From an uncultured Acidobacteriaceae bacterium (GTDB lineage Bacteria > Acidobacteriota > Terriglobia > Terriglobales > Acidobacteriaceae): a DNA stretch of 64,000 nt. Where the stretch lies: the NCBI GenBank assembly GCA_963745845.1, contig CAVUZE010000007.1, forward strand, positions 130,672 to 194,671, read 5' to 3'. Positions 1 to 64,000 of the stretch are shown here, piece after piece; positions within the stretch are counted from its first letter, which is position 1; each line of letters begins with the position of its first letter. The position numbers were made by a program, and so were the translations under genes. The notes under the pieces are model-generated. The model did no database searches. It was not told the origin of the DNA and saw nothing but the letters and a program-made list of their open reading frames with translations.

Positions 1-27
1 AGCGCGCAAGTCCTTGGGTTTTGCTTC

Positions 28-41
28 GTTACGCGCGTAAC
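28..41. promoter_or_regulatory. Perfect 14-bp palindrome GTTACGCGCGTAAC, possible transcription-factor site
   Basis: Exact dyad GTTAC-N4-GTAAC in the non-coding region ~290 bp upstream of the Ig-like lipoprotein gene; function not known. Confidence 0.25.
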
Positions 42-333
42 TTCGAGATCGCAATGTGCCAAGATTGCTATTGATTCAGTGGATTGACATATCTTATGAT
101 TGCGCCAACTCACTAGAGGCACCAATCGGATTTAATCGGCAAGAAAGCATGGAAACGCTGGATTCGCCGGCAAATCCTCGAGTTTGCCACGGAGTTATGG
201 GGCAGATTTGTGTGCGTTATCAGTTGCTTTAAGAGATTTCTATATCGCAATAGGCCGGATGGGGTTACATCGAAGGTTCCCGGTCCTAACTTAAACAAGT
301 ATTGCTGGTCATGGATCAACTTGAGCCAGCCTG

Positions 334-2043
334 GTGGGAAACGTCAGGAGATTTCTAATGCGTGATCGGTTGTTCTTGGGTGCACTCTTACTAACCGGCA
401 TAGTTCTGCCGCTCACCAGTTGCACCAACCCCTCCGGGCTCGATTCCATAGCGATTTCACCCGCGACCCAGACTCTCAACGTCGGACAGACATCGCAGCT
501 GACAGTGACCGGAACATACGGCAACGGCAGCCATCTCTCCACGCAGACTCTTTCGGCCGGAGTGACCTGGTCGTCGAATACGACGTCGGTGGCGACTGTG
601 AGCGCGACTGGTACCGTTACTGCCGTGGGAGCCGGTACAGCTACCATTACGGCATCCGCGCAGGGGTTCAGAGGACCGCTCACCACGACTGCGACCATTA
701 TGATCGGGACCACCGCAGGCGGGGGCACAACCGGAGGAAGCCTGGAATCGATTGCTGTCATTCCGAGTTCGCAAACCGTTGCATTGGCGAATCAAACTAC
801 CCAATTCATCGCCATCGGAACGACGTCTTCCGGCGCAACTGAATATTTGACCAACGCGGTGACCTGGAGTTCGAGCAATACAGCGGTTGCGACGATCGGC
901 GCAACCACCGGTCTGGCCACATCTGTGGGCGCCGGGGCAACAACGATTACCGCCCTTTACACGAACGCTACGACTGGATCTGTCGTGACCGGCGTTGCGA
1001 CCCTCTCCGTCACGGGCGGAGCCTCAGAGCAGTTCACCGCGCTGACTCTGATCCCCAATGCTCAGGCTCTCTCGGCGTCCGGACAACAAGCCCAGTTTAT
1101 TGCGCTTGGAACTACCGGAAGCACCGGCCTGCAGGAGAATATCACCAGTTCGGCGCAGCTCAGCTGGAGTTCGGACACGCCATCGATTGCCACCGTAACC
1201 CCTGCCGGACTCGTTGCGGGAGTAAGCGCGGGCTCGGCTGTCATCACTGCGCAATACACCAATCCTGACAACTCTGTGGTGGCGGCGAGTGCGAACGTCT
1301 CCGTCTCGCTTACTGCGCCTCCGGAGCCGCTGCTCTCGCTCACGATCATTCCGGGTTCTCTTAGTGTCGCGAATCTGCAGGCTACGGGGCAGTTCCTGGC
1401 AATTGGAACGTTTTCGACGGCACCCTACACCCAGGATGTGACCAACTCACCCAACACGACGTGGATCTCTTCGTTCCCCGACGATTTTCCTGTAAACACG
1501 AACAGCGGTGGAAATTCGGGGGCCAGTGCAGGCCTGGTGACCGCGTACGCCAACGGGTCGGCTACGATCATCGCGGAATACCAGAATCCCACCGACAAAA
1601 CGATCCAGACGGCAACGGCTACCTTCAACTGTCCGCTGGCTCTGCCCAATCCCAATGGCGATCCGCCGACAGCTGGATCGTGCTACGAGGGACAAGGCGG
1701 TCCGTTGCTCGCGACACTGACCGTGTACAACGAAGGTCTGAATAACACAAACTGGCTGATCACAGCGCCTTCTGCCACGGGAACGCCAGATGTAATCCAT
1801 TGCGGGCCCGGCTGGGATGCTAATGGCAACACGACTGGTTCGGTCTGCACGGCAACCTTCCCGCTGAACGCGACTGTGACTCTGACTGCGCCTGCCCAGG
1901 CTGGAGTTAACTTCGGCGGATGGTCATATAACTGCACGCCTACGGTGGCAGTCAATGCGGCTGGGCCTAATAGTTGCACCGTGACACTGACCTCGGTCGA
2001 TGGAGGTTCATTCGACGCAACGGTGGGCGCGGTTTTCAACTGA
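334..2043 (+). CDS. Ser/Thr-rich lipoprotein with 3-4 bacterial Ig-like (Big_2) repeats and a Cys-containing C-terminal domain
   Basis: Lipobox-like LTSC after a hydrophobic stretch; repeated VTWSSxxxxVATV/I...G.G.ATITA motif typical of Big_2; C-terminal TLTAP...FGGWS..C resembling InlB-B-repeat-like domains. Confidence 0.8.
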   Translation: MGNVRRFLMRDRLFLGALLLTGIVLPLTSCTNPSGLDSIAISPATQTLNVGQTSQLTVTGTYGNGSHLSTQTLSAGVTWSSNTTSVATVSATGTVTAVGAGTATITASAQGFRGPLTTTATIMIGTTAGGGTTGGSLESIAVIPSSQTVALANQTTQFIAIGTTSSGATEYLTNAVTWSSSNTAVATIGATTGLATSVGAGATTITALYTNATTGSVVTGVATLSVTGGASEQFTALTLIPNAQALSASGQQAQFIALGTTGSTGLQENITSSAQLSWSSDTPSIATVTPAGLVAGVSAGSAVITAQYTNPDNSVVAASANVSVSLTAPPEPLLSLTIIPGSLSVANLQATGQFLAIGTFSTAPYTQDVTNSPNTTWISSFPDDFPVNTNSGGNSGASAGLVTAYANGSATIIAEYQNPTDKTIQTATATFNCPLALPNPNGDPPTAGSCYEGQGGPLLATLTVYNEGLNNTNWLITAPSATGTPDVIHCGPGWDANGNTTGSVCTATFPLNATVTLTAPAQAGVNFGGWSYNCTPTVAVNAAGPNSCTVTLTSVDGGSFDATVGAVFN

Positions 2044-2060
2044 TGAAGAACTGAATTACA

Positions 2061-2093
2061 GGATGCCGCCTTTCGGGGCGGCATTCTTGCTTT
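2061..2093 (+). terminator. Rho-independent terminator
   Basis: GGATGCCGCCT-TTCG-GGGCGGCATTC stem-loop followed by TTGCTTT, just after the stop at 2043. Confidence 0.75.
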
Positions 2094-2207
2094 AAGGGCA
2101 AAGAGCGAAACCTGCATCGGTGAATGCGCACGCGTGGCGGAACTCACATGCAACTCTGAAACCCCTCCGGACAGAGGCATTTAGACTGAAAGTGTCCGCT
2201 CCAGTTC

Positions 2208-3419
2208 GTGATGACCCGCCCTTTTCGTCTGATCCGACGTTTCCGCTTCAATCTGCCCCAGCGGATCGCCGCGGGGCTGCTTCTGCTCTTCCTCGCGCAA
2301 GGTTTATGGATCACGAGCCGCCAGACGCTCTCGGATCGCGACTACCAGTATGCCCGCTGCGGCCGCGAGACCTGGGAGAAGCCATCGCCGCTGGCCGGCT
2401 ACTTTACCAGCTGCGGCAACATTCGCGATGGGATCCTCGCCTACCGTGCGGCGGGATTGCCGCTCACGCTCAACCTTTTGTTCGAGCAAGCTCTCGACAT
2501 CTTTCGCAAACCCGAAGATCGCGTTGTCCAGTCAAGCGGCGAGATCAATTCCTGGGAACTGCGTCATCAACTCGTACACATACTGCTTCTCCTGCGTCTG
2601 CCCTTTCTCCTGGCGGGGTGTGCACTTGGCGCCGGTCTGTGGTGGGTCACGCGGCGTCTCTACGGCAACCTTGGCGGCTACACGGCACTCGTGCTCTATT
2701 GCTTTTGCCCTCCCATCCTGAAAGCTTGTGTCGCGCCCGCCCCCGAGATATTTGCTGCATTGAGTGTGTACGGTGCGGTCTACACCTGTATCGGTGTCGC
2801 GCACGCGATGCAGGGACCACGCCACAAGTGGAAGCCTCGCATCGTGCTCCTGACTGTGATTCTCGGTGTTGCGGCCGCCTCGCATATTGCAGCGTTGCCG
2901 GTTGCGGCCATCCTCGGCCTCATCTTCATGCTCTGGGTGGCCGAAGGCCGGCGCAGCCAGGTATTGCCGATCATCCTCATCGCTTCCGCGGGTGCGCTGG
3001 TATTTGTCTTCGTCTGCTACGGCTTTTCACCCGATGCCTTCAGCTATGTTTTTCGCTCCGCTGCGGGATTTCTCTGGTTTTCGCTCGATCCTTCAAAGCG
3101 ATTCTTCTCGACCCTTAGCAACGCCGGCATCACGGTCGCTGCGGCAGCCGCAGCGCTGCTCTATTTTGGGGTGCGCCGCTCGCGCTACTTCGGCAATACA
3201 GCTCCACTCCTCTCCACACTGGTACTGTTGGGGCTGGTCATGACGGGGGTTCCCGGCAGCCCGTGGCTGTGGGCGTTGCCGTTTCTCCTCACCTTCATCG
3301 GCGGTGTTTTTGCGGATGCCTACGAGACCCAGCGTGGCCGTCTGGCCCTCGCGGCTGCCGGGGCGATTGCGGTGCTGCAAGTCGTCTTCTGCCTGCTAAG
3401 TCTGCCGCAACTTCTCTGA
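2208..3419 (+). CDS. Polytopic membrane protein, distantly GT-C (ArnT/PMT-like) glycosyltransferase fold
   Basis: Many TM helices; N-terminal TM followed by a loop, then RLPF...LGxxLWWxxRRLYG...ALxLY.FCP pattern seen in PMT_2/ArnT-like proteins; usual acidic catalytic pair not clearly present. Confidence 0.45.
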   Translation: MMTRPFRLIRRFRFNLPQRIAAGLLLLFLAQGLWITSRQTLSDRDYQYARCGRETWEKPSPLAGYFTSCGNIRDGILAYRAAGLPLTLNLLFEQALDIFRKPEDRVVQSSGEINSWELRHQLVHILLLLRLPFLLAGCALGAGLWWVTRRLYGNLGGYTALVLYCFCPPILKACVAPAPEIFAALSVYGAVYTCIGVAHAMQGPRHKWKPRIVLLTVILGVAAASHIAALPVAAILGLIFMLWVAEGRRSQVLPIILIASAGALVFVFVCYGFSPDAFSYVFRSAAGFLWFSLDPSKRFFSTLSNAGITVAAAAAALLYFGVRRSRYFGNTAPLLSTLVLLGLVMTGVPGSPWLWALPFLLTFIGGVFADAYETQRGRLALAAAGAIAVLQVVFCLLSLPQLL

Positions 3420-3686
3420 GCCTAACTTGGCTTCTTGGGCTCATGACCGCGTGAAAATGCCAGTTCAAAACTGCTTGTTTTTTCGTGAGAACGATCATCC
3501 GCGAGCACTCCTGCCAAGCACTGTTTCTGGTCTTGTCCCGGCGGCCTTTAAACGAAAGCAATAGAAAGACTTATTTCCCACAGGTCTGCTTGTGGCGAAC
3601 CCCTCCGAGGGCGTAAAATAGTCCTTTAGCCCGCGGCATCCGGCCCGCATCCTTCAGACCCACCTTCGCGGGCCCCCAGAATCCCT

Positions 3687-6512
<2,826 letters not shown>

Positions 6513-6565
6513 GACGGCTTACTCGCCGAATAGCGGATCGGGGATCCAATCCCCGCCACGAAAAT

Positions 6566-6595
6566 GGGTGCCTCGGGTCTCGTTGAGACCTCGGA
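6566..6595. repeat. Type-B REP-like palindrome (degenerate)
   Basis: GGGTGCCTCGGGTCTCGTTGAGACCTCGGA, preceded by GAAAAT as at 47359; same design as 47365-47439 and 53364-53396. Confidence 0.65.
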
Positions 6596-6664
6596 GCGCT
6601 CTCTTCTGATTTAAGGAAGCGGCAGTCGCCTGAATTAAAGCGGCCCCCGATCCAAAGTTTTTGA

Positions 6665-6883
6665 TCAAAGAGAAGCTTCTAACCTACTATCTTTTGGATA
6701 TTCGACAAGAAGGACGCACGGCGTAAATGCTGCCTCTAATTGTTGCTGTGTTGCAACGCGCATTTTTCGAGTGTCCAGCGCATAGAAGATCAAACCGAGA
6801 AGGGCGCCCAGGCCGATAAAGAACGAGCCAATCCCCGCCGCGTAATAGAGGTCTTCAAGGCGCATGGATGAAGTATATTCCAC
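6665..6883 (-). pseudogene. Small single-TM membrane protein, probably a frameshifted remnant
   Basis: One TM helix (IGSFFIGLGALLGLIFYAL); a shifted frame at the stop continues as LIKNFGSGAAL. Confidence 0.35.
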
Positions 6884-6898
6884 GACTGGTCTACCAAA

Positions 6899-7309
6899 TC
6901 AAACCGACCAATCCTCCACAACCAGCCCCTTTACACGAACAAACTCCCGCGTATTTGCAGTGACAAGAACCATATTTCGGGCGAGCGCCTGCCCAGCGAT
7001 CAGCGTGTCGTATTCTCCGATCCGCCGGCCCTTCCGCTCCAACCCGGCGCGAATTTCTGCTGCGGCCCGCGCATCCTCGCTATTGAAGTCGAATTGCGCG
7101 ATGTTTCTGTGAAGAAATTCGTCCAACGCGCGGGCGTTACGCGAGGCCTGTTCGCTCTTAGCAACGCCGTAGTGAAGCTCATGCAGAACGATTGTCGAGA
7201 TTGCGATCGAGGATTGATCTCGTTCAGCCTGTACAAAGCGGCGGCGCACTTTCTCTGAGGAATTATTGATTAACGCGATGCAGGCATTCGTATCGAGAAG
7301 ATACTTCAC
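6899..7309 (-). CDS. vapC: VapC PIN-domain toxin
   Basis: [32 protein letters not shown] acidic PIN motifs; 4-nt overlap with upstream antitoxin. Confidence 0.93.
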
Positions 7310-7584
7310 TTGAAATACTCGCGAATTGGAGCTAGCTTTTGCTTCCTGCCTTCAGGAAAAATCGGGTCGCCACGGAGCGCGTCGATGCGCGCGAACCATT
7401 CTTCTGTCGTCTCCTTCTTCGCTTGTGTCACCGGCTCCAACAAAACCCCTGTGCCCATTCGCCGCACTCGAACACTTTTTCCTTCAAAGCGGAACTCTTT
7501 GGGCAGGCGCACCGCCTGGCTGCGTCCATTCCAGAACAGCTTTGCATGCACGTCATTCTTGTTTGTGATTGATCTGGGAGCCAT
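7306..7584 (-). CDS. vapB: VapB antitoxin, AbrB/MazE/SpoVT family
   Basis: [20 protein letters not shown]; start set at ATG 7584 behind an AGGAGG SD. Confidence 0.92.
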
Positions 7585-7766
7585 CGGAACCTCCTGCCAC
7601 CGGGAAACCATGGTATAGATCAATAGTATATATCATCTGGACAGCAGCATAGATTTTGTGCCAAGTCAGAGGACTCGCTCTCCTTGCGCCATCTTCTTTT
7701 GCGGTAAACTAAACCGGTACTTATCGGACGATCCCGCACCACATTCGGTACTCGATTCTGTTTCTT

Positions 7767-8987
7767 ATGCGTCTTACACTGGTGTTGCTCTCGAATCTCC
7801 GCGCGCTCCTTGTGACCCGCGCCGTATATCTCGCTTTTCTTCTAGCTGTCTTGTGTGCGATTCCATCCCTTCGCGCCCACGCGCTGCAGGCACGCGCGCG
7901 CCACAAGCCCGCATCGGTGTCCGCGACCCACCGCCACGCGGCTGCTGCGCGAACCCGTGCTGCACGCGCCGGTTCATCCCGCACCCACGCACGCAGCTAC
8001 TCCGTCGCGCGCCGCCGAATCACGCGCCGCCAGCCCGCTATTGTCCGCGCCCGCATGCCGATTCGCCACTATGCGTGGATGACGGCACACAGCCCAGCGA
8101 CCGCCTCTCACAATTTGCGCTCCGCAGTCGCGGGAGGCGCCGGCACGTCATCGCACGCACCCCGCGAGACAGAACGCGCAGGCATCCCCACGCCTCAGAC
8201 ATCGGTTGCTGAACCCGAGGTCTCTGACGCCGCCGACACCAATATTTCCTCACCGCAGGAAGCAGCCAACCAGCTCGCAGCCGCCGAGATTCCCGCGGCT
8301 CCGCATGCCGCGCTTGCCGCTCCCATCGCCGCAGCCGATCCTTTGCGCAGCACACGTATCGTTGCCATGGCGCCTTTGCGCGGTTCGCTCGAATCCCTGA
8401 TCCGCCAAAATGAGAAGACCAACGCCGACAACCTCGAACGCATTGAAGACGACGCCGATCTGCATGCTCGCATCGCGAACGGCCAGCTCGTCCGCGTTCC
8501 CGAGTCCGCTGGACTCGCCGTCAACCCCAGCCTGCCCGACGACCGCCGTTATTGCCGCCCCTGGACAGCAGCTTTTCTAACCGACCTCTCTCGCGCCCAT
8601 CAGGCGCAGTTCCATCACCCGTTTGAGGTCAGCTCCGCGGTGCGCACGGTCGAGTACCAGAAGCATTTGATGCGCACCAACGGCAACGCCGCACCCGCTG
8701 AGGGCGACGTTGCGAGTCCCCACCTCACCGGCGCCACGATTGACATTGCCAAGAAGGGGCTGACCCGCAGCGAACTTTACTGGATGCGGGATCGCCTCAA
8801 CAGTCTGCAGGCTGAAGGCAAAATCGACGTCGAGGAGGAATTCCGTCAGGCGTGCTTCCACATCACCGTCTATAAGAGCTACATCGGGGCCGGGCCGGCG
8901 CACAAGCCTGCCGCGCACCCCGCGGCGCCGCCGGACGAGGACGAAAACCCATCCACTGCCGCCGAAGCCGCAACTCCCGGCGCCTGA
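7767..8987 (+). CDS. DUF5715-like protein with M15/Hedgehog-DD-peptidase-like zinc motif; N-terminal TM and long basic/low-complexity linker
   Basis: SSAVRTVEYQKHL...SPHLTGATIDI...EEFRQACFHITV resembles the SxHxxGxAxD plus distal His pattern. Confidence 0.6.
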   Translation: MRLTLVLLSNLRALLVTRAVYLAFLLAVLCAIPSLRAHALQARARHKPASVSATHRHAAAARTRAARAGSSRTHARSYSVARRRITRRQPAIVRARMPIRHYAWMTAHSPATASHNLRSAVAGGAGTSSHAPRETERAGIPTPQTSVAEPEVSDAADTNISSPQEAANQLAAAEIPAAPHAALAAPIAAADPLRSTRIVAMAPLRGSLESLIRQNEKTNADNLERIEDDADLHARIANGQLVRVPESAGLAVNPSLPDDRRYCRPWTAAFLTDLSRAHQAQFHHPFEVSSAVRTVEYQKHLMRTNGNAAPAEGDVASPHLTGATIDIAKKGLTRSELYWMRDRLNSLQAEGKIDVEEEFRQACFHITVYKSYIGAGPAHKPAAHPAAPPDEDENPSTAAEAATPGA

Positions 8988-9208
8988 TCCGCGATCCAAT
9001 CCAACTTCCTTCTGAAAATCCTCTTCGCGCCCAACCGCATTCAAAGGTACAATCGCGGGCGAACGCAATTGTTCCAGTGTGGATCCTGTGGGAGTACGCG
9101 AAGCGTGCGCATTGTGACAAATAATGCAACTATTTGCCGGCTCTCCCGGTCCAACTGCGCAATTCAGGTCGATCCGTTTAACCTTGCATTCTTCCGAGAG
9201 GCGGAATC

Positions 9209-9967
9209 ATGAGCGATCCTTTGGTTCAACCAGTGGCCGAGCAGGCGCCCGGTCTCTCCCAGTTGCAGCGCGTCACCAACACCTTCAGTGCACCGTCCAA
9301 AACATTTGCCGACATCAAGCGCGGTAACAAGAGCTGGTGGATGCCCTTCATCATCTTCACTCTTGTTGGCTATATCCTCTTTGCCACGGTCGCTTCCAAG
9401 ATCGGGATGCAGCAGGTGGTCGAAAACCAGATTCACCTCAGCCCCAAGCAGGAGCAGAATCTGACCGAACACCCCGAGCAGCGCGAAATGACGCTGAAGA
9501 TCTCGCTCTACATCACGGAGGGCGTTTTCCTTGGGAATCCTCTTCTTCTGTTGATCATCGTTGCAATCGGCTCACTGGGCCTTTGGGGTACCATTAACTT
9601 CCTGTTTGGCGGCAAAGCCACGTACGGCAGCATCTTCACCGCCTGGATGTATGCGGGCTTGCCCGGCATTTTCAAGGTCCTGCTGGGCATCATTGTCATC
9701 TTTGCGGGAACGGCTCCGGAGTCGTTTAACATCAAGAACTACGCCCCCACGAATCTCGGAGCCTTTCTCAATCCGCTTGAGACGCCCCCCGCGCTCTACT
9801 CATTGGCCACTTCGCTGGATGTGGTCACGATCTGGACACTCGTACTGCTCGGCATGGGCACAGCCATGGTCGCAGGCGTCAAACGCACATCTGGCTACAT
9901 CGCCGTCTTCGGGTGGTGGGCCCTCTTTGTGCTTATTGGTGTAGGGGTCGCCGCAGTGACCGGCTGA
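9209..9967 (+). CDS. YIP1-family membrane protein
   Basis: FSAPSKTFADIKR..SWWMPF followed by 5 TM helices; GGAA/GAGG upstream. Confidence 0.75.
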   Translation: MSDPLVQPVAEQAPGLSQLQRVTNTFSAPSKTFADIKRGNKSWWMPFIIFTLVGYILFATVASKIGMQQVVENQIHLSPKQEQNLTEHPEQREMTLKISLYITEGVFLGNPLLLLIIVAIGSLGLWGTINFLFGGKATYGSIFTAWMYAGLPGIFKVLLGIIVIFAGTAPESFNIKNYAPTNLGAFLNPLETPPALYSLATSLDVVTIWTLVLLGMGTAMVAGVKRTSGYIAVFGWWALFVLIGVGVAAVTG

Positions 9968-9983
9968 TGGCGAACATCATTTC

Positions 9984-10022
9984 AAACAAAAACGGCGCGC
10001 ATCTCAATGATGTGCGCCGCTT
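9984..10022. terminator. Probable bidirectional terminator between the YIP1 gene and fabF
   Basis: CGGCGCGCATC-TCAAT-GATGTGCGCCG stem with an A-rich run on the left (T-rich on the minus strand). Confidence 0.65.
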
Positions 10023-10067
10023 CATTCTGTTTCCTGTTGCCTAGTCCCTTTTCCCTGCTTTTGTTCC

Positions 10068-10103
10068 GGGGTTCCCGGCGACAGGTCTTCGTCACTGGGG
10101 TGG
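10068..10103 (+). repeat. Type-A REP-like hairpin
   Basis: GGGGTTCCC-GGCGAC-AGGTCTTC-GTCACT-GGGG-TGG, directly after the fabF stop. Confidence 0.85.
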
Positions 10104-10104
10104 G

Positions 10105-11352
10105 TTACTCGGTCCACCGCCGCATGATCAGCGTGGCGTTAATGCCGCCGAACCCAAATGAATTCGACAGTGCGACGTCGAAGCTGTGCGCAACGGCTTT
10201 ATTCGGCACGTAGTCCAGCCGGCATTCCGGATCGACGTTCTCAAGATTCGTCGTCGGCGGCAGCATCTGATTCTGCAGTGCCAGCACCGTGATGCCTGCT
10301 TCGAGGCCACCGGCGCCGCCCAGCAAATGGCCGGTCATCGACTTGGTGCCGCTCACCTTGAGCTTGCCGTTCAGCGCGTGCTCGCCGAACACCAGCTCAA
10401 TTGCGCGGGACTCGTTCCCATCGCCGGCCGGGGTCGATGTCGCATGGGCATTTACATAGCCCACTTCTTCCGTCCGAATGCCCGCGTCCTTCAGAGCTGC
10501 CCTCATGCTGCGCTGCGCGCCTGCGCCATCGGGAGCGATGCCCGTCATGTGATGCGCATCGGCGCTCATCCCATAGCCGATGACCTCGGCCAGAATCTTC
10601 GCGCCGCGTGCTCTGGCAAATTCCAGCTCCTCAAGAATCAGCACTCCGGCGCCTTCGCCAATCACGAATCCGTCGCGGTCTCTGTCGAACGGCCGGCTGG
10701 CCCGGGTCGGTTCGTCGTTGCGCGTCGAGAGCGCACGCATCGCCGCAAAACCGCCTACCGATAATGCTGTCACCGATGCTTCAGTGCCGCCGGCAATCAT
10801 GACATCGGCGTCGCCGTGCATAATCATGCGCACCGAGTCGCCGATGGAATTGGCGGATGTGGCGCACGCCGTCGCCGTAGCGGAAATCGGTCCCTTGGCG
10901 CCGTAGCGGATACTCAGTTGTCCCGCCGCCATGTTCACGATGACAGCGGGGATGAAGAAGGGCGAGATTTTGCGTGGGCCACCGGCGAGCAGGTTGGAGT
11001 GTTCGCGCTCAATGATTTCGAATCCGCCAATGCCCGAGCCGATAAAAACGCCGGTTCGATCGCCGATCTCTGGTGTGATCTGAAGACCCGACTGGGTGAT
11101 GGCTTCGTGGGTGGCAGCAAAAGCAAAGTGGATGAAGCGCCCCATCTTGCGCGCTTCTTTTTTGTCTACAAAGTTCAGCGGATCGAAATTCTTCACTTCG
11201 GCGGCAAAGGTGACCGGAAAGCCCGTCGTGTCGAAGCCCTGAATGGGGGCCATGCCGCTGGCCCCTGCCAGTAACTGTCGCCACACCTCCGGGGCGGTAT
11301 TGCCTACACCGCATACCAGCCCGAGGCCGGTGATGACAACTCGACGATTCAC
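10105..11352 (-). CDS. fabF: 3-oxoacyl-ACP synthase II
   Basis: RRVVITGLG, catalytic TACATS, AHATST and KSMTGHLLG, SNSFGFGG. Confidence 0.97.
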   Translation of the reverse strand: MNRRVVITGLGLVCGVGNTAPEVWRQLLAGASGMAPIQGFDTTGFPVTFAAEVKNFDPLNFVDKKEARKMGRFIHFAFAATHEAITQSGLQITPEIGDRTGVFIGSGIGGFEIIEREHSNLLAGGPRKISPFFIPAVIVNMAAGQLSIRYGAKGPISATATACATSANSIGDSVRMIMHGDADVMIAGGTEASVTALSVGGFAAMRALSTRNDEPTRASRPFDRDRDGFVIGEGAGVLILEELEFARARGAKILAEVIGYGMSADAHHMTGIAPDGAGAQRSMRAALKDAGIRTEEVGYVNAHATSTPAGDGNESRAIELVFGEHALNGKLKVSGTKSMTGHLLGGAGGLEAGITVLALQNQMLPPTTNLENVDPECRLDYVPNKAVAHSFDVALSNSFGFGGINATLIMRRWTE

Positions 11353-11355
11353 CGG

Positions 11356-11604
11356 TTACTTGCCTTTCGGAGTCTTTTCGTTCTTCTCGATGTACTCGAT
11401 GGCATCCTTGACAGTCTTGATCTTCTCGGCGTCCTCGTCGGGAATCTCGAGGTCGAAAGCCTCTTCGAACTGCATCACGAGCTCGACCACGTCGAGCGAA
11501 TCCGCGCCCAGGTCTTCCTGAAAGCTTGCCCCTGGGGTGACCTCCGCCTCGTCCACCTGCAGCTGCTCGACGATGATCTGCTTTACCTTTTCTTCAACAG
11601 CCAT
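11356..11604 (-). CDS. acpP: Acyl carrier protein
   Basis: [14 protein letters not shown] phosphopantetheine site; GAGGAG SD; adjacent to fabF. Confidence 0.98.
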
Positions 11605-12191
11605 GCCTGATTCTCCTCGTATTTTTCAGAACTTCGGATGCACTTCGGGCTTCGCCTTGCTTAGTCTCCGCTCCGCCAGCCTACAATACCGGCTCCGGCA
11701 CACGAACACAACCACAGCGCACAAAAAGATGCGCATGGCCCCGAATCTCCAAGTCTACCGGGCGGGTCAAGGCATGTAAAGGCGCGGTGGGACAGGGAAT
11801 AGGGAGTGCCGACGGGCCGGCCAAGCCGGTCACGCTTGGAGCTCAGATTCAACAGCATAAAACAGCACTGCCCCTTAGCCCAAATGTGAGCCGGAGTCAC
11901 CGATAGAGCTAAACTGCGGCCTGATTTCGGATAAATGACCGGGTTGAGCAATTGGACTCAGACGCTTCGCAACATAAATGAGAATCTGGAAAACAGGATT
12001 AGGTGAAACTTCGGAACTGACCATCGCCGTTGTGCAACCCATGCGTTCTTGCAAAGGCACAAAGACCACCGTCCTGCTGCCCTCCCCAGGGCCCCTCCAC
12101 TCGACTACTTAGCTCACCCCTGAGCAAAAGCAGATCCAAGCCGAAAGTTTACGGGCGCTTACAACAATGCCCCCGTGTGTCTTGGAGACAT

Positions 12192-12890
12192 ATGGCATCC
12201 GCAACCGTTTCAAATTCGTCGCTCGATTCAACTCTCAGTTCTGCTGTGGAGTGTAAACACCCGGCAGCTTCGGCTAAATTCTCTCCCGACGATCCTCTGA
12301 CCCGAGCTCGAGCCGGCGATCCCGACGGGTTCTCAGAACTCTACCGGCAGCATAGGAAGCGCGTTTTTTCAATTTGCATGCGCATGGTACACGATTTCCA
12401 GATGGCCGAAGACCTCACGCAGGAGACCTTTCTTCAGTTGCACCGGAAGCTTGCAACTTTTCGCGGGGACTCCGCCTTCACCACATGGCTTCACCGGATG
12501 ACAGTCAATATCGTGCTGATGCGCCTGCGCAAGCGCGTGCTCCCCGTGGTTTCGCTCGAACGCCTGGTAAAAAGCAGCGATGAGGAACGCGCCGTGCAAG
12601 GCTTTGGCATTTGCGATCCAAGACTGGACGCCGTTGTTGACCGCTTGACCATCGATCGTGCCCTGGCTGCGTTGGCGCCCGGCTATCGAAATGTCTTCCT
12701 CCTCCACGATGTCCATGGTCTTCAGCATAGCGAGATTGCCTCGATCGAAGGTTGCTCTGTGGGTAACTCTAAGTCCCAGTTGCACAAGGCGCGGCGTGCA
12801 TTGCGGGGCGCCCTCACAGCACGAGCGAGCCCGGGAGCTGGCGGATTAGCCGAAGCGACGCTTGTCACGGATGATGCCGACCTAGAATAG
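12192..12890 (+). CDS. ECF sigma-70 factor
   Basis: Region 2 AEDLTQETFLQLHRKLATFRGDSAFTTWLHR and region 4 LAPGYR..FLLHDVHG..HSEIA...SKSQLHKAR; start moved to ATG 12192 with GGAG SD. Confidence 0.92.
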   Translation: MASATVSNSSLDSTLSSAVECKHPAASAKFSPDDPLTRARAGDPDGFSELYRQHRKRVFSICMRMVHDFQMAEDLTQETFLQLHRKLATFRGDSAFTTWLHRMTVNIVLMRLRKRVLPVVSLERLVKSSDEERAVQGFGICDPRLDAVVDRLTIDRALAALAPGYRNVFLLHDVHGLQHSEIASIEGCSVGNSKSQLHKARRALRGALTARASPGAGGLAEATLVTDDADLE

Positions 12891-12938
12891 TGGCGATTTT
12901 TGGTGTTCTCGGATCTGGCGGCTGGGGAGAGTTTGGGT

Positions 12939-13133
12939 ATGGCGAAAACACGGGAGTTGATCGAGCAATTCGAACAAGGCAATCAATTCGGAACATGTGG
13001 CGCATGCAGCTGGGAATATCAGTGTCCGCCGCTGCTTCCTAACGATGAAGAGTCCCAGGCCGCTCTGGATCAAGCCTTCGATCGGCATGTCTGCGCGGAA
13101 CATCCTCGCGTAAAGAAGAAATCAAGCCGTTAA
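12939..13133 (+). CDS. Small Cys/His-rich protein, putative zinc-binding
   Basis: CGAC-x5-C ... HVCAEH; GGGGAGAG upstream of ATG 12939. Confidence 0.55.
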   Translation: MAKTRELIEQFEQGNQFGTCGACSWEYQCPPLLPNDEESQAALDQAFDRHVCAEHPRVKKKSSR

Positions 13134-13281
13134 AGAGGCCGTCAGCATTTTTCGGCTAACAGACATCTCTGAGTGTGGGTGCCTTCTTGGAGAGGCATCA
13201 ACACCGGAAAGGGCGCGGCGAGTTTCTGCTCCGAATTGCACATCAAAAAGGCGTACATTAGGCGAAGAGGTTTCATCCCCC

Positions 13282-14757
13282 ATGATGCAAGCCGTCCTCG
13301 TGCCAATTGCAATTCTTATATTTGGCTTTGTTCTAGGCGATTGGATTCGCTCCCGCTCCGCTCGATCCGAGAAGACTCTGCTGGAACAGCGCAACCGCGA
13401 GGCAGCCGACGCCCTCGCGGCTCTGCGCGGCGAGTTTGCCATAGCGCAGGGCGAGACGATGAGACGTGCAGGGTTTGAATCGCTGGCCGCCGAGCGGGAA
13501 AAGATGATTGCCGCACTGATTGCGGAGCGTGACGAGGCTCGTGGGGAGCAGCAGAAGAGCCACACGGTCGCGCGCGACCAGGCCGCCCGCATCAGTGAGC
13601 TTGAGGCGCACCTGAACAACGAACGCCAGAATATGGCGGAAAAGATTGCGCTCCTCGAATCCGCCAAACAGTCGCTGGCGAACCAGTTTGAAGTGCTCGC
13701 TGCCAACATTCTCGATCAAAAGTCCAGGACTTTCTCCGAAGGCAGCCAGAAAGAGCTGGGAACGCTGCTCACGCCCTTGCGCGAGCAGATCAGGGAGTTC
13801 CGCGAAAAAGTCGAAAAAGCACAGGCAGATTCAAACACCGGCGTCACGAAGCTCGAAACCCTGATCGGCTCGCTCAACGGCCTCAATCAACAACTGTCGG
13901 AAGACGCGCGCAACCTCACCACCGCTTTACGCGGCTCCGCGAAGACACAAGGCGATTGGGGAGAATTCATTTTGCGCGACCTGCTCGACAAGGCTGGTCT
14001 GCGCGAAGGCGAGCAATATTCGTTTCAGCAGTCTTTCGCTTCGAATGAAAACGACAGCAGCGAACGCGTGCGGTCCGTGCGCACCGATGTCGTCGTCATC
14101 CTTCCGGGCGGCCGCAATCTTGTCATCGATTCGAAGGTCTCTCTGACCGCCTACACCGATTGCGTGAGCGCGACGTGCGACGATGATCGAAAGGCCGCAC
14201 TGAAGCTGCATCTTGCCAGCATGCGCGGCCACATTGCGAGCCTCGCCAAGGCCGGATATCACCGGTTGCCGGAGCTCGAAGCGCCTGACTTTGTCGTGAT
14301 GTTCGTGCCCGTCGAGCCGGCTTTTCTGATGGCCCTGCAGGCCGACAGCGAGTTGTGGTCCGACGCGTACAAGCAGGGCATTCTGCTCGTCGGTCCCACC
14401 ACGCTTCTCTACGTCATCCGCATCGTCAATGTGCTCTGGCAGCAGGAGCGTCAGGCGCGCAACGTGCGCGAAGTGATGGAGCGCGGAAGCGAGCTCTACG
14501 AGAAATTTGTCGGATTCGTTACGGACATGGAGGCGATTGGCGACAATCTCCGCCGCACCGATCAGAACTATGCGAATGCGATGAAGAAGCTCGTGGATGG
14601 CCGCGGCAATCTCATCCGCCAGGTGGAGTTGCTCAAGAAGCTGGGCCTCCGCACCACAAAGTCGCTCCCCAAGGCTCTTCTCGATCGCGCCGACGTGGAT
14701 CAGGAAGAGCTGGCGCTGTCGGCCGAAGCGGAGAATGGTTCCACGAACCTGGTGTAG
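13282..14757 (+). CDS. rmuC: DNA recombination protein RmuC
   Basis: N-terminal TM plus coiled coil; KTQGDWGEFIL, RTDVVVILP..VIDSK, DFVVMFVP, GPTTL motifs. Confidence 0.95.
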   Translation: MMQAVLVPIAILIFGFVLGDWIRSRSARSEKTLLEQRNREAADALAALRGEFAIAQGETMRRAGFESLAAEREKMIAALIAERDEARGEQQKSHTVARDQAARISELEAHLNNERQNMAEKIALLESAKQSLANQFEVLAANILDQKSRTFSEGSQKELGTLLTPLREQIREFREKVEKAQADSNTGVTKLETLIGSLNGLNQQLSEDARNLTTALRGSAKTQGDWGEFILRDLLDKAGLREGEQYSFQQSFASNENDSSERVRSVRTDVVVILPGGRNLVIDSKVSLTAYTDCVSATCDDDRKAALKLHLASMRGHIASLAKAGYHRLPELEAPDFVVMFVPVEPAFLMALQADSELWSDAYKQGILLVGPTTLLYVIRIVNVLWQQERQARNVREVMERGSELYEKFVGFVTDMEAIGDNLRRTDQNYANAMKKLVDGRGNLIRQVELLKKLGLRTTKSLPKALLDRADVDQEELALSAEAENGSTNLV

Positions 14758-14799
14758 TAGCGCGTTCGCCCGCGCCCGCTCGATCGGCGTTCTGCTTAA

Positions 14800-16419
14800 C
14801 TATGCGACACTCGCGGTTCCCAGAGTCGCATGCGCAAACTTCCGCTCGCCTTCGATGGCGGCCCGGCGAAGCTTGGGGGCCATCAGTTCCAGGAACCGGT
14901 CGGCAGGGAGCGGTTCCCCATAAAGATAGCCCTGGCCTTGGATTGTCTGATCGTTCACGGTGAAGTAGAGAGCCTGCTGCTCGGTCTCTACGCCTTCCAC
15001 CACCACGCCGAGATTGAGCGAACGCGCCATCGCCATGATCGGCGGAAGGATGGCCAGGGTGGGAGACTGGGTCCCAATGGCACGTGTGAAGGCTTTATCG
15101 ATCTTGATTCTGTCGACCGATAAGTACGTCAGGTAGGAGAGGCTTGAATAGCCTGTTCCGAAATCGTCGATATAAATACTGTGGCCACGCCGGCGGAGAA
15201 GGCGGATGGACTCCATCGCGACCTCCCGATCGGCGGTGGAGCTTTCGGTCACCTCGATGACGATGCTGCCGGGCTGTACGTTGGCCTGCTTGATCGCTTC
15301 ATCGAGCATGGGCAGGAAGGCAGGATCGGCGAGGTCTGCCGCGGTCACGTTGATGTCCAATTTGAAGTCCGGGATCTTGGTGAGCACTTCGCGGAGCTGG
15401 TTCAGTGCGCGGCGAAAGACGAGACTGGTCAGCGAGCCGATAAAACCGCTTTCTTCCGCGACCTTTATGAATTTGTCCGGGCTAACCTGAGTGCCATCGC
15501 GATCCTTCCACCGTGCCAACGCCTCAGCGCCTACGATCCTTCCATTGACCAGGTCCACGATTGGTTGATACACAACCTGCAATTTTTCTTCCGCGACCGC
15601 CCGCCTGAGTTGCTGCTCCATGGAAATGTGGCGGCGGCGAAACGCAAACAGGACGGCTCCGATAAACGCGCCGGCGACGCAGCCTGAGAGGGATGTGCCG
15701 GCAACGGCGGCAAACTCTCCTTGCCGCGCTTCGTCGACAGAGACCGATGCTGTGACACACGTCAAGAGAGCAGACGAACAGTGAGTCGCGACGAGCGTGT
15801 CTCCTTTGCGCAGCACGTCGCCGGAGACTTCGCCCGCTGACGTCGAAGCAGGTGTCCCAAGGCCTGAGCCTGAGGCGCTTTCCGCATTCGAGTTCACTGC
15901 GAGATGGATGGGCAGAGGCCCGGCGATCTCAGGCATGTGCGAGCCGAAAACAACGAAGGTGCTGCCCAGCTGCAATCCCGCTCGTTTGAGGCTTTCGTCG
16001 CGAATCGGAACGAGATTCGTGTAGGCCACAGTGCCGTCGGGCGCAGTGCCTGCCGCAGCGAATTGGCCGATTGGATGCACTGGCCGGCCGGCTGTCGCGG
16101 AGCAATCAATGCGCGCTCCGTGAATCCGTCCAGCGTCTTTGAGGTATTCCGACCGGAAAACGAGCTCCCGGAAGCGGCCGAGTTCGGCATCGGAGCAGGC
16201 CGGATAGGAGGAGTGCTGCAGGACCGCCAAAACGTCGTGCGCCTCTTTCACAGAAGCGGCTTCCTGCGCTGCTACGCGGGAAAGATATCTCTTCAGTTGG
16301 AATTCGGCGAGCGGGATGGTAAGCAGGGAGCCCAGCGCAAAACCGGCAACCATTCCGAGCGCTGCCGTCGCTGCGACTACCGCTTGCTTGGCTTGTCCGT
16401 GCTTTTGGCGGTCTTGCAT
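14800..16419 (-). CDS. CSS-motif/EAL c-di-GMP phosphodiesterase
   Basis: Periplasmic ACSDAEL...YLKDAG..IDCSA; GAEALARW, DDFGTGYSSL, EGVET, QGYLY intact; start chosen at ATG 16419 with GGAG SD. Confidence 0.88.
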   Translation of the reverse strand: MQDRQKHGQAKQAVVAATAALGMVAGFALGSLLTIPLAEFQLKRYLSRVAAQEAASVKEAHDVLAVLQHSSYPACSDAELGRFRELVFRSEYLKDAGRIHGARIDCSATAGRPVHPIGQFAAAGTAPDGTVAYTNLVPIRDESLKRAGLQLGSTFVVFGSHMPEIAGPLPIHLAVNSNAESASGSGLGTPASTSAGEVSGDVLRKGDTLVATHCSSALLTCVTASVSVDEARQGEFAAVAGTSLSGCVAGAFIGAVLFAFRRRHISMEQQLRRAVAEEKLQVVYQPIVDLVNGRIVGAEALARWKDRDGTQVSPDKFIKVAEESGFIGSLTSLVFRRALNQLREVLTKIPDFKLDINVTAADLADPAFLPMLDEAIKQANVQPGSIVIEVTESSTADREVAMESIRLLRRRGHSIYIDDFGTGYSSLSYLTYLSVDRIKIDKAFTRAIGTQSPTLAILPPIMAMARSLNLGVVVEGVETEQQALYFTVNDQTIQGQGYLYGEPLPADRFLELMAPKLRRAAIEGERKFAHATLGTASVA

Positions 16420-16669
16420 AGCCTTAGCTCCAACCGTGGGAACTTCCTTTACATGTGTATCGCGTCTAGTTTTAAGCAACAATGGCCCTTTCATGGCAAG
16501 CGCTAACGCTTTTGTGGTCAGAGGTTTTGCGGATGGCCCTTTCGTGGTAAGCACTCACACCTTCGTGCCTGAAATCCTGCCGATCGGGTGCCGAAGGTGG
16601 ATAGATCGCCCTGGATTCGTTTTAACGACCGTAAGGACCTAGAATTGCGCTGATACGGCGAAGCACGGC

Positions 16670-17239
16670 CTATTCCGACCCAGCGTACGCTTCGCGCATC
16701 CGCCTCCACGTGGCCGCCAGATCCTCAGGAAGCACGCGCGTCTCCGACACCGTCGTCATGAAATTGGTGTCGCCCAGCCAGCGCGGCAGCGCATGCAAGT
16801 GCAGATGCCCGGCCACGCCGGCGCCCGCCGCCTTGCCCAGATTCATCCCGATATTCAGCCCATGGGGACGATAGAGCTGCTCCAGCACGTTCTCAGTTTT
16901 CAGCGCCAGGTCCATCATTTCGTGGGCAGCTTCGGTGGTCATGCCCCCGAGCCGGTCGAGGTGCGCATATGGCACCACCATCACGTGGCCCGAGGTGTAG
17001 GGATAGGCGTTAAGGCAGATGTAGCAATGCTTGCCGCGCACCACCAGTCCTGCTGCGGCCTCCGCCTCCTCGGCTGACATGCCGTTTGCAATGGCATAGT
17101 CCACCGAGGCCACCAGATTGCAAAAGACGCATCCCTTGTCGCCCGGCCAGGCCGCCAGCCGTTCCGGGATTCCCGGCCGCGGAACCCCATCCGCAGTGGT
17201 TACGTACGCAAATCGCCAGGGAGTCCAGAGTTGGTCCAT
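16670..17239 (-). CDS. HIT-family nucleotide hydrolase (Ap4A hydrolase-like)
   Basis: LWTPWR N-terminus, CVFC, LNAYPYTSGHVMVVP, HLHLH triad. Confidence 0.9.
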   Translation of the reverse strand: MDQLWTPWRFAYVTTADGVPRPGIPERLAAWPGDKGCVFCNLVASVDYAIANGMSAEEAEAAAGLVVRGKHCYICLNAYPYTSGHVMVVPYAHLDRLGGMTTEAAHEMMDLALKTENVLEQLYRPHGLNIGMNLGKAAGAGVAGHLHLHALPRWLGDTNFMTTVSETRVLPEDLAATWRRMREAYAGSE

Positions 17240-17437
17240 ATCGTGAATGCAGTCGTACCTCAGTATAGTGGCCCGTACTTGCCCCATTTTTCTCTGACGT
17301 CAGCCAACGCCAAAGCGTTCGGTTCCTCAAGGACTCCCGGTCTTTTCCCGCCTCGCGGTCGCCGCTCCTATGCAAGCCATTTTTGTGAATTTTTCGCATC
17401 AGACCCGCTCTCATTGGCGTTACGCCAACTTGTTGCA

Positions 17438-17467
17438 TTGACGCTGGAAAGACGAGGTTGCTAAACT
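17438..17467 (+). promoter_or_regulatory. Sigma-70 promoter of rpsA
   Basis: TTGACG (17438-43), 18-bp spacer, TG-n-TAAACT extended -10 (17462-67). Confidence 0.75.
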
Positions 17468-17472
17468 TGAGT

Positions 17473-17738
17473 TGTAGCTCCTGTGTGCGGATTCCATCAG
17501 TGAGCTGCGGCCGACCTCCAGCCAGCCGTTGCGCGCCTGGTGATTCCCTCGGAGACGAGTCGCTTCGATAGCCGGAAGTCCCGGCCCGGACGACTGTCCC
17601 CGCGAGATTTCATTAGGTCGCATGTGCGGCGCGAGAAACAGGCCACGGCGCGTGCGGTTGAAAGCTTCCGCGTGAACCGCGCCCGCTCCGGGGACTCAGC
17701 AGTTCGTCGCCGGTGCAATGAATCCCGGAGCACCAGTG
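17473..17738 (+). promoter_or_regulatory. Structured ~265-nt rpsA 5' leader (candidate cis-regulatory RNA)
   Basis: Several stems readable by eye, including CTCCGGG 17686-92 pairing with CCCGGAG 17724-30, which covers the SD. Confidence 0.45.
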
Positions 17739-19697
17739 ATGGCAAACGTCCTCAATCCAGAACCCGAGAGCATAACCCTGAACACCGAACTCGAAACACC
17801 AACCCTTGACCCTGCGACGGAGCTTGAGCAGCCGTTGCACGAATCCACGTCCAACTTCGAAAACACCGAAGCACTCGTTTCCTCCGCGCTGGACGCCGAT
17901 GCCACAACTGAGCACGCAGCAGAACCCGAAACCGCAGAAGTTCGCACTAGCGAAACAACTGCCGCGCCGCTGACCAATAAACCAACTGAGCACGCCCCTG
18001 AATCCCTTGATGATTTTTCTGCCGCTCTTGAAGCCTTTGAGCGCGAACAGGCCGCCGAAGCGGCTGCCGTCGAAGCCTACGGCGATAAGGTAGTCTCCGG
18101 CACCGTCATCAAGCAGACTGAGAAGCACCTTGTCGTCGATGTGGGCCTCAAGTCCGAAGGCCTCGTTCCCATCGAGCAGGTCCTTGACCACACTGGCGCC
18201 GTGAAGTTCCAGCCCGGTGAAGTGATCGACGTGGTCATCGAGCGCGAGGAGCCCGAAGGCGGCTATCTCGTCAGCTACGAGAAGGCGCAGCGCCTCCGCG
18301 TGTGGGACACCATTGAAAGAGCCGCGAACGACAAGACCCCCGTGATGGGAACGGTCGTCAGCCGTGTCAAAGGCGGGCTCACCGTCGACATCGGCATGAA
18401 GGCATTCCTTCCCGGCTCGCAGCTTGAGATTCGCCCCGTCCGCAATCTCGACGGCTATCTGGGCCAGCAGATTGAAGTCCGCGTCATCAAGCTGAACAAG
18501 AAGCGCGGCAACGTGGTCGTCAGCCGGAAGGAGATCCTCGAGGAAGAGCAGAACGCGAAGCGTTCGCAAACCCTCGAGCACCTCGATGAGGGCGCAATCC
18601 TGACCGGCACTGTAAAAAACCTCACCGACTACGGCGCGTTCGTCGACCTCGGCGGCATCGACGGCCTCCTGCACATTACCGACATGAGCTGGGGACGCCT
18701 CACGCATCCGCGCGATCTGGTCAACGTTGGCGACGAAATCCAGGTCAAGGTGCTCAAGTTCGACAAAGAAAAACAACGGGTCTCGCTGGGCTTCAAACAG
18801 CTGACGCCCGATCCATGGCTCGATGCCACCGAACGTTATCCCGTCGGTGCGCGCGTCCATGGCCGCGTCCTTTCGGTTACCGACTACGGCGCGTTTGTCG
18901 AACTCGAGCAGGGCATTGAAGGCCTGGTCCATCTCTCCGAGATGACCTGGTCCAAGCGCCTCAAGCACCCGTCCAAACTGGTCAAGCCGGGCGACGAAGT
19001 CGACACTGTCGTCCTCAGCGTGAACCCCGCCGACCGCCGCATCTCTCTCGGCATGAAGCAGCTCCTCGAAAATCCCTGGGAGCACCTCACCGAGCGCTAT
19101 CCGGCTGGCACGGTCGTCGAAGGCCGCGTCCGCAATCTGACCGACTTCGGCGCCTTCATCGAGATCGAGGACGGCATCGACGGTCTGGTGCATGTCTCGA
19201 ACCTCAGCTGGACCAAGCGCGTCAAGCATCCTTCTGAAGTGGTGAAGAAGGGCGAAAAGGTCAAGGCAGTTGTTCTCGGCGTTGAGCCGCAGAATCGCCG
19301 CCTGAGCCTCGGCATCAAGCAACTCCAGCCCGATGTCTGGGAGAGCTTCTTTGCCGCACATCGGGTAGGCGATGTGGTGCACGGCAAGGTTCTCCGCACC
19401 GCGCAATTCGGCGCTTTTGTTGAAATTGCCGAGGGTGTTGAAGGCCTCTGCCATATCTCCGAAGCCGTGGGTGAAGACGGTGCTCCAGCCAAGCTCGAGC
19501 AGGGAGAAGAGCACGAATTCAAGATCATCAAGATCAATGTGGAAGAGAAGAAGGTGGGACTCAGCCTGCGCGCCGTCACCGGCCACGAGGCCAGCCGCGC
19601 CCAGGTCGAGCACTACAAGGCGGACACACACAAGCATCCTGTCTCCAGCTCAACCACCACCCTTGGCGATCTCATCAACTGGAAGAGCGAACGCTAA
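17739..19697 (+). CDS. rpsA: 30S ribosomal protein S1 with acidic N-terminal extension
   Basis: Six S1 repeats (DYGAFVDLGGIDGLLHI etc.); ATG 17739 has GGAG 8 nt upstream (alternative ATG 17718). Confidence 0.97.
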   Translation: MANVLNPEPESITLNTELETPTLDPATELEQPLHESTSNFENTEALVSSALDADATTEHAAEPETAEVRTSETTAAPLTNKPTEHAPESLDDFSAALEAFEREQAAEAAAVEAYGDKVVSGTVIKQTEKHLVVDVGLKSEGLVPIEQVLDHTGAVKFQPGEVIDVVIEREEPEGGYLVSYEKAQRLRVWDTIERAANDKTPVMGTVVSRVKGGLTVDIGMKAFLPGSQLEIRPVRNLDGYLGQQIEVRVIKLNKKRGNVVVSRKEILEEEQNAKRSQTLEHLDEGAILTGTVKNLTDYGAFVDLGGIDGLLHITDMSWGRLTHPRDLVNVGDEIQVKVLKFDKEKQRVSLGFKQLTPDPWLDATERYPVGARVHGRVLSVTDYGAFVELEQGIEGLVHLSEMTWSKRLKHPSKLVKPGDEVDTVVLSVNPADRRISLGMKQLLENPWEHLTERYPAGTVVEGRVRNLTDFGAFIEIEDGIDGLVHVSNLSWTKRVKHPSEVVKKGEKVKAVVLGVEPQNRRLSLGIKQLQPDVWESFFAAHRVGDVVHGKVLRTAQFGAFVEIAEGVEGLCHISEAVGEDGAPAKLEQGEEHEFKIIKINVEEKKVGLSLRAVTGHEASRAQVEHYKADTHKHPVSSSTTTLGDLINWKSER

Positions 19698-19720
19698 AAG
19701 CATCTCCTAAGCAGCAGTAC

Positions 19721-19753
19721 AAAAACGGCCATCCTTCGGGGTGGCCGCTTTTG
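19721..19753. terminator. Bidirectional Rho-independent terminator between rpsA and flp
   Basis: AAAAA-CGGCCATCC-TTCG-GGGTGGCCG-CTTTT. Confidence 0.85.
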
Positions 19754-19871
19754 TTGATTGAAAGTGTGAGGTGCGAACGATCAAAGGGTCTTGATAGGAA
19801 TAGTGATTCTCAACGGTCAATGGCAGATAAAGACAGCATCGCCGTTTGAGGGCCGCGGACTCTTCTATTGA

Positions 19872-20132
19872 CTAAAGTGAAGAGGCAAGATCGCTGCTGA
19901 TCGAATTGAACGCAGTCTTGATCTCTGCCGACAAGCCCTTCATCGAAATCACTCCGCCGAAGGCGATCAGCGCCACCACGAGCGCATATTCAACCAGATC
20001 CTGTCCCTCTTCTCGGATCAGGAAGTCTTTCATCCGGAAATGAAGCCTCAGGATCGCGTCATTTGTCATGCTGTTCGCGGACGATGCCGCGTTCAACAAC
20101 CGCCCAACGAATATACTGCAAGGATTCCTCAT
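19872..20132 (-). CDS. flp: Flp/Fap type IVb pilin (orphan)
   Basis: EEGQDLVEYALVVALIA Flp motif (G cleavage site, E+5, Y+6); GGAG SD before 20132; alternative start 20069. Confidence 0.88.
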   Translation of the reverse strand: MRNPCSIFVGRLLNAASSANSMTNDAILRLHFRMKDFLIREEGQDLVEYALVVALIAFGGVISMKGLSAEIKTAFNSISSDLASSL

Positions 20133-20280
20133 GATTAGTCTCCGTTTTGACCCGCCTCCATCCGTCGTGCAGCCAGGCGCATATCGTGCAGTTCGCTCAG
20201 ACTAAAAAAGCCCTTGGGAAGCCGTAACATGAGGATCGTATTTTCGGTAACCGGTGACAATGACTCTTTTGCATCAGAAA

Positions 20281-20310
20281 GTGTTAGATTTCATCGGCGA
20301 AACCTAACAC
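20281..20310. promoter_or_regulatory. Inverted repeat upstream of flp, candidate operator or hairpin
   Basis: GTGTTAG-A-TTTC...GAAA-C-CTAACAC. Confidence 0.35.
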
Positions 20311-20387
20311 AAAAGGAGTATGCCGCCTGGATGCAATGCTTTTTCAATTCTGAACCCGTAAGATTGGCGATGATTTTCCGCCTGGAA

Positions 20388-21620
20388 TCACGGCCCGGGA
20401 AGCAGAACCTGAAGGTCTCCCTGCCGCATCGCCAGTACTAAGACAATTCCCAGCGAAGCCACAACACAAGCCAGCGCAAAGAGAAACACGCTCGCATAGC
20501 CGAAGGTGCCAATGACTGCGCCGGCGATCGGTCCAACCAGAAAAAACGACACATCCGCGAATACTGTGTAAACGCCAAGAGCAGTCCCGCGGCTGCGTTC
20601 CGGCACGCGTTTCACCGCCTCCACGCCGAGCGCTGGAAACACCAGCGAGAATCCAAACCCCGCAAGAGCAGCTCCGCCAAACGCCATCCATGGCGAGACG
20701 GCGCGCCACAGAATCAGAACCCCAAGCGACTCCACGAGCAGGCACGTGATGCCAACGGGAAATCCACCATAGTGGCTGATCGCGCGGATGAACAAGAGGC
20801 GCGCGGCAATAAACGCTACGCCAAATCCCGTGAGACAAAGGGCTGCTCCATGCCATTGGCGGCTGGCGTAAAAGAGCGTGACAAACGTCGCCAGCACGCT
20901 GTAACCCACCCCGCCCAGCGCGAGACCCATCCCATGCGGTATCACTCGTCCGAGCACGTCGCGAAACGGCAAATGCTCACCGTGCACCACGGGCACCGGC
21001 GGTTTGCGGCTGGCGAGGGCAAAACTTGCACCGCACAGGACAATCGTGACGATCCCGATCGTAGCGAGACCCCATTGCTGCTCCATCACGACACCCAGCG
21101 GCGCACCCAGGGCAAGGGCGCCGTAGGTCGCCACGCCGTTAAATGAGATGACTTTGGCGGTGTTGTCCTGACCGACGGCCGTAATGCCCCAAAGTGTTGC
21201 GCCAGTCGACCCCAGGCTTTCGCCCACACCCAGCACCAACCGGCTGGCAAGCAGGCTGGTCAAACTCAGCCATGCGGGATTGCGGTGCAGCGCGGCCGCG
21301 CCGAGCAGCAACGACCCGCTGACAGTGCACGCGCCCATGCCCCACATCACGGAAACCTTGGCTCCCGCATGGTCGCTGATACGTCCCGCCCACGGTCTGC
21401 TCAGAAACGTTGCAATGTATTGAATGCTGATGACCAACCCGGCCAGCGATGCGTGATACCCCATGCGCAAATGCACGTACTCGGGCAGAATTGCCAGCGG
21501 CAAGCCGATTGCGAGATAGCAGACAAAGGTGAAATAGACGTACCCCAGAATGTTTCGCAAATCCGCAGGCGACGTGGAAGAAGGGCGAGCGGATGCCGTG
21601 TCGATGGCGGGGCTTTGCAT
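20388..21620 (-). CDS. MFS transporter (YhhS-like)
   Basis: 12 TM; SRPWAGRISDHAG motif A, RLVLGVGES; start uncertain (21620 or 21704). Confidence 0.88.
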   Translation of the reverse strand: MQSPAIDTASARPSSTSPADLRNILGYVYFTFVCYLAIGLPLAILPEYVHLRMGYHASLAGLVISIQYIATFLSRPWAGRISDHAGAKVSVMWGMGACTVSGSLLLGAAALHRNPAWLSLTSLLASRLVLGVGESLGSTGATLWGITAVGQDNTAKVISFNGVATYGALALGAPLGVVMEQQWGLATIGIVTIVLCGASFALASRKPPVPVVHGEHLPFRDVLGRVIPHGMGLALGGVGYSVLATFVTLFYASRQWHGAALCLTGFGVAFIAARLLFIRAISHYGGFPVGITCLLVESLGVLILWRAVSPWMAFGGAALAGFGFSLVFPALGVEAVKRVPERSRGTALGVYTVFADVSFFLVGPIAGAVIGTFGYASVFLFALACVVASLGIVLVLAMRQGDLQVLLPGP

Positions 21621-21731
21621 GCGTGGAGAGGGGACGAACTCTCGAAGAGCGTTCCATCTCCAGTATAACGAAGGCGAAAACGCTTTGTGCGCCTGCTGCA
21701 GCAAGGGGATCCGTTGCCAGACGGCTCCCGG

Positions 21732-23948
21732 CTACGGGGATGTACTTGTCTTCGTAGGTGCGTCTGGCTTCGCTGGCTCCGTTCCAAAGGCCTTGTCGAG
21801 GAATTCCACCACGCGCTGCCGCGCATCGTATCCATGCCATGGTTCGGGCGAAGGCCTCCCAAACATCCCGATCGCGAGCGGCCCGTGGTCCTCGCGCGGA
21901 TACGTCACGAGCTCGACAGGCACGCCTTCCTGCCGCAGCGCACGATACATCTCCTCGGACTGGCCCAGCGGATCGGTGACATCGCTTTGCCCCTGGAGAA
22001 GCATGAAGGGCGTTTTAGCTTTTGCCGCGCCGGCCAGCGGGCTCTGCCGCCACGCGTCTTCTAAATGCTCCCATGGCTTGCCGAAATACCAGCGGTCGTA
22101 CCACGACCCGCGCTCGGTGCCGTATTCACTGAATTGGTCAATTACGGGCGCGCCGCTGATGATGGCCTTGAAGCGATCAGTCTTTCCTTCAACAAATGCC
22201 GCCATCTCGCCGCCATAGCTGTAGCCCATCAGCGCCATCTTCGACGAATCGAGTGGATACTTCACCAGCACGGCATCCACGCCCGCCATTACGTCGCGGT
22301 AGTCGCCGCCGCCGAGGTCGTTCTTGTTGGCCGCGGCAAACTTTACTCCGTAATTCGACGAGCCGCGCGGATTGGGCCGCAGCACGGCCCATCCGTGGCC
22401 GACGAGAAACGCGACAAACGCATCATTCCTATTCTCAAACGCGCCGAACGGGCCCCCATGCACATCCACGATCAGCGGAACCTTTTTGGAGCCCGTATCC
22501 GGCGGTAGATACAGCAGCCCCTCAATCGTGAATCCGTCGCTCTTCCACTGCACCAGCTCCGGCTCGACAAAGCGCAAACCGGCTGGAGCCAGCTCCGGAA
22601 TTGGCAGCGCCGTGCACGCATCACCCAGTTGCCGCGCGTAGCAAAGTTTCTGCGGTTGTCCGCCACTTTCTGCCAACCAAAGCCAACCCGTCTGCTTGCG
22701 ATTCGTATTGAGGGCAGTGACCATGGGCGCTCTAAGATCGATCGGCTGGGGAGGCTTGCTTCCGTCTAGCGCGAGACGCACCGGCGAGGTGTGGGTGCCG
22801 ATAGCGGCCTGCGCGATCACCGAGCCGCCGGGCGAGAAGTAAAGCGCCGACCCATTCAGCTGCCCCGCGAATCCCGTGGACAAGGGCACGACTTTGGGGC
22901 CGGAGGATTCCCTGGGAAGGGCGTAGATTTCGTCGTAGCCGGGCGGCGCGTCTTCATCGGTCTGCGCAGCAAATACGATGGTGCTCTCGTCGTGCGAGAA
23001 GGCGGCGCCGCCGACCGTGGGGGGAACGGAGTTGAGCTTTTGTGGCTTATCGGGGGTCGACGCATCGACGACGAAGGCTTGTCGGGAGGGGCCGAGGTCG
23101 GAGAGATCGTTGGGCGGCTCGGTGATGACGAGAAGACGGTCTGCAGCCTGGGACCAGACGACAGTGCTCACATCGGGTTCGATGCCGACGGCCTTTAACG
23201 CTCCATCCAGCGTTCCATCCGTTTTCAGCGCGGCCAGATAGAGGCGTGTGCCGTGCTTCTCATGATTTACCCATGAAGCATCGGCCTTCGCGTCGCTCTG
23301 TTTCTTCTCACCCGGCGTCTGCGGATCGCGCGCCCACACTGCGAGCCATTTGCCGTCATCTGATATTGCGAAACCCGACGGCTCAAGCGCAACCTCTTCG
23401 GGGGTGGCATCCTTCTTCGCCGCATCGCCCGCTGGCTTTTCATCGGTCTTCTTCTCGTCCTTCTTTTCCGCGCCGGGCGGGGGAATCGCATTCTTCTCTT
23501 TCGATTCGTCCACCGTGGGCACGATTTTCAAGTCGTAGGGCGCCGCTTCGCCGCCGCGCAGATCCAGCCGAAACAACTCCGTGTGTTCATCGCGGTGCGC
23601 GAGGAAGAAGATGGCGGACCCATCGGGCGCCCATTGCGGATTGCGCTCCCCACGCTTGTCGGCGGGCGGCGAAAACGTCAATTGCCGCGCCTTTTCCGAG
23701 CCGCTCGTTGCAACCGCCCACACGTGCGCCTTGGCTCCATCCGCCGTTGCATCCACTACCGTGAAGAGCGCTTGCTTGCCATCGGGCGAGAGTTGCGGCC
23801 CGCCGATCGATTTCAAATGGCGCAGGTCATCCGTGGTGGGAAAATGCAAAGCCGGGGCCTGTTCAGCCGGCAGACTGCAAGCGGGATTCAAAAGAAGCGA
23901 GACGCAGAAAGCCAGAACGTGGCAGACACGGCGCAGGCAAGAAAGCAT
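21732..23948 (-). CDS. Secreted S9-family peptidase (acylaminoacyl/dipeptidyl peptidase-like)
   Basis: Signal peptide, beta-propeller, VHGGP, NPRGS, GYSYGG nucleophile, SD..DP and REDHG. Confidence 0.92.
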   Translation of the reverse strand: MLSCLRRVCHVLAFCVSLLLNPACSLPAEQAPALHFPTTDDLRHLKSIGGPQLSPDGKQALFTVVDATADGAKAHVWAVATSGSEKARQLTFSPPADKRGERNPQWAPDGSAIFFLAHRDEHTELFRLDLRGGEAAPYDLKIVPTVDESKEKNAIPPPGAEKKDEKKTDEKPAGDAAKKDATPEEVALEPSGFAISDDGKWLAVWARDPQTPGEKKQSDAKADASWVNHEKHGTRLYLAALKTDGTLDGALKAVGIEPDVSTVVWSQAADRLLVITEPPNDLSDLGPSRQAFVVDASTPDKPQKLNSVPPTVGGAAFSHDESTIVFAAQTDEDAPPGYDEIYALPRESSGPKVVPLSTGFAGQLNGSALYFSPGGSVIAQAAIGTHTSPVRLALDGSKPPQPIDLRAPMVTALNTNRKQTGWLWLAESGGQPQKLCYARQLGDACTALPIPELAPAGLRFVEPELVQWKSDGFTIEGLLYLPPDTGSKKVPLIVDVHGGPFGAFENRNDAFVAFLVGHGWAVLRPNPRGSSNYGVKFAAANKNDLGGGDYRDVMAGVDAVLVKYPLDSSKMALMGYSYGGEMAAFVEGKTDRFKAIISGAPVIDQFSEYGTERGSWYDRWYFGKPWEHLEDAWRQSPLAGAAKAKTPFMLLQGQSDVTDPLGQSEEMYRALRQEGVPVELVTYPREDHGPLAIGMFGRPSPEPWHGYDARQRVVEFLDKAFGTEPAKPDAPTKTSTSP

Positions 23949-24060
23949 GCGGTCAGAATACACAATGCTGATTCCGCAGGACCAAAATGCGAAGGCCGCC
24001 CATTGAGCGGCCTGCATTCGAATGCCAATTCCAACGACTCCAGCGTGCTTGTTGCTGCAT

Positions 24061-24669
24061 CTAGCGCGCTTGTTGTTGCACCGGCGGGCGCGGCGCAGAG
24101 GGCGGCGCCTGTTGTGCTGGCTTCGGCTTTGCCCCTTCCTTCTTCGACGGCGCCAGGATGGCGTGCAGGATGGTTCCTTCCATGCGCGGCATAAACTCCA
24201 CCGTCCCCGCTTCGCCGATATCTTGAATCAGCCGGTTGATGATGGCGTATCCCAGTTCGCGGTGGGCCATCTGGCGGCCACGGAAGCGCAGGCTGGCCTT
24301 CACCTTGTCGCCTTCATTCAAAAAGCGCACAGCCTGGTTCTTCTTGGTCTGGTAGTCGTGCTCGTCCACCGTGACCGAAAACTTGACTTCCTTGATGGTG
24401 ATGACCTTTTGCTTCTTGCGGGCGGCGCGCTCGCTCTTCTCTTTTTCGTAGAGGAAGCGGCCGTAGTCCTGAATGCGGCAAACGGGTGGAACGGCGGTGG
24501 GCGAAACTTCCACCAGATCGAGCCCGCGCTCGCGGGCGATCTTCAACGCCTCAAAAGGAGGCAGGATTCCCAGTTGTTCGCCGTTTTCGTCGATGACGCG
24601 AATCTCGCGTGCCCGGATGCGATCGTTGATGCGGATAAAAGACTTGGCCGAACGTTTATCGAGTGCGAT
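24061..24669 (-). CDS. infC: Translation initiation factor IF-3, non-AUG (ATC) start
   Basis: RINDRIRAREIRVID, DLVEVSP, IKEVKF, GDKVK; GGAGGAG SD followed by AACC-ATC at 24669. Confidence 0.95.
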   Translation of the reverse strand: MALDKRSAKSFIRINDRIRAREIRVIDENGEQLGILPPFEALKIARERGLDLVEVSPTAVPPVCRIQDYGRFLYEKEKSERAARKKQKVITIKEVKFSVTVDEHDYQTKKNQAVRFLNEGDKVKASLRFRGRQMAHRELGYAIINRLIQDIGEAGTVEFMPRMEGTILHAILAPSKKEGAKPKPAQQAPPSAPRPPVQQQAR

Positions 24670-24729
24670 GGTTCTCCTCCACTTGGGGTTCGCAGCTTCC
24701 GGTTCCGGGGCCATCCGGAACGGTAAAGG

Positions 24730-24871
24730 GGTTCCACAATTACTTTTCCCCGAAGCACCGCCGCCAAGTGGCTTTTTCCTTCCGGGGTCCCCGGCGACAG
24801 GTCTTCGTCGCTGGGGTGGAAGAAAATGCCAACTTGCACGACAGTGGAAAGGGCATGTGAATTGTGGAACC
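24730..24871 (-). promoter_or_regulatory. ~140-nt rod-like hairpin in the infC 5' leader
   Basis: Perfect 12-bp inverted repeat GGTTCCACAATT (24730-41) / AATTGTGGAACC (24860-71) enclosing further pairings and a type-A repeat at the tip. Confidence 0.6.
24784..24819 (+). repeat. Type-A REP-like hairpin
   Basis: GGGGTCCCC-GGCGAC-AGGTCTTC-GTCGCT-GGGG-TGG. Confidence 0.9.
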
Positions 24872-24898
24872 GCTCTAAAAAGCCCACGAACGCACCCT

Positions 24899-24909
24899 GA
24901 GTATAGCAT
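24899..24909 (-). promoter_or_regulatory. Extended -10 promoter for infC
   Basis: TG-C-TATACT on the minus strand ~30 nt upstream of the rod hairpin. Confidence 0.55.
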
Positions 24910-24938
24910 TGGTTTGGTTGCAGCCGCGCCAGGTTTGG

Positions 24939-24956
24939 GCGCAAAGAGGGTGGGAA
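24939..24956. repeat. Half (right arm) of a type-B palindrome
   Basis: GCGCAAAGAGGGTGGGAA resembles GCGCGAAAGGGTGGGAG at 25851-67. Confidence 0.4.
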
Positions 24957-26582
24957 TCAATCCGCGGCAAACGACTCCGAAATTGCTGAAAGCTCCTTCG
25001 CTTCAACACTCGACAAGTTACCCTGTGCATCGATTCCGGTAACGCGCACTCGGACGCTTTGATTGGCGGGGAGGGATCCATCCACCTCGACCGGCAGAAA
25101 ATTCTCGGTCAACGCTGAAGTCCGGCCCAACTGGGCCAGCGCCTCCGGGGTGTGCAGAGTGATCGCGTCGAGTTCCTGGCCCACAAATGCTTGCCGGTGC
25201 GCCAGGCTCTTTTCCGCAGCCAAGGCGCGCATTGCAGCCATGCGCTCTACGACGACCTCGACAGCAACAGGGTCCGCTGCATGCAATGCCCAGGCGCGCG
25301 TTCCGGGCCGCGGCGAAAATGGGAACAGGTGCAGATAGCCGAAAGGCAGCGCGCGCACAAATTCGAGTGTCTCCTCGAACTCGGCATCCGTTTCGCCGGG
25401 AAAGCCCACCATGACATCGGCGCCGAGGGTTAACTCAGGTCCCGCGGCTCGCACCAACGCCGCAACTTTTTCGGCATAGTGCCACGGCCGGTAGCGCCGG
25501 TGCATGCGTCGCAGCACTGCGTCCGACCCGGATTGCAAAGGCAGATGCGCATGACGAGCCAGACGAGCACCCCAGCTCCCCGGACCTGTCGTTGGGGCTC
25601 CTGGCTTACCCTGCCGATGAATGGGATTCGCCGACCGCGCAGGTCCGCCGAACTCCGCCATCAGGCCGATCAACTCGGCATCCCAATCCATCGGCTCAAT
25701 CGAGCTCAATCGCAGCCGCGGCAATTCTGTTTGCGCAAAGATTTGCCGCACCAGGCTGGCTAGCGATGCAGGCGTCGCGGCCGAACTCCGTGCCCCATCC
25801 TTTCGGCTCACCGGGGTCCCCGCGGACAGGTCCTCGTCCGTGGGGTGGTCGCGCGAAAGGGTGGGAGACCACGCATCTCGAATTTCATTTGTCTCGCCTG
25901 CAACTGCAAGGTCCCGTCCCCACCGGCCTAAATTAATGCCGGAGAGGACCAGCTCGATTCCGCCTGCCGCAACAAATCCCTCTACCTGCCGCATCACGGC
26001 CGCGCCGGGCAGACTTCTAGACGAGCCTCTCGTTTGCGGGATGACGCAGAACGAGCACCGGTTTCCGCAGCCTTCCTGGATCTTCAAATTCGGCCGGGTC
26101 TGCGCGCCGGGAACCACCTGTGCTTCGGCTAAAAACGAATGGGCGAAAGAATCATCGGCAAGAATGAGAGGCGAACCGCTGCCCGCGATCAACGATGCCA
26201 TGCTCACTAGTCCTGCATTCGACGCAATCGCATCTTGCCCAGTCACTAGCCCGAGAGCAATCTTCGGCACGGATGCTTTGTGGCTGTTGCCCACAACCGC
26301 CGCGACTCCAGCCAATGCCGCCAGTTCCTCAGGCGCCCGCTGCGCATAGCAGCCCGTCGCCACAATCCGCGCCTCGGGATTGAGCCGGTGGGCTCGGCGA
26401 ATAAACGCGCGCGCTTCACGATCGGCTTCGGCGGTCACACTGCATGTGTTCACGACGATCACATCGGCTTGCTGGGCCTGCCGTTCCGAACATCCGGACG
26501 CGTTCAATTGCGCGGCAATTGCCTCGCCATCGGCCCGGGCCGCGCGGCAGCCGAAGTTCTCAATGTGAAACGAAGATCCCAC
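24957..26582 (-). CDS. mtaB: tRNA t6A37 methylthiotransferase MtaB (radical SAM) with two repeat-derived in-frame insertions
   Basis: ENFGC, VNTCSVT, TGCYAQ, KIQEGCGNRCSFCVIP (CxxxCxxC), HLPLQSGSD, DVMVGFPGE, FPFSPRPGT; GTG start at 26582. Confidence 0.9.
   Translation of the reverse strand: MGSSFHIENFGCRAARADGEAIAAQLNASGCSERQAQQADVIVVNTCSVTAEADREARAFIRRAHRLNPEARIVATGCYAQRAPEELAALAGVAAVVGNSHKASVPKIALGLVTGQDAIASNAGLVSMASLIAGSGSPLILADDSFAHSFLAEAQVVPGAQTRPNLKIQEGCGNRCSFCVIPQTRGSSRSLPGAAVMRQVEGFVAAGGIELVLSGINLGRWGRDLAVAGETNEIRDAWSPTLSRDHPTDEDLSAGTPVSRKDGARSSAATPASLASLVRQIFAQTELPRLRLSSIEPMDWDAELIGLMAEFGGPARSANPIHRQGKPGAPTTGPGSWGARLARHAHLPLQSGSDAVLRRMHRRYRPWHYAEKVAALVRAAGPELTLGADVMVGFPGETDAEFEETLEFVRALPFGYLHLFPFSPRPGTRAWALHAADPVAVEVVVERMAAMRALAAEKSLAHRQAFVGQELDAITLHTPEALAQLGRTSALTENFLPVEVDGSLPANQSVRVRVTGIDAQGNLSSVEAKELSAISESFAAD
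25567..25601 (-). repeat. Degenerate type-A repeat inside mtaB
   Basis: Minus strand GGAGCCCC-AACGAC-AGGTCCGG-GGAGCT-GGGG-TGC; encodes GAPTTGPGSWGA. Confidence 0.65.
25790..25872. repeat. Composite type-B palindrome carrying a nested type-A hairpin (25813-25848), inside mtaB
   Basis: GTGCCCCATCCTTTCG ... GGGGTCCCC-GCGGAC-AGGTCCTC-GTCCGT-GGGGTGG ... CGAAAGGGTGGGAGACCAC; read as WSPTLSRDHPTDEDLSAGTPVSRKDGAR. Confidence 0.85.
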
Positions 26583-26699
26583 AAAACCAGTGTAGGACAA
26601 TGCGCAAACCGGGGTGGCGTTGACCCGAACTCTGGCCCACACATCGCGAGGGCGATATCACAATCCTCCTTCAATTCCTGTGCTAGACTCCCTCACGTT

Positions 26700-28307
26700 A
26701 TGCGAATCCATGCTGCTCTGTTGCAAGTTTTCCTGGCCTCTGCTGCTATTGTGCCGGCTGTCCTGTTCGCGCAAGAAAACTCCGCTCCTCACCTCGAGAA
26801 ACGCGGTGCGGCGACCCAGCTTTTCGTTGATGGCAAGCCCTTCCTGATCCTTGGGGGCGAGTTGCACAACTCTTCTTCCTCCAGCCTCGATTACATGAAA
26901 CCGCTTTGGTCCGAACTCGCCGGTATGGGCCTCAACACCGTCGTCACGCCGCTCAGTTGGGAACTCGTCGAGCCCGTGGAAGGCAAATACGATTTCACGC
27001 TCGTTGACGGTCTTCTCGATCAAGCGCGCCAGGAGCATACGCGCATCGTCTTTCTCTGGCTCGCTTCGTGGAAAAACGGCATGTCCAGCTATGCCCCTGT
27101 CTGGGTCAAGCAAGACACGCGGCGTTTCCCGCGAGTGGTTGAAAATGGCGCCGAGGTCGAAGTCCTGAGCCCGCAGGGAACTGCGACAGAAGAGGCCGAT
27201 GCGCGTGCCTTTGCCGCACTGATGCAGCACATCAAAGAAGCTGATAGCCGCGATCACACCGTGCTCATGATGCAGATCGAAAATGAAGTCGGAGTTCTCG
27301 GCGATACGCGCGACCACTCCGCAGCGGCAAACCGCGCTTTTGCCTCTCCAGTGCCCGCCGAGTTGACCCGCTATCTGCAGGCGCACCGCGACACCCTCTA
27401 CCCATCGCTCCGCGCGCTCTGGGATCCGAATGGCGACAAAACCTCGGGGACATGGGCCGAAGTCTTCGGCGATACCGAACGCGCCGACGAGCTTTTCATG
27501 GCTTGGCACTACGCCCACTTCGTTCAGTCCGTCACGGCGCGTGGCAAGGCAGCCTACGACATTCCGATGTATGTCAATACCTGGCTCGCTGGCGACGACT
27601 CGACACCGGGAAATTACCCCAGCGGCGGTCCCGAGCCGTGGGTCATCGACGTCTGGAAGGCTGCGGGCTCCGCAATCGACTTCTATTCACCCGACCTCTA
27701 CGACCCGAACTTCGCCCTGTGGTGCAAGCGTTATCACCGCGACGGTAACCCGCTCTTCATGCCCGAAACCCGAGGCGGCGCAGCTGGTGCGGCCAATGTC
27801 TTCTACGCGCTCGGCGAGGAGGCTGGATTTGGTTTTTCTCCTTTCGGCATCGAAAGCGAAATCGACGCGAAGGGCGATCTGGCCGCAAGCTACACGCTGC
27901 TTGCGAAACTGTCCCCGCTGATCGCGCGACACCAGAGCGACGGCACCATCCATGGTTTCGTTCTCGACCACAGCCGTCCGTCCGTCGACTTCACCATGAG
28001 CGGCTACACGCTCCACGTCACGCTGGATGAGATCTTTGACAGTCACTCCGAGACGGGCTACGGAATCGTTATGGCGACTGGCCCCGAAGAGTTTCTTGGA
28101 GCCGGCAAAGGATTCCGTGTTTCCTTTATTCCGCGTTCCGGCAAGCCAGTGGGCATCGCCGCTGTCGACGAAGGAAGCTTCGGCGATGACGGTAAATGGA
28201 TTCCCGGACGGCGTCTCAACGGCGACGAAAATGACCAAGGGAAAGGCTGGCGCTTTGATTCACTCGGGTTGAAAATTGAAAAGGCGGCACTCTACCGGTT
28301 TGAGTAA
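26700..28307 (+). CDS. Secreted GH35/GH42-like beta-galactosidase with DUF5597-type C-terminus
   Basis: Signal peptide; VDGKPFLILGGELHNSSSS, MQIENEVG (acid/base Glu), LFMPET (nucleophile Glu). Confidence 0.8.
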   Translation: MRIHAALLQVFLASAAIVPAVLFAQENSAPHLEKRGAATQLFVDGKPFLILGGELHNSSSSSLDYMKPLWSELAGMGLNTVVTPLSWELVEPVEGKYDFTLVDGLLDQARQEHTRIVFLWLASWKNGMSSYAPVWVKQDTRRFPRVVENGAEVEVLSPQGTATEEADARAFAALMQHIKEADSRDHTVLMMQIENEVGVLGDTRDHSAAANRAFASPVPAELTRYLQAHRDTLYPSLRALWDPNGDKTSGTWAEVFGDTERADELFMAWHYAHFVQSVTARGKAAYDIPMYVNTWLAGDDSTPGNYPSGGPEPWVIDVWKAAGSAIDFYSPDLYDPNFALWCKRYHRDGNPLFMPETRGGAAGAANVFYALGEEAGFGFSPFGIESEIDAKGDLAASYTLLAKLSPLIARHQSDGTIHGFVLDHSRPSVDFTMSGYTLHVTLDEIFDSHSETGYGIVMATGPEEFLGAGKGFRVSFIPRSGKPVGIAAVDEGSFGDDGKWIPGRRLNGDENDQGKGWRFDSLGLKIEKAALYRFE

Positions 28308-28400
28308 GCAATCTCGAACCGTAGGTGGCGGCCTGAGTTCGACTTGCTTGTGGTTGCCGGCCTTCTGTCCACGCATTGGATTCCCCAAGGAGGCTTCTCA

Positions 28401-29111
28401 ATGAACACCCTTGGAATTCGACTCTCTACGCTCGGGCTACTGCTTTGGATAATCCCCTGGGCCGCGCGGGCGCAGATGCCTGCGAAGAAAATTGCCGTGA
28501 GCAGCGGAAACCTTTGTGTGACAGAGGGCGCAGTCGTGAACGGCGCCGGAGATCGCCTGACCGTCGACTCTCCGAAAATGCGCGCGTATGTGAATGCCTG
28601 GACTTCGCAGGCGATCGAGGCGAAGTTCACCTATCTCGGCCCAACAGCCGAAGAATCGAAACTGGGTTCGGGCGAAATACGGCGACAGTTCGGCCTCAAG
28701 TTGCGCGCTCAGAATGCTTGCAATCTTGTGTACGCCATGTGGCGCATCGAGCCCGAGTCGAAAATCGTCGTGTCAATCAAGAGGAATCCCGACCAGACCA
28801 GGAGTTCGGAGTGCGGAAACCGAGGCTACCAGAACATCAAGCCTCAACACGCGGCTGCTGTGCCCGCTTTGCGGCCGGGCGAGACCCATAAACTGACTGC
28901 GGAGCTGGATGGCGAAGAACTGCATGTGTTTGTCGACAGTCGCGGCGTTTGGGAGGGAAGCCTTGGTCCGGAGGCGCAGAATCTGAATGGGCCTGTAGGG
29001 ATTCGCTCGGACAACGCCAGGCTCGCATTCGACCTGAAGGCTGGAGCAATGGCGGGAATGCACCCGGATTTCAAGATCGCCTGCAAATCCGGTCCAGAGG
29101 CATCGGACTGA
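28401..29111 (+). CDS. Secreted hypothetical protein, possibly concanavalin-like beta-sandwich
   Basis: AAGGAGG SD; signal peptide ending ARA-Q; beta-rich with G.VGIRSDN near the C-terminus; four Cys. Confidence 0.6.
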   Translation: MNTLGIRLSTLGLLLWIIPWAARAQMPAKKIAVSSGNLCVTEGAVVNGAGDRLTVDSPKMRAYVNAWTSQAIEAKFTYLGPTAEESKLGSGEIRRQFGLKLRAQNACNLVYAMWRIEPESKIVVSIKRNPDQTRSSECGNRGYQNIKPQHAAAVPALRPGETHKLTAELDGEELHVFVDSRGVWEGSLGPEAQNLNGPVGIRSDNARLAFDLKAGAMAGMHPDFKIACKSGPEASD

Positions 29112-29279
29112 GGCTCTGGCGCCTGAGACGTGTCTTTTGGGCGCTTCCTCGGTCCTCGATGCGCGGTAGCGGGGAATCCGACCCTGGGTTATACTAAATA
29201 GAGCCTCAAAGGCGAAGGGAAGTCCCTGCGTCTATGGCTTTCTGGCGGGCCAAAGCCCTCCTCCAAGAAGAGAAAAACA

Positions 29280-29477
29280 ATGCCCAAGTTGAAAACCCAT
29301 TCGGGCGCGGCCAAGCGCTTCAGCAAGACTGGCACCGGCAAAATCAAGCGGGGCCAGACGAAGACGCGGCACATCCTTACTTCGAAGGCGCCAAAGACGA
29401 AGCGCAAGCTGGGCAAGACCCTGCTTGTCTCCGACGGCGACTACAAGAAGGTAGCGCGCATGATTCCCTACGCCTGA
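29280..29477 (+). CDS. rpmI: 50S ribosomal protein L35
   Basis: [14 protein letters not shown]. Confidence 0.98.
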
Positions 29478-29710
29478 GCACCTGCGGTGGGGCGGACCTT
29501 TGGATTGGGTTCGTGCCACAAGTGCAGATGGGCCTACGATGGCCCCCGCTGGTTGCGAAAATCGTTCGCGCCGGTGAGAGATTCAGGCCCAACGAGCGAG
29601 TCTCGAAAAAACGAGTCTCGCCAAGCGAGTGAAGAGGTTTACCGGCCAACAAAATTGGCCCTCCTGCCTCCAGCCGCTGAACCGACGCAACACAAACGGA
29701 GAAGACGAAG

Positions 29711-30079
29711 ATGCCTCGCGTAAAACGCAGTACCAAACGCAACGACCGCCGCAAAAAAATCCTTGATCGGGCGAGCGGTTACTTCCTCACTAAATCCAAG
29801 CTCTATCAGGCAGCGCAGGAAGCCGTGGAGCGCGGCCTCAAGTTTGCCTATACCGGCCGCCGCCAGAAGAAGCGCCAGTTCCGCTCCCTGTGGATCGTAC
29901 GCATCTCCGCAGCCGCCAAGCTGAATGGCACAAGCTATTCGCAATTCATCAGCGGATTGAAAAAGGCCCGCGTCGAGCTCGACCGCAAGATTCTTGCCGA
30001 CATCGCCGTCCATGACGCAGCAGGCTTTACCAAGCTGGCCGAGCAGGCCAAAGGCGCTCTGGCCAGCAAAGCAGCATAA
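29711..30079 (+). CDS. rplT: 50S ribosomal protein L20
   Basis: [35 protein letters not shown]. Confidence 0.98.
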
Positions 30080-30093
30080 AGACAACCCGGACT

Positions 30094-30128
30094 GGGGCCC
30101 CATTGACAGGTCTTCGCCGATGGGGTGG
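30094..30128 (+). repeat. Type-A REP-like hairpin
   Basis: GGGGCCCC-ATTGAC-AGGTCTTC-GCCGAT-GGGG-TGG, 14 nt after the rplT stop. Confidence 0.8.
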
Positions 30129-30228
30129 TGGAGTTGCAAACGGCCTGGAGCTCAGCTTCAGGCCGTTTCTCCGGAACACAACAAGGGCTACCCACGGAAT
30201 CTGATCGCGCATAGAATTAGCTAGGACA

Positions 30229-30414
30229 ATGAAAGTCCGAGATCTGTTGAAACTGATTGAGAAGGACGGCTGGTATCAGGCCGCACAAAAGGGAAGTCAT
30301 CGTCAGTTTAAACATCCGGTAAAGCTAGGTCGTGTCACCGTGGCGGGGCACCCTTCGCAAGAGATGGATAAGGGAACGCTCAACAGCATTCTGAAGCAGG
30401 CAGGAATGAAATGA
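30229..30414 (+). CDS. hicA: HicA toxin (mRNA interferase)
   Basis: KGSHRQFKHP..GRVTVAGH...GTLNSILKQAG. Confidence 0.93.
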   Translation: MKVRDLLKLIEKDGWYQAAQKGSHRQFKHPVKLGRVTVAGHPSQEMDKGTLNSILKQAGMK

Positions 30415-30626
30415 CTCGATATGCGGTTGTTTTCGAAAAGACCTCCACGGGTTGGAACGCCTATGCGCCTGACTTGCCGGGACTCGGTGTGGCCGCCGCG
30501 ACGATCGAAGAGACAGAAAAGCTGATCCGCGAAGGAATTGAGTTTCACATTGAGGGTCTTCGCGAAGACGGTCTGCCGATTCCCGAGGCAATGGCGCAGG
30601 TAAAGCAAATCGCCATCCCCGCGTGA
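30411..30626 (+). CDS. hicB: HicB antitoxin (short form, no obvious DNA-binding C-terminus)
   Basis: YAVVFEK...YAPDLPG...TIEE...IREGIEFHIE; 4-nt overlap with hicA. Confidence 0.9.
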   Translation: MTRYAVVFEKTSTGWNAYAPDLPGLGVAAATIEETEKLIREGIEFHIEGLREDGLPIPEAMAQVKQIAIPA

Positions 30627-30727
30627 ATTCACCCCATTTTTTCGCGCTTGCCCACATCTAAAGATCCGTACCGGTCCGCGAGCCTCCTCCCTCGCCCCGC
30701 GCTGTGGTTTATCCTGCTCCTTACGCA

Positions 30728-31834
30728 ATGACGAACGAAGAAACATCGGACATCTCAAGGTATTCTGAACAAAACCTCGCCCAGTTTTTTTCGAATCTGG
30801 AGGCTGCTGCGCGGTTTGAAGCTGCGAATGCTCGCTCGCTGGAGGAAATAGAAAATCTCAGGCTGGCGTGGTTCGGACGCAAGCAGGGCTTGCTAAAGGT
30901 GCAGTCCGACCAATGGCTCAGGAACGCCCCACCTGAGGCCAAGAAGCCCCTCGGGCAACGCTTCAACGCGCTCAAGGCGGTCTTGGAAGACCTGCTGAAC
31001 CAGATGACGGGATCCGGCCCGAACGATGCTGCTCTCGCCGCCGAGGCCATCGACATCACACTCCCCGGCACCCGTCGCCTCACGGGTGCAGAGCATCCCA
31101 TTACGCGCACGCTGAACGAAATCACCAGTGTTTTCGCGGCTCTGGGCTACTCTGTAGGCGTCGGCCCCGAGGTCGAAACCGACTTCTACAACTTCGAGAG
31201 CATGAATTTTCCGCCGGGTCATCCCGCGCGCGACACGCAGGACACGCTGGTCATCGCCAATCAGGAGCGGCGCCCGTTGCGTGACCGCCTGCTTCTGCGC
31301 ACGCATACTTCGCCGGTGCAGATGCGCACCATGGAGCAGCAGCCGCCGCCCGTCCGTATCGTGATTCCCGGCAAAGTACACAGGAATGAAGCCGACGATG
31401 CGACCCACTCTTCCACCTTCCATCAGGTCGAGGGCCTCTGCGTCGATACCAACATCACCTTCAGTGATCTCAAAGGCACGCTCGATCACGCGATGAAGGC
31501 TCTCTTCGGCTCCTCGGTCAAGACACGCTTCTTTCCGTCGTTTTTCCCGTTTACTGAGCCGAGTGCCGATGTGCAGATCAGCTGCATTTTCTGCGGAGGC
31601 AAAGGTTGCCGCAAATGCAAGCACTCCGGCTGGATTGAGCTGCTGGGCTGCGGCATGGTCGATCCCGCCGTTTTTGCTTTCGCCGCCGAGAAGCAGCCAG
31701 GCTACGACCCGAAAAAGGTCTCCGGCTTCGCCTTTGGCATGGGGGCGGAGCGGATCGCGATGATGAAGTATGGCGTAAGCGATATTGGGCAGTTTTACTC
31801 AGGCGATATGCGGTTCTTGGGGCAGTTTGCGTAG
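30728..31834 (+). CDS. pheS: Phenylalanyl-tRNA synthetase alpha subunit
   Basis: HPARDTQDT, LLRTHTSPVQ, FHQVEG, FFPFTEPS, CxxC..CxxC insert, FAFGMGAERI. Confidence 0.97.
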   Translation: MTNEETSDISRYSEQNLAQFFSNLEAAARFEAANARSLEEIENLRLAWFGRKQGLLKVQSDQWLRNAPPEAKKPLGQRFNALKAVLEDLLNQMTGSGPNDAALAAEAIDITLPGTRRLTGAEHPITRTLNEITSVFAALGYSVGVGPEVETDFYNFESMNFPPGHPARDTQDTLVIANQERRPLRDRLLLRTHTSPVQMRTMEQQPPPVRIVIPGKVHRNEADDATHSSTFHQVEGLCVDTNITFSDLKGTLDHAMKALFGSSVKTRFFPSFFPFTEPSADVQISCIFCGGKGCRKCKHSGWIELLGCGMVDPAVFAFAAEKQPGYDPKKVSGFAFGMGAERIAMMKYGVSDIGQFYSGDMRFLGQFA

Positions 31835-31839
31835 GCGGG

Positions 31840-32193
31840 ATGAGCAGAACTCGACACTATCGAGACTTGATCGCATGGCAGAAAGCCATGGATCTCGCAC
31901 GTGCAATCTATGCGCAAACCGAAGAATTCCCTAAGTCGGAGACATTTGGGCTGCGAATGCAATTGCGTCGATCGGCTGTCAACACGGCCAGCCACATCGC
32001 CGAAGGCCATGGTCGATTAACCGACGCAGAGAATCGCAAATCGCGCAGCGTAGCTCGTGGCTCTCTAAATGAACTGCAAACGGAGCTTGAACTCGCGGGA
32101 AGCCTCGGATTCATAAACGAAGAAGCAACGAACGCATTGGTCGACCTCGCGACCGAAGTGGCGAAGCTGATCAATGGATTGCTAGGCGCTTGA
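31840..32193 (+). CDS. Four-helix-bundle protein (23S rRNA-IVS protein/Avd-like)
   Basis: YRDLIAWQKAMDL...FPKSETFGL..QLRR.AV...S.IAEG.GR...ARGSL.ELQT. Confidence 0.85.
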   Translation: MSRTRHYRDLIAWQKAMDLARAIYAQTEEFPKSETFGLRMQLRRSAVNTASHIAEGHGRLTDAENRKSRSVARGSLNELQTELELAGSLGFINEEATNALVDLATEVAKLINGLLGA

Positions 32194-32204
32194 GAAGGAA
32201 CCTC

Positions 32205-32248
32205 GCTAACTCGCCGACCTGCTATCGTGCGAAGCGCGGCTAACTCGC
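32205..32248 (+). repeat. 10-nt direct repeat GCTAACTCGC x2
   Basis: Copies at 32205-14 and 32239-48 between the four-helix gene and pheT. Confidence 0.5.
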
Positions 32249-32268
32249 TAGGAGATTAAGAGAGGGCA

Positions 32269-34380
32269 ATGAAGATTTTGACCAAATGGCTCCGCAGTTA
32301 TCTGCCCGAACTCCCGGTGTCAGACACGCAACTTGCCGAAGACCTCACGCTGCGCGGCATCGCCGTCGAAGGGATCTTCGATCTCGGGCCGAATAAAGGA
32401 TCCCTCTACGAGATGGACATCACGACCAACCGCGTCGATGCGATGAACCACTACGGCATTGCGCGCGAGGCAGCTGCGATCTATGGAGTCGAACTCAGGC
32501 CGCTTGATGTCGCGCTTCCCGAATTCCGGGCGTCCGATCGGGAATTCTCCGTACGCATCGAGGCCGACGACGCATGCGGACGATTCACGGCGCGTGTATT
32601 GCGCGGCATCGCGATCGGCGAATCGCGCGACTGGTTTCCGGCTGCCGAAGTCGCGACGTATTTCAACCTTCTCGATCAGAAAAAGATATCGAACGCCGTT
32701 GATGCCACGAACTTTGCGTGGCTCGCCATGGGCCAGCCCACGCACGCCTTCGACCTCGACAAGATTGAAGGCGGCATCGTCGTTCGCCGGGCGCGCAAAG
32801 GCGAGAAGCTTAAGACTCTCGACGGAGTAGAACGAACGCTCGATCCAGAGGACCTCATCATCGCCGACCACGCAAAACCTCTCGGGCTCGCGGGCGTTAT
32901 GGGTGGATGGGACACGATGATTACCCCGTCCACGACCAACGTTCTCGTGGAAGCTGCCTGGTTTGAGCCGATGGCTGTGCGCCGCACCGCGCGCCGCCAT
33001 GGCCTCCACACCGATGCCAGCCATCGCTTTGAACGGGGCGCCGATTTCAACGCCGCGTCCGTAGCCTCGGCGATTGTCTCGCGCATTCTGCTCGCCAACG
33101 GCGGAACGATCGAAGGCGATCTCGTCGATGTGCGCGTACCGGCGTGGGAGTCCCGAACCGCCCATCGCAAGCCGATAAGGCTCGCGCTCAGCGAAGTTCA
33201 CCGCATCCTCGGCAAGACAGAAGACATAGAAGGCATCTCCGCTTCAACTGTTGAAGGTTTTCTCACCGCGCTCGGCTGCCAACTCACGCCCGCGCAATCC
33301 GCCGAACCCGCATGGAGCGTGGTCCTTCCCAGTTGGCGATTGGACATTGAACGCGAGATCGACCTCGTCGAAGAAGTGGCCCGCGTTTACGGCTACAACC
33401 GTTTCGCCAACACGCTCCCTGCATTTGGCAAAGGTGTGCTCGCTTTGCCATGGGCCGAGGCCGAGTCCGCCGTGCGCCGCACACTGCTCTCTACAGGCTT
33501 CCACGAATCCATCGCCAGTACGTTCTGTTCGGCAGCAGAAGCAGCGCTGACCGCTCCGCAGCCGGGGCTCGTCGTGCCGCTTGGCAACCCGCTCAGCGAA
33601 GAGGCTGGCGTGCTGCGCCCCTCGCTGATTCCCGGCATGCTGACCACTGTAGCCGGCAATCTTCACCGGGACGTAAGCGATGTCCATCTCTTCGAGCTGG
33701 GCACGGTCTTCAGCGGCACCACTGAAAAGGTTGACGAGCATCCCGCGCTCGCTTTCGCCGCTGCGGGCGCACTCCCCGAGGAGTCTGCGCTTCATCCCCC
33801 GCGCGCGATCGAATTCGACGACGTCAAGGGCGTGGTCGAGCAGGTTCTTTCGCGTTTCCAGACGCGCACCATCTACTTCGACCGGTTCGAGTCCGGCGCA
33901 GGACTGACGCCGGCATGGCTCCATCCGTATCGCGCGGCCCGCGTGGTGGCAGAGGGCGTCACCGTGGGCTGGTTTGGGCAGTTGCATCCCAATGAAGCCG
34001 GTGCCCGCAAACTCAAGGAGGCCGTGCTTCTCGGCGAACTCTACCTCGACCGGCTCTATAAGTTACCGCTGCGCAAACCATCCGCGCACGAAATCTCGCG
34101 CTTCCAGCCAGTCAGGCGCGATTTTTCTCTTGTGCTGGATAAAAACATCGCATGGGAGGCAATCGACAAGGCGCTTTCGGCGCTTGCGATTCCCGAACTC
34201 GTCGAGTGGCGCCCGCGCGAAGTCTTCCACGATACTAAGCTTGGCCCGCACGAGTATTCGCTGTTGCTCGGCACTACATTTCAGGCGCCGGACCGCACCC
34301 TCCGTGAAGAAGAACTGCAGGCGTTCCAATCAGGGATTGTTGCCGCCGTTGCAAAGGCTGGAGCTCGTCTGCGGACCTAG
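32269..34380 (+). CDS. pheT: Phenylalanyl-tRNA synthetase beta subunit (lacks the B2 OB domain)
   Basis: DITTNRVDA..HYGIARE, GQPTHAFDLDKI, HTDASHRFERG, DLVEEVARVYG, C-terminal FDX-ACB domain. Confidence 0.95.
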   Translation: MKILTKWLRSYLPELPVSDTQLAEDLTLRGIAVEGIFDLGPNKGSLYEMDITTNRVDAMNHYGIAREAAAIYGVELRPLDVALPEFRASDREFSVRIEADDACGRFTARVLRGIAIGESRDWFPAAEVATYFNLLDQKKISNAVDATNFAWLAMGQPTHAFDLDKIEGGIVVRRARKGEKLKTLDGVERTLDPEDLIIADHAKPLGLAGVMGGWDTMITPSTTNVLVEAAWFEPMAVRRTARRHGLHTDASHRFERGADFNAASVASAIVSRILLANGGTIEGDLVDVRVPAWESRTAHRKPIRLALSEVHRILGKTEDIEGISASTVEGFLTALGCQLTPAQSAEPAWSVVLPSWRLDIEREIDLVEEVARVYGYNRFANTLPAFGKGVLALPWAEAESAVRRTLLSTGFHESIASTFCSAAEAALTAPQPGLVVPLGNPLSEEAGVLRPSLIPGMLTTVAGNLHRDVSDVHLFELGTVFSGTTEKVDEHPALAFAAAGALPEESALHPPRAIEFDDVKGVVEQVLSRFQTRTIYFDRFESGAGLTPAWLHPYRAARVVAEGVTVGWFGQLHPNEAGARKLKEAVLLGELYLDRLYKLPLRKPSAHEISRFQPVRRDFSLVLDKNIAWEAIDKALSALAIPELVEWRPREVFHDTKLGPHEYSLLLGTTFQAPDRTLREEELQAFQSGIVAAVAKAGARLRT

Positions 34381-34582
34381 CCGGAATCTGAACGGATGTA
34401 CTCGAAGCACGTCCATCGAGTGGCTTTTCATCGAGAAAAAGCCACCTCGCACGATTTCAAAAGGGGCAACGTTGTTCGGATTCCTCTTGAATAGGTACCA
34501 GCTATCCACACACCCCAACCTTACCGGCGCGAAATTACGGCGCTATACTTGCACGAAGCGCGAAAGCGCGGAGGTTGTTTTT

Positions 34583-34921
34583 ATGTCGCAAACATTCTTT
34601 GAAGCCGACGTTGCAGAAGACACCCGGGCTGCACAACACGCCGTTCCTGCCCATGGTGAAACTGCAGCATTTGCCCTGAGCGCCGATGATTTTTCGGCGC
34701 TTGAAGAGCGCGTCGTTCGCGCCGTTGAACTGGTCAAACGAGAGCGCCTGGCCCGAGCCGCAGCCGAGGAACGCGCCGCCAAGGCCGAAGCGCAGCTCGC
34801 GGAACAATCCCCCCTCGCGGACCAGATGAAACAGGAAATCCGTTCGCTGCGCTCCGAGCGCGACCAGGTACGCCAGCGCGTCGAGCGTCTGCTGTCCCAA
34901 CTCGATGCTCTCGAACTTTGA
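34583..34921 (+). CDS. ZapB-like coiled-coil cell-division protein
   Basis: GGAGG SD; FSALEERVVRAVELV...VRQRVERLLSQLDAL coiled coil; immediately upstream of zapA. Confidence 0.7.
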   Translation: MSQTFFEADVAEDTRAAQHAVPAHGETAAFALSADDFSALEERVVRAVELVKRERLARAAAEERAAKAEAQLAEQSPLADQMKQEIRSLRSERDQVRQRVERLLSQLDALEL

Positions 34922-34929
34922 GGTAATCC

Positions 34930-35244
34930 ATGGCGAAAAATGAGGCGGCCACACCGCCGGGCTACACCACCGTAACCATCTACGACCAGGCTTATCACCT
35001 CACCGGCCAGAACCCCGCGCACATTCATCGGCTCGCCGAATTGGTCGACAGCAAAATGCGCGCCGTTGCCTCGCAAGGGCGTACTGTAGACTCCTTGCGG
35101 GTGGCTGTGCTTGCCGCGCTCAATCTCGCCGACGAGCTTTCGCAGGCGTCAGGACCTGATGCGCGTGATGGCCACGCACGCGCGCTCACCTTGCGCGGAC
35201 TTCTGGATGAAGTCCTTGAAGAGGACCGCAAGACGGGCTCATAG
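34930..35244 (+). CDS. zapA: Cell division protein ZapA
   Basis: VTIYDQAY...LAELVDSKM...RVAVLAALNLADEL. Confidence 0.92.
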   Translation: MAKNEAATPPGYTTVTIYDQAYHLTGQNPAHIHRLAELVDSKMRAVASQGRTVDSLRVAVLAALNLADELSQASGPDARDGHARALTLRGLLDEVLEEDRKTGS

Positions 35245-35356
35245 AGCGTGTGTGGGTCAAGGGTGGCAGGCTTGGAACGCATTCCCAATTGGGCGCGAAG
35301 TTCCCAAATCGAGAAGGCTGAAAAACGTATCACACCTTAGTTACCCCGCACAAGAC

Positions 35357-35385
35357 TTGCAATTCTCCGCAACAGCACCTACTAT
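35357..35385 (+). promoter_or_regulatory. Sigma-70 promoter for 6S RNA
   Basis: TTGCAA, 17-bp spacer, TACTAT. Confidence 0.7.
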
Positions 35386-35396
35386 CCGCAATAGAA

Positions 35397-35582
35397 ACCG
35401 GCCTGCAAAGCAGGTGGGTGATCAACGCTGGTTGAACCAACATTCAATGAACAGGGGCTCGACTCGTCCATAACGGTTCTGTGTGCCGTGTCCGCCAGTC
35501 CGGAATGCCTAATGAACCGCGGGGAGCTCCACCGTCTTAGGACGGGTTCACCGGCGCATCGCTCACGGCCCAGTGGGTCGGC
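35397..35582 (+). ncRNA. ssrS: 6S RNA
   Basis: ~185 nt downstream of zapA (known synteny); ends pair (CCGGCCT/GGGTCGG, GTGGGTGAT/ATCGCTCAC); internal TTGAACCAACA...GGGTTCA typical of 6S RNAs; T-run follows. Confidence 0.82.
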
Positions 35583-35621
35583 TTTCTTTTTCCCTCCGTT
35601 GAGAAGATATTCTTCTCTTAC

Positions 35622-36449
35622 GTGCATCCGGTTCTCTTCCACTTCGGCCCAATCGTTGTCCCATCGTACGGCGTCCTGTCGGCGCTCGGTGTTTTGCTCG
35701 CACTGACGCTGCTGCTTCGGACGGCCCGCCTGGTCGGCGTCAATCCCAATCGGCTGTGGAATCTCTGCATCGTTGCCCTTTTCGCCGCGCTCGCGGGTTC
35801 TCGCATTCTGCTCGTTATTCTGAATTGGACCGTGGTGCGGAGTCATCCTGCGTGGCTGCTCGGTCTTGCCATGGTGCACCACCCGTTGCTCGCCGGTGTC
35901 GGCGCGGTGATTGCACTTGCAGTTGCCGTGCCCTTCGCGCGCTGGCAACAACTGCCTTTGGGACCCACGGCCGATGCGCTTGCTCCACCGGTGGCGTTGG
36001 CGCTGGCATGCGAACAAATTGGCGCCTTGCTGTCCGGCGCGGGCTACGGAACCGAAACCACGGTGCGATGGGCTGTCGTCTACACGCATCTGCTCGCCGC
36101 ACGTTGGAGCGGCACGCCGCTTTTTATCCCTGTCCATCCCGTACAGGCCTACGCGGCTTTCGCATTTCTCGCCATTTTTCTGGGGCTGTTTTTCTGGATG
36201 CCACATCGGCGTCAATCGGGTGAAGTCGCCGGCATCGGTCTCATCACGACAGGCGCGGCCATTTATTTCACCGAGTTCTGGCGCGACCCCGAAGGCCGGG
36301 GCTCCATCTTCCACGGTGCGGTTGACGGGCCTCAGTTGGCCGCCATTGTGCTCGTCTTGGTCGGTGCTTTTGCTCTGCGTCAGCGCGAAGACGGGCGCAT
36401 CGTCGCACGCAACGCGACCGACCAAGCTGCCGAGGTACCGCATGCCTGA
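35622..36449 (+). CDS. lgt: Prolipoprotein diacylglyceryl transferase-like protein with degenerate active site
   Basis: MHPVLFHFG..VPSYG, D.LAP, GYG..T...WAV, HPVQAY, EFWR; both essential Arg positions substituted. Confidence 0.7.
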   Translation: MHPVLFHFGPIVVPSYGVLSALGVLLALTLLLRTARLVGVNPNRLWNLCIVALFAALAGSRILLVILNWTVVRSHPAWLLGLAMVHHPLLAGVGAVIALAVAVPFARWQQLPLGPTADALAPPVALALACEQIGALLSGAGYGTETTVRWAVVYTHLLAARWSGTPLFIPVHPVQAYAAFAFLAIFLGLFFWMPHRRQSGEVAGIGLITTGAAIYFTEFWRDPEGRGSIFHGAVDGPQLAAIVLVLVGAFALRQREDGRIVARNATDQAAEVPHA

Positions 36450-37443
36450 CGTGCGCAATGTTCTTGTTCCAGCCGAAGCAGCGGGCCAGCGTCTCGATCA
36501 TTTTCTCGCCACACAGCTTGACGGCGTCAGCCGTTCGCGAGTGCAGTTACTCCTCGATCAGGGCGATGTGCTTGTGAATGGCGTACCGTTGAAGCCCTCG
36601 TTCAAACTGCGCGGCGGCGAGCAGATCGTGATCACCGGCGAACCTCATCCCGCACCGCTCAAGGCCACACCGGAAGACATTCCGCTCGACGTGGTCTACG
36701 AAGACGCCGACATCGCGGTGATCAACAAGCCCGCCGGCATGATGGTGCATGCCGGTTCCGGCCAATCAGATGATGCCCGCAGCCGTGGCACGCTCGTGAA
36801 CGCGCTCCTGCACCGTTTCCATGCACTTTCGTCCAGCGGGGGCGATCTGCGTCCGGGGATTGTGCACCGGCTCGATAAGAATACGAGCGGCCTCATCGTC
36901 GTCGCCAAAAACGACGCCGCTCACGCAGCCCTCGCTAGACTGTTTTCCGGCCGTCAAATCAACAAGACTTACATCGCGCTGGTTCACGGCGATCTCAAAA
37001 GTGACAAGGGGACCATCAGCGCATCCATCGGCCGCGATCCCATTCGACGCACGCGCATGACGGCGCGGCCTACCGAAAACGCCCGTTCGGCCGTCTCTCA
37101 CTATGACGTGGTGCGACGGCTCTCAACCCGTTTTGGTAAATTCACGCTGGTTCGTGTGCGTATCGAGACCGGCCGCACGCATCAGATCCGCGTCCACATG
37201 GCGTTTATCGGTCACCCGGTTGTCGGCGACACGCTTTACGGCGCCGCAGGTCAACTGACCGAACAGCAACCTACTCGCCCCAAACAAGAGCCGGAAAAGC
37301 TGCGGCTGGGCCGAAACTTTCTCCATGCGGCACAACTGGAATTTCAGCATCCGATCTCGAAAAAACCTTTGCAGCTCGATGCGCCTCTTTCGGCGGAATT
37401 GAACGTGTTTCTCGAGAACCTCGAACGTGATTCACGAACCTAG
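36442..37443 (+). CDS. rluD: RluA/RluD-family pseudouridine synthase with S4 domain
   Basis: RLDHFL, VINKPAG, GIVHRLDKNTSG (catalytic Asp), ETGRTHQIRVH, GDTLYG, LHA. Confidence 0.92.
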   Translation: MPDVRNVLVPAEAAGQRLDHFLATQLDGVSRSRVQLLLDQGDVLVNGVPLKPSFKLRGGEQIVITGEPHPAPLKATPEDIPLDVVYEDADIAVINKPAGMMVHAGSGQSDDARSRGTLVNALLHRFHALSSSGGDLRPGIVHRLDKNTSGLIVVAKNDAAHAALARLFSGRQINKTYIALVHGDLKSDKGTISASIGRDPIRRTRMTARPTENARSAVSHYDVVRRLSTRFGKFTLVRVRIETGRTHQIRVHMAFIGHPVVGDTLYGAAGQLTEQQPTRPKQEPEKLRLGRNFLHAAQLEFQHPISKKPLQLDAPLSAELNVFLENLERDSRT

Positions 37444-37500
37444 AGCTACAATGCCGTAAGTAACTTGCGCTCAATATCGGATTGGTAGAATAAGAAAGAT

Positions 37501-38535
37501 ATGACCCCAAAGCTGTTAAGTCTGGTACTCGCGGGATGCGCCTGTGCCGCAACTTTGCAAGCTGAACAATCAGCGCCGTCGACGACCGCCCCCGCGCCTG
37601 CACAAACGCCGGCTGCGACTTCTGCACCGGCGGCTACGGCGCAACAACCAGCGCAGCAGCCGGCACCGCAGTCGGGCAATGACGCCGACGCGGCCACGGC
37701 ACCAACCCTTCGTCTGGGAGTCAACGAAGTCAATCTTATTTTCACCGTCACTGACAGGCACGGCCACTACATCCCCAATTTGCAGTTGAACGACTTCGCC
37801 CTGCTTGACGATCAGCGGGCTCCGCAGAAGGTCAATTCTTTCCGCCAGCAGATCAATCTCCCTTTGCGTGTTGGCATCGTCATTGACGCCAGCACCTCGA
37901 TCCGTACGCGCTTTCAATTCGAGCAACAATCCGCAACCGAGTTTCTGCTCGATATCCTCAAGGCGCGCAGCGATCGTGCTTTTGTGATGGGGTTTGACGT
38001 GACGCCGACCGTCGAACAGGACTGGACCAACAACATAGACGCACTTGAAACCGGTATCAACCGCCTGCGCCCCGGTGGCGGCACAGCCCTCTTCGACGCC
38101 GTCTACACCGCATGCCGCGACAAGTTGCTCACCGAGCGCGGTCCGGAACCTGTGCGCAAGGCGATGATCCTTATCTCCGACGGGGACGACAATCAGAGCC
38201 GTGTCCATCCTGACGAGGCAATCAAGGAATGTCAGCGCGCCGAAACCATCATTTACGCCATCAGCACCAACTGGACCCCAAGCCGTGGCAAGGGGGATAA
38301 GGTGCTGAGCGACATGGCCGAAGCGACAGGCGGCCAGGTCTTCTTTCCGCCCTCCGTTGAAGAAATGTCGAACAGCTTCAAACAAATTGAAGAAGAATTG
38401 CGCAGCCAATATGCGCTTACGTACACACCCGCCGATTTCAAGTATGACGGCGCGTTCCGCACTATCTATCTTTACTGCAACGATCGCCGGTACCAGGTTC
38501 GCGCCAAGAAGGGCTACTTTGCTCCGCGCCAGTAG
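37501..38535 (+). CDS. Secreted VWA-domain protein (acidobacterial VWFA-related type)
   Basis: Signal peptide, Pro/Ala/Gln linker, VNLIFTVTD, DASTS MIDAS-like motif, GGTALFDA, LISDG.D, TGG, ELRSQY.L.Y.P. Confidence 0.85.
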   Translation: MTPKLLSLVLAGCACAATLQAEQSAPSTTAPAPAQTPAATSAPAATAQQPAQQPAPQSGNDADAATAPTLRLGVNEVNLIFTVTDRHGHYIPNLQLNDFALLDDQRAPQKVNSFRQQINLPLRVGIVIDASTSIRTRFQFEQQSATEFLLDILKARSDRAFVMGFDVTPTVEQDWTNNIDALETGINRLRPGGGTALFDAVYTACRDKLLTERGPEPVRKAMILISDGDDNQSRVHPDEAIKECQRAETIIYAISTNWTPSRGKGDKVLSDMAEATGGQVFFPPSVEEMSNSFKQIEEELRSQYALTYTPADFKYDGAFRTIYLYCNDRRYQVRAKKGYFAPRQ

Positions 38536-38869
38536 CGGTCAAACGTCAAGCGCAAAGAACAATTCGACTGAATCTCTGTTCGCATTCTTCTTGATTTAGC
38601 GATTTCGATGTAGTGTTCCCGTTTCAGGACGCCTCGTCGCTTATCCGTCCGCCTCGGCTTTTTCCTGCGATTCCTTTCGCTCTCGACTTTACCGATCGCT
38701 CCAGCTTCCGATGAAATGGGATGTAGGCAGCGAGAGCGGTTCCACAATTCATGCGCCGTTGCCAGTTCCGTTCAAGGTGGCATTTTCTTAAAGGGAAAAT
38801 GCCACTTAGCAGCAGCGGTTTCGGGGTATAGCAATTGTGACCCGCTGTAGCCTGGAGGCAGAAGGTCCG

Positions 38870-39415
38870 GTGATTCGCCAGGCCATTTCGTGCGACATTT
38901 GCGGTAGGGATAAGCAGCAAACCAACCACTGGTTTGTAGCCTACGAGCATGGCACGGAGCTCCGCATCGGTGGTTGGAATTCGCAGGCGCGCCTGCGTAT
39001 CAGCGCAAAGCATCTCTGCGGGCAAACCTGCCTGCACAAGCTCGTGGATGATTACATGGCCCGTACGCTCGCGATGCGGACCGTTGCTGCGGCCGACGAA
39101 CCGGAAACGGCTGAGCAAAAGGTTCTTACCGCCCCTGCCGCGCGCACGGACGCGAGCCTGACTTCGGCTGCTGCGCACCCGCCTCCGATTCAAATCGCTC
39201 CACAGATTGTTCCAGCCTACTCCGACGAAGGTGAGTCGTCAGCGCGCATCCTCGCGTCTACAACCTTCAGCACGCGCGCAGAACCAAAAGCTGTTCCGAC
39301 TCCGCCCAACTATAATTCTCGCGCCTGGCGGGTTGAAGCCTGGAAGCGCGAGCAGGCGCGCGAGCAGCGTACCGCCCGCAATTCCCCTGGACCTCGCCGA
39401 CGTTCAATCGCATAG
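38870..39415 (+). CDS. Hypothetical protein with N-terminal four-Cys putative zinc module
   Basis: CDICG...HWF...HLCGQTC; GGAGG upstream of GTG 38870. Confidence 0.65.
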   Translation: MIRQAISCDICGRDKQQTNHWFVAYEHGTELRIGGWNSQARLRISAKHLCGQTCLHKLVDDYMARTLAMRTVAAADEPETAEQKVLTAPAARTDASLTSAAAHPPPIQIAPQIVPAYSDEGESSARILASTTFSTRAEPKAVPTPPNYNSRAWRVEAWKREQAREQRTARNSPGPRRRSIA

Positions 39416-39456
39416 AGGCGAGACAAGCCAATGAGCCAACATCCGCACCCTTGGTC

Positions 39457-41607
<2,151 letters not shown>

Positions 41608-41706
41608 CTACCAACGCACTTTGTTTTGCCTCTCCTGAGTGAGCTTGCCGCGCCAGCAGCGTATGGCCCCGCCGCAGGTGGCCGCTATCATGGTCTCCAG
41701 CGAACT

Positions 41707-42834
41707 ATGGAGCCCATCACGCACCTTCTCACCGGCGCCTGCATCGGCCGCGCCGGACTGAATCGTAAAACTGCGTACGCCACGCTGGCTGCTACGTTGG
41801 CGGCGGAAGCCGCGGACCTCGACATTCTCTGGGGTTTTGCCGGGCCCGTGCAGGAACTGAAACACCATCGCGGTATTACCCACACGTTTCTGGGAGCGCC
41901 GTTCGTGGCTGCCGCTGCCACAGGAGCAGTTTGGCTCTTCCACCGTTGGTGGGAAAGCCGACAAAAACGGCACGATCTGGCGCGGGACCAAGAGCCCAAC
42001 GCTCCACCCACTGCGCTGGCCGTACAACCGGTGCGTTGGGGCTGGGTTTATTGCACAGCCTTCATCGCTGCCCTCAGCCACATCCTGCTTGACTGGACCA
42101 ACAACTACGGCGTGCGCCCATTTTTTCCGTTCAACCCGCGTTGGTATGAAGGTAGCTTTGTCTTCATTGCTGAGCCAGTGCTATGGCTTCTGCTCGGGAT
42201 GGCGATCATCATCCCCTGGCTGCTTGGTCTGACCGATAGCGAAATAGGGGTGCGACGAACGCAATTCCGTGGCCGGGGATGGGCCATCTTCGCTCTATGC
42301 GGGATGGTCGTTGTTTGGTGCTGGCGTTGGGCCGAGCATGCGCAGGCACGGGCCATGCTCGAAAACACACAGGTCACCTCTGCGCCCGTCACGCGCATGA
42401 CCATCGAGCCCTATCCGGTTAATCCATTCCGGTGGCACGCGATCCTTGAAACACAGAACTACTACCAGACTGCCGAAATCGACACCCACACGGGTTCGGT
42501 CGACAGCGAATCGCCGCGCGACGTGCTCTACAAGCCAACGAACACGCCTGCCGTCGAAGCCGCCAAACGCACTCTGCTCGGTCAGGTCTATCTGGATTGG
42601 GGGACGTGGGCCGTGATACGCGATATCGGCCAGTACCCGGAGCCCGGCGCTGATCCGCCTCAATTGCCCCCAAATCGAACCTGGACGACCGTTGAGTTTT
42701 CAGATCTTCGTTTTGCTTACGCTTTCCGCGGAACGGGTAGATCGTCCGGCCCGTCGCTGCTCAGCGGCTGGGTCTACATCGTTGACGGCCACGACGAAGC
42801 AGCCGAAGGCATGGGCAGTCGTGTCCAGAAGTGA
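41707..42834 (+). CDS. Membrane-bound metal-dependent hydrolase (YdjM-like)
   Basis: MEPITH, DLD, HHRGITH, SHILLD..N.YG. Confidence 0.85.
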   Translation: MEPITHLLTGACIGRAGLNRKTAYATLAATLAAEAADLDILWGFAGPVQELKHHRGITHTFLGAPFVAAAATGAVWLFHRWWESRQKRHDLARDQEPNAPPTALAVQPVRWGWVYCTAFIAALSHILLDWTNNYGVRPFFPFNPRWYEGSFVFIAEPVLWLLLGMAIIIPWLLGLTDSEIGVRRTQFRGRGWAIFALCGMVVVWCWRWAEHAQARAMLENTQVTSAPVTRMTIEPYPVNPFRWHAILETQNYYQTAEIDTHTGSVDSESPRDVLYKPTNTPAVEAAKRTLLGQVYLDWGTWAVIRDIGQYPEPGADPPQLPPNRTWTTVEFSDLRFAYAFRGTGRSSGPSLLSGWVYIVDGHDEAAEGMGSRVQK

Positions 42835-42991
42835 TGCCGAGCGGCTCTTCGCGAGCCCGACGCGCCCGTCCCTCGCGAAAATCAGTGGAGACTAATTACC
42901 TTTTCCAAACATCCCTCTCTCAGGTCATTGCGTCGGCGCGCGTTTTGCGTCATTGTCATAAGCAGGAATCCTGAGAGCAGCACCTTCTGGC

Positions 42992-44056
42992 ATGCGTGTA
43001 GGGCCGCGGCAACTCGTTTTCTTACTCGTCGGGGTCTTGTGCTCCGTCCCGTATCAAGGTGCGGCCGGCCAAACCGCCCCAGCCACTCCAGAACAAGAGA
43101 TAGCTCTGCTCTCCTCCGCAACGCCTCCTATCGTCGCATCTGCCACTACGCAGACCTCGCAAGTTGCCGAGGAGTCATCGGCCGTCGAGCTGTTACGCAG
43201 TTTCCAGGATTCCGACGTCAAGTTTGATCTTCGCGACCTTATGGAAATCCTGCGCGATCGCCGCCATGAGGGATGGGTGCTGGCCGCGTACCCCGACCCG
43301 AAGACCAGCCGGCCCTTGATTGGCGCGGGATTCACCCTCGATTTGCCCGCACGAGAGCATCCGCAAACCGATCCTTTGAATCCTCATCCATTCCTCGAGC
43401 CATCCTCGGCCGATCTCTGGCGCGCCGCAGGACTGGACCCCGACCGGCTGCAATCGATCCTTGACCAATACAACGACCGCTTCTCGATGTGGAAGAAGAA
43501 GAGATTCCGCCAGAAGATCAAAACGCTGGAGCCGCAGATTACCGACGACGAGGCCACGCTTCTTCTACGCATCGCGACCATCCAGGCCATCTATAACGCA
43601 CGTGCCTATTGCCGCAATTTCGACCAGATGAGCGCTTCACAACAGATGGCTTTAAGTCAGCTCGTCTATCAGATGGGCGTCAATCTCGCCCGGTTCGATG
43701 AGTTCCTGTCCCTCATCAACGACGGCACGCCGGCGCACGTGTCAGAAGCTTCTTTGGAAACTGCTCCCTCTGGCGATCTCGAATATTGGAGATCGGTACA
43801 GCACTCATTGATGCAAAGCCAATGGGCCAAACTCTATCGCACCCGCGCCATTGCCGTGATTGCGATGCTTGACCCCGCGTACGCAGACAATCCAGTCGCG
43901 GCTGAACGTCTCGTCGGCGCAACGCTTCGTCCAGCCGTAGCCCACCGGCGCAGAGGCCGGTCAGCCAGCCTGAATCAGGTTGCGTCGAACGCGGGGAATT
44001 CCAGGTCAACGGCGCATAAAAGGAAAGTTCGAGCGCGAGCAAAGCGCAGAGCCTGA
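42992..44056 (+). CDS. Secreted T4-lysozyme-like (GH24) muramidase with basic C-terminal tail
   Basis: HEG-x7-D...IGAG, ALSQLVYQMGV, SQW...RA match T4 lysozyme landmarks (EG..YKD..TIGIG; ALINMVFQMG; SRW...RA). Confidence 0.65.
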   Translation: MRVGPRQLVFLLVGVLCSVPYQGAAGQTAPATPEQEIALLSSATPPIVASATTQTSQVAEESSAVELLRSFQDSDVKFDLRDLMEILRDRRHEGWVLAAYPDPKTSRPLIGAGFTLDLPAREHPQTDPLNPHPFLEPSSADLWRAAGLDPDRLQSILDQYNDRFSMWKKKRFRQKIKTLEPQITDDEATLLLRIATIQAIYNARAYCRNFDQMSASQQMALSQLVYQMGVNLARFDEFLSLINDGTPAHVSEASLETAPSGDLEYWRSVQHSLMQSQWAKLYRTRAIAVIAMLDPAYADNPVAAERLVGATLRPAVAHRRRGRSASLNQVASNAGNSRSTAHKRKVRARAKRRA

Positions 44057-44188
44057 CGTTCCCTCACGGGAGACTCTTCATCGCGCCGCGCCACCGAGTT
44101 GACCGGCACGCGCGCAAACCTCAGAATAGATGTATTGCATCTCCTACCCTCCTGAGCCTCAAGAGGGATTCCCGTACCGGAGGCGTCC

Positions 44189-44731
44189 ATGCCCGCTTAT
44201 CTGCTGATCGTTGTGGCCGTGTTGAGCCGCCTCCTTCTGGCTTTTTTCCCCCATCCCGCCTGGTTCAACTTCACGGCCGTCGGCGGAGCCTTGCTGTTCT
44301 TCGGCGCACGGCGCTCCTGGCGCGAAATGCTCGCCCCCCTGGCCGTACTGATGGCCACCGACTACTTCCTGACCACGCAGGTCTACTCCTACCCCTTCCA
44401 CTGGCAAGGATACGTGACCACGTGGGCATGGTACCTGATGGCCATGGCGCTTGGCTGGATCTTGCTCCATGCGCGCACCACATTTGTGCGCGTCGGGGCC
44501 GGCGTGATTCTGGGGCCGACTTCGTTCTTTATCGTTTCCGATTATGCCGTCTGGGCAGGCAGCAATATGTATCCGCATACGCTGGCCGGACTGCGCGATT
44601 GTTACATCGCCGCCCTTCCCTTCTATCGAAATGACCTGATTTCGACCGGCATCGTTGCCGGATTGGCCTTCGGTGTGCCGGTCCTCCTACGCCGGATGAA
44701 GGGCGCGCACCCCGCTGAAGCCCGGGCGTAA
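44189..44731 (+). CDS. DUF6580-like membrane protein (ECF S-component-like putative transporter)
   Basis: GGAGG SD; NFTAVGGALLFFGA, PF.RN...T motifs; 5-6 TM; no cobalamin riboswitch recognised upstream. Confidence 0.65.
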   Translation: MPAYLLIVVAVLSRLLLAFFPHPAWFNFTAVGGALLFFGARRSWREMLAPLAVLMATDYFLTTQVYSYPFHWQGYVTTWAWYLMAMALGWILLHARTTFVRVGAGVILGPTSFFIVSDYAVWAGSNMYPHTLAGLRDCYIAALPFYRNDLISTGIVAGLAFGVPVLLRRMKGAHPAEARA

Positions 44732-44798
44732 CGCCGCTTCCGCGCCGGGGCCACGGCTCATCCCGCCGTAAGATGCTTCTATCGGAGGAGCCGCAGCG

Positions 44799-45320
44799 AT
44801 GGCAGCCCCATCTCACACCGCAAATGTCCCTCTCGAGATATATCTCGCCAGCTCCTACGAGCCCGACGCAGAATATGTGGACGGAGTCATCGAGAGGAGA
44901 CCGATGGGGGAATACGATCATTCTTCCTGGCAGCACGCTGTCGAGCTATGGTTCGGGCAGCACGCCAGAGAATGGGGAATTCGTGTCCGCCCTGAGCTGC
45001 GTGTCGAGGTGGCTGCCGCACAATTCCGAGTCCCCGATGTGACCATTCTGGACCGCAACCTTCCCATCGAGCAGGTCATCACCCATCCGCCCGTCGCAGT
45101 CATTGAGATACTTTCCCCCGAGGACGCCCTCACTCGCATGATGACGAAGCTTGCAGAGTACGAACAGATGGGGATCCAGAGCATATTGGTTCTGGACCCG
45201 GTTGGACGGCATTTCCGCTTCATCAAAGGCGCGTTGGAGCCGCTGTCCCACGAGCCATTCGATCTGCCTGGCAGCCGATGCCGCTTCGACCTGGCCCAGG
45301 TCGAAAAGCTGCTGGACTAG
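44799..45320 (+). CDS. Uma2-family PD-(D/E)xK endonuclease-like protein
   Basis: EYVDG.IER, H, RPEL, RVPDV, IEILSP.D, KL.EY. Confidence 0.88.
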   Translation: MAAPSHTANVPLEIYLASSYEPDAEYVDGVIERRPMGEYDHSSWQHAVELWFGQHAREWGIRVRPELRVEVAAAQFRVPDVTILDRNLPIEQVITHPPVAVIEILSPEDALTRMMTKLAEYEQMGIQSILVLDPVGRHFRFIKGALEPLSHEPFDLPGSRCRFDLAQVEKLLD

Positions 45321-45390
45321 GATTGCCCTAGCTTCAGGCAGTACGAATCCAATCTGGGCGATCTGAGTGCCCGTCGGCCTCGTCTGCGCC

Positions 45391-46008
45391 TCAGCCCAGC
45401 GCCTCGCCGCTACGCCGCTTCCTCATCCACCACCACCCGAACCCGATCACCGCCAGAGCACCGACCACCAGGAGCGCAGTCAGCGCGTGATGTTGCACCA
45501 ACTCCACAGCCCCCGGCCCCAGTTTCAGTACCAGCAGCGAAAGCACCATCCAGCGTACGAATCGCCCCGCCGCCACTGCTGTCATGTACGGCACAATCCT
45601 CATCTCAAAGACGCCTGCCGCAAACACGAACAGCTTCCACGGTGTCGGCGGCGGCATCATCGAGGGGATCATCACGGCGAGGAATTCCTGACGTTCGAAG
45701 CGGTCGCGAAGTTGATCGTATTTGGCCCGGTTCACGCGCTTCAACAGGAACAACTCGCCGCCCGCTCGACCGATTCCGTAGGGTACCAAACCCCCAATGG
45801 CCGAACCCACGCTCGCCATCAGGCAATACAGCCAAAAGTGCCCCTTATCGTTCCAGACCCATCCGGCAATCAGGATGTCCATCGGAATCGGAATCGAAGA
45901 GGAATCGAGCAGAGCAGCCGCAGCCGCACCCCAGAATCCGAGCTTGAGCATCGCCGGCAGAATCACCAGCTTCCATTTGAGGCCCAGCTTTACGAAAAAC
46001 CGCTTCAA
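45391..46008 (-). CDS. DedA/YqaA (VTT-domain) membrane protein
   Basis: LDSS.IPIP.D, GS..GG...Y.IGR, PPP.P.K.F...AG, R..R; TTG start at 46008 assumed. Confidence 0.8.
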   Translation of the reverse strand: MKRFFVKLGLKWKLVILPAMLKLGFWGAAAAALLDSSSIPIPMDILIAGWVWNDKGHFWLYCLMASVGSAIGGLVPYGIGRAGGELFLLKRVNRAKYDQLRDRFERQEFLAVMIPSMMPPPTPWKLFVFAAGVFEMRIVPYMTAVAAGRFVRWMVLSLLVLKLGPGAVELVQHHALTALLVVGALAVIGFGWWWMRKRRSGEALG

Positions 46009-46248
46009 ATGGGTCTCTTTCCCCCTCGGAATCCGTCCATTCCAGAAGACCCATTGTACGGTTTGGCCTTGGGACGCGAACGATTGGCTTGCGCAAAAAC
46101 CCGAGACTTCAAATCGGCAGGCTCCAGCCATCTCATAGAGGTGACTCTTGGTGAACTCGCTTCACCGCAGATTCGAAGAGGATGAGAAAATAGACAGGAA
46201 GGACTCTAAACGAAACCGTCGGTCGGACCCCTAGCTCCTGTTGCGCGC

Positions 46249-47325
46249 ATGCCCATCACAGAGACACCAATCAAGGTGAACGAACCCGACGATCCAGCGG
46301 GCGCCGGACTCGATTCTCAGAGTCCCGGACAGCCTCCGCTTCCCGACGAAGAGCCAAACCCGGCTCCGCGCTCCACCTCACGTTGGGTCGACTACGACAC
46401 CCACGAATTGCTGGAAATGATCAGCGAGCTCGAAGACGAGCGCCGCTGGGCCCGCTTGCGCGAAGGCATTTGGCTCGCGCTTCTCATCCACATCATCCTG
46501 ATTTCCGCCATCACCTGGATCCCGAGGTATGTCTTTCGCGTGCCTCCGGTCATCGATCCCTTCGACGCCATCAAGCAACGCAAAGACCTGAGCTATCTCG
46601 ACTTGCCGCCCGATCTTGTGCGCAAGTACCAGCAACCGAAAGTGCAGATCAAGCCGGTTCCGGAAAAGCAGCCTCGAATCGACAAGAAGACCCTGGAGGC
46701 GATGAATAAACCCACGCCCCCGCCACTTCCGGCGCCCACCACGCCGCCCAAACTGGAAAACCCGGTGCAGCCGCAGCCCACGCCTCCCCCTCCGCCGAGC
46801 CCTAAACAGGAATCTCCCGTCGAGGCTCCCCACCCGACAGCGGTTCCTGCTCGTCCCAGCTTCGCCATGGGCTCGCAGAACCCGGCCGACCAGCTTCGGG
46901 AGGCAATGCGCGGCGCCGCGCAGAATCAGGGCGCGGACTCCGCCGCTCAACCGGTAGGAGGGCTGTCTCGGCACCCTGGCGCAGGGGGCGGCGTGCAGAT
47001 TCTTTCCGACACCCAGGGCGTCGATTTCAATTCCTGGCTGCATCGCTGGTACTACGAGACCGAGCACACATGGGACCCGCTCATCCCCGATGAAGTCAAC
47101 CCGCCCATCTTGAAGTCAGGAGCTGTCCAGATCCGCTTCAAGGTTCTTCCCAACGGGCAGGTCACGGACATGGTGCTCGAAGGCCGTTCCGGCGACACAG
47201 GGCTCGATCGCGCTGCCTGGGGCGCGATTACGGGCTCGAACTACCCACCTCTGCCGCGCGAGTTCCATGGGCCCTATCTGGAGTTACGGGCGCTGTTCTT
47301 GTATAACGAGAAGCCACCCCGGTAA
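46249..47325 (+). CDS. TonB-family protein (TM, Pro-rich linker, TonB_C)
   Basis: Single TM, Pro-rich region, ILSDTQGVDF..W, IRFKV..NG..TD...SG...LDRAA..AI...YPPLP. Confidence 0.82.
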   Translation: MPITETPIKVNEPDDPAGAGLDSQSPGQPPLPDEEPNPAPRSTSRWVDYDTHELLEMISELEDERRWARLREGIWLALLIHIILISAITWIPRYVFRVPPVIDPFDAIKQRKDLSYLDLPPDLVRKYQQPKVQIKPVPEKQPRIDKKTLEAMNKPTPPPLPAPTTPPKLENPVQPQPTPPPPPSPKQESPVEAPHPTAVPARPSFAMGSQNPADQLREAMRGAAQNQGADSAAQPVGGLSRHPGAGGGVQILSDTQGVDFNSWLHRWYYETEHTWDPLIPDEVNPPILKSGAVQIRFKVLPNGQVTDMVLEGRSGDTGLDRAAWGAITGSNYPPLPREFHGPYLELRALFLYNEKPPR

Positions 47326-47364
47326 GAGAGCGCGGTCTCGCACAGCCTCAGTCAGCAAGAAAAT

Positions 47365-47439
47365 GGGTGCCCAGGTCCGGGGTTCCCACGAGCACGTCTT
47401 CGTTCGTGGGGTGGAGATCTCGATTTTTGAGACCTGGGA
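47365..47439. repeat. Composite type-B palindrome carrying a nested type-A hairpin (47379-47414)
   Basis: GGGTGCCCAGGTC-C-[GGGGTTCCC-ACGAGC-ACGTCTTC-GTTCGT-GGGGTGG]-AGATCTCGATTTTTGAGACCTGGGA, between convergent genes. Confidence 0.88.
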
Positions 47440-47469
47440 GAGCCTCCTGAGGAAAAGCAGAACAGCCGC

Positions 47470-48876
47470 CTATTCGACGAACGTCCCTCTGTCTTTCCCA
47501 TCGGTAAAAAGCGGCGTTTCATCGCTGTCGAAGTCGCTGTCATCTGCCGGAACCGGTTCTGGTTTCTCGTGGAGATGAATGCCGTCCTGCTCCAGCAGCG
47601 CTTCGTAAACGGGCGTCTGCCGCCAGTGCCGCGCCAGCGCAAAGGCGCTCATGTTGGCGATCATCAAGGGCAGCACCAGTCCATAGCCGCCGGTCATTTC
47701 GAAGATGATCAGCACCGACGTCATCGGAGCGCGCACAATGCCCGCAAACACCGCGCCCATACCCACCACGGCAAATGCGCCGATCGAGTCGGCCGGGTGG
47801 TGAAAGACAGTCACATCGATATAACCCACTGCGCCGCCCAGCATACCCCCCATAAAAAGCGCTGGCGCAAAAATACCGCCCGCGCCGCCGCTTGAATAGG
47901 ATGTGACCGTGGCGGCCAGCTTGAGCAGACACAGCACAATCATTGCGATCACCGGAATTGTTCCGGAGAACGACTGTGTCAGCGTCTTGTAAGGGTCGCC
48001 GGCGATGCCGCCCAGGTGAAAGAACTGGAGCCCGACAACCGCGAAGGCGCCCGTAGCTGCGCCACCGAGCGCCGGATGCACCCACTTGGGGACCGCGTTA
48101 AACCGCTTGAACCACGCGCGCACGCCAAGCAGTGAGTCGGTGAACGCCACCGACACAATCGCCGCGAGCAGTCCCAACAGCGCATACCAGATCAGTGAAG
48201 AAGCGTTGCCCATTTCGAACGCCCGGGGCACGTGAAAGATGGGATTGGCTCCCATGATGGTGTGCTCGACCACTGCTGCCAAAGCTGCAGCAACGATGAC
48301 GCCCGAAAGCATCGTTTGGTCAAGGTCGCCGATCAGTTCTTCCAGCGTGAAGGTCACGGCAGCGATCGGCGCATTGAATGCTGCCGCAATGCCCGCCGAC
48401 ATACCCACGGAGGCCATGCGCCGGCGGCTCTCAGGATTCAACCGAGCAGCGCGCGCCAACAGACTGCTCACGCCCGCACAAATATGAACGGTCGGGCCCT
48501 CAACCCCCAGTGAACCGCCGGACCCAATCTGCATCACGCACAGAACGAATTTGGCAATCGTCTCGCGCGCTGAGATGAACCCTGACCGCAAGGTAAACGC
48601 CACCTTCACCTGGGGAATGCCGCTGCCCGCCGCCGCAGGTGCAAAGTAGTAGAGACCCAGTCCGCACACCAGACCGCCGAGCGCAGGGCTCAGAATCGTC
48701 CACACAATCCAGGAATGATTGCCGGGGTCCGCATGTCCCGCCGCTGCCCGGTCAATCAGAAGGCCTTCGAGCCAGGCCACGCCCTTGTGGAACGCCACAG
48801 CTGCCAGCCCGCACAATCCGCCGGCCAGGATCGTAAACGCCAGAAGTCGCTGCCGCTCGTTCGGCATGCGGCGCAT
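47470..48876 (-). CDS. ClC-family H+/Cl- antiporter
   Basis: GSGIP, LGVEGP (gating Glu), FTLEE (proton Glu), GIFAP, VY; no CBS domain. Confidence 0.9.
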   Translation of the reverse strand: MRRMPNERQRLLAFTILAGGLCGLAAVAFHKGVAWLEGLLIDRAAAGHADPGNHSWIVWTILSPALGGLVCGLGLYYFAPAAAGSGIPQVKVAFTLRSGFISARETIAKFVLCVMQIGSGGSLGVEGPTVHICAGVSSLLARAARLNPESRRRMASVGMSAGIAAAFNAPIAAVTFTLEELIGDLDQTMLSGVIVAAALAAVVEHTIMGANPIFHVPRAFEMGNASSLIWYALLGLLAAIVSVAFTDSLLGVRAWFKRFNAVPKWVHPALGGAATGAFAVVGLQFFHLGGIAGDPYKTLTQSFSGTIPVIAMIVLCLLKLAATVTSYSSGGAGGIFAPALFMGGMLGGAVGYIDVTVFHHPADSIGAFAVVGMGAVFAGIVRAPMTSVLIIFEMTGGYGLVLPLMIANMSAFALARHWRQTPVYEALLEQDGIHLHEKPEPVPADDSDFDSDETPLFTDGKDRGTFVE

Positions 48877-49028
48877 CAGCCACGCGAGCACGCGCGTGTA
48901 TAAACCCGTGAGCCCAACCCAATAACTCAATTTCTCTGCTGACCTCGAAAGATAGACCCTTCTGCTCCAGTATAGGGGTGGGTCAGTGCCGATTGGACTT
49001 GCGAAGACCGATGGCCGCGGCCGCACCG

Positions 49029-50135
49029 TTACGGCTTGGGTTCGGTGCTCCGCATAAACTCCGCCAGGTAATCTTTCCAGACCGCAGCCATCGTATGCGT
49101 TCCATGCCCGCGTGTCGCGTCTGAAATCGGAATCAAAATGAACTGCGCGTTGGGAATCCGCTTCACCATCTTCTCGGCGATGCCCAGCTCCGGCGGATTG
49201 ATGTAATCGTCCGCGGAGTTGATCCATAGCACCGGTGCTTTGATCTGCTCCAGGTGCGGGCTCGGATCGTAGTTGCGGCTCGCGTTGAAGTAGTAGATCA
49301 TGTCATTCGCATCCGGGCTTGGGCGCGCCCAGAAGCGATCGACATACTGCTCGGCCGCTTCGCGCGTCGGCGCCTGCTTCTGCATCTGCAATGGGCTCGA
49401 TCCCATCACGAGAACAAGCGTGTTGGCCAGCCGCAATCCCTCCACCGGCTCCGTCTTGTACTCGCCGCCCATCCACGCCGGGTCAAGTTTGATTGCCTGG
49501 ATCGACATGTAGCGCATCATGCGGTTGCGGCCCGCAATCTGCACCGGAAGGCAGGCGAACGGTGCCAGCGCATCCATGAAATGGGAGTAGGTCTCCCCCC
49601 ACACAAAGCTCTGCATGCACCCCATCGAAGTTCCGAGAATCAACCGCAGATGATCCACCTTCATTTGGTCGAGCATCATGCGCTGGCTGCGCACCATATC
49701 GTCGTAGTCGTAGGCGGGGAAATGCGCATGCAGGCCGTCTGAGGGCTTCGAGCTCTCCCCGTGTCCAATGTCGTCGGGAAGAATAATGAAATACTTCTGA
49801 ATGTCCAGGACGCCGCCCGGCACAAACAGCACATCGGAGAACACCGGATTCAGCAGAGAATGTGCGCTCCCGCCGGTGCCGTGCAACAGAAGAACCGCGT
49901 TGTCTACATGCCCGGCCGCATTGCGATGGGGCTTGCCCAGCGTGAGGTAATGCAGCTTCAACTCCGGCAGCGTCTCGCCTGTGCCAAAGCGAAAGTTGGG
50001 CAGAGTCACCGTACCGTCAACCGCCGGCCATTTGCTCGCGGGCTGTGGAGCGGGCGTGGGATTGGATTGTCCGAAGCTAAAAGCGCACAACAAGATGAGA
50101 ACTGTGCCAATCACGCGGGCGGCGCGCAAGATCAT
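49029..50135 (-). CDS. Secreted alpha/beta hydrolase, homoserine O-acetyltransferase-like
   Basis: Signal peptide; LHYLTLG, LLHGTGG, GTSMG nucleophile, SADD, GHGTH. Confidence 0.8.
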   Translation of the reverse strand: MILRAARVIGTVLILLCAFSFGQSNPTPAPQPASKWPAVDGTVTLPNFRFGTGETLPELKLHYLTLGKPHRNAAGHVDNAVLLLHGTGGSAHSLLNPVFSDVLFVPGGVLDIQKYFIILPDDIGHGESSKPSDGLHAHFPAYDYDDMVRSQRMMLDQMKVDHLRLILGTSMGCMQSFVWGETYSHFMDALAPFACLPVQIAGRNRMMRYMSIQAIKLDPAWMGGEYKTEPVEGLRLANTLVLVMGSSPLQMQKQAPTREAAEQYVDRFWARPSPDANDMIYYFNASRNYDPSPHLEQIKAPVLWINSADDYINPPELGIAEKMVKRIPNAQFILIPISDATRGHGTHTMAAVWKDYLAEFMRSTEPKP

Positions 50136-50486
50136 GCAGGACCTCCGGGGAATTTACTCGTGGCAAGTGTAGACGCTGTACTGCATTCGGCGCGAAGAGA
50201 ATATGTACAACCGAAATTCGCTTCCGCGACGAATGGATTCCGAGTTAGAATCTTGCTGTTCGTTATGCGCAGTTCTTTGCCCATTCCTGCGATGCCAGTG
50301 CTCAAGCGCTTTCGCCACGGCCGCCCCGACCGTGGACGCCCTCTCTCTCGCTGAGTAATCTATCCCCGTCCAGATTTTCCGGAAATTGCCGTTCGAGTCC
50401 GCGCGAATGCGCGGCTTGCGGCAAGTCGGAGCGCGTACTTGTGATTCGAAACTCATCCGCTATTCTGCGGATAGAAAGGTTCCCCG

Positions 50487-53336
<2,850 letters not shown>

Positions 53337-53363
53337 AAAAGCCCTCGGCAGTGCCTCAAGCCT

Positions 53364-53396
53364 GGGTGCCCCAGGTCCGGATTCTCGGACCTGGGA
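53364..53396. repeat. Type-B REP-like palindrome (empty)
   Basis: GGGTGCCCCAGGTCCG-GATTCT-CGGACCTGGGA between convergent acnA and pyk. Confidence 0.85.
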
Positions 53397-53498
53397 TAGG
53401 ATCTATGCGAGAAGAGCGCGGCCATCCGATCTTCGAAGACCGCGCTAAATTCTCCCACCAACTCCGCTGCCCCGCTAGCGCTGACGACTCCGCTGCAT

Positions 53499-55118
53499 TC
53501 ACGGATTCGAAATCTTCGGTGGGTTCGGCGACGGATAGCGGCGCAGCGGCGCCTTGCGCGTGGGACGCTTCGTTTTGGACTGATCCGTGGACGAAGCGGG
53601 GTCGGGGATCGTCTCCTGGTGATGCGGAGCAAAGAAACGCACGCCCTCCTGGGTGTGTTCCCCCAGCACGTGCAGCCGGAGAAAATTCGTTGATCCCGAC
53701 TTCGTTCGCGTGCCCGCCACAATCGCAATCACTTCGCGGTTGCGCACGTACCCGTACTGTTCGAGCAGGCTTTCAGCCACGTCGACCAGCGCCTCTGTTG
53801 AATTGACCTTGGGACAACGAATCGGTGTTGTGCCCCACAAGAGATTCAGGCGGTTGATCGTCACTTCAATCGGGCTGAGTGCAAAGATCGGCGAGGTTGG
53901 GTGATATTTCGAGAGCTGCCGTGCGGTCGCTCCCGACTCAGTAAACAGCGCAATACCGCGCAGGTCAAGGTCGTCGGCCGCATGCGCAGTGGCCTCGCAA
54001 ATCGTTTCCGCGATCGATAGATGGCTCTGCCGTACGCGCGTTTCAGCGTAGGTTTCTTTCTCTTCCTTGATATGCCGTTCCGCTTCGCTCACGATGCGCG
54101 CCATCATGGAGACCGCGTCCACAGGATACTTGCCGACCGCCGACTCGCCCGAAAGCATCACGGCATCTGTGCCATCGTAGACCGCATTCGCGACGTCGGA
54201 AACCTCGGCGCGCGTGGGCCGAGGGTTTTCAATCATCGATTCCAGCATCTGTGTCGCGGTGATCACCGGCTTGAAGTATTCGCTAGCCCTGCGAATGATG
54301 TGCTTCTGAATCGCGGGTACCTGCTCGGGAGGCACCTCGACGCCGAGATCGCCGCGGGCCACCATGATTCCGTCCGCCACTTGCAGAATGCTGTCGAGAT
54401 GTTCAATGGCCTGCGGCTTCTCGAGTTTTGCGATCACCCAGGTCTCGCCGCCATAGGCCGAAACGCGATTGCGCACCAGCCGCACATCTTCTGCCGTGCG
54501 CACAAACGAAACAGCGATGGCATCGACGCCATTCTTCAGCGCAAACTCCAGATCCTGTGAGTCCTTGTCGGTGAGCGACGGAACGCGCACAGCGATGCCG
54601 GGCAAGTTGATGCCTTTGTTCTCACCTAACAGCCCTCCATTCACGATCTCGCATACGACATCCGCGCCAACCACTTCGTGCACGCGCAATTCGATGAGGC
54701 CGTCGGAAAGAAGAATGCGCGAACCCTGCTCCACGTTTTCCGCGAGAGTCTTGAAGGTGGTGCTTACCAAAGAAGCTGTTCCCGGAATGTCGCGCGGCGT
54801 GATCGTCAGCCGGCCTCCTGCCTTCAGATGCACCGGTTGATGGTCTTTCAGCTTCGACGTGCGAATCTTGGGTCCCTGCAAGTCGCCGAGGATGCAGAGC
54901 GGCTTTCGCTCTTCGCGGCTTACCTTGCGGATCATTTGAATCAGCGCTAGTTTTTCGTCGTGTGTTCCATGGGAAAAATTCAGGCGAACGACATCGATAC
55001 CGGCGCGGACCAACTCGCGAAAAACCGGTTCAGTGTTCGAAGCGGGCCCCAGCGTCGCAACAATCTTCGCGCGTCGTTGAATGGGGGATTCATTCAGGCT
55101 CGTTTCAGCAAGCGGCAT
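53499..55118 (-). CDS. pyk: Pyruvate kinase
   Basis: RRAKIVATLGP, RLNFSHG, DLQGPKIR, AKLE, MVARGDLG, ATQMLESM..NPRPTRAE, MLSGES. Confidence 0.97.
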   Translation of the reverse strand: MPLAETSLNESPIQRRAKIVATLGPASNTEPVFRELVRAGIDVVRLNFSHGTHDEKLALIQMIRKVSREERKPLCILGDLQGPKIRTSKLKDHQPVHLKAGGRLTITPRDIPGTASLVSTTFKTLAENVEQGSRILLSDGLIELRVHEVVGADVVCEIVNGGLLGENKGINLPGIAVRVPSLTDKDSQDLEFALKNGVDAIAVSFVRTAEDVRLVRNRVSAYGGETWVIAKLEKPQAIEHLDSILQVADGIMVARGDLGVEVPPEQVPAIQKHIIRRASEYFKPVITATQMLESMIENPRPTRAEVSDVANAVYDGTDAVMLSGESAVGKYPVDAVSMMARIVSEAERHIKEEKETYAETRVRQSHLSIAETICEATAHAADDLDLRGIALFTESGATARQLSKYHPTSPIFALSPIEVTINRLNLLWGTTPIRCPKVNSTEALVDVAESLLEQYGYVRNREVIAIVAGTRTKSGSTNFLRLHVLGEHTQEGVRFFAPHHQETIPDPASSTDQSKTKRPTRKAPLRRYPSPNPPKISNP

Positions 55119-55257
55119 CAAAATTACTCCGGAATCGCTTTTCGTGGGGGTTGGGGTTAATTTTGGGGCAGACCGCTTCATTGTACACGGACCAACAGGA
55201 GCAGTTTTTGATTTGTCCGCGATGAATTGCCAGCGAATGAAGAACCAAAGCGCGAGT

Positions 55258-56145
55258 TTATCGGCGTGAAGCGAGTTGTTCGGGAAGATCGAATCGGGGG
55301 CTGCTTTCCTGCCGCGCCAGAAAGAGGACACCATTCAATTCCGCTCCGAGCAGCGCGCTGAACGAAGTGAGATAGAGCCACACGAGAGTGGCAATGCCGG
55401 CGCCAAACGGGCCATAGAACTTGGAATAGTTTGCAAATGTTGTCACGTACCAGCCGAATGCGAGCGTCGCGGGGAACCATGCCACGGTGGCCGCAATCGC
55501 ACCCGGCATCACACGCAACCAGTGTTCCTTCCGCTTGGTTCCAAAGTGATACAGTGCGCCCAGAACCGTAACACTCGTTACGACCGCGATTGCCCATCGC
55601 ACCATGCGCCAGAAGAACAGCACCGCGTCGTGCAACTCGTGCGCGGCATTTTTCACCATCCAATGCTCGATCTGGTGGCCAAAGACCAGGAGTAACGTGG
55701 CAAGCGCCAGCGGAACATGCACTGTGGGCACAAGCAAAAGCGCGCGCAGCCGCCGTTCCCAGAATCCCCACTCGGTTCGCTGAAGCCGATACGCACGCCG
55801 AAAGCCTTCCATCAGCGACAGCATCATGCCGAGACCCGCAAACACACTCAGAAGCGCCGCGGAAAAGACCAGTTGTGCCGATTGAAAACGCCGCGTCTGC
55901 ATGGACGAGAGCAGCAGCACGTAGGTGTCGGCGGGAACGAAGCTCATAAACGAGATGCGAAGTTGGCCCAGCATGGTCGTTCCTTCGGGAACGAACGCGA
56001 GCAGAGTGGTGACGACGACCATCGTGGGGAACAACATCAGCATGCCGGAATATGCCGCAGCCTTGGCCGTATTGAGCATGTCATGCTCAAACGCCAGCAT
56101 AAGCGCCTTCCGGAATACGACAATTGGACGAGCCATGCGCATCAC
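55258..56145 (-). CDS. YihY/virulence factor BrkB family membrane protein
   Basis: AAY..ML.LFP, PGAI.AT, YG.FGA.I..L.WLY.....LLGAE.N. Confidence 0.88.
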   Translation of the reverse strand: MMRMARPIVVFRKALMLAFEHDMLNTAKAAAYSGMLMLFPTMVVVTTLLAFVPEGTTMLGQLRISFMSFVPADTYVLLLSSMQTRRFQSAQLVFSAALLSVFAGLGMMLSLMEGFRRAYRLQRTEWGFWERRLRALLLVPTVHVPLALATLLLVFGHQIEHWMVKNAAHELHDAVLFFWRMVRWAIAVVTSVTVLGALYHFGTKRKEHWLRVMPGAIAATVAWFPATLAFGWYVTTFANYSKFYGPFGAGIATLVWLYLTSFSALLGAELNGVLFLARQESSPRFDLPEQLASRR

Positions 56146-56363
56146 ATGTCAGAGTAGAGCATTTGCAGTGATCCCGGCGAGAGGTTCACGCCGTTTATCG
56201 TCTGGGAACCGCGGTGGTGTCCGGCTACATGAAATCTTAATAAATCTGGGCTGATTCTTGTCCCAGCGCACGATGCGGGGAACGATGCGATGATCCGATG
56301 TATCCGTCTAGGCGGCGGATCGTGCTGACGGGCAAATCTCCAGCGGTTTATCATAGCCGGGTT

Positions 56364-58748
56364 ATGAGAACTGCTCTGAGCCGCAAGGTCCTCCGTCCCG
56401 TTTGCCTGCTTCTTTTGCCAGGCGTTTTTCTGCTTCGTTCAGTCGGGCAGCCGCACCCGGTACCGAATCCTCAACTTGCATCCAGAGACGTGAACGCGCG
56501 CGCCGAGGCGCTGCTGAAGAAGATGACGCTCGATGAAAAGATCGGGCAGCTCGTGGCATACTCGGCTGGATTTGCTACCGGTCCGTCGGCTTCCAATCTT
56601 ACCTATGACGACCTGGTCGCCAAGGGGCAGGTGGGTTCGATGCTCAATGTTGCAGGCGCGGAGAAGACGAATCACTACCAGCACATCGCGATTGAAAAAT
56701 CGCGCCTGCATATCCCCGTCATCTTCGGGCTCGATGTCATTCATGGCCACCACACAACATTTCCCATTCCGCTCGCAGTGGCAGCAAGCTGGGATCCCAA
56801 TGCCGCTCAGATAGTGGCACGAACAGGCGCGGCCGAGGCGCGCGCCGACGGCATTGTCTGGGTGTTCTCGCCGATGGTCGACATCGCACGTGATCCGCGA
56901 TGGGGACGCATTATCGAGTCGAATGGCGAGGATCCATATCTCAGCTCCGCGATGGCGCGCGCCTGGGTGAATGGGTATCAGCAGGGCGACCTGGGAAAGC
57001 TCGACTCAGTCGCCGCGTGCGTGAAGCATTTTGCGGCCTACGGCGCGGCTATCGCCGGACGCGACTACAACGCGACCGACATGAGCGAGATTACGCTGCG
57101 TCAAGTTTACCTTGAACCCTATCGCGCCGCGGTCGAAGCTGGCGTTGCAACTGTGATGAGCTCCTTCAATTCCATCAATGGCATTCCCGCGACGGCCGAC
57201 CCTCTGATTCTGACGCAAATTCTGCGCAAGGAATGGGGATTCGATGGATTCGTCGTTTCCGATTGGGGCGCCGTCGCCGAACTGATGAATCACTCCATCG
57301 GCGATGGGCCGACTGTGGCGCGCAAAGCGCTTGAGGCAGGCCTCGACATGGATATGGAGGGCAATCTCTTCGGCACCACGCTCGCATCGCAGGTGCAATC
57401 GGGCAAGATTCCCGAAAGCGTCGTAGACGAAGCGGTCCGTCGCATTCTTCGGGTCAAATTTGCTTTGGGACTTTTCGATCATCCGTATACCACCGACAGT
57501 CCGGCTTATGAAGCTACGCCGGAACGTCGTGCCGTGGCCCGCAAAGTAGCCGACGAAACGATGGTCCTGCTGAAGAACGACCCTGTGGAAGGCATTGGCG
57601 CACTGCTGCCGCTGACGAGCAAAGCCAGGAAGGTCGCCCTGATTGGGCCATTGGCCGACGACGCCCGCGATCTGCTGGGCGCGTGGTCCGCGGGCGATCC
57701 GAAGAATGTGATTACGCTCAAGCAGGAGTTGAGTCAGCGGCTCGGCGATAAGCTTTTCTATGCGGAGGGCTGCGGCTTGCTTGCAGGCGATGACGCAAAG
57801 GTGCTCAGAAGCGTCACGTTTGGTGGATCTATCGCAGGTCAGCAAGACCAGCCTCTTCCCGATGACGAGAAGAGTATTGCCGAAGCAGTCGATATCGCCA
57901 AGCAGGCCGATGTCGCCATCTTGGCTCTGGGAGAACCGGCGAATTGGATGGAAGGCGAGGCCGCGAGCCGCGTGCATCTCGGCTTTACAGGCAACCAGGA
58001 AAAGCTGCTGGAGGAGGTTGTTGCTACGGGAAAACCGGTAATCCTGGTAGTGCTTTCAGGTAGGCCGCTGGTCTTGAAGTGGGCCGCTGAACACGTGCCG
58101 GCGATCCTTCAAGCCTGGAGTCCCGGCATTGAGGCCGGGCCCGCCGTAGCCGACGTGCTGTTTGGCGATGTGAATCCGTCGGGCAAATTGCCGGCAAGCT
58201 TTCCGCGCGCTGTCGGGCAGGAGCCGCTCTACTATGCGCAGCTTCCCACAGGACGTCCCGCGAACGTCGATTTGACCCACATGCCGACAAACTCCTTGGA
58301 GAAGTTTGTTTCGCGCTATATGGATGAACAGAACTCGGCGCTGTTTCCGTTTGGCTGGGGATTGAGTTACACGCGCTTCCGCTATTCGAAGCCCACGTTG
58401 AGCCGCGCGGAGGTTCCCGTGCAAGAGGTTTTGGCGAATCACGCTCCAGTCACGACAGTCGCGGTCGACGTGACGAACACGGGCAGCGTGGCAGGGACCG
58501 AAGTGGTGCAAATGTACATTCGCAACACCGAGGCGAGCGTGGAGCAGCCGGTGCGCGAACTGAAAGGATTCGCGCGCGTCGAGCTTGCGCCGGGCGAGGC
58601 GAAACATCTGACGTTTCCGCTGGGATTCGACGAACTGAACTTCTACAACGTCGAGGTGAAGCGGACCGTGGAGCCAACGACTTATGACGTTTGGGTGGGC
58701 GGAAGCTCGCTGGCGGACGCAGAAACGGAATTGAAGATTGTCGAGTGA
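56364..58748 (+). CDS. bglX: Periplasmic GH3 beta-glucosidase (BglX-like)
   Basis: MTLDEKIGQ, DVIHG, DPRWGR, KHF, VVSDWG nucleophile, EGE, C-terminal Fn3-like LKGF. Confidence 0.92.
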   Translation: MRTALSRKVLRPVCLLLLPGVFLLRSVGQPHPVPNPQLASRDVNARAEALLKKMTLDEKIGQLVAYSAGFATGPSASNLTYDDLVAKGQVGSMLNVAGAEKTNHYQHIAIEKSRLHIPVIFGLDVIHGHHTTFPIPLAVAASWDPNAAQIVARTGAAEARADGIVWVFSPMVDIARDPRWGRIIESNGEDPYLSSAMARAWVNGYQQGDLGKLDSVAACVKHFAAYGAAIAGRDYNATDMSEITLRQVYLEPYRAAVEAGVATVMSSFNSINGIPATADPLILTQILRKEWGFDGFVVSDWGAVAELMNHSIGDGPTVARKALEAGLDMDMEGNLFGTTLASQVQSGKIPESVVDEAVRRILRVKFALGLFDHPYTTDSPAYEATPERRAVARKVADETMVLLKNDPVEGIGALLPLTSKARKVALIGPLADDARDLLGAWSAGDPKNVITLKQELSQRLGDKLFYAEGCGLLAGDDAKVLRSVTFGGSIAGQQDQPLPDDEKSIAEAVDIAKQADVAILALGEPANWMEGEAASRVHLGFTGNQEKLLEEVVATGKPVILVVLSGRPLVLKWAAEHVPAILQAWSPGIEAGPAVADVLFGDVNPSGKLPASFPRAVGQEPLYYAQLPTGRPANVDLTHMPTNSLEKFVSRYMDEQNSALFPFGWGLSYTRFRYSKPTLSRAEVPVQEVLANHAPVTTVAVDVTNTGSVAGTEVVQMYIRNTEASVEQPVRELKGFARVELAPGEAKHLTFPLGFDELNFYNVEVKRTVEPTTYDVWVGGSSLADAETELKIVE

Positions 58749-58926
58749 TATCGCCGCTCTTAGCGCTCCGGTCGGTGCAAGCCCCGTTCCAACAGGCTTG
58801 GTCTCAGTTTTTACGGACAGCAGCAGGTCGTGCGCCTAGAATCTCAGAATGTGAAACGCAGTATTGTCCTTGAGAATCTCCCTGGGTCGTTTAAAAGCGA
58901 ATGAAGGAAAGCCAAAGGCGGGCGCA

Positions 58927-60210
58927 TCAACGAGCGTAGCGAAACTGACGCTCGGCCCAGAAAACAGCTTCGGTATAGCAAGTGTGCAGGCGTTCCAGAG
59001 GGAGACCATTGGACTCGACGATCGCCTGGGAGCCAATCCAGTCCCCGCATTCGTGGCGCTTCACCCACTCGAGCATGCGGCTTTCCCTGTTGTCTGCGCC
59101 TTCCAGCGCATCGCGGATCTCTTTGCGCAGAGGGAGTTCCGGGGTCAGTTCTTCCATGGGCATCGCCAGCATGGCCGAAAGCAGGCTGAGCATTCCGAGG
59201 AGATATTGTTCATGGGGATTGAGGGCGCAGGTCGGAGCCGCAAGTTCGCAGAATCGTGCGCGCACCATCGCCAGCTTGAGAATTTCCGGAGGACGGCCGC
59301 TATTGAGCTCTGTTGCGATGGCAAGGGTGACAATGCGCCGGACGGGTTCTTCGCCCATAAGCACCAGTGCTTGCCGTGTAGAGCGAATCTCTTCGCGAAC
59401 CGCGTACCCCACGGAATTGATGAGGCGCAGGATGCGGTAGGTGAGAGATTGGTCGAGCCTCACGGTGCGACTCAACTTATCCCAGTCAAGAGGATCGCAC
59501 TGCAAAAGGCGCAGGATCTCGAGGTGGCAAAAGTGATTCGAGGGAACCTTGCGGTTTTTCATTAGCTGCGGGCGGCAAAAGTAGTAGCCCTGGAAAAACT
59601 GGAAGCCCTCGGCGCGAGCTATCTGGTACTCTTCCTGTGTTTCCACCTTCTCGGCCAGCAGCACGGCCCGGCTGCCCTTGAGTTGTTGAAGCAATTCCCG
59701 GCGCTCCGCAGGACCGGTGGAGAGGAAGTCGACCTTAATGTAGTCGGCCAAATCCACCATCAAAGTGAACCTGGGGTCCCAGACAAAATCATCGAGCGCC
59801 AGCCGGTACCCACGAGCTTTCAGATCGATGCAGGCCGCAAGCAGGTCGGGCGAGGGCTCGATGGTTTCCAGCAGCTCGAGTACGGCGATGCCGCTCGGCA
59901 GCACGCTCACCAGATCCTGGGTCAGCGTTTCCGAGGTGCAGTTGATGAAAGCGAGCGAACCGCCAGTAAACTTCTCTACTCCGAAAAGTACGGTGTCATC
60001 GAGAACTGTACGGGCGGCAAGCTCGCAATCGCCTCCGAACGCGGTTTCATCCCCCTTGCGGTAAAGCAGTTCGTAGCCATGAATCCGGCCGCGCAAATCG
60101 AGGATCGGCTGACGCGCCACACAGCGCGAGTTGCTTGCCGGCTCCTTCGCAATTTCCAGGCTTGGAGCGGCCACAGCCTGCGAAGAGACCTGTTCACCGC
60201 GCGAGGGCAT
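58927..60210 (-). CDS. EAL-HDOD domain protein (YuxH/PdeH-like)
   Basis: ARQPI..GYELLYR, ALDDF, KVDF, AEKVET, QGYYF then HDOD (DQSLTYRILRLINS, RARFCE). Confidence 0.9.
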   Translation of the reverse strand: MPSRGEQVSSQAVAAPSLEIAKEPASNSRCVARQPILDLRGRIHGYELLYRKGDETAFGGDCELAARTVLDDTVLFGVEKFTGGSLAFINCTSETLTQDLVSVLPSGIAVLELLETIEPSPDLLAACIDLKARGYRLALDDFVWDPRFTLMVDLADYIKVDFLSTGPAERRELLQQLKGSRAVLLAEKVETQEEYQIARAEGFQFFQGYYFCRPQLMKNRKVPSNHFCHLEILRLLQCDPLDWDKLSRTVRLDQSLTYRILRLINSVGYAVREEIRSTRQALVLMGEEPVRRIVTLAIATELNSGRPPEILKLAMVRARFCELAAPTCALNPHEQYLLGMLSLLSAMLAMPMEELTPELPLRKEIRDALEGADNRESRMLEWVKRHECGDWIGSQAIVESNGLPLERLHTCYTEAVFWAERQFRYAR

Positions 60211-60372
60211 ATTTCCTACCTTGGATTCTCTATGGGGCGAGTTCCCAGCACAAGACTCCTAAAGTCACTAACGAGAATGGTCCGGCAAACGGCATTCCGC
60301 GGTGAACGCTCGCTGGCTCCTCAAGGACGGGTCTTTGTCGTTGGGGTTGTCGGGCGGGTATCATGAACCTTC

Positions 60373-60948
60373 ATGGGAACTCCGCCAACAATTGAACTTG
60401 GCAGCATCGGGATGGCCGATACGCTCATTCTGATGGTGATTGCTCTGGTGGTGTTCGGGCCGCGACGGCTGCCGCAGATTGGGCGGCAGATCGGCAAGCT
60501 GATGTACGAGTTCCGCAAGGCTTCGAACGATTTCAAATTCCAGATGGAAGAGGAGCTGCGGCTGGCCGAAGACGCCGATCGGCGCAAGAAGGAAGAAGAA
60601 AAGCGGAAGCAGCTGGCGCAGGAGTCGGTTTCGGCCACCCCGGCTGTGGTGAAGGCTCTGGAATCGCCGTATCCGGGCGAGGAAGTGTATCCGGAGGTCA
60701 AGGCTCAGGAGCTGCCCGGCACCGACGATGTGGAACCCCGTATTTTGCCGCCATCGACCGGCGAAACGGTTGCCGCAACACGGGGAGCCGTCGATGCGGA
60801 ACTGACCGAGCCGCACCCGGAGGCAGACAGCAGAGACGTGCTCGACCCGATCGGACAGGAGAAGCAGCCCGCGCCCGTCGAAGAAGGTCAATCTCCGCCG
60901 ACAACTGAAAATGCTGCGGCCACGGAGACGATAAGTCACAATGGTTGA
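60373..60948 (+). CDS. tatB: Twin-arginine translocase subunit TatB (TatA/B family)
   Basis: ALVVFGPRRLPQIGR..G....FRK plus long acidic tail; upstream of tatC. Confidence 0.85.
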   Translation: MGTPPTIELGSIGMADTLILMVIALVVFGPRRLPQIGRQIGKLMYEFRKASNDFKFQMEEELRLAEDADRRKKEEEKRKQLAQESVSATPAVVKALESPYPGEEVYPEVKAQELPGTDDVEPRILPPSTGETVAATRGAVDAELTEPHPEADSRDVLDPIGQEKQPAPVEEGQSPPTTENAAATETISHNG

Positions 60949-61732
60949 TCCCGCGGAAGCGATCGGGAAGGCACGGCAGGCAGTGACACAGCGGGCGGAA
61001 CTGCCCGGCATGAGCCTGATGGAGCATCTGGACGAGCTGCGCAGGCGCATTGTCCACTCAGCGATGTATCTTGGCGCGGGATTCGTGATCGCTTATTTCT
61101 TTCACGAAAGGCTCTACGGCCTGGTGCAACAGCCACTGGACCGTTTGCACATCAAGCTCAACTACACGCATCCCATGGATGCGCTGAACCTGTATCTGCA
61201 GGTGTCGCTGATTGGCGGTGCGATTCTCGCGTCGCCGTTCATTCTGTATCAGGTTTGGTTATTCATTGCGCCAGGACTCTACCAGAAAGAGCGCCGCTTC
61301 GTGGTGCCTTTTATGGCGGCTACGGTGGGACTTTTTCTAACCGGCGCAGCGTTTGGCTACTTCTTTGTGCTGCCCGGTGCGCTGAAGATTCTGATTGTCG
61401 ATTTCGGCAAAAATTTCAATCCCATCATCACTATCGAGGAGTACACGGGCTTCTTTCTGTCGATCATTCTCGGTCTGGGCATCAGCTTCGAGATGCCGAT
61501 CCTGATTTTCTTTCTCGCCCTTTTCGGCATCGTCAGCCCGCGGTTCCTATGGAAGAACATCCGCTACGCGATTCTGGCGGTGTTTCTGGTGGCAGCCATC
61601 ATCACGCCCAGTCCCGATCCGTGGACGATGTGCATCTATGCGATTCCGATGCTGTGCCTCTATCTGATTGGCATCGGTGTTGCGTGGTGGGTACATCCCG
61701 ACCGCCGCAAAGCCAAAGAGGCCGCTTCGTAG
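60941..61732 (+). CDS. tatC: Twin-arginine translocase subunit TatC
   Basis: MSLMEHLDELRRR, YQVWLFIAPGLY..E, FEMP, AAIITP.PD. Confidence 0.97.
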   Translation: MVDPAEAIGKARQAVTQRAELPGMSLMEHLDELRRRIVHSAMYLGAGFVIAYFFHERLYGLVQQPLDRLHIKLNYTHPMDALNLYLQVSLIGGAILASPFILYQVWLFIAPGLYQKERRFVVPFMAATVGLFLTGAAFGYFFVLPGALKILIVDFGKNFNPIITIEEYTGFFLSIILGLGISFEMPILIFFLALFGIVSPRFLWKNIRYAILAVFLVAAIITPSPDPWTMCIYAIPMLCLYLIGIGVAWWVHPDRRKAKEAAS

Positions 61733-61890
61733 AACTGTTGCAGTAAGAGGGAGCAAACCCGGAGGAGCCGGTGGGAGTGGGTGGTTTGCTCACCTTCTAT
61801 TGTGCCTGGGTATTGATTGCGACGACGGGCTGGCGGCCAGGGTCGTCGCGGCGGATGGAAGGTCCGCCGCGCGGACGGCTTTCTGTTCTG

Positions 61891-63135
61891 CTACTTCTGG
61901 GCGGTCGTGATGCCGGTTGCCTTGAAGTCCTTGAAGTCCTGGGTAACAAACTGATGGCGAACACCGTATTGGGTCACGAAGGAGGTGCCGTTGGGAACAA
62001 CCTCGGCAATGGTGAATGAACGCACCGGGACGTAAAGGTTTTTGCCGGCGATGGGCATAGGCGCATAATCCACGCGGATGTTCTCGTAGTGGACAAAGTC
62101 CGAAGGCTTGAACTCGGCTTCGACGATGGTGCGAAGGACGACGCCGGAATGAGGATCGAGGAACAGCTCGCCGTGGGGGCCGGATTTGGCGTTGAACGGT
62201 TTCCACACGGATACGTTGGCAAGGTCGCCGTTGCCGGCCGGGTGCGCCGCTGGGCTGGCGCTGAGGCCTCCGAGCCCGGCGCCGCCGCCAGGGGTGGCGC
62301 TGCCGCCCTTCCCGCGGCCTCCGTAAAGCCCATTGCCGACGCTTGTAGTGTCCGGGAAGCAGCAATAGCTAAGGGCGTAGTGAGATTGTTTCTTATCGAC
62401 GGCGAAAGAGAAAACGGCGGTCTGGTGGCCGCTGATGGTTTCCCAGCGGAGAAATTTGGGGTTGCCGGAGGAGATGGCCTCACTGGTCAGCTGGTCGAGC
62501 GGAAGGAATGGGAGCATGGAGTTGACGAGACCGTTGCGTCCCCAGGGAGTGGTGTCCTTGCCGCTCGGTTTTTCGATACCGTTGTCGATCTCGACCGTGT
62601 CCGTGTGGGTGTTCATGAGGCGGAAGTAGCCGCGAATCTGCTGCCAGATCGTATCGTAGGCATGTTCGGATCTGACTTTGGTGCCACTATAGGACTCGAT
62701 GGTTTCGACGCCGTCCTGGAATCGTGCAACGAGACGAGTGGCGGTGAGTTGAGGTAGCTGAGGGTAGATTTGGGCGGCATAGTCCTGGGCCTTGGCGAGC
62801 ATGGCCTGCTGGGTGTCGGCGTCGGGAGCAGCGGCCTTCGGAAGGTCGGTATCAGGCGGGGCGAGCATGGCGCTGCGCGCCTCAAGCACGTACATCTGCT
62901 CGGTGGAAAGCGGACCAGTGACGAGGTTGATCATGCTGTTCATGCCGACGGGGGTCAGTTCTTCGGTCAGCTCGATCTGTTTCAGCTCGTTGGCCACCTG
63001 TTCGTCGCTCTTTTGCGCGTGGTACAGTCCTGTGACCAAATCTTGCAATTGAGCCACAGTCATTTTTCTTTGATCGGCCGACAAGAGGGCGGGGGCCAAT
63101 GCTAAGAGTAGAAGAATCCATTTGAAGCGCTTCAT
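61891..63135 (-). CDS. Secreted hypothetical protein of acidobacterial type
   Basis: GAGGA SD; signal peptide; MTVAQL N-terminal helical domain, beta-rich C-terminus with Gly-rich loop. Confidence 0.75.
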   Translation of the reverse strand: MKRFKWILLLLALAPALLSADQRKMTVAQLQDLVTGLYHAQKSDEQVANELKQIELTEELTPVGMNSMINLVTGPLSTEQMYVLEARSAMLAPPDTDLPKAAAPDADTQQAMLAKAQDYAAQIYPQLPQLTATRLVARFQDGVETIESYSGTKVRSEHAYDTIWQQIRGYFRLMNTHTDTVEIDNGIEKPSGKDTTPWGRNGLVNSMLPFLPLDQLTSEAISSGNPKFLRWETISGHQTAVFSFAVDKKQSHYALSYCCFPDTTSVGNGLYGGRGKGGSATPGGGAGLGGLSASPAAHPAGNGDLANVSVWKPFNAKSGPHGELFLDPHSGVVLRTIVEAEFKPSDFVHYENIRVDYAPMPIAGKNLYVPVRSFTIAEVVPNGTSFVTQYGVRHQFVTQDFKDFKATGITTAQK

Positions 63136-63603
63136 ATTCTCATCCTCGGTGAAATTGCGAGCGGAGAGATTGTAGCGATTGGTAGTGGACTGTGCATCAG
63201 CAATTTGCGTGGGTTATCGTGGCGGCGGCGAGGGCGGCTGGCAATGCCTTTCAGCCCATTCACGCAGGCGACGAAATGTCTCTCCATCCCGGTTAGGCGG
63301 GAGTAACTTTTCCTGCCACAGAACAAAGTCAACTTCGGTATCCCGCTTTGCGAACCATTCAGCCGAACAAGCTATCCTTGAATCGCGGGAGAACGCCCTG
63401 CAACGTGTTTTCGCTCGGATCAACGGCTAGGGACGGTCGCGCAGGTCGTAACTCCTTTCCCCAGACGACTCTGTGGCTAAACTCTTTCATGAGACGGCTT
63501 TGGAACGAAAGACTGGCGCCATCCTCGTGAAAACAAGGAGTTTGCTCCCAGAGTCCGGGGGAGGGGTACCCTCCGGCACTCGTAGCTGGCCCCGGAGGAA
63601 AGC

Positions 63604-64000
63604 ATGAACCGGTTCCATCAATCCGCACGCCTCGCCCAGGCCGCAATCGGGGCTCTGCTCTGCACGATTGCTGTGACTGCCCTCAGCGCGCATGCCCAGC
63701 ATTTCAACGGCAATCGCGCCTACGAGTACGCCCGCGATTTCGTCGCTATCGGACCGCGCTGGCCCACGAGTCCTGGACACGCAAAGGCTGAGGCGTTTCT
63801 GCGCGCCCACTTTCAGCACGATCAGCTCGAGGAAGATGCGTTTACCGCCGATACGCCGATCGGGCCGGTGAATATGCGCAACTTCATCGTGCGCTATCCC
63901 GGTAAGAAGGATGGCGTGATTGTGCTGGCGACCCACTACGAGACCAACTACTACCTGCGGAACATCAACTTTGTTGGAGCCAATGACGGCGGCGCGACGA
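63604..64000 (+). CDS. M28-family peptidase / glutaminyl cyclase-like, truncated at window end
   Basis: GGAGG SD; my translation: signal peptide, FNG.RAY, IGPR...S.GH, RNFIV, VLATHYET, VGANDGG. Confidence 0.82.
   Translation, partial: MNRFHQSARLAQAAIGALLCTIAVTALSAHAQHFNGNRAYEYARDFVAIGPRWPTSPGHAKAEAFLRAHFQHDQLEEDAFTADTPIGPVNMRNFIVRYPGKKDGVIVLATHYETNYYLRNINFVGANDGGAT

What the first reader, a model, noticed from the sequence alone, without database searches (positions are those of the whole stretch)
10068..47414. Type-A REP-like hairpin family with covarying stems and a fixed 8-nt loop
Six copies of GGGG(T)YCCC-N6-AGGTCTTC-N6'-GGGGTGG occur at 10068, 24784, 25567 (minus, degenerate), 25813, 30094 and 47379. 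The 6-bp stem differs between copies yet mostly stays paired (GGCGAC/GTCGCT, GCGGAC/GTCCGT, ACGAGC/GTTCGT), while the loop and G-rich ends are conserved. That pattern suggests selection on ssDNA/RNA structure plus sequence-specific recognition, as for REP elements bound by HUH (RAYT) transposases. No such transposase is in this window. I do not recognise this motif as a named family.
Basis: partly seen in the sequence, partly recalled or inferred. Interest (0 to 1): 0.7.

Follow-up and report, generated by a model that had tools for sequence, protein, structure and literature searches.

The report
Mobile hairpin repeat that also invades genes
The "type-A" motif is a real 38-base hairpin-forming selfish DNA repeat found across one genus of soil Acidobacteria; it lands in the loops of other repeats and, read in frame, inside essential genes, which is a known kind of behaviour (REP and RPE elements) seen here in an undescribed family whose mobilising enzyme is not identified.

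Summary
Five strong plus-strand copies and one decayed minus-strand copy are in the window. There are about 90-104 copies in the 6.4-Mb genome, against none expected by chance. The 10-bp stem covaries strongly.

The family occurs in nearly every genome of the genus (titles name Terracidiphilus/Acidobacteriaceae), at 0-99 copies. It is rare or absent elsewhere in the order, and Rfam has no match.

It behaves as mobile DNA, not as an RNA gene:
- It sits downstream of genes in either orientation.
- A third of copies lie inside another hairpin repeat (family B), always co-oriented.
- It is read in frame inside MtaB (in the window), GltX, GatB, MutS2, SecA, IspD and others.
- Orthologues in sister species have clean empty sites; filled sites carry +39 or +42 nt.
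- GltX and GatB were hit at the same or adjacent codons in different species.

The RAYT idea is only partly supported. The genome has four RAYT-like genes, but they are flanked by other palindromes. No type-A copy flanks any Y1 gene examined, and RAYT presence does not track copy number. TSD-like 4-nt flanking repeats are more frequent than chance.

Verdict: a new member of the REP/RPE kind, mobilising enzyme unknown.

The parts
10066..10103 (+). Type-A copy 1. It lies between convergent genes: a Yip1-domain gene ending at 9967 and a beta-ketoacyl synthase (minus strand) whose stop codon is at 10105-10107. It has one C.A mismatch in the stem.
24782..24819 (+). Type-A copy 2, a perfect match to the consensus. 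It sits at the apex of a long palindrome upstream of infC, on the strand opposite to infC.
24723..24877 (-). Host palindrome ('rod') that carries copy 2 at its tip. Folded as RNA from 24700-24900 it gives -95.5 kcal/mol, z = -6.2. Three other type-A copies in the genome share similar flanks.
25811..25848 (+). Type-A copy 3, in the loop of a family-B hairpin inside the MtaB-like gene. On the gene's strand it is translated as DHPTDEDLSAGTPV.
25790..25872 (+). Family-B hairpin (GTGCCCCA-stem-loop-stem-TGGGAGA) that hosts copy 3. The whole composite is in frame in the gene. Two sister genomes carry a B hairpin without type A at this site, and more than 15 have neither.
25567..25604 (-). Decayed type-A copy, matching 23 of 32 fixed positions. 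It is translated as PGAPTTGPGSWG.
25572..25646 (-). 75-nt in-frame insert in the MtaB-like gene that contains the decayed copy. It is absent from all 23 aligned orthologues.
24957..26642 (-). Host gene: a MiaB/MtaB-family radical-SAM methylthiotransferase of 561 aa with an intact reading frame. About 68 residues are extra relative to solved MiaB, between GINLGRW and HLPLQSGSD.
30091..30128 (+). Type-A copy 4 (one base short in the head). It starts 13 nt after the rplT stop codon (30077-30079) and is in the same orientation as rplT.
47377..47414 (+). Type-A copy 5, inserted in the 5' arm of a family-B hairpin with flanks AGGT/AGAT. It lies between convergent TonB-like and ClC-channel genes.
47365..47441 (+). 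Family-B hairpin that hosts copy 5.
60317..60347 (+). Weak, partial type-A copy (nhmmer E=0.012).
53363..53398 (+). Empty family-B hairpin (GGGTGCCCCAGGTCCGGATTCTCGGACCTGGGATA), for comparison with the filled ones.

Best explanation
Type A is a family of 38-nt palindromic, non-coding, mobile or recently mobile DNA repeats of the REP/RPE kind, spread through one acidobacterial genus.

Anatomy: a 5' head CCGGGGT; a 10-bp stem made of a fixed CCCC/GGGG clamp, three covarying pairs and a fixed GAC/GTC; a fixed 8-nt loop AGGTCTTC; and a 3' tail TGG.

Shown:
- Copies are gained or lost at orthologous sites between species.
- New copies add 39 or 42 nt.
- Copies prefer the tips or arms of pre-existing palindromes, always in one orientation relative to family B.
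- Copies prefer regions downstream of genes.
- Copies are tolerated in frame in conserved proteins as 13-14-residue hydrophilic inserts.

Inferred:
- The element is copied by a trans-acting protein that recognises the folded top strand (head, loop and tail) as single-stranded DNA.
- Stem pairing is kept because only pairing copies are substrates.
- Only insertions whose length is a multiple of three, in loop-tolerant positions, survive in genes.

The enzyme is not identified. The resident RAYTs are candidates, but I found no positive evidence for them.
For: - Copy number and chance.
- Covariation of the stem.
- Strand asymmetry: G.T outnumbers A.C by 72 to 18 on the top strand (35 to 16 without pair 12-31), which suggests that strand is the one that folds.
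- Distribution: 23 of 24 and 22 of 23 sampled genomes of the genus carry it, at 0-99 copies. Seven other genera of the family carry 1-6 copies. None of 23 genomes of the other family carry it. Titles name Terracidiphilus/Acidobacteriaceae.
- GltX filled and empty sites: the own genome has +42 nt at LLRS|DG with flanks TCGG/TGGG. G012 has +42 nt six bases further on with a perfect GGGT/GGGT duplication. Nineteen other species are empty.
- GatB: +39 nt at the same codon in G000, G024 and G003, with different stems; 26 species are empty. G003 is sister to the empty G004 with 100/98 support, so at least two events are needed.
- MutS2: +42 nt in the own genome only.
- MtaB: three states at one site, namely empty, B alone, and B plus A.
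- Flanking 4-nt direct repeats: 9 exact and 33 with at most one mismatch, out of 90 copies. Shuffled flanks give 1.8 and 7.5.
- Tandem arrays with a 42-nt period.
- Nesting: 32 of 90 copies lie inside family B, all co-oriented, at 10 or more offsets. 14 of 86 copies lie within 10 nt of the centre of a perfect inverted repeat of 7 bp or more, against 1.4% of random intergenic positions.
- Gene context: depleted between divergent genes (4 of 68 against a 25% background), with no orientation bias relative to transcription (21 to 20).
- Host proteins are real, conserved enzymes.
Against: - No transposase or other gene is associated with the element in any locus examined.
- Patchy presence at a site could partly reflect precise loss rather than repeated gain.
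- Many copies, especially the A-in-B composites, may have spread as passengers of family B, so the counts are not independent events.
- The 4-nt duplication is absent at GatB (+39 nt) and MutS2 (4 nt of filler, no repeat). The junction rule is therefore not settled.
- Gene calls used for genome-wide statistics came from my own crude codon-usage caller.
Confidence: 0.82

Rival explanations
1. It is a classical REP/REPIN served by a RAYT (HUH Y1 transposase). One of the genome's RAYT-like enzymes would bind the head plus hairpin on single-stranded DNA and cut and paste, or copy, it.
For: - The genome has four RAYT-like genes.
- One of them (C8:1358546) is flanked by inverted family-B hairpins, as is a RAYT gene in G014.
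- The type-A head GGGGTCCCC resembles the family-B head GGGTGCCCC (sequence).
- Type A is always co-oriented with B.
- The top-strand G.T bias fits folding of one strand.
- Gene context is REP-like.
Against: - No type-A copy flanks any Y1 gene in the own genome, nor in 30 Y1 loci of seven type-A-rich genomes. The one nearby copy is inserted into a frameshifted RAYT gene.
- No Y1 gene lies within 8-kb loci around 120 copies in other genomes.
- The Y4-type RAYT is intact in type-A-poor G023, G079, G007 and G019, but only fragmentary in type-A-rich G020 and G005.
- The Y2-type RAYT is absent from type-A-rich G195, G053, G014 and G005, and present in type-A-poor G023 and G079.
- There is no GTAG or CGTC tag and there are no inverted doublets.
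- TSD-like flanks are not expected from IS200/IS605-type chemistry (established knowledge).
Confidence: 0.22
2. It is a minimal MITE-like element moved by a transposase that makes staggered cuts (DDE type). It would resemble the IS3-family elements IS1397 and ISKpn1, which insert into REP loops and duplicate 3-4 bp (from my own knowledge).
For: - 4-nt flanking direct repeats exceed chance and are confirmed against empty orthologous sites in GltX and in a RAYT pseudogene of G009 (TTCA/TTGA).
- Copies insert at the tips of palindromes.
- The tandem period of 42 equals 38 + 4.
Against: - At 38 nt the element is far below MITE size. Its only 'terminal inverted repeats' are the hairpin arms.
- No full-length element with separated type-A halves exists in the genome.
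- GatB and MutS2 junctions lack a duplication.
- Strict co-orientation with family B is not expected for a symmetric double-strand mechanism.
Confidence: 0.12
3. It is primarily a functional RNA or DNA site, such as an mRNA 3' stabiliser, a regulatory leader element or a nucleoid-protein or gyrase site. On this view it is kept by host selection rather than by mobility.
For: - Copies are enriched downstream of genes.
- One copy caps a very stable rod upstream of infC, and one follows rplT directly.
- The consensus is identical across species whose orthologous proteins are 76-89% identical.
Against: - Both orientations relative to transcription are equally common (21 to 20).
- No U-tract follows the hairpin.
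- Copies sit in both orientations inside coding regions of unrelated genes.
- Orthologous sites are mostly empty.
- Copy number ranges from 0 to 99 within the genus.
- No Rfam family matches.
Confidence: 0.07

Closest known systems
REP / REPIN elements with RAYT transposases (E. coli, Pseudomonas; PMC2817692, PMC3116915, PMC3479197; GTAG and CGTC classes of PMC3733652)
   Same: - Short imperfect palindromes of 20-40 nt, with tens to hundreds of copies and a lineage-specific consensus.
- Stems with G.T pairs on one strand.
- Located after genes and between convergent genes.
- Sometimes nested in other palindromes and sometimes intragenic; both are reported in PMC3733652.
- CGTC REPs likewise lack a dedicated transposase.
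   Different: - No GTAG or CGTC terminal tag.
- An 8-nt invariant loop, against 2-5 nt for most REPs.
- A G4/C4 clamp with an extra 5' G4 block.
- Direct tandems with a 42-nt period instead of inverted doublets.
- No copy flanks a RAYT.
- TSD-like 4-nt repeats flank a third of copies.
Rickettsia palindromic elements (RPE) and other intragenic REPs (summarised in PMC3733652; Ogata et al. 2000 from my own knowledge)
   Same: - Palindromic repeats inserted in frame in conserved, often essential genes and read through as extra peptide segments.
- Absent from orthologues.
- Also present between genes.
   Different: - The host is a free-living soil acidobacterium with a 6.4-Mb genome.
- The element is much shorter than RPE-1.
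- The same or adjacent codons in GltX and GatB are hit in different species.
- Sequence relatedness to RPEs was not tested.
BoxC / PIT / TMECO intrastrand-triplex repeats (PMC4666352)
   Same: GC-rich intergenic repeats with G and C blocks and no known enzyme. The type-A head adds a third G block next to a C/G clamp.
   Different: - TMECO is CCCTCNCCC-N3-6-GGGNGAGGG-N3-GGGNGAGGG, with three 9-nt blocks in the order C-G-G.
- Type A has 4-nt blocks in the order G-C-(hairpin)-G. Its third block runs parallel to the purine arm, not antiparallel.
- The only DUF559 domain in this genome is fused to a helicase and has no type-A copy nearby.

Membership tests
REP/REPIN-RAYT system | Short (20-40 nt) imperfect palindrome present in many dispersed copies | tested here: met
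   The unit is 38 nt. There are 90 ungapped copies and 104 nhmmer copies. The hairpin folds at -10.8 kcal/mol as DNA. Covariation is shown.
REP/REPIN-RAYT system | Mostly extragenic, downstream of genes, rare in promoter regions between divergent genes | tested here: met
   Of 104 copies, 69 are intergenic by my own gene calls. Among 68 with both flanking genes called, 23 are convergent, 41 tandem and 4 divergent, against a background of 21/54/25%. About a third overlap ORFs.
REP/REPIN-RAYT system | Conserved terminal GTAG (or CGTC) tetranucleotide next to the stem (PMC3733652) | tested here: not met
   The ends are CCGGGGT...TGG on the top strand and CCA...ACCCCGG on the bottom strand.
REP/REPIN-RAYT system | Copies of the same repeat flank a RAYT gene in inverted orientation (REPtron) | tested here: not met
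   Five Y1 genes in the own genome carry other palindromes. Thirty Y1 loci in seven sister genomes have none flanked by type A. No Y1 gene lies in 120 loci around type-A copies.
REP/REPIN-RAYT system | Inverted doublets (REPINs) as the replicating unit | tested here: not met
   In the listed copies, neighbouring copies are in direct orientation: tandem arrays of period 42 or 43 and same-strand neighbours up to a few kb apart. I saw no inverted pairs there.
RPE-like intragenic palindromic elements | Repeat lies inside conserved protein-coding genes, the frame stays open, and the insert is absent from orthologues | tested here: met
   Orthologue comparison: MtaB, GltX, GatB and MutS2. Open frame only (no orthologue comparison): SecA, IspD, PyrB, Fpg and others.
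RPE-like intragenic palindromic elements | Sequence homology to the Rickettsia or Wolbachia RPE families | not tested
   No RPE sequence was compared. The consensus differs from the CGTC-type description in PMC3733652 (8-9-bp stem starting with A/T, 4-5-nt loop, 3' CCA tail).
BoxC/PIT/TMECO triplex repeats | Three consecutive blocks of about 9 nt fitting CCCTCNCCC-N3-6-GGGNGAGGG-N3-GGGNGAGGG (PMC4666352) | tested here: not met
   Type-A blocks are 4 nt long, in the order G-C-G, with a 20-nt hairpin between the second and third blocks (paper read).
MITE | 70-300 bp with 15-30-bp terminal inverted repeats matching an IS, and a target-site duplication (definition as in PMC3733652) | tested here: not met
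   The element is 38 nt. No element with separated halves was found. Duplication-like flanks are present only in part of the copies.
Any Rfam RNA family | Match to a curated covariance model | tested here: not met
   There are 0 matches at gathering threshold in 64 kb. At E<=10 around two copies there are only two unrelated weak hits.

The most novel reading that the evidence does not exclude
Type A may not depend on a RAYT at all. It could be a minimal element of a new kind: one 38-nt hairpin copied by a factor conserved throughout the genus. It would integrate in a fixed orientation at the single-stranded tips of other hairpins, and at a few hot spots in genes, leaving a duplication of about 4 nt. 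The two RAYT clades tested are patchy, while copies close to the consensus occur in almost every species sampled. The evidence does not exclude a housekeeping or so far unrecognised enzyme as the driver.
Probability: 0.18. Interest if true: 0.75.

Novelty: new member of a known kind. Interest (0 to 1): 0.42.

Why it matters
This gives an abundant soil lineage (Terracidiphilus/Acidobacteriaceae) a well-defined REP/RPE-like family, with clean filled and empty sites inside essential genes.

- It is a natural record of which protein loops tolerate 13-14 extra residues. Examples are the GluRS catalytic domain, GatB, MtaB and IspD.
- It warns annotators that these 'extra' peptides and long 'ORFs' through repeats are selfish DNA.
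- Strict co-orientation with another repeat family, recurrent hits at the same codons and the lack of a linked transposase make it a usable system for asking how orphan REPs move.
- For RNA-motif hunters, it is an example where strong covariation reflects a DNA element and not an RNA gene.

Tried and rejected
- **Rfam:** no family matched at gathering or E-value thresholds.
- **RAYT as partner:** I checked the flanks of all five Y1 genes, 120 loci around copies in other genomes and 30 Y1 loci in seven sister genomes. I also checked co-occurrence of two RAYT clades with copy number. None gave a link.
- **Full-length IS with type-A ends:** orphan left halves are few and unpaired. My right-half pattern was too loose to be informative.
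- **Copies with identical flanks as a hint of a larger mobile unit:** these turned out to be the duplicated tuf gene and a 7.3-kb repeat at contig ends.
- **DUF559/BoxC lead from earlier notes:** the single DUF559 domain is fused to a helicase with no type-A copy nearby. The TMECO consensus is not met.
- **Open in all six frames as a special adaptation:** rejected, because 41% of random 38-mers of this base composition are also open in all six frames.
- **Minimum-free-energy test for enclosing host stems:** uninformative, because random GC-rich flanks pair about as often. I replaced it with an exact inverted-repeat test.
- **Replication-strand bias:** 23 to 11 on the largest contig, not significant.
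- **CRISPR array:** rejected, because the tandem units have no spacers.
- **Intrinsic terminator:** rejected, because no T-run follows the hairpin.

Full report
**1. Observation**

Five copies on the + strand start at 10066, 24782, 25811, 30091 and 47377. They have 1, 0, 1, 4 and 5 mismatches to the 32 fixed positions. A pattern search found 5 matches against 0.00 expected from shuffles.

The minus-strand copy at 25567-25604 matches 23 of 32 positions and has lost its 3' arm. A weak seventh copy is at 60317-60347. Rfam has nothing at gathering threshold over the window and nothing related at E<=10 around two copies.

**2. Genome-wide family**

The window is C7:130672-194671 of a 6.38-Mb, 58% GC assembly. 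The consensus, allowing up to 6 substitutions, gives 90 copies. Five composition-matched shuffled patterns give none. An nhmmer profile gives 104 copies at E<=1e-3.

Only the three pairs next to the CCCC/GGGG clamp vary. On 139 distinct copies from this and other genomes (alignment A1):
- The 10-bp stem plus a 2-bp outer CC/GG pairing is 94.3% paired, against 84.2% after shuffling (0 of 500 shuffles reach it).
- There are 175 double-change cells, against 65.6 expected.
- Controls with partners slid by 1-3 columns give 40-60% pairing.
- G.T pairs outnumber A.C pairs 72 to 18 on the top strand, or 35 to 16 without pair 12-31. This is a modest sign that the top strand is the one that folds. Copies share ancestry, so this is not a probability.

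**3. Taxonomic spread**

The pattern is in 23 of 24 same-genus genomes in one sample and 22 of 23 in another, at 0-99 copies. Seven other genera of the same family carry 1-6 copies. None of 23 genomes of the second family in the order carry it. Reversed-pattern controls are all zero.

Public records holding exact matches are almost all titled Terracidiphilus sp. or Acidobacteriaceae MAGs from peat, bog and fen. The consensus is the same in species whose orthologous proteins are only 76-89% identical. This points to an active or recently active copying process, or a conserved recognising factor. That last step is inference.

**4. It is DNA that moves, and it also sits inside genes**

A Pfam scan showed that copy 3 and the decayed copy lie inside an intact 561-aa MiaB/MtaB-family methylthiotransferase gene (24957-26642, minus strand). 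Against solved MiaB, about 68 residues are extra between GINLGRW and HLPLQSGSD.

Orthologues from 23 relatives show three states at the first site:
- empty in most;
- a family-B hairpin alone in G003 and G004;
- family B with type A in its loop in this genome.

At the second site, a 75-nt insert with the decayed copy is unique to this genome.

Genome-wide, 34 of 104 copies lie inside my crude gene calls. The hosts include SecA, GatB, GltX, IspD, PyrB, Pgl, MutS2, Fpg, NuoC, a CapA-like protein and a GH79-like protein. Two reading frames dominate in credible genes. One is G[VA]PxDRSSSxGW when the element is on the coding strand. The other is HPxDEDLSxG[TA]P when it is on the opposite strand. 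Being open in all six frames is not special for this composition, since 41% of random 38-mers are too.

**5. Filled and empty orthologous sites**

| Gene | Filled genomes | Size and position | Flanks | Empty genomes |
|---|---|---|---|---|
| GltX | own genome | +42 nt between LLRS and DG | TCGG/TGGG | 19 species |
| GltX | G012 | +42 nt, six bases downstream | perfect GGGT/GGGT | same 19 |
| GatB | G000, G024, G003 | +39 nt at the same codon, different stem variants | no repeat | 26 species |
| MutS2 | own genome only | +42 nt | 4 nt of filler, no repeat | all other aligned orthologues |

In a GatB+GltX tree, G003 is sister to the empty G004 with 100/98 support. At least two gains, or a gain and a precise loss, are therefore needed.

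Over all 90 copies, the 4 nt on either side are identical in 9 and differ by at most one base in 33. Shuffled flanks give 1.8 and 7.5, with maxima of 6 and 16. Tandem arrays have a 42-nt period, and one has 43. A duplication of about 4 nt is therefore likely at many insertions but is not universal.

**6. Where it lands**

- 32 of 90 copies lie inside family-B hairpins (GGGTGCCCCA-stem-loop-stem-TGGGAAAGCAC). They sit at 10 or more different offsets and are all co-oriented with B; none is inverted.
- Other hosts are a GTCATCCTGAGCG...CGAAGGATC palindrome and the long rod upstream of infC, whose tip is copy 2.
- 14 of 86 copies sit within 10 nt of the centre of a perfect inverted repeat of 7 bp or more. 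Only 1.4% of random intergenic positions do.
- Intergenic copies favour convergent and tandem gene pairs and avoid divergent ones. They show no orientation bias relative to transcription, 21 to 20. That argues against a strand-specific RNA role.

**7. The transposase question**

The genome has five Y1_Tnp matches: one IS200-like gene and four RAYT-like genes.
- The gene at C8:1358546 is flanked by inverted family-B hairpins, a classical REPtron arrangement.
- The gene at C8:1533891 is flanked by B-like heads.
- The other two are flanked by further palindromes.
- None is flanked by type A.

In 120 8-kb loci around type-A copies elsewhere there is no Y1 gene. In 30 Y1 loci of seven type-A-rich genomes, one type-A copy is inserted into a frameshifted RAYT gene (TTCA/TTGA flanks), and one sits in a family-B hairpin beside a B-flanked RAYT.

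Presence of the Y4-type and Y2-type RAYTs does not follow type-A abundance in 16 genomes. For example, G020 has 33-42 copies and only a Y4 fragment, while G023 has 0-1 copies and both RAYTs. The similarity of the heads (GGGGTCCCC against GGGTGCCCC) and the strict co-orientation keep a RAYT acting in trans possible, but nothing positive supports it.

A DUF559 lead from earlier notes was tested and failed here. The TMECO/BoxC consensus is not met. No long element with type-A halves exists. Copies with identical flanks are the duplicated tuf gene and a contig-end repeat.

**8. Comparison with known systems**

REPs nested in other palindromes and REPs inside genes, with Rickettsia RPEs as the extreme case, are described in PMC3733652. 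That paper also notes that CGTC REPs lack a dedicated transposase.

Type A shares the behaviour but not the defining tags. It has no GTAG or CGTC tag, an invariant 8-nt loop, direct tandems rather than inverted doublets, and no REPtron. I found no paper on such repeats in Acidobacteria or Terracidiphilus.

Earlier notes of this scan list many RPE-like cases in other phyla, so the phenomenon itself is not rare.

**9. Verdict**

- Best reading: a new family of the REP/RPE kind, mobile in trans by an unidentified enzyme, with a preference for hairpin tips and in-frame tolerance in essential genes.
- Limits: gene calls are my own rough ones; one genome per species prevents dating of insertions; counts include copies that may have spread as passengers of family B; transcript data could not be fetched.

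Noticed in passing
window 53363-53398 and 6566-6599; genome C8:1358396-1359350: Family-B hairpins (GGGTGCCCCA-variable stem-loop-stem-TGGGAAAGCAC) form a second, larger covarying repeat family. Inverted copies flank a RAYT-like gene at C8:1358546, a REPtron arrangement. The same arrangement occurs in sister genome G014.
   Followed up: partly
window 24723-24877 (minus strand): A rod-like palindrome of about 155 nt upstream of infC (folded from 24700-24900: -95.5 kcal/mol, z = -6.2) carries a type-A copy at its tip. Three other type-A copies in the genome have similar flanks (GTGGCTTTTTCCTT...AAGAAAATGCCA). It may be yet another composite repeat rather than an infC-specific leader.
   Followed up: partly
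window 25572-25646 (minus strand): The second MtaB insert (75 nt, unique to this genome) has a 5' part, GCGAATCCCATTCATCGGCAGGG, that resembles an arm of a family-B variant. It may be a decayed A-in-B composite.
   Followed up: no
genome C6:384374, C6:329462, C8:3117469, C8:2249932: A further palindromic family, GTCATCCTGAGCG...CGAAGGATC, also hosts type-A copies near its centre, co-oriented in all four cases seen.
   Followed up: no
window 10020-10065; genome C1:140143, C6:42285, C8:2031062: Runs of the heptamer TTCCCTG (and variants) lie next to several type-A copies. One case is inside a CRTAC1-like gene, where they are read as GN(R/Q)E-type peptides.
   Followed up: no
genome C6:341785-343183 and C7:75144-76542: Two tuf (EF-Tu) copies are 99.1% identical over 1.4 kb. 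Both carry a type-A copy directly after the stop codon, inside the duplicated block.
   Followed up: yes
locus L232 (G009:C16, about 31606-31971): A RAYT-like gene in a sister genome is frameshifted and carries a type-A insertion with TTCA/TTGA flanks in its conserved IHRNPV motif.
   Followed up: yes
genome C7:89301, C8:116326, C8:1533891: Three more RAYT-like genes each sit between their own inverted palindromes (for example GTTAGCCCCGCGCTTCAGCGTGGGG and GTAACAGGGCACGACTTCAGTCGTGCC). The genome therefore hosts several separate REP-RAYT pairs.
   Followed up: partly
genome C8:200073-200393: The only DUF559 domain of the genome is the C-terminal part of a 423-aa open frame with helicase-like sequence upstream. 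No hairpin repeats flank it.
   Followed up: yes
genome C2:585389 and C2:928900: A related repeat uses the type-A left half (GGGGTCCCC-NNN-GAC) followed by a different right part (…GGGG[CT][CT]CC…GCGAGCGAT). It may be a sister family or a hybrid.
   Followed up: no

Follow-up and report, generated by a model that had tools for sequence, protein, structure and literature searches.

Selfish palindromes in essential genes are best known from obligate intracellular Rickettsia, for which weak selection is often invoked. The mtaB gene in a 64,000-nt stretch of DNA from an uncultured Acidobacteriaceae bacterium (hereafter the window) raises the question of whether similar elements have entered conserved genes of a free-living soil bacterium, and in what order they arrived. 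An earlier note, made from the sequence alone, described two extra peptides in this gene relative to typical MtaB, both lying on copies of repeats found intergenically elsewhere in the window, and proposed that a mobile palindrome family is donating new protein loops.

The mtaB gene and its two inserts

The product of the mtaB open reading frame (ORF; Table 1), whose true start may lie near aa 15–21 (26580–26600) judging by orthologues, carries UPF0004 and Radical_SAM domains (Pfam), with MtaB as its top NCBIfam match and the Bacillus subtilis MtaB model 9a6d as its top fold match. It passed the subfamily model TIGR00089 (286 against a cut-off of 251) and scored 328 bits against the MtaB equivalog TIGR01579, under the cut-off of 357, presumably because the inserts split this match in two. 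As for the C-terminal TRAM domain, Pfam TRAM was absent at E ≤ 0.001, and the AlphaFold model contains a five-strand beta unit at aa 490–547. All six Fe-S cysteines are present (FGCRAA, NTCSV, TGCYAQ and CGNRCSFC) and are invariant or nearly so across the orthologue alignment, in which more than 100 invariant columns are conserved, and the gene is the sole copy in the genome at E ≤ 1e-40. Codon-usage scores are low beside the inserts; the coding frame is nonetheless the best-scoring one. Judged by these features, mtaB is intact, present once in the genome and predicted to encode a tRNA-modifying radical-SAM enzyme, the t6A37 methylthiotransferase, in keeping with the earlier observation that the frame and all Fe-S cysteine motifs are preserved.

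Measured against orthologues, both extra peptides are real. At site 1, 47 aa separate GRWGRDL (aa 239–245) from SLASLVRQI (aa 293–301), where most orthologues have ~9–10 aa; at site 2, LMAEF and RLARHAHLP are 28 aa apart, compared with three in most orthologues, so that the 25 extra residues exceed the length of about 20 aa given previously. The first insert is, as had been proposed, a type-B palindrome (here B′) with a nested type-A hairpin, forming a composite of 83 nt. Its type-A copy is near consensus, reaching 57.2 bits in a weight-matrix scan of 12.76 million genome positions, of which only 21 scored as high. The type-A copy in the second insert is, as described in the earlier note, degenerate and oppositely oriented: the 38-mer scored 12.5 bits and ranked 117th among the 12.76 million positions, only 141 of which scored above 0, and its detection required the weight matrix, as nhmmer alone did not find it. 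The 13-aa segment next to it has no second copy anywhere in the genome. Peptides spanning the insert junctions of the predicted protein include DAWSPTLSR, DHPTDEDLSAGTPVSR and QGKPGAPTTGPGSWGAR.

In the AlphaFold model, both inserts form low-confidence loops (pLDDT <50 for aa 251–288 at site 1 and aa 336–357 at site 2) between confident strands and helices, and residues 241–361 align with only residues 220–272 of MiaB 7mjv. The modelled placement in loops agrees with what the earlier note had envisaged.

Table 1. Coordinates of mtaB, its inserts and related repeats and genes (window positions unless a contig is named).
Feature	Position	Strand	Details
mtaB ORF	24957..26642	-	561 aa counted from first GTG
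Site-1 loop	25767..25907	-	aa 246-292, AVAGETNEIRDAWSPTLSRDHPTDEDLSAGTPVSRKDGARSSAATPA; ~38 of 47 residues extra relative to the modal orthologue
Type-B′ palindrome	25790..25872	+	GTGCCCCATCCTTTCG ... CGAAAGGGTGGGAGACCAC; read antisense by mtaB as WSPTLS...RKDGA
Type-A hairpin core, 38 nt, inside B′ loop	25811..25848	+	CCGGGGTCCCCGCGGACAGGTCCTCGTCCGTGGGGTGG; read antisense by mtaB as HPTDEDLSAGTP
Site-2 insert	25566..25643	-	aa 334-359, PARSANPIHRQGKPGAPTTGPGSWGA
Degenerate type-A copy	25567..25604	-	forward on the coding strand, read as PGAPTTGPGSWG; orientation opposite to site-1 type A
13-aa segment PARSANPIHRQGK	25605..25643	-	counterpart PARPANAFPRQG in relative L056, which has no type-A copy
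Type-A copy, intergenic	24775..24819	+	infC-mtaB spacer, neighbour of mtaB
Type-A copy, intergenic	10059..10103	+	
Type-A copy	30084..30128	+	
Type-A copy nested within type-B palindrome	47370..47414	+	
RAYT gene with flanking type-B copies	C8:1358402-1359076		NF047646, above cut-off
RAYT gene with flanking type-B copies	C8:1533741-1534409		NF047646, above cut-off

Type-A and type-B repeats across the genome

Both inserts could be matched to genome-wide families of the repeats seen intergenically in the window. A search with nhmmer returned 106 type-A copies at E ≤ 0.01, and we count about 110 in all; the weight matrix, constructed without the mtaB copies, gave 117 sites of at least 12.5 bits, and a 33-nt pattern with up to two mismatches matched 69 genome sites versus none for the reversed control. 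The family is far beyond chance. Its consensus, CCGGGGTCCCCAGCGACAGGTCTTCGTCGCTGGGGTGG, has the feet GGGGT and TGG and folds into a 10-bp stem, in which pairs 13:30, 14:29 and 15:28 covary, around a constant 8-nt loop (AGGTCTTC). Arrays with a period of 42 nt (14 codons) occur in several genomes. All six reading frames of type A are free of stops, so insertions tend to leave genes open. Type A is abundant only in Terracidiphilus, the genus to which this soil acidobacterium belongs, and ~85% of its copies are extragenic. No Rfam family matched type A or B, be it at the gathering threshold anywhere in the window or at E ≤ 1 in 24500–26700, and a literature search found no account of the type-A/B family for Acidobacteriaceae or Terracidiphilus.

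A loose type-B pattern gave 90 candidate sites in the genome. Three proteins scored above the NF047646 cut-off for REP-associated tyrosine transposases (RAYTs), and type-B copies flank two of their genes, which identifies type B as a REP family. RAYT was also considered as the mover of type A and rejected: type-A copies adjoin none of the five Y1 transposase genes, and their number shows no correlation with RAYT presence across 24 genomes.

Filled and empty sites in orthologues and other genes

Mobile palindromes entering a functional gene predict empty sites, intermediates with B′ alone and a lineage-restricted nested type A, and the alignment of 108 MtaB sequences measured at both sites contains all three, which favours the mobile-insertion reading of the earlier note. 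Site 2 is empty (21 aa) in 83 of the 108 sequences, and site 1 has its modal length (28–29 aa) in 54. B′ is present at site 1 in eleven orthologue loci, ten of which (L002, L003, L054, L057, L061, L065, L074, L085, L111 and L113) lack the nested type A, found there only in the window lineage. L054 and L057 group with the window in a well-supported clade and have the TTTCG/CGAAA stem in common with it; the clade joining the window with G003 and G004 had only weak support (81/51) in the small tree. On the large tree the distribution of B′ requires seven changes, and its single descent is not established. Comparisons of B-filled with B-empty sequences revealed no convincing target-site duplication or common target motif.

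At site 2, type A occupies the identical nucleotide position, in the same orientation and frame, in the window, L094, L081 (Occallatibacter savannae) and L004. Every lineage with this copy has an empty sister, the tree requires four changes, and the four junctions, set against the empty sisters, show neither a target-site duplication nor a shared target motif. Since both sites are occupied recurrently across the genus, the two insertions in one gene are not a coincidence. The earlier count of two apparently independent insertions has to be extended to at least three layers of events, comprising an old B′, the type A nested therein and, at site 2, the 13-aa segment plus type A.

Beyond mtaB, repeat peptides in frame proved to be a genome-wide phenomenon, with ~19 type-A copies in roughly 15 conserved genes, the repeats being bordered on either side by Pfam domains or coding signal; several other long open frames across repeats were discarded as spurious. 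These counts are lower bounds, as the strict codon-usage classifier missed mtaB itself owing to low flank scores. Hosts with flanking Pfam domains include GatB, GltX, RibD, an OTCase-type carbamoyltransferase, 6-phosphogluconolactonase, Fpg, GH79, SecA, a Mur ligase and others, and MutS2 is also among the genes with in-frame type A; an empty site was seen again in GatB orthologues. The DRSSS frame is used in 10 of 19 in-gene copies and the hydrophobic frame in none (p = 3.5e-4), a strong bias that resembles a direct readout of the peptides tolerated in protein loops. The idea that a palindrome family donates new protein loops holds as far as open reading frame and conservation go.

Proposed insertion history and comparison with known systems

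Taken together, the sequence comparisons make it highly probable that non-autonomous palindromes were inserted, by mobility and in ordered steps, into two radical-SAM-domain loops of mtaB and are now translated. In the order that we infer from orthologues, the loop that follows GINLGRWGRD would have acquired a REP-type B′ in an ancestor common to several Terracidiphilus lineages, a 38-nt type-A hairpin would then have inserted into the B′ loop in the window lineage only, and the loop before RLARHAHLP would have gained the 13-aa segment and subsequently a type-A copy that has since decayed. Type B was probably moved via single-stranded DNA by RAYT enzymes, and selection would then retain only those copies that lie in tolerant loops and in frames giving hydrophilic, disorder-prone peptides (GxPxDRSSSxG and HPxDEDLSxGTP). 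More tentatively, type A could be a site-selective, frame-neutral mobile hairpin that recognises DNA contexts such as certain coding sites and the loops within other palindromes, and that strikes conserved genes at an identical codon, independently in different lineages, its mover being an enzyme other than the classical RAYT; if so, nature would have been repeating a loop-insertion experiment on essential proteins.

The patchy same-site pattern (site 2 occupied by type A in four lineages, site 1 by B′ in eleven loci) might instead reflect one ancient insertion per site followed by many precise excisions, rather than repeated insertion at a preferred target, a possibility that we consider real but doubtful. 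Transposition of the IS200/IS605 (Y1) type is known to excise seamlessly, RAYT genes occur commonly in the genus, GTCGCT is the 3′ stem half of both the L094 and the L081 copy, and 12 orthologues retain short 5-aa remnants at site 2. A neutral old copy, however, would be expected to have decayed, whereas those of L094 and L081 are still close to consensus (59.9 and 49.0 bits) in host genes that are only 63–68% identical to the query mtaB and have empty sisters, and at least ten precise losses would have had to occur independently. It is unlikely that the intragenic hairpins are kept for a nucleic-acid function (for example in mRNA stability, in translational pausing or as a DNA-binding target) with the peptides as tolerated by-products. 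Such a role would fit the compensatory changes that maintain B′ stems among orthologues (TTTCG/CGAAA, ATGCGGC/GCCGCAT and TGTCGC/GCGACA), the near identity of type A between species whose MtaB is ~70% identical, the excess of G.T over A.C pairs on one strand (80 versus 26) and the orientation bias of 84:33 relative to GC skew; yet in-gene copies lie in both orientations relative to the mRNA, most orthologues manage without hairpins, Rfam offers no match, and hairpin conservation is equally expected from young copies or from recognition by a transposase.

That mtaB is an inactivated gene, in function a pseudogene staying open by chance, is very improbable: the score under the equivalog cut-off and the low codon-usage scores around the inserts point that way, but the ORF is full-length with its Fe-S cysteines and more than 100 invariant columns conserved, no second copy exists at E ≤ 1e-40, and the same kind of insert occurs in the essential genes SecA, GatB and GltX. 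Repeats can mislead assemblers, but we give hardly any credence to the inserts being assembly artefacts, given that both preserve the frame, that each is a single short copy with unique flanks, and that site-1 B′ and site-2 type A recur in many independent assemblies.

Insertion of mobile palindromes, our preferred reading, is accompanied across ~100 related genomes by graded intermediates, from empty sites through the outer palindrome alone to the outer palindrome with its nested hairpin, and it makes the target choice of such elements, their turnover rate and their creation of useful protein variation testable. For annotation, such inserts can drop genuine enzymes under curated family cut-offs, MtaB presumably being a case.

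Among known systems, REPs of the GTAG/CGTC super-families are 20–40 nt hairpins, mostly extragenic, of which a minority lie in genes and encode 13–30 extra residues (Di Nocera et al. 2013, PMC3733652). Type A agrees with REPs in being a short imperfect palindrome (20–40 nt) with many, mostly extragenic copies, and the repeats described here resemble these intragenic REPs (PMC3733652) in often forming dimers or arrays and in having tRNA synthetase and DNA repair hosts. The RAYT association of those super-families holds here for type B; type A, in contrast, has no terminal GTAG or CGTC foot (CGTC occurs in its consensus solely at the loop–stem junction) and flanks no RAYT gene. As in REPIN–RAYT systems (Bertels and Rainey 2011, PMC3116915), populations of short hairpins persist vertically together with RAYT genes, which type B flanks, but REPINs are inverted doublets, whereas type A forms direct 42-nt arrays and its abundance shows no correspondence with RAYT presence. 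In-frame MITEs (Coxiella QMITE, PMC5896051; others, PMC10969869) are likewise small non-autonomous elements making in-frame fusions or insertions; unlike them, type A is a single hairpin, shorter than typical MITEs, with no terminal inverted repeats around a spacer and no target-site duplication seen.

Rickettsia palindromic elements (RPE; Ogata et al. 2000, 2002), as described in two later papers (PMC10969869, PMC3733652), are palindromic repeats lying in frame in many unrelated housekeeping genes. The earlier note had likened the mtaB inserts to RPE while placing them in a different repeat family, and the comparison bears out both points. In each system, host genes remain open and inserts occupy fold-compatible loops. 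The unit here, however, measures 38–42 nt (83 nt for the B′ plus type-A composite) versus about 100–150 bp for RPE, and phylum, lifestyle and sequence differ, the host being a free-living soil acidobacterium. Types A and B are set apart from RPE-1 to RPE-10 by size and host rather than by direct sequence alignment. Relative to the same descriptions, type A also differs in being ~85% intergenic, in that elements are nested in each other, and in that the same gene site is filled independently in several lineages. In-frame colonisation of SecA, GatB, GltX, MutS2, RibD, Fpg and MtaB by a much shorter element, in a soil bacterium that is free-living and has a large genome, is a further case of the selfish gene-internal DNA familiar from Rickettsia.

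Two repeat-derived inserts in MtaB

The window's mtaB, single-copy in its genome (E ≤ 1e-40), encodes UPF0004 and Radical_SAM domains. Its top NCBIfam model was the MtaB equivalog TIGR01579, scoring 328 bits against a cut-off of 357 because the match is broken into two pieces; the cut-off of TIGR00089 (MiaB/RimO subfamily) was passed. By sequence, the closest solved structures were MiaB (7mjv), to which residues 241-361 align over just residues 220-272, and RimO (4jc0), and a fold search with the AlphaFold model ranked the Bacillus subtilis MtaB model 9a6d best, then MiaB and RimO. As the earlier note had stated, frame and Fe-S motifs are intact, with the 561-aa ORF open and all six cysteines conserved.

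At site 1, 47 residues (aa 246-292) separate GRWGRDL from SLASLVRQI, compared with about 9-10 in the modal orthologue, in agreement with the roughly 40 extra residues reported earlier. The underlying DNA contains, as proposed, a type-B palindrome (B', REP-type) with a type-A hairpin (38 nt; core 57.2 bits) nested in its loop, and mtaB reads this composite antisense as WSPTLS-RD-HPTDEDLSAGTP-VS-RKDGA. Ten other orthologue loci, including two pairs that are one contig present in two collections, carry B' without type A at this site, with peptides including WSPTHPAEERRMDGA, SPTLSAEGIRKDGA and VPTLSPEKKRKDGA. The palindrome is kept in orthologues by compensatory stem changes (TTTCG/CGAAA, ATGCGGC/GCCGCAT, TGTCGC/GCGACA). 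Orthologues L054 and L057 group with the window in a well-supported clade of 13 members and have its TTTCG/CGAAA stem but no type A; the nested copy was therefore acquired later, on the branch leading to the window.

Site 2 (EPMDW... to H.H.PLQS) comprises 21 residues in 83 of 108 orthologues, which provide the empty alleles sought earlier, versus 46 in the window; an extra peptide is thus present as claimed, at 25 residues rather than about 20. Its 3' part is a decayed type-A copy (28/38 consensus matches by hand count; 12.5 bits, genome rank 117), lying forward on the coding strand and hence, as noted before, opposite to the copy in insert 1. The 5' part, PARSANPIHRQGK, is common to orthologue L056 (PARPANAFPRQG), which lacks type A, and has no second copy in the genome. 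Two orthologues, L094 (59.9 bits) and L081 from Occallatibacter savannae (49.0 bits), have near-consensus type-A copies at this very nucleotide position, in identical orientation and frame and with a net gain of 14 codons (42 nt); L004 has a decayed copy there. No target-site duplication was seen at the site-2 insertions of mtaB. On a single-gene mtaB tree with many weakly supported nodes, from relatives that include several metagenome-assembled genomes, the site-2 type-A lineages, each with an empty sister, account for four changes, and B' (98 sequences) for at least seven gains or losses, reflecting either repeated gain or repeated loss.

Five other Terracidiphilus MtaBs (L022, L023, L024, L078, L099) have further repeat-derived peptides, among them GHGFSRAE, GTGFSPYIR and AGMPPVQPARKPALQ, located at site 1 or in the stretch that separates UPF0004 from the radical-SAM domain, and L004 contains a fourfold tandem ARIQ repeat.

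An AlphaFold2 model built from 18 orthologues (mean pLDDT 71.7) gave pLDDT <50 at aa 251-288, bracketed by a confident strand (230-234) and helix (294-304), and at aa 336-357, between a confident helix (322-331) and strand (364-368). On this basis each insert is predicted to form a disordered loop connecting elements of the radical-SAM barrel core, and the loop position suggested earlier holds at the level of this model.

Type-A and type-B repeat families

A profile made from the window's five type-A copies retrieved 106 copies in the 6.38-Mb genome (E ≤ 0.01). Weight-matrix scores, with the mtaB copies left out of matrix building, were bimodal, exceeding 0 bits at only 141 of 12.76 million positions and reaching at least 12.5 bits at 117. 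The consensus, CCGGGGTCCCC-AGCGAC-AGGTCTTC-GTCGCT-GGGGTGG, forms a 10-bp stem with an invariant 8-nt loop and, read from sequence, contains no stop codon in any of the six frames. Stem pairs 13:30, 14:29 and 15:28 alternate between GC, CG, AT and TA, and in the orientation given above G.T/T.G pairs are about three times as frequent as A.C/C.A pairs (80 vs 26). Of 117 copies, 84 have their forward strand on the C-rich, lagging-type strand of the genome (p about 3e-6), which points to a strand-specific process that may be tied to replication or transcription. Arrays are spaced at 42 nt in several genomes and at 43 nt in one array here; the 42-nt arrays elsewhere hold two or three units.

The type-A pattern was found in 23 of 24 sampled Terracidiphilus genomes (0-69 matches) and was absent from 16 genomes of a neighbouring family; the reversed control pattern matched in none of these. 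It occurs in 11 of 116 Acidobacteriaceae genera, with >5 matches only in Terracidiphilus.

Type B has conserved feet, GTGCCCCA ... TGGGA(A/G)A(G/C)C, enclosing a variable hairpin, and occurs empty (about 35 nt) or filled by one type-A unit (about 74-87 nt). A loose pattern gave 90 candidate sites; the leading 8-mer on its own is not enriched. Five Y1 transposase homologues were detected, three of them REP-associated tyrosine transposases (RAYTs) above the NF047646 cut-off, and since type B lies next to RAYT genes, it qualifies as a classical REP family. Translations of the hairpin flanking the third RAYT gene (GHGFSRA, GTGFSPY) are inserts in MtaB of other species. Type A shares with type B a common layout, with a GGGT-type foot and a stem opening CCCCAG and closing CTGGGG; no type-A copy flanks any of the five Y1 genes, and type-A copy number does not track RAYT presence across the genomes compared. 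Both are genuine repeat families with hairpin constraint, and we infer that they are mobile.

Type-A copies often lie within heptamer runs, and one FG-GAP/ASPIC gene translates such a run plus an A copy as GNRE-HPTNEDLFVGTP-EGTGNR. The type-A copy in the infC-mtaB spacer is capped by arms GGCTTTTTCCTT / AAGAAAATGCC, part of a third repeat, type C.

Repeat features of the window genome (C1, C2 etc., its contigs; aa, insert position in the protein)
Feature	Position	Detail
mtaB	window 24957-26642	minus strand
B' palindrome, insert 1	window 25790-25872
Type-A core, insert 1	window 25811-25848
Type-A copy, insert 2	window 25567-25604
infC-mtaB spacer type A with type-C arms	window 24775-24876
Type C	window 38733-38789	inverted 57-nt partner
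Type A within type-C arms	C8:1545892, C6:69419, C7:583655
Type-A array	C7:20249-20460	window's contig, outside window; five tandem units
Heptamer runs	C1:139901-141895, C8:2031061, C6:42290, C2:869619	GTTCCCT/ATTCCCT
RAYT gene	C8:1358402-1359076	outside window; inverted type-B copies on its borders
RAYT gene	C8:1533741-1534409	outside window; four B-variant copies around it
Third RAYT gene	C8:116140-116700	outside window; flanking hairpin differs, GGCACGACTGAAGTCGTGCC
Type-B copies in a 1112-aa ORF	C8:3174875-3174973	two, in frame
SecA	aa 920	in-frame type A
MutS2	aa 147	in-frame type A
GatB	aa 151	in-frame type A
GltX	aa 188	in-frame type A
RibD	aa 297	in-frame type A
OTCase-type carbamoyltransferase	aa 241	in-frame type A
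6-phosphogluconolactonase	aa 227	in-frame type A
Fpg	aa 80, 93	in-frame type A
Mur ligase	C1:190750-192597; aa 185, 421	two inserts: partial A; B+A composite
GH79 hydrolase	aa 173	in-frame type A
M20 peptidase	aa 120	in-frame type A
FG-GAP/ASPIC protein 1	aa 571	in-frame type A
FG-GAP/ASPIC protein 2	aa 366, 380	in-frame type A
Acyl-ligase/acyltransferase	aa 660	in-frame type A

In-gene copies and known systems

Copies within genes were sought as open frames across each type-A copy with coding-type codon usage on both sides, followed by Pfam assignment, which placed the inserts within or between domains. Among about 19 such copies, a count resting on our own crude coding classifier, ten were read as GxPxDRSSSxG, and the hydrophobic reading, RGPQRQVFVAGV, was never used (binomial p = 3.5e-4). 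That classifier, which is strict and misses mtaB's own B' copy, was positive for 39% of random windows, compared with about 13-16% for type A and 3 of 90 sites for type B; both repeats are depleted in genes, yet far from excluded. The GatB site is empty in 20 of 22 relatives; the related genome G003 carries a decayed type-A insert there (L136) and its sister G004 none (L135). G004 has zero type-A pattern matches and zero RAYT homologues.

Sites exist in three states (empty, B'-only and B'+A), with open frames preserved across the inserts. Two papers describe Rickettsia palindromic elements (RPEs) in frame within genes, and intragenic REPs from several other bacteria, with hosts including tRNA synthetase and repair genes (PMC3733652, PMC10969869). 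The likeness to RPEs drawn in the earlier note is apt: the elements are of the same kind, here with no Rfam family matching type A or B in a search of the window, and no account of the type-A family or of in-frame palindromes for Acidobacteriaceae or Terracidiphilus in our literature search. We therefore regard them as an additional example of a known phenomenon, which adds to RPEs and intragenic REPs the nesting of one repeat in another, a 14-codon module, and the reoccupation of the same codon position across lineages.

Follow-up and report, generated by a model that had tools for sequence, protein, structure and literature searches.

The closest described counterparts of the repeats reported here are the REP sequences of E. 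coli and Pseudomonas with their BIME and REPIN arrangements and their RAYT genes (PMC2817692, PMC3116915, PMC3337134). These are characterized by a 5'-tagged palindrome, subfamilies of stem sequence, clustering of copies and a RAYT gene situated between inverted copies; the tag is GTAG or CGTC, corresponding to the two superfamilies of Di Nocera 2013. REP nesting in palindromic targets, insertion of IS elements into REPs and in-frame palindromic inserts are already on record (PMC3733652, PMC3116915). For nesting, the closest precedent is GTAG-23 of T. roseum, a small palindrome that sits within CCGSSCC(n3-4)GGSSCGG palindromes, of which hundreds of empty targets exist; further cases are GTAG-15 of A. 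variabilis and CGTC-1 of H. neapolitanus (Di Nocera et al. 2013, PMC3733652). Targeting of REPs by insertion sequences is attributed to Tobes & Pareja 2006, as cited in PMC3733652 and PMC3116915, and Rickettsia palindromic elements (RPEs) are summarised in PMC3733652 as small palindromic repeats located in frame in housekeeping genes. Of the Y1 transposases, the acidobacterial enzymes form a separate group (PMC3733652), and those of IS608 and ISDra2 target the lagging-strand template (PMC6006769).

The window analysed here, a stretch of 64,000 nucleotides from an uncultured bacterium of the Acidobacteriaceae, contains two kinds of hairpin repeat, termed type A and type B. At 47365-47439 the two are combined (Table 1). 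The host B repeat has the design GGGTG-CCCAGGTCTC-loop-GAGACCTGGG-A and is broken after CCCAGGT by a type-A core followed by AGAT. Deletion of these 42 nt in silico yields GGGTGCCCAGGTCTCGATTTTTGAGACCTGGGA, a perfect 10-bp palindrome which folds into a 33-nt hairpin (DNA fold -11.9 kcal/mol, z -6.9). Restoration of a clean palindrome on removal of A and its junction had been proposed in the initial annotation, as had a near-duplication of the junctions AGGTC/AGATC, and both observations are borne out. The near-duplication is general, since the 4 nt before and after the A core agree in at least three of four positions in 38 of 109 copies, compared to about 10 expected. The two empty B copies, the two A-filled B copies and the third A copy capping the infC leader rod, all listed in the same annotation, are likewise present with the sequences given in Table 1, the empty copy at 6566-6595 being degenerate. 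Convergent genes border the focal composite, one for a TonB-C-domain protein (46249-47325, + strand) and one for a CLC channel (47470-49227, - strand). In the nearest relatives, the orthologues of 46900-47900 either lack both B and A or consist of unrelated DNA. Since no intermediate state is found at this site, the mtaB site was used for the orthologue comparison.

Table 1. Positions of type-A and type-B features in the 64-kb window.
Feature	Position	Strand	Sequence and remarks
5' part of focal host type-B (REP)	47365-47376	+	GGGTGCCCAGGT = head GGGTG + 5'-arm start CCCAGGT; head and arm match 43 empty B1 copies
Upstream tetramer of duplicated pair	47373-47376	+	AGGT
Type-A core, 38-nt hairpin	47377-47414	+	CCGGGGTTCCCACGAGCACGTCTTCGTTCGTGGGGTGG = CCGGGGT / TCCCACGAGC / ACGTCTTC / GTTCGTGGGG / TGG; DNA fold -9.6 kcal/mol, z -3.0
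AGAT, imperfect downstream copy of pre-core AGGT	47415-47418	+	core + AGAT = 42-nt insert
Remainder of focal host B	47419-47439	+	CTCGATTTTTGAGACCTGGGA = 5'-arm end CTC, loop GATTTTT, 3' arm GAGACCTGGG, then A
Empty type-B (REP) hairpin	53364-53396	+	GGGTG-CCCCAGGTCCG-gattct-CGGACCTGGG-A; z -4.2, clean
Empty degenerate type-B-like hairpin	6566-6595	+	GGGTGCC-TCGGGTCTC-gtt-GAGACCTCGGA; z -1.8, 13/200 shuffles fold equally well
Type-B hairpin with A in loop	25790-25873	+	arms CCCCATCCTTTCGG / CGAAAGGGTGGG, different from focal arms; A core 25811-25848
A core capping imperfect host hairpin	24782-24819	+	host hairpin GGCTTTTTCCTT..AAGAAAATGCC; upstream of, and antisense to, IF3 domains of infC (minus)
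Solo A core	10066-10103	+	between convergent yip1-like (9209-9967, +) and fabF-like (10105-11352, -) genes
Solo diverged A core	30091-30128	+	just past stop of 122-aa ORF 29711-30079 (+)

The window contains five A cores, all on the + strand. As judged from its weak fold, the hairpin at 6566-6595 is a decayed B copy. The filled B at 25790-25873 lies antisense within the mtaB reading frame (24957-26642, minus strand); a second mtaB stretch, at 25566-25644, is missing from most relatives and probably represents a further repeat insertion. On the minus strand of 24640-24960, the IF3 domains of infC begin at residue 111 of a 299-aa ORF, so that the roughly 300 nt upstream are regarded as leader. 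The type of flank found around the A copy of the infC leader recurs at four further A copies (C7:583658, C8:1545844, C6:69377 and C2:36123). T/C-rich heptamer tracts (TGTTCCC and variants) are located beside several A copies, in the window at 10020-10058 and elsewhere at C1:140100-140220, C6:42200-42330 and C8:2031000-2031830.

Type B is the REP family of the genus, and it is new, lineage-specific and equipped with a non-GTAG tag. Its general form is (c)aatccGCACGAAaat-GGGTGCCCC-arm-loop-arm'-GGGAAAGCACGAACC, with GGGTGCCCC as conserved head and GGGAAAGCACGAAC as conserved tail. At least 166 copies are detected by a strict head-plus-palindrome test (head GGGTG, tail GGGAAAGCAC), mostly with a stem-loop of 27-28 nt, and the arm subfamilies include B1 (AGGTCTC / GAGACCT), B2 (ATCCTAGC / GCTAGGGT) and B4 (CGGTCCC...). 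All hallmarks of the REP/BIME/REPIN systems can be recognized: an imperfect palindrome of 20-40 nt, tagged at the foot of its 5' side, more than 150 copies, stem subfamilies, clusters, and RAYT genes between inverted copies. Only the tag is different, being GGGTGCCCC and neither GTAG nor CGTC. Five Y1 genes are present in the genome, three of which reach 102-107 bits and exceed the 80-bit cut-off of NF047646, the NCBIfam model for REP-associated tyrosine transposases. One of these RAYT genes (C8:1358273-1359076) lies between two identical B copies in inverted orientation, C8:1358393(+) and C8:1359057(-), and a second one (C8:1533690-1534409) between B4 copies; the two remaining Y1 genes encode IS200-like TnpA proteins. 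The third RAYT gene (C8:116119-116700) is bracketed by an unrelated inverted REP, GTAACAGGGCACGACTTCAGTCGTGCC, and the genome consequently holds at least three REP/RAYT pairs. In relatives, seven RAYT loci (L212, L216, L221, L226, L228, L230 and L232) are flanked by inverted B copies, each of its own arm subfamily. B copies are probably spread by REP-associated tyrosine (HUH/Y1) transposases, and the comparison with BIME- or REPIN-like composites drawn in the initial annotation is apt.

The distribution of type A was determined with a covariance model seeded with the five copies of the window. A search of the 6.38-Mb genome gave 123 matches at E ≤ 1, and an iterated nhmmer search converged on 113 copies; merging of tandem arrays reduces about 110 copies to 100 units. 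Conservation begins and ends abruptly, resulting in a 38-nt core with constant borders in all contexts and the consensus CCGGGG-T-CCCC-nnn-GAC-AGGTCTTC-GTC-nnn-GGGG-TGG. When 91 distinct copies taken from many genomes are compared, pairing in the 10-bp stem amounts to 97.5%; the three free stem positions often show compensatory changes, and none of 500 shuffles attained the covariation score. Type A thus shares with REP families the short conserved palindrome at high copy number. A cognate RAYT gene was looked for within 1.5 kb of the five Y1 genes of this genome and at 30 RAYT loci of 20 relatives, and no A copy was found there. Neighbouring A copies all lie on the same strand in direct arrays, and the copy list contains none of the inverted pairs characteristic of REPINs. 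With regard to MITEs, A is far below their range of 70-300 bp, its sole inverted repeat is its own hairpin, and a 4-nt duplication accompanies a minority of copies. A appears to be a second, smaller hairpin element with a frame similar to that of B, GGGGTCCCC...GGGG, which presumably is or was mobile on its own.

Tandem A arrays are direct, with a period of 42-43 nt, equal to the core plus four bases; five units are located at C7:20253-20468 and six in another species. At C7:20239-20490, the five tandem units occupy site 1 of one B1, with AGGT after each unit and AGAT after the last. All 18 genomes sampled from the genus carry type A, in one to at least 65 copies each, and it is nearly absent from the sister family; in a scan of public genomes, matches were confined to Terracidiphilus/Acidobacteriaceae assemblies plus a few neighbours. 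A literature search found no description of Terracidiphilus repeats of these types.

By a loose test 47 of 100 A units are nested in B, and by a head-plus-tail test 38 of 109 copies. As B occupies 0.09% of the genome and 0.5% of the non-coding DNA, this enrichment corresponds to a binomial p of about 1e-80. Under strict scoring, which counts as filled only those composites whose host palindrome can be cleanly rebuilt, the genome-wide catalogue comprises 139 empty and 27 filled B copies. In all 27 strict composites A is co-oriented with the host B and occupies one of a few fixed positions. About 14 of them carry A after CCCCAGGT, at position 8 from GGGTG, with exactly 4 extra nt; in two, A is located three bases further along with seven extra bases, and in the remainder it lies in or beside the loop. 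Overall, the insertion positions in B are 7-8, 11 and, in the loop, 14-19. The commonest site, which includes that of the focal copy, is accordingly situated in the 5' arm of the stem, three bases short of the loop, and not in the loop itself. The choice of host is equally narrow: B1 copies with AGGTC arms are filled in 23 cases and empty in 43, whereas B2 copies with ATCC arms are filled in one and empty in 48 (odds ratio 26, p=5.6e-6). In other species, the same nesting is found at the same site with the species' own B1 arm variants.

These counts qualify the earlier proposal that A prefers pre-existing hairpin tips. Targeted nesting in B is supported (38-47 of 100 units), but the preference is for one REP subfamily, that with AGGTC arms, and the main site lies in a stem arm, so that hairpin tips are too general a description. 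The flanks of A were also examined for inverted repeats, using the longest perfect stem that encloses the core. Outside B, this stem reaches at least 6 bp in 5 of 53 units, compared to 3.3% expected at random sites (p=0.03), a weak signal barely above random. Looser measures of flank complementarity (duplex energy against re-paired flanks or random sites; spanning pairs in minimum-free-energy folds) had a high background without discrimination and were dropped.

The order of events can be read from mtaB. In the orthologous genes, no insert is present in four relatives (G061, G045, G058 and G017), an empty B with a 10-nt loop in three others (G063, G003 and G004), and B together with A in the present genome. 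The empty B of G063 has the same arms as here (CCCCATCCTTTCGG / CCGAAAGGGTGGG). Because the site shows none, B only and B plus A, A is taken to have entered B secondarily, and the simplest history would be B first and A second. The composite is also not a fixed unit devoid of an empty counterpart, since empty B copies with the same arms exist both in this genome and at the orthologous mtaB site. Type A is probably a second hairpin element inserted secondarily into REP family B, mostly into B1, and it would move as single-stranded DNA at replication forks, with a Y1/RAYT-type enzyme acting in trans.

An unlikely alternative is that B1 plus A constitutes a single replicating unit, in which one ancestral fusion has been copied whole by the B-type RAYT and most filled copies are not independent. 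Such a unit would explain the stereotyped junctions AGGT-core-AG(G/A)T-CTCG in about 14 copies here and in further ones in other species, the recurrence of the odd AGAT variant over hosts and species, the orientation of A, which is always that of its host, its restriction to one B subfamily, and the occurrence of B1+A within a larger multi-copy MITE-like repeat. However, A stem alleles such as GGCGAC/GTCGCT are common to site 1, loops and solo copies, and the alleles found in composites are a random sample of all A (allele-versus-context permutation p=0.65); the stem variants are not linked to context. Moreover, several distinct insertion positions are used, the mtaB site has a same-arm empty B in another species, A alone inserts into genes, other repeat types and other A copies, and one B1 carries five A units in tandem. 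While these points favour independent secondary insertion of A, the AGAT junction, which recurs in several species and hosts, suggests that some B+A composites also spread as units. The MITE-like repeat itself, a 110-nt element with terminal inverted repeats CTAGGTCTCTGACCGCG and a central empty B, is found at C8:139765-139874 and near C8:971700 (rc index 3062342). In other species (loci L127 and L129) it measures 152-153 nt and carries A at site 1. A 145-nt relative at C2:892076 has the same ends and a D-type core instead.

About half of the A units are located outside B, several of them in coding sequence without a host hairpin. In gltX (C8:1477810) and mutS2 (C2:323964), A adds 42 nt in frame compared to aligned relatives, and in gatB (C7:116748) 39 nt. 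In all three genes, it is translated in the same frame and read as G-x-P-x-DRSSS-x-G. As in the case of Rickettsia-type palindromic elements, the inserts are in frame in conserved genes of which orthologues without insert exist. The same reading is found for an in-frame A at C8:3530392, where absence from relatives was judged from BLAST hit lengths alone. Further A copies have another A copy, a D-type hairpin or a leader-like hairpin that recurs as their host, or lie in unique sequence. The D-type repeat GTCATCCTGAGCG...GCGAAGGATCTGC occurs at C6:329419, C6:384331, C8:2249889, C8:3117469 and C2:562714, with A beside or in place of its inner hairpin; this inner hairpin, GGGGCCCCACnnnGTGGGGTAAGCG, has a GGGG-CCCC..GGGGT frame as in A. 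For solo A outside B, the flanks agree in at least three of four bases in 11 of 49 copies, compared to 3.4 expected (p=0.0005). The duplicated tetramers vary by site (AGGT, TTGA, GAAG, AACA, CTTG, GATG and others), and in many A copies the flanking duplication is imperfect or absent.

The gene context of these copies bears on a very improbable explanation, namely that A is a selected structured element (a terminator, an mRNA-stabilising hairpin or a protein-binding RNA) recruited at many loci, with flank complementarity extending its stem. It would be in line with the strong conservation of the hairpin by compensatory changes, with G.T wobbles on one strand only, and with the position of several copies just past stop codons or between convergent genes. 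In tandem intergenic regions, however, 21 copies are sense and 21 antisense, without preference for the direction of transcription, and about 30 units lie within ORFs on either strand; these genic and intergenic counts are approximate, as they were obtained with a quick codon-usage gene caller that did not detect mtaB and fused the infC ORF with its leader. Orientation of A follows GC skew and not transcription, species within the genus differ in copy number, from a single copy to more than 65, and tandem arrays as well as precise 42-nt absences in relatives are observed. A search of the whole window with Rfam covariance models at gathering score returned no match, and the A hairpin is not followed by a U-tract. 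On the orientation and coding-region data, the reading of A as a terminator or RNA motif was rejected.

A marked strand bias is in line with the preferred explanation, insertion of a mobile A. The written strand coincides with the C-rich strand for 33 of 41 solo A, 34 of 35 A in B and 89 of 109 empty B copies, compared to 46% of genes. With 80-97% of A and 82% of B on the C-rich side, both repeats display the orientation bias of an IS200/IS605-type mechanism, and the shared bias points to transposition of single-stranded DNA. A bias of this kind is the hallmark of Y1/HUH transposition coupled to forks (PMC6006769) and agrees with B being a substrate of RAYT. The window conforms to this pattern, combining a negative GC skew (-0.043) with location of every A and B copy on the + strand. 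Positive skew follows dnaA (C2:14278), as expected if skew tracks the direction of replication. On contigs C8, C2 and C1, GC skew changes its sign more than twice. The flips, located near 1.0 and 3.66 Mb of C8 and near 0.46 and 0.9 Mb of C2, suggest rearrangements, several replicons or joins made during assembly; skew is accordingly only a local proxy for replication direction. The G.T wobbles are confined to one A strand, and this wobble-tolerant strand lies on the presumed leading-strand template, opposite to IS608.

Since A has the GGGG-CCCC...GGGG frame of B, we infer that it uses the route of B in trans. According to this model, A would travel as single-stranded DNA at forks and be processed there by the Y1/RAYT-type enzyme, and extruded B1 hairpins at the same forks would expose their tips as target. 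Insertion is mostly into B with AGGTC arms and always in host orientation, the site being located in the 5' arm behind CCCCAGGT or within the loop, and it usually adds 42 nt, made up of the core and a repetition of the four bases before it. Other repeats, other A copies and, in frame, genes have been entered as well, and repeated insertion or slippage may give rise to the 42-nt tandem arrays. Three features do not agree with the IS608 pattern. IS200/IS605 elements such as IS608 and ISDra2 (PMC6006769) generate no target duplication and insert next to a fixed tetra- or pentanucleotide, on its 3' side, unlike A with its variable 4-nt flanking duplication. Their active strand is on the lagging-strand template, a polarity apparently opposite to that of A. 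Finally, no A-flanked transposase was found among the Y1 genes of this genome and the 30 RAYT loci of relatives. Similarities to these elements are the hairpin-defined ends, the replication orientation bias and the presence of Y1 HUH superfamily enzymes in the genome. A simple IS608-like model, with a fixed target tetramer and no duplication, was rejected, as the flanking tetramers vary.

Spread of A by replication or repair in place of a transposase is considered improbable. Stalled forks might allow template switching or microhomology-primed copying between hairpins, or REP-like hairpins with a common GGGG-CCCC...GGGG frame might undergo gene conversion. Such a route could account for flanking tetramers that are short, variable, often imperfect and microhomology-like, for the lack of an associated enzyme gene at 5 Y1 genes here and 30 RAYT loci in relatives, and for a strand bias fitting a fork-associated process. 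In addition, a common frame is found in A, B and the inner hairpin of the D-type repeat, and the loop of A, CAGGTCTTCG, is similar to the arm of B1, CAGGTCTCG. This route is contradicted by the sharp 38-nt borders, which are constant in all contexts, by insertions in unrelated coding sequence without hairpin or homology, and by the repeated use of the same few B1 positions. A more specific version of mobility is conceivable, albeit with considerable reservation: A might be a hyperparasitic, gene-less 38-nt mobile hairpin that is specialised on the extruded hairpins of one REP subfamily on one replicative strand, is moved by an enzyme encoded elsewhere (a RAYT borrowed in trans or another activity), and leaves a 4-nt duplication.

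Compared to the known systems, A resembles REP, BIME and REPIN sequences in size range, hairpin, high copy number and vertical, lineage-restricted inheritance. It differs from them by its GGGGTCCCC tag, the missing flanking RAYT, direct 42-nt arrays in place of inverted doublets, the 4-nt duplication and its location largely within another REP family. Unlike the palindromic targets of T. roseum and the other cases cited above, the target B is itself a RAYT-associated REP, insertion is mostly into a stem arm, one subfamily is preferred, and a three-state orthologous series gives the order of events. Insertion sequences directed at REPs, of which IS1397/ISKpn1 and members of the IS110 family are examples, likewise use the REP hairpin as a preferred, position-specific target; they are, however, full insertion sequences with their own transposase, whereas A is a non-coding element of 38 nt. 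The SDR repeats of heterocystous cyanobacteria are reportedly hairpin-like mobile repeats of 20-30 nt that are often nested in other repeats, and they are not known to involve a REP/RAYT host family. A and SDR have in common that they are very small nested hairpin repeats, but SDR come from a different phylum and are unrelated in sequence. In-frame location in housekeeping genes (here gltX, gatB, mutS2 and mtaB) connects A with RPEs (summarised in PMC3733652), which are about 100-150 nt long and for which no nesting in REPs is reported, in contrast to the nested A of 38 nt. In conclusion, A is an orphan REP-like hairpin parasitising B, a lineage-specific variant of known bacterial repeat systems and not a new principle.

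For annotation, these repeats are of immediate relevance, as A and B inflate ORFs, split domains such as the radical-SAM domain of mtaB, and mimic leaders or terminators. Beyond this, the movement and target choice of REPs and other very small bacterial repeats are still largely unsettled. The genus is a compact natural system in this respect, as it combines three or more REP subfamilies, every one paired with a RAYT, with a 38-nt orphan hairpin directed at defined positions of one subfamily. Empty and filled states within and between species, a common replication-strand bias and in-frame inserts in essential genes are further assets. If it is true that RAYT mobilises A in trans, cleavage, the preference for stem arm or loop and the way in which the 4-nt duplication arises would be testable with oligonucleotides and one purified protein. 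If A proved to be a hyperparasite of the kind outlined above, its single-strand or hairpin-targeted mode of insertion would be new to both REP/RAYT and IS200/IS605 systems.
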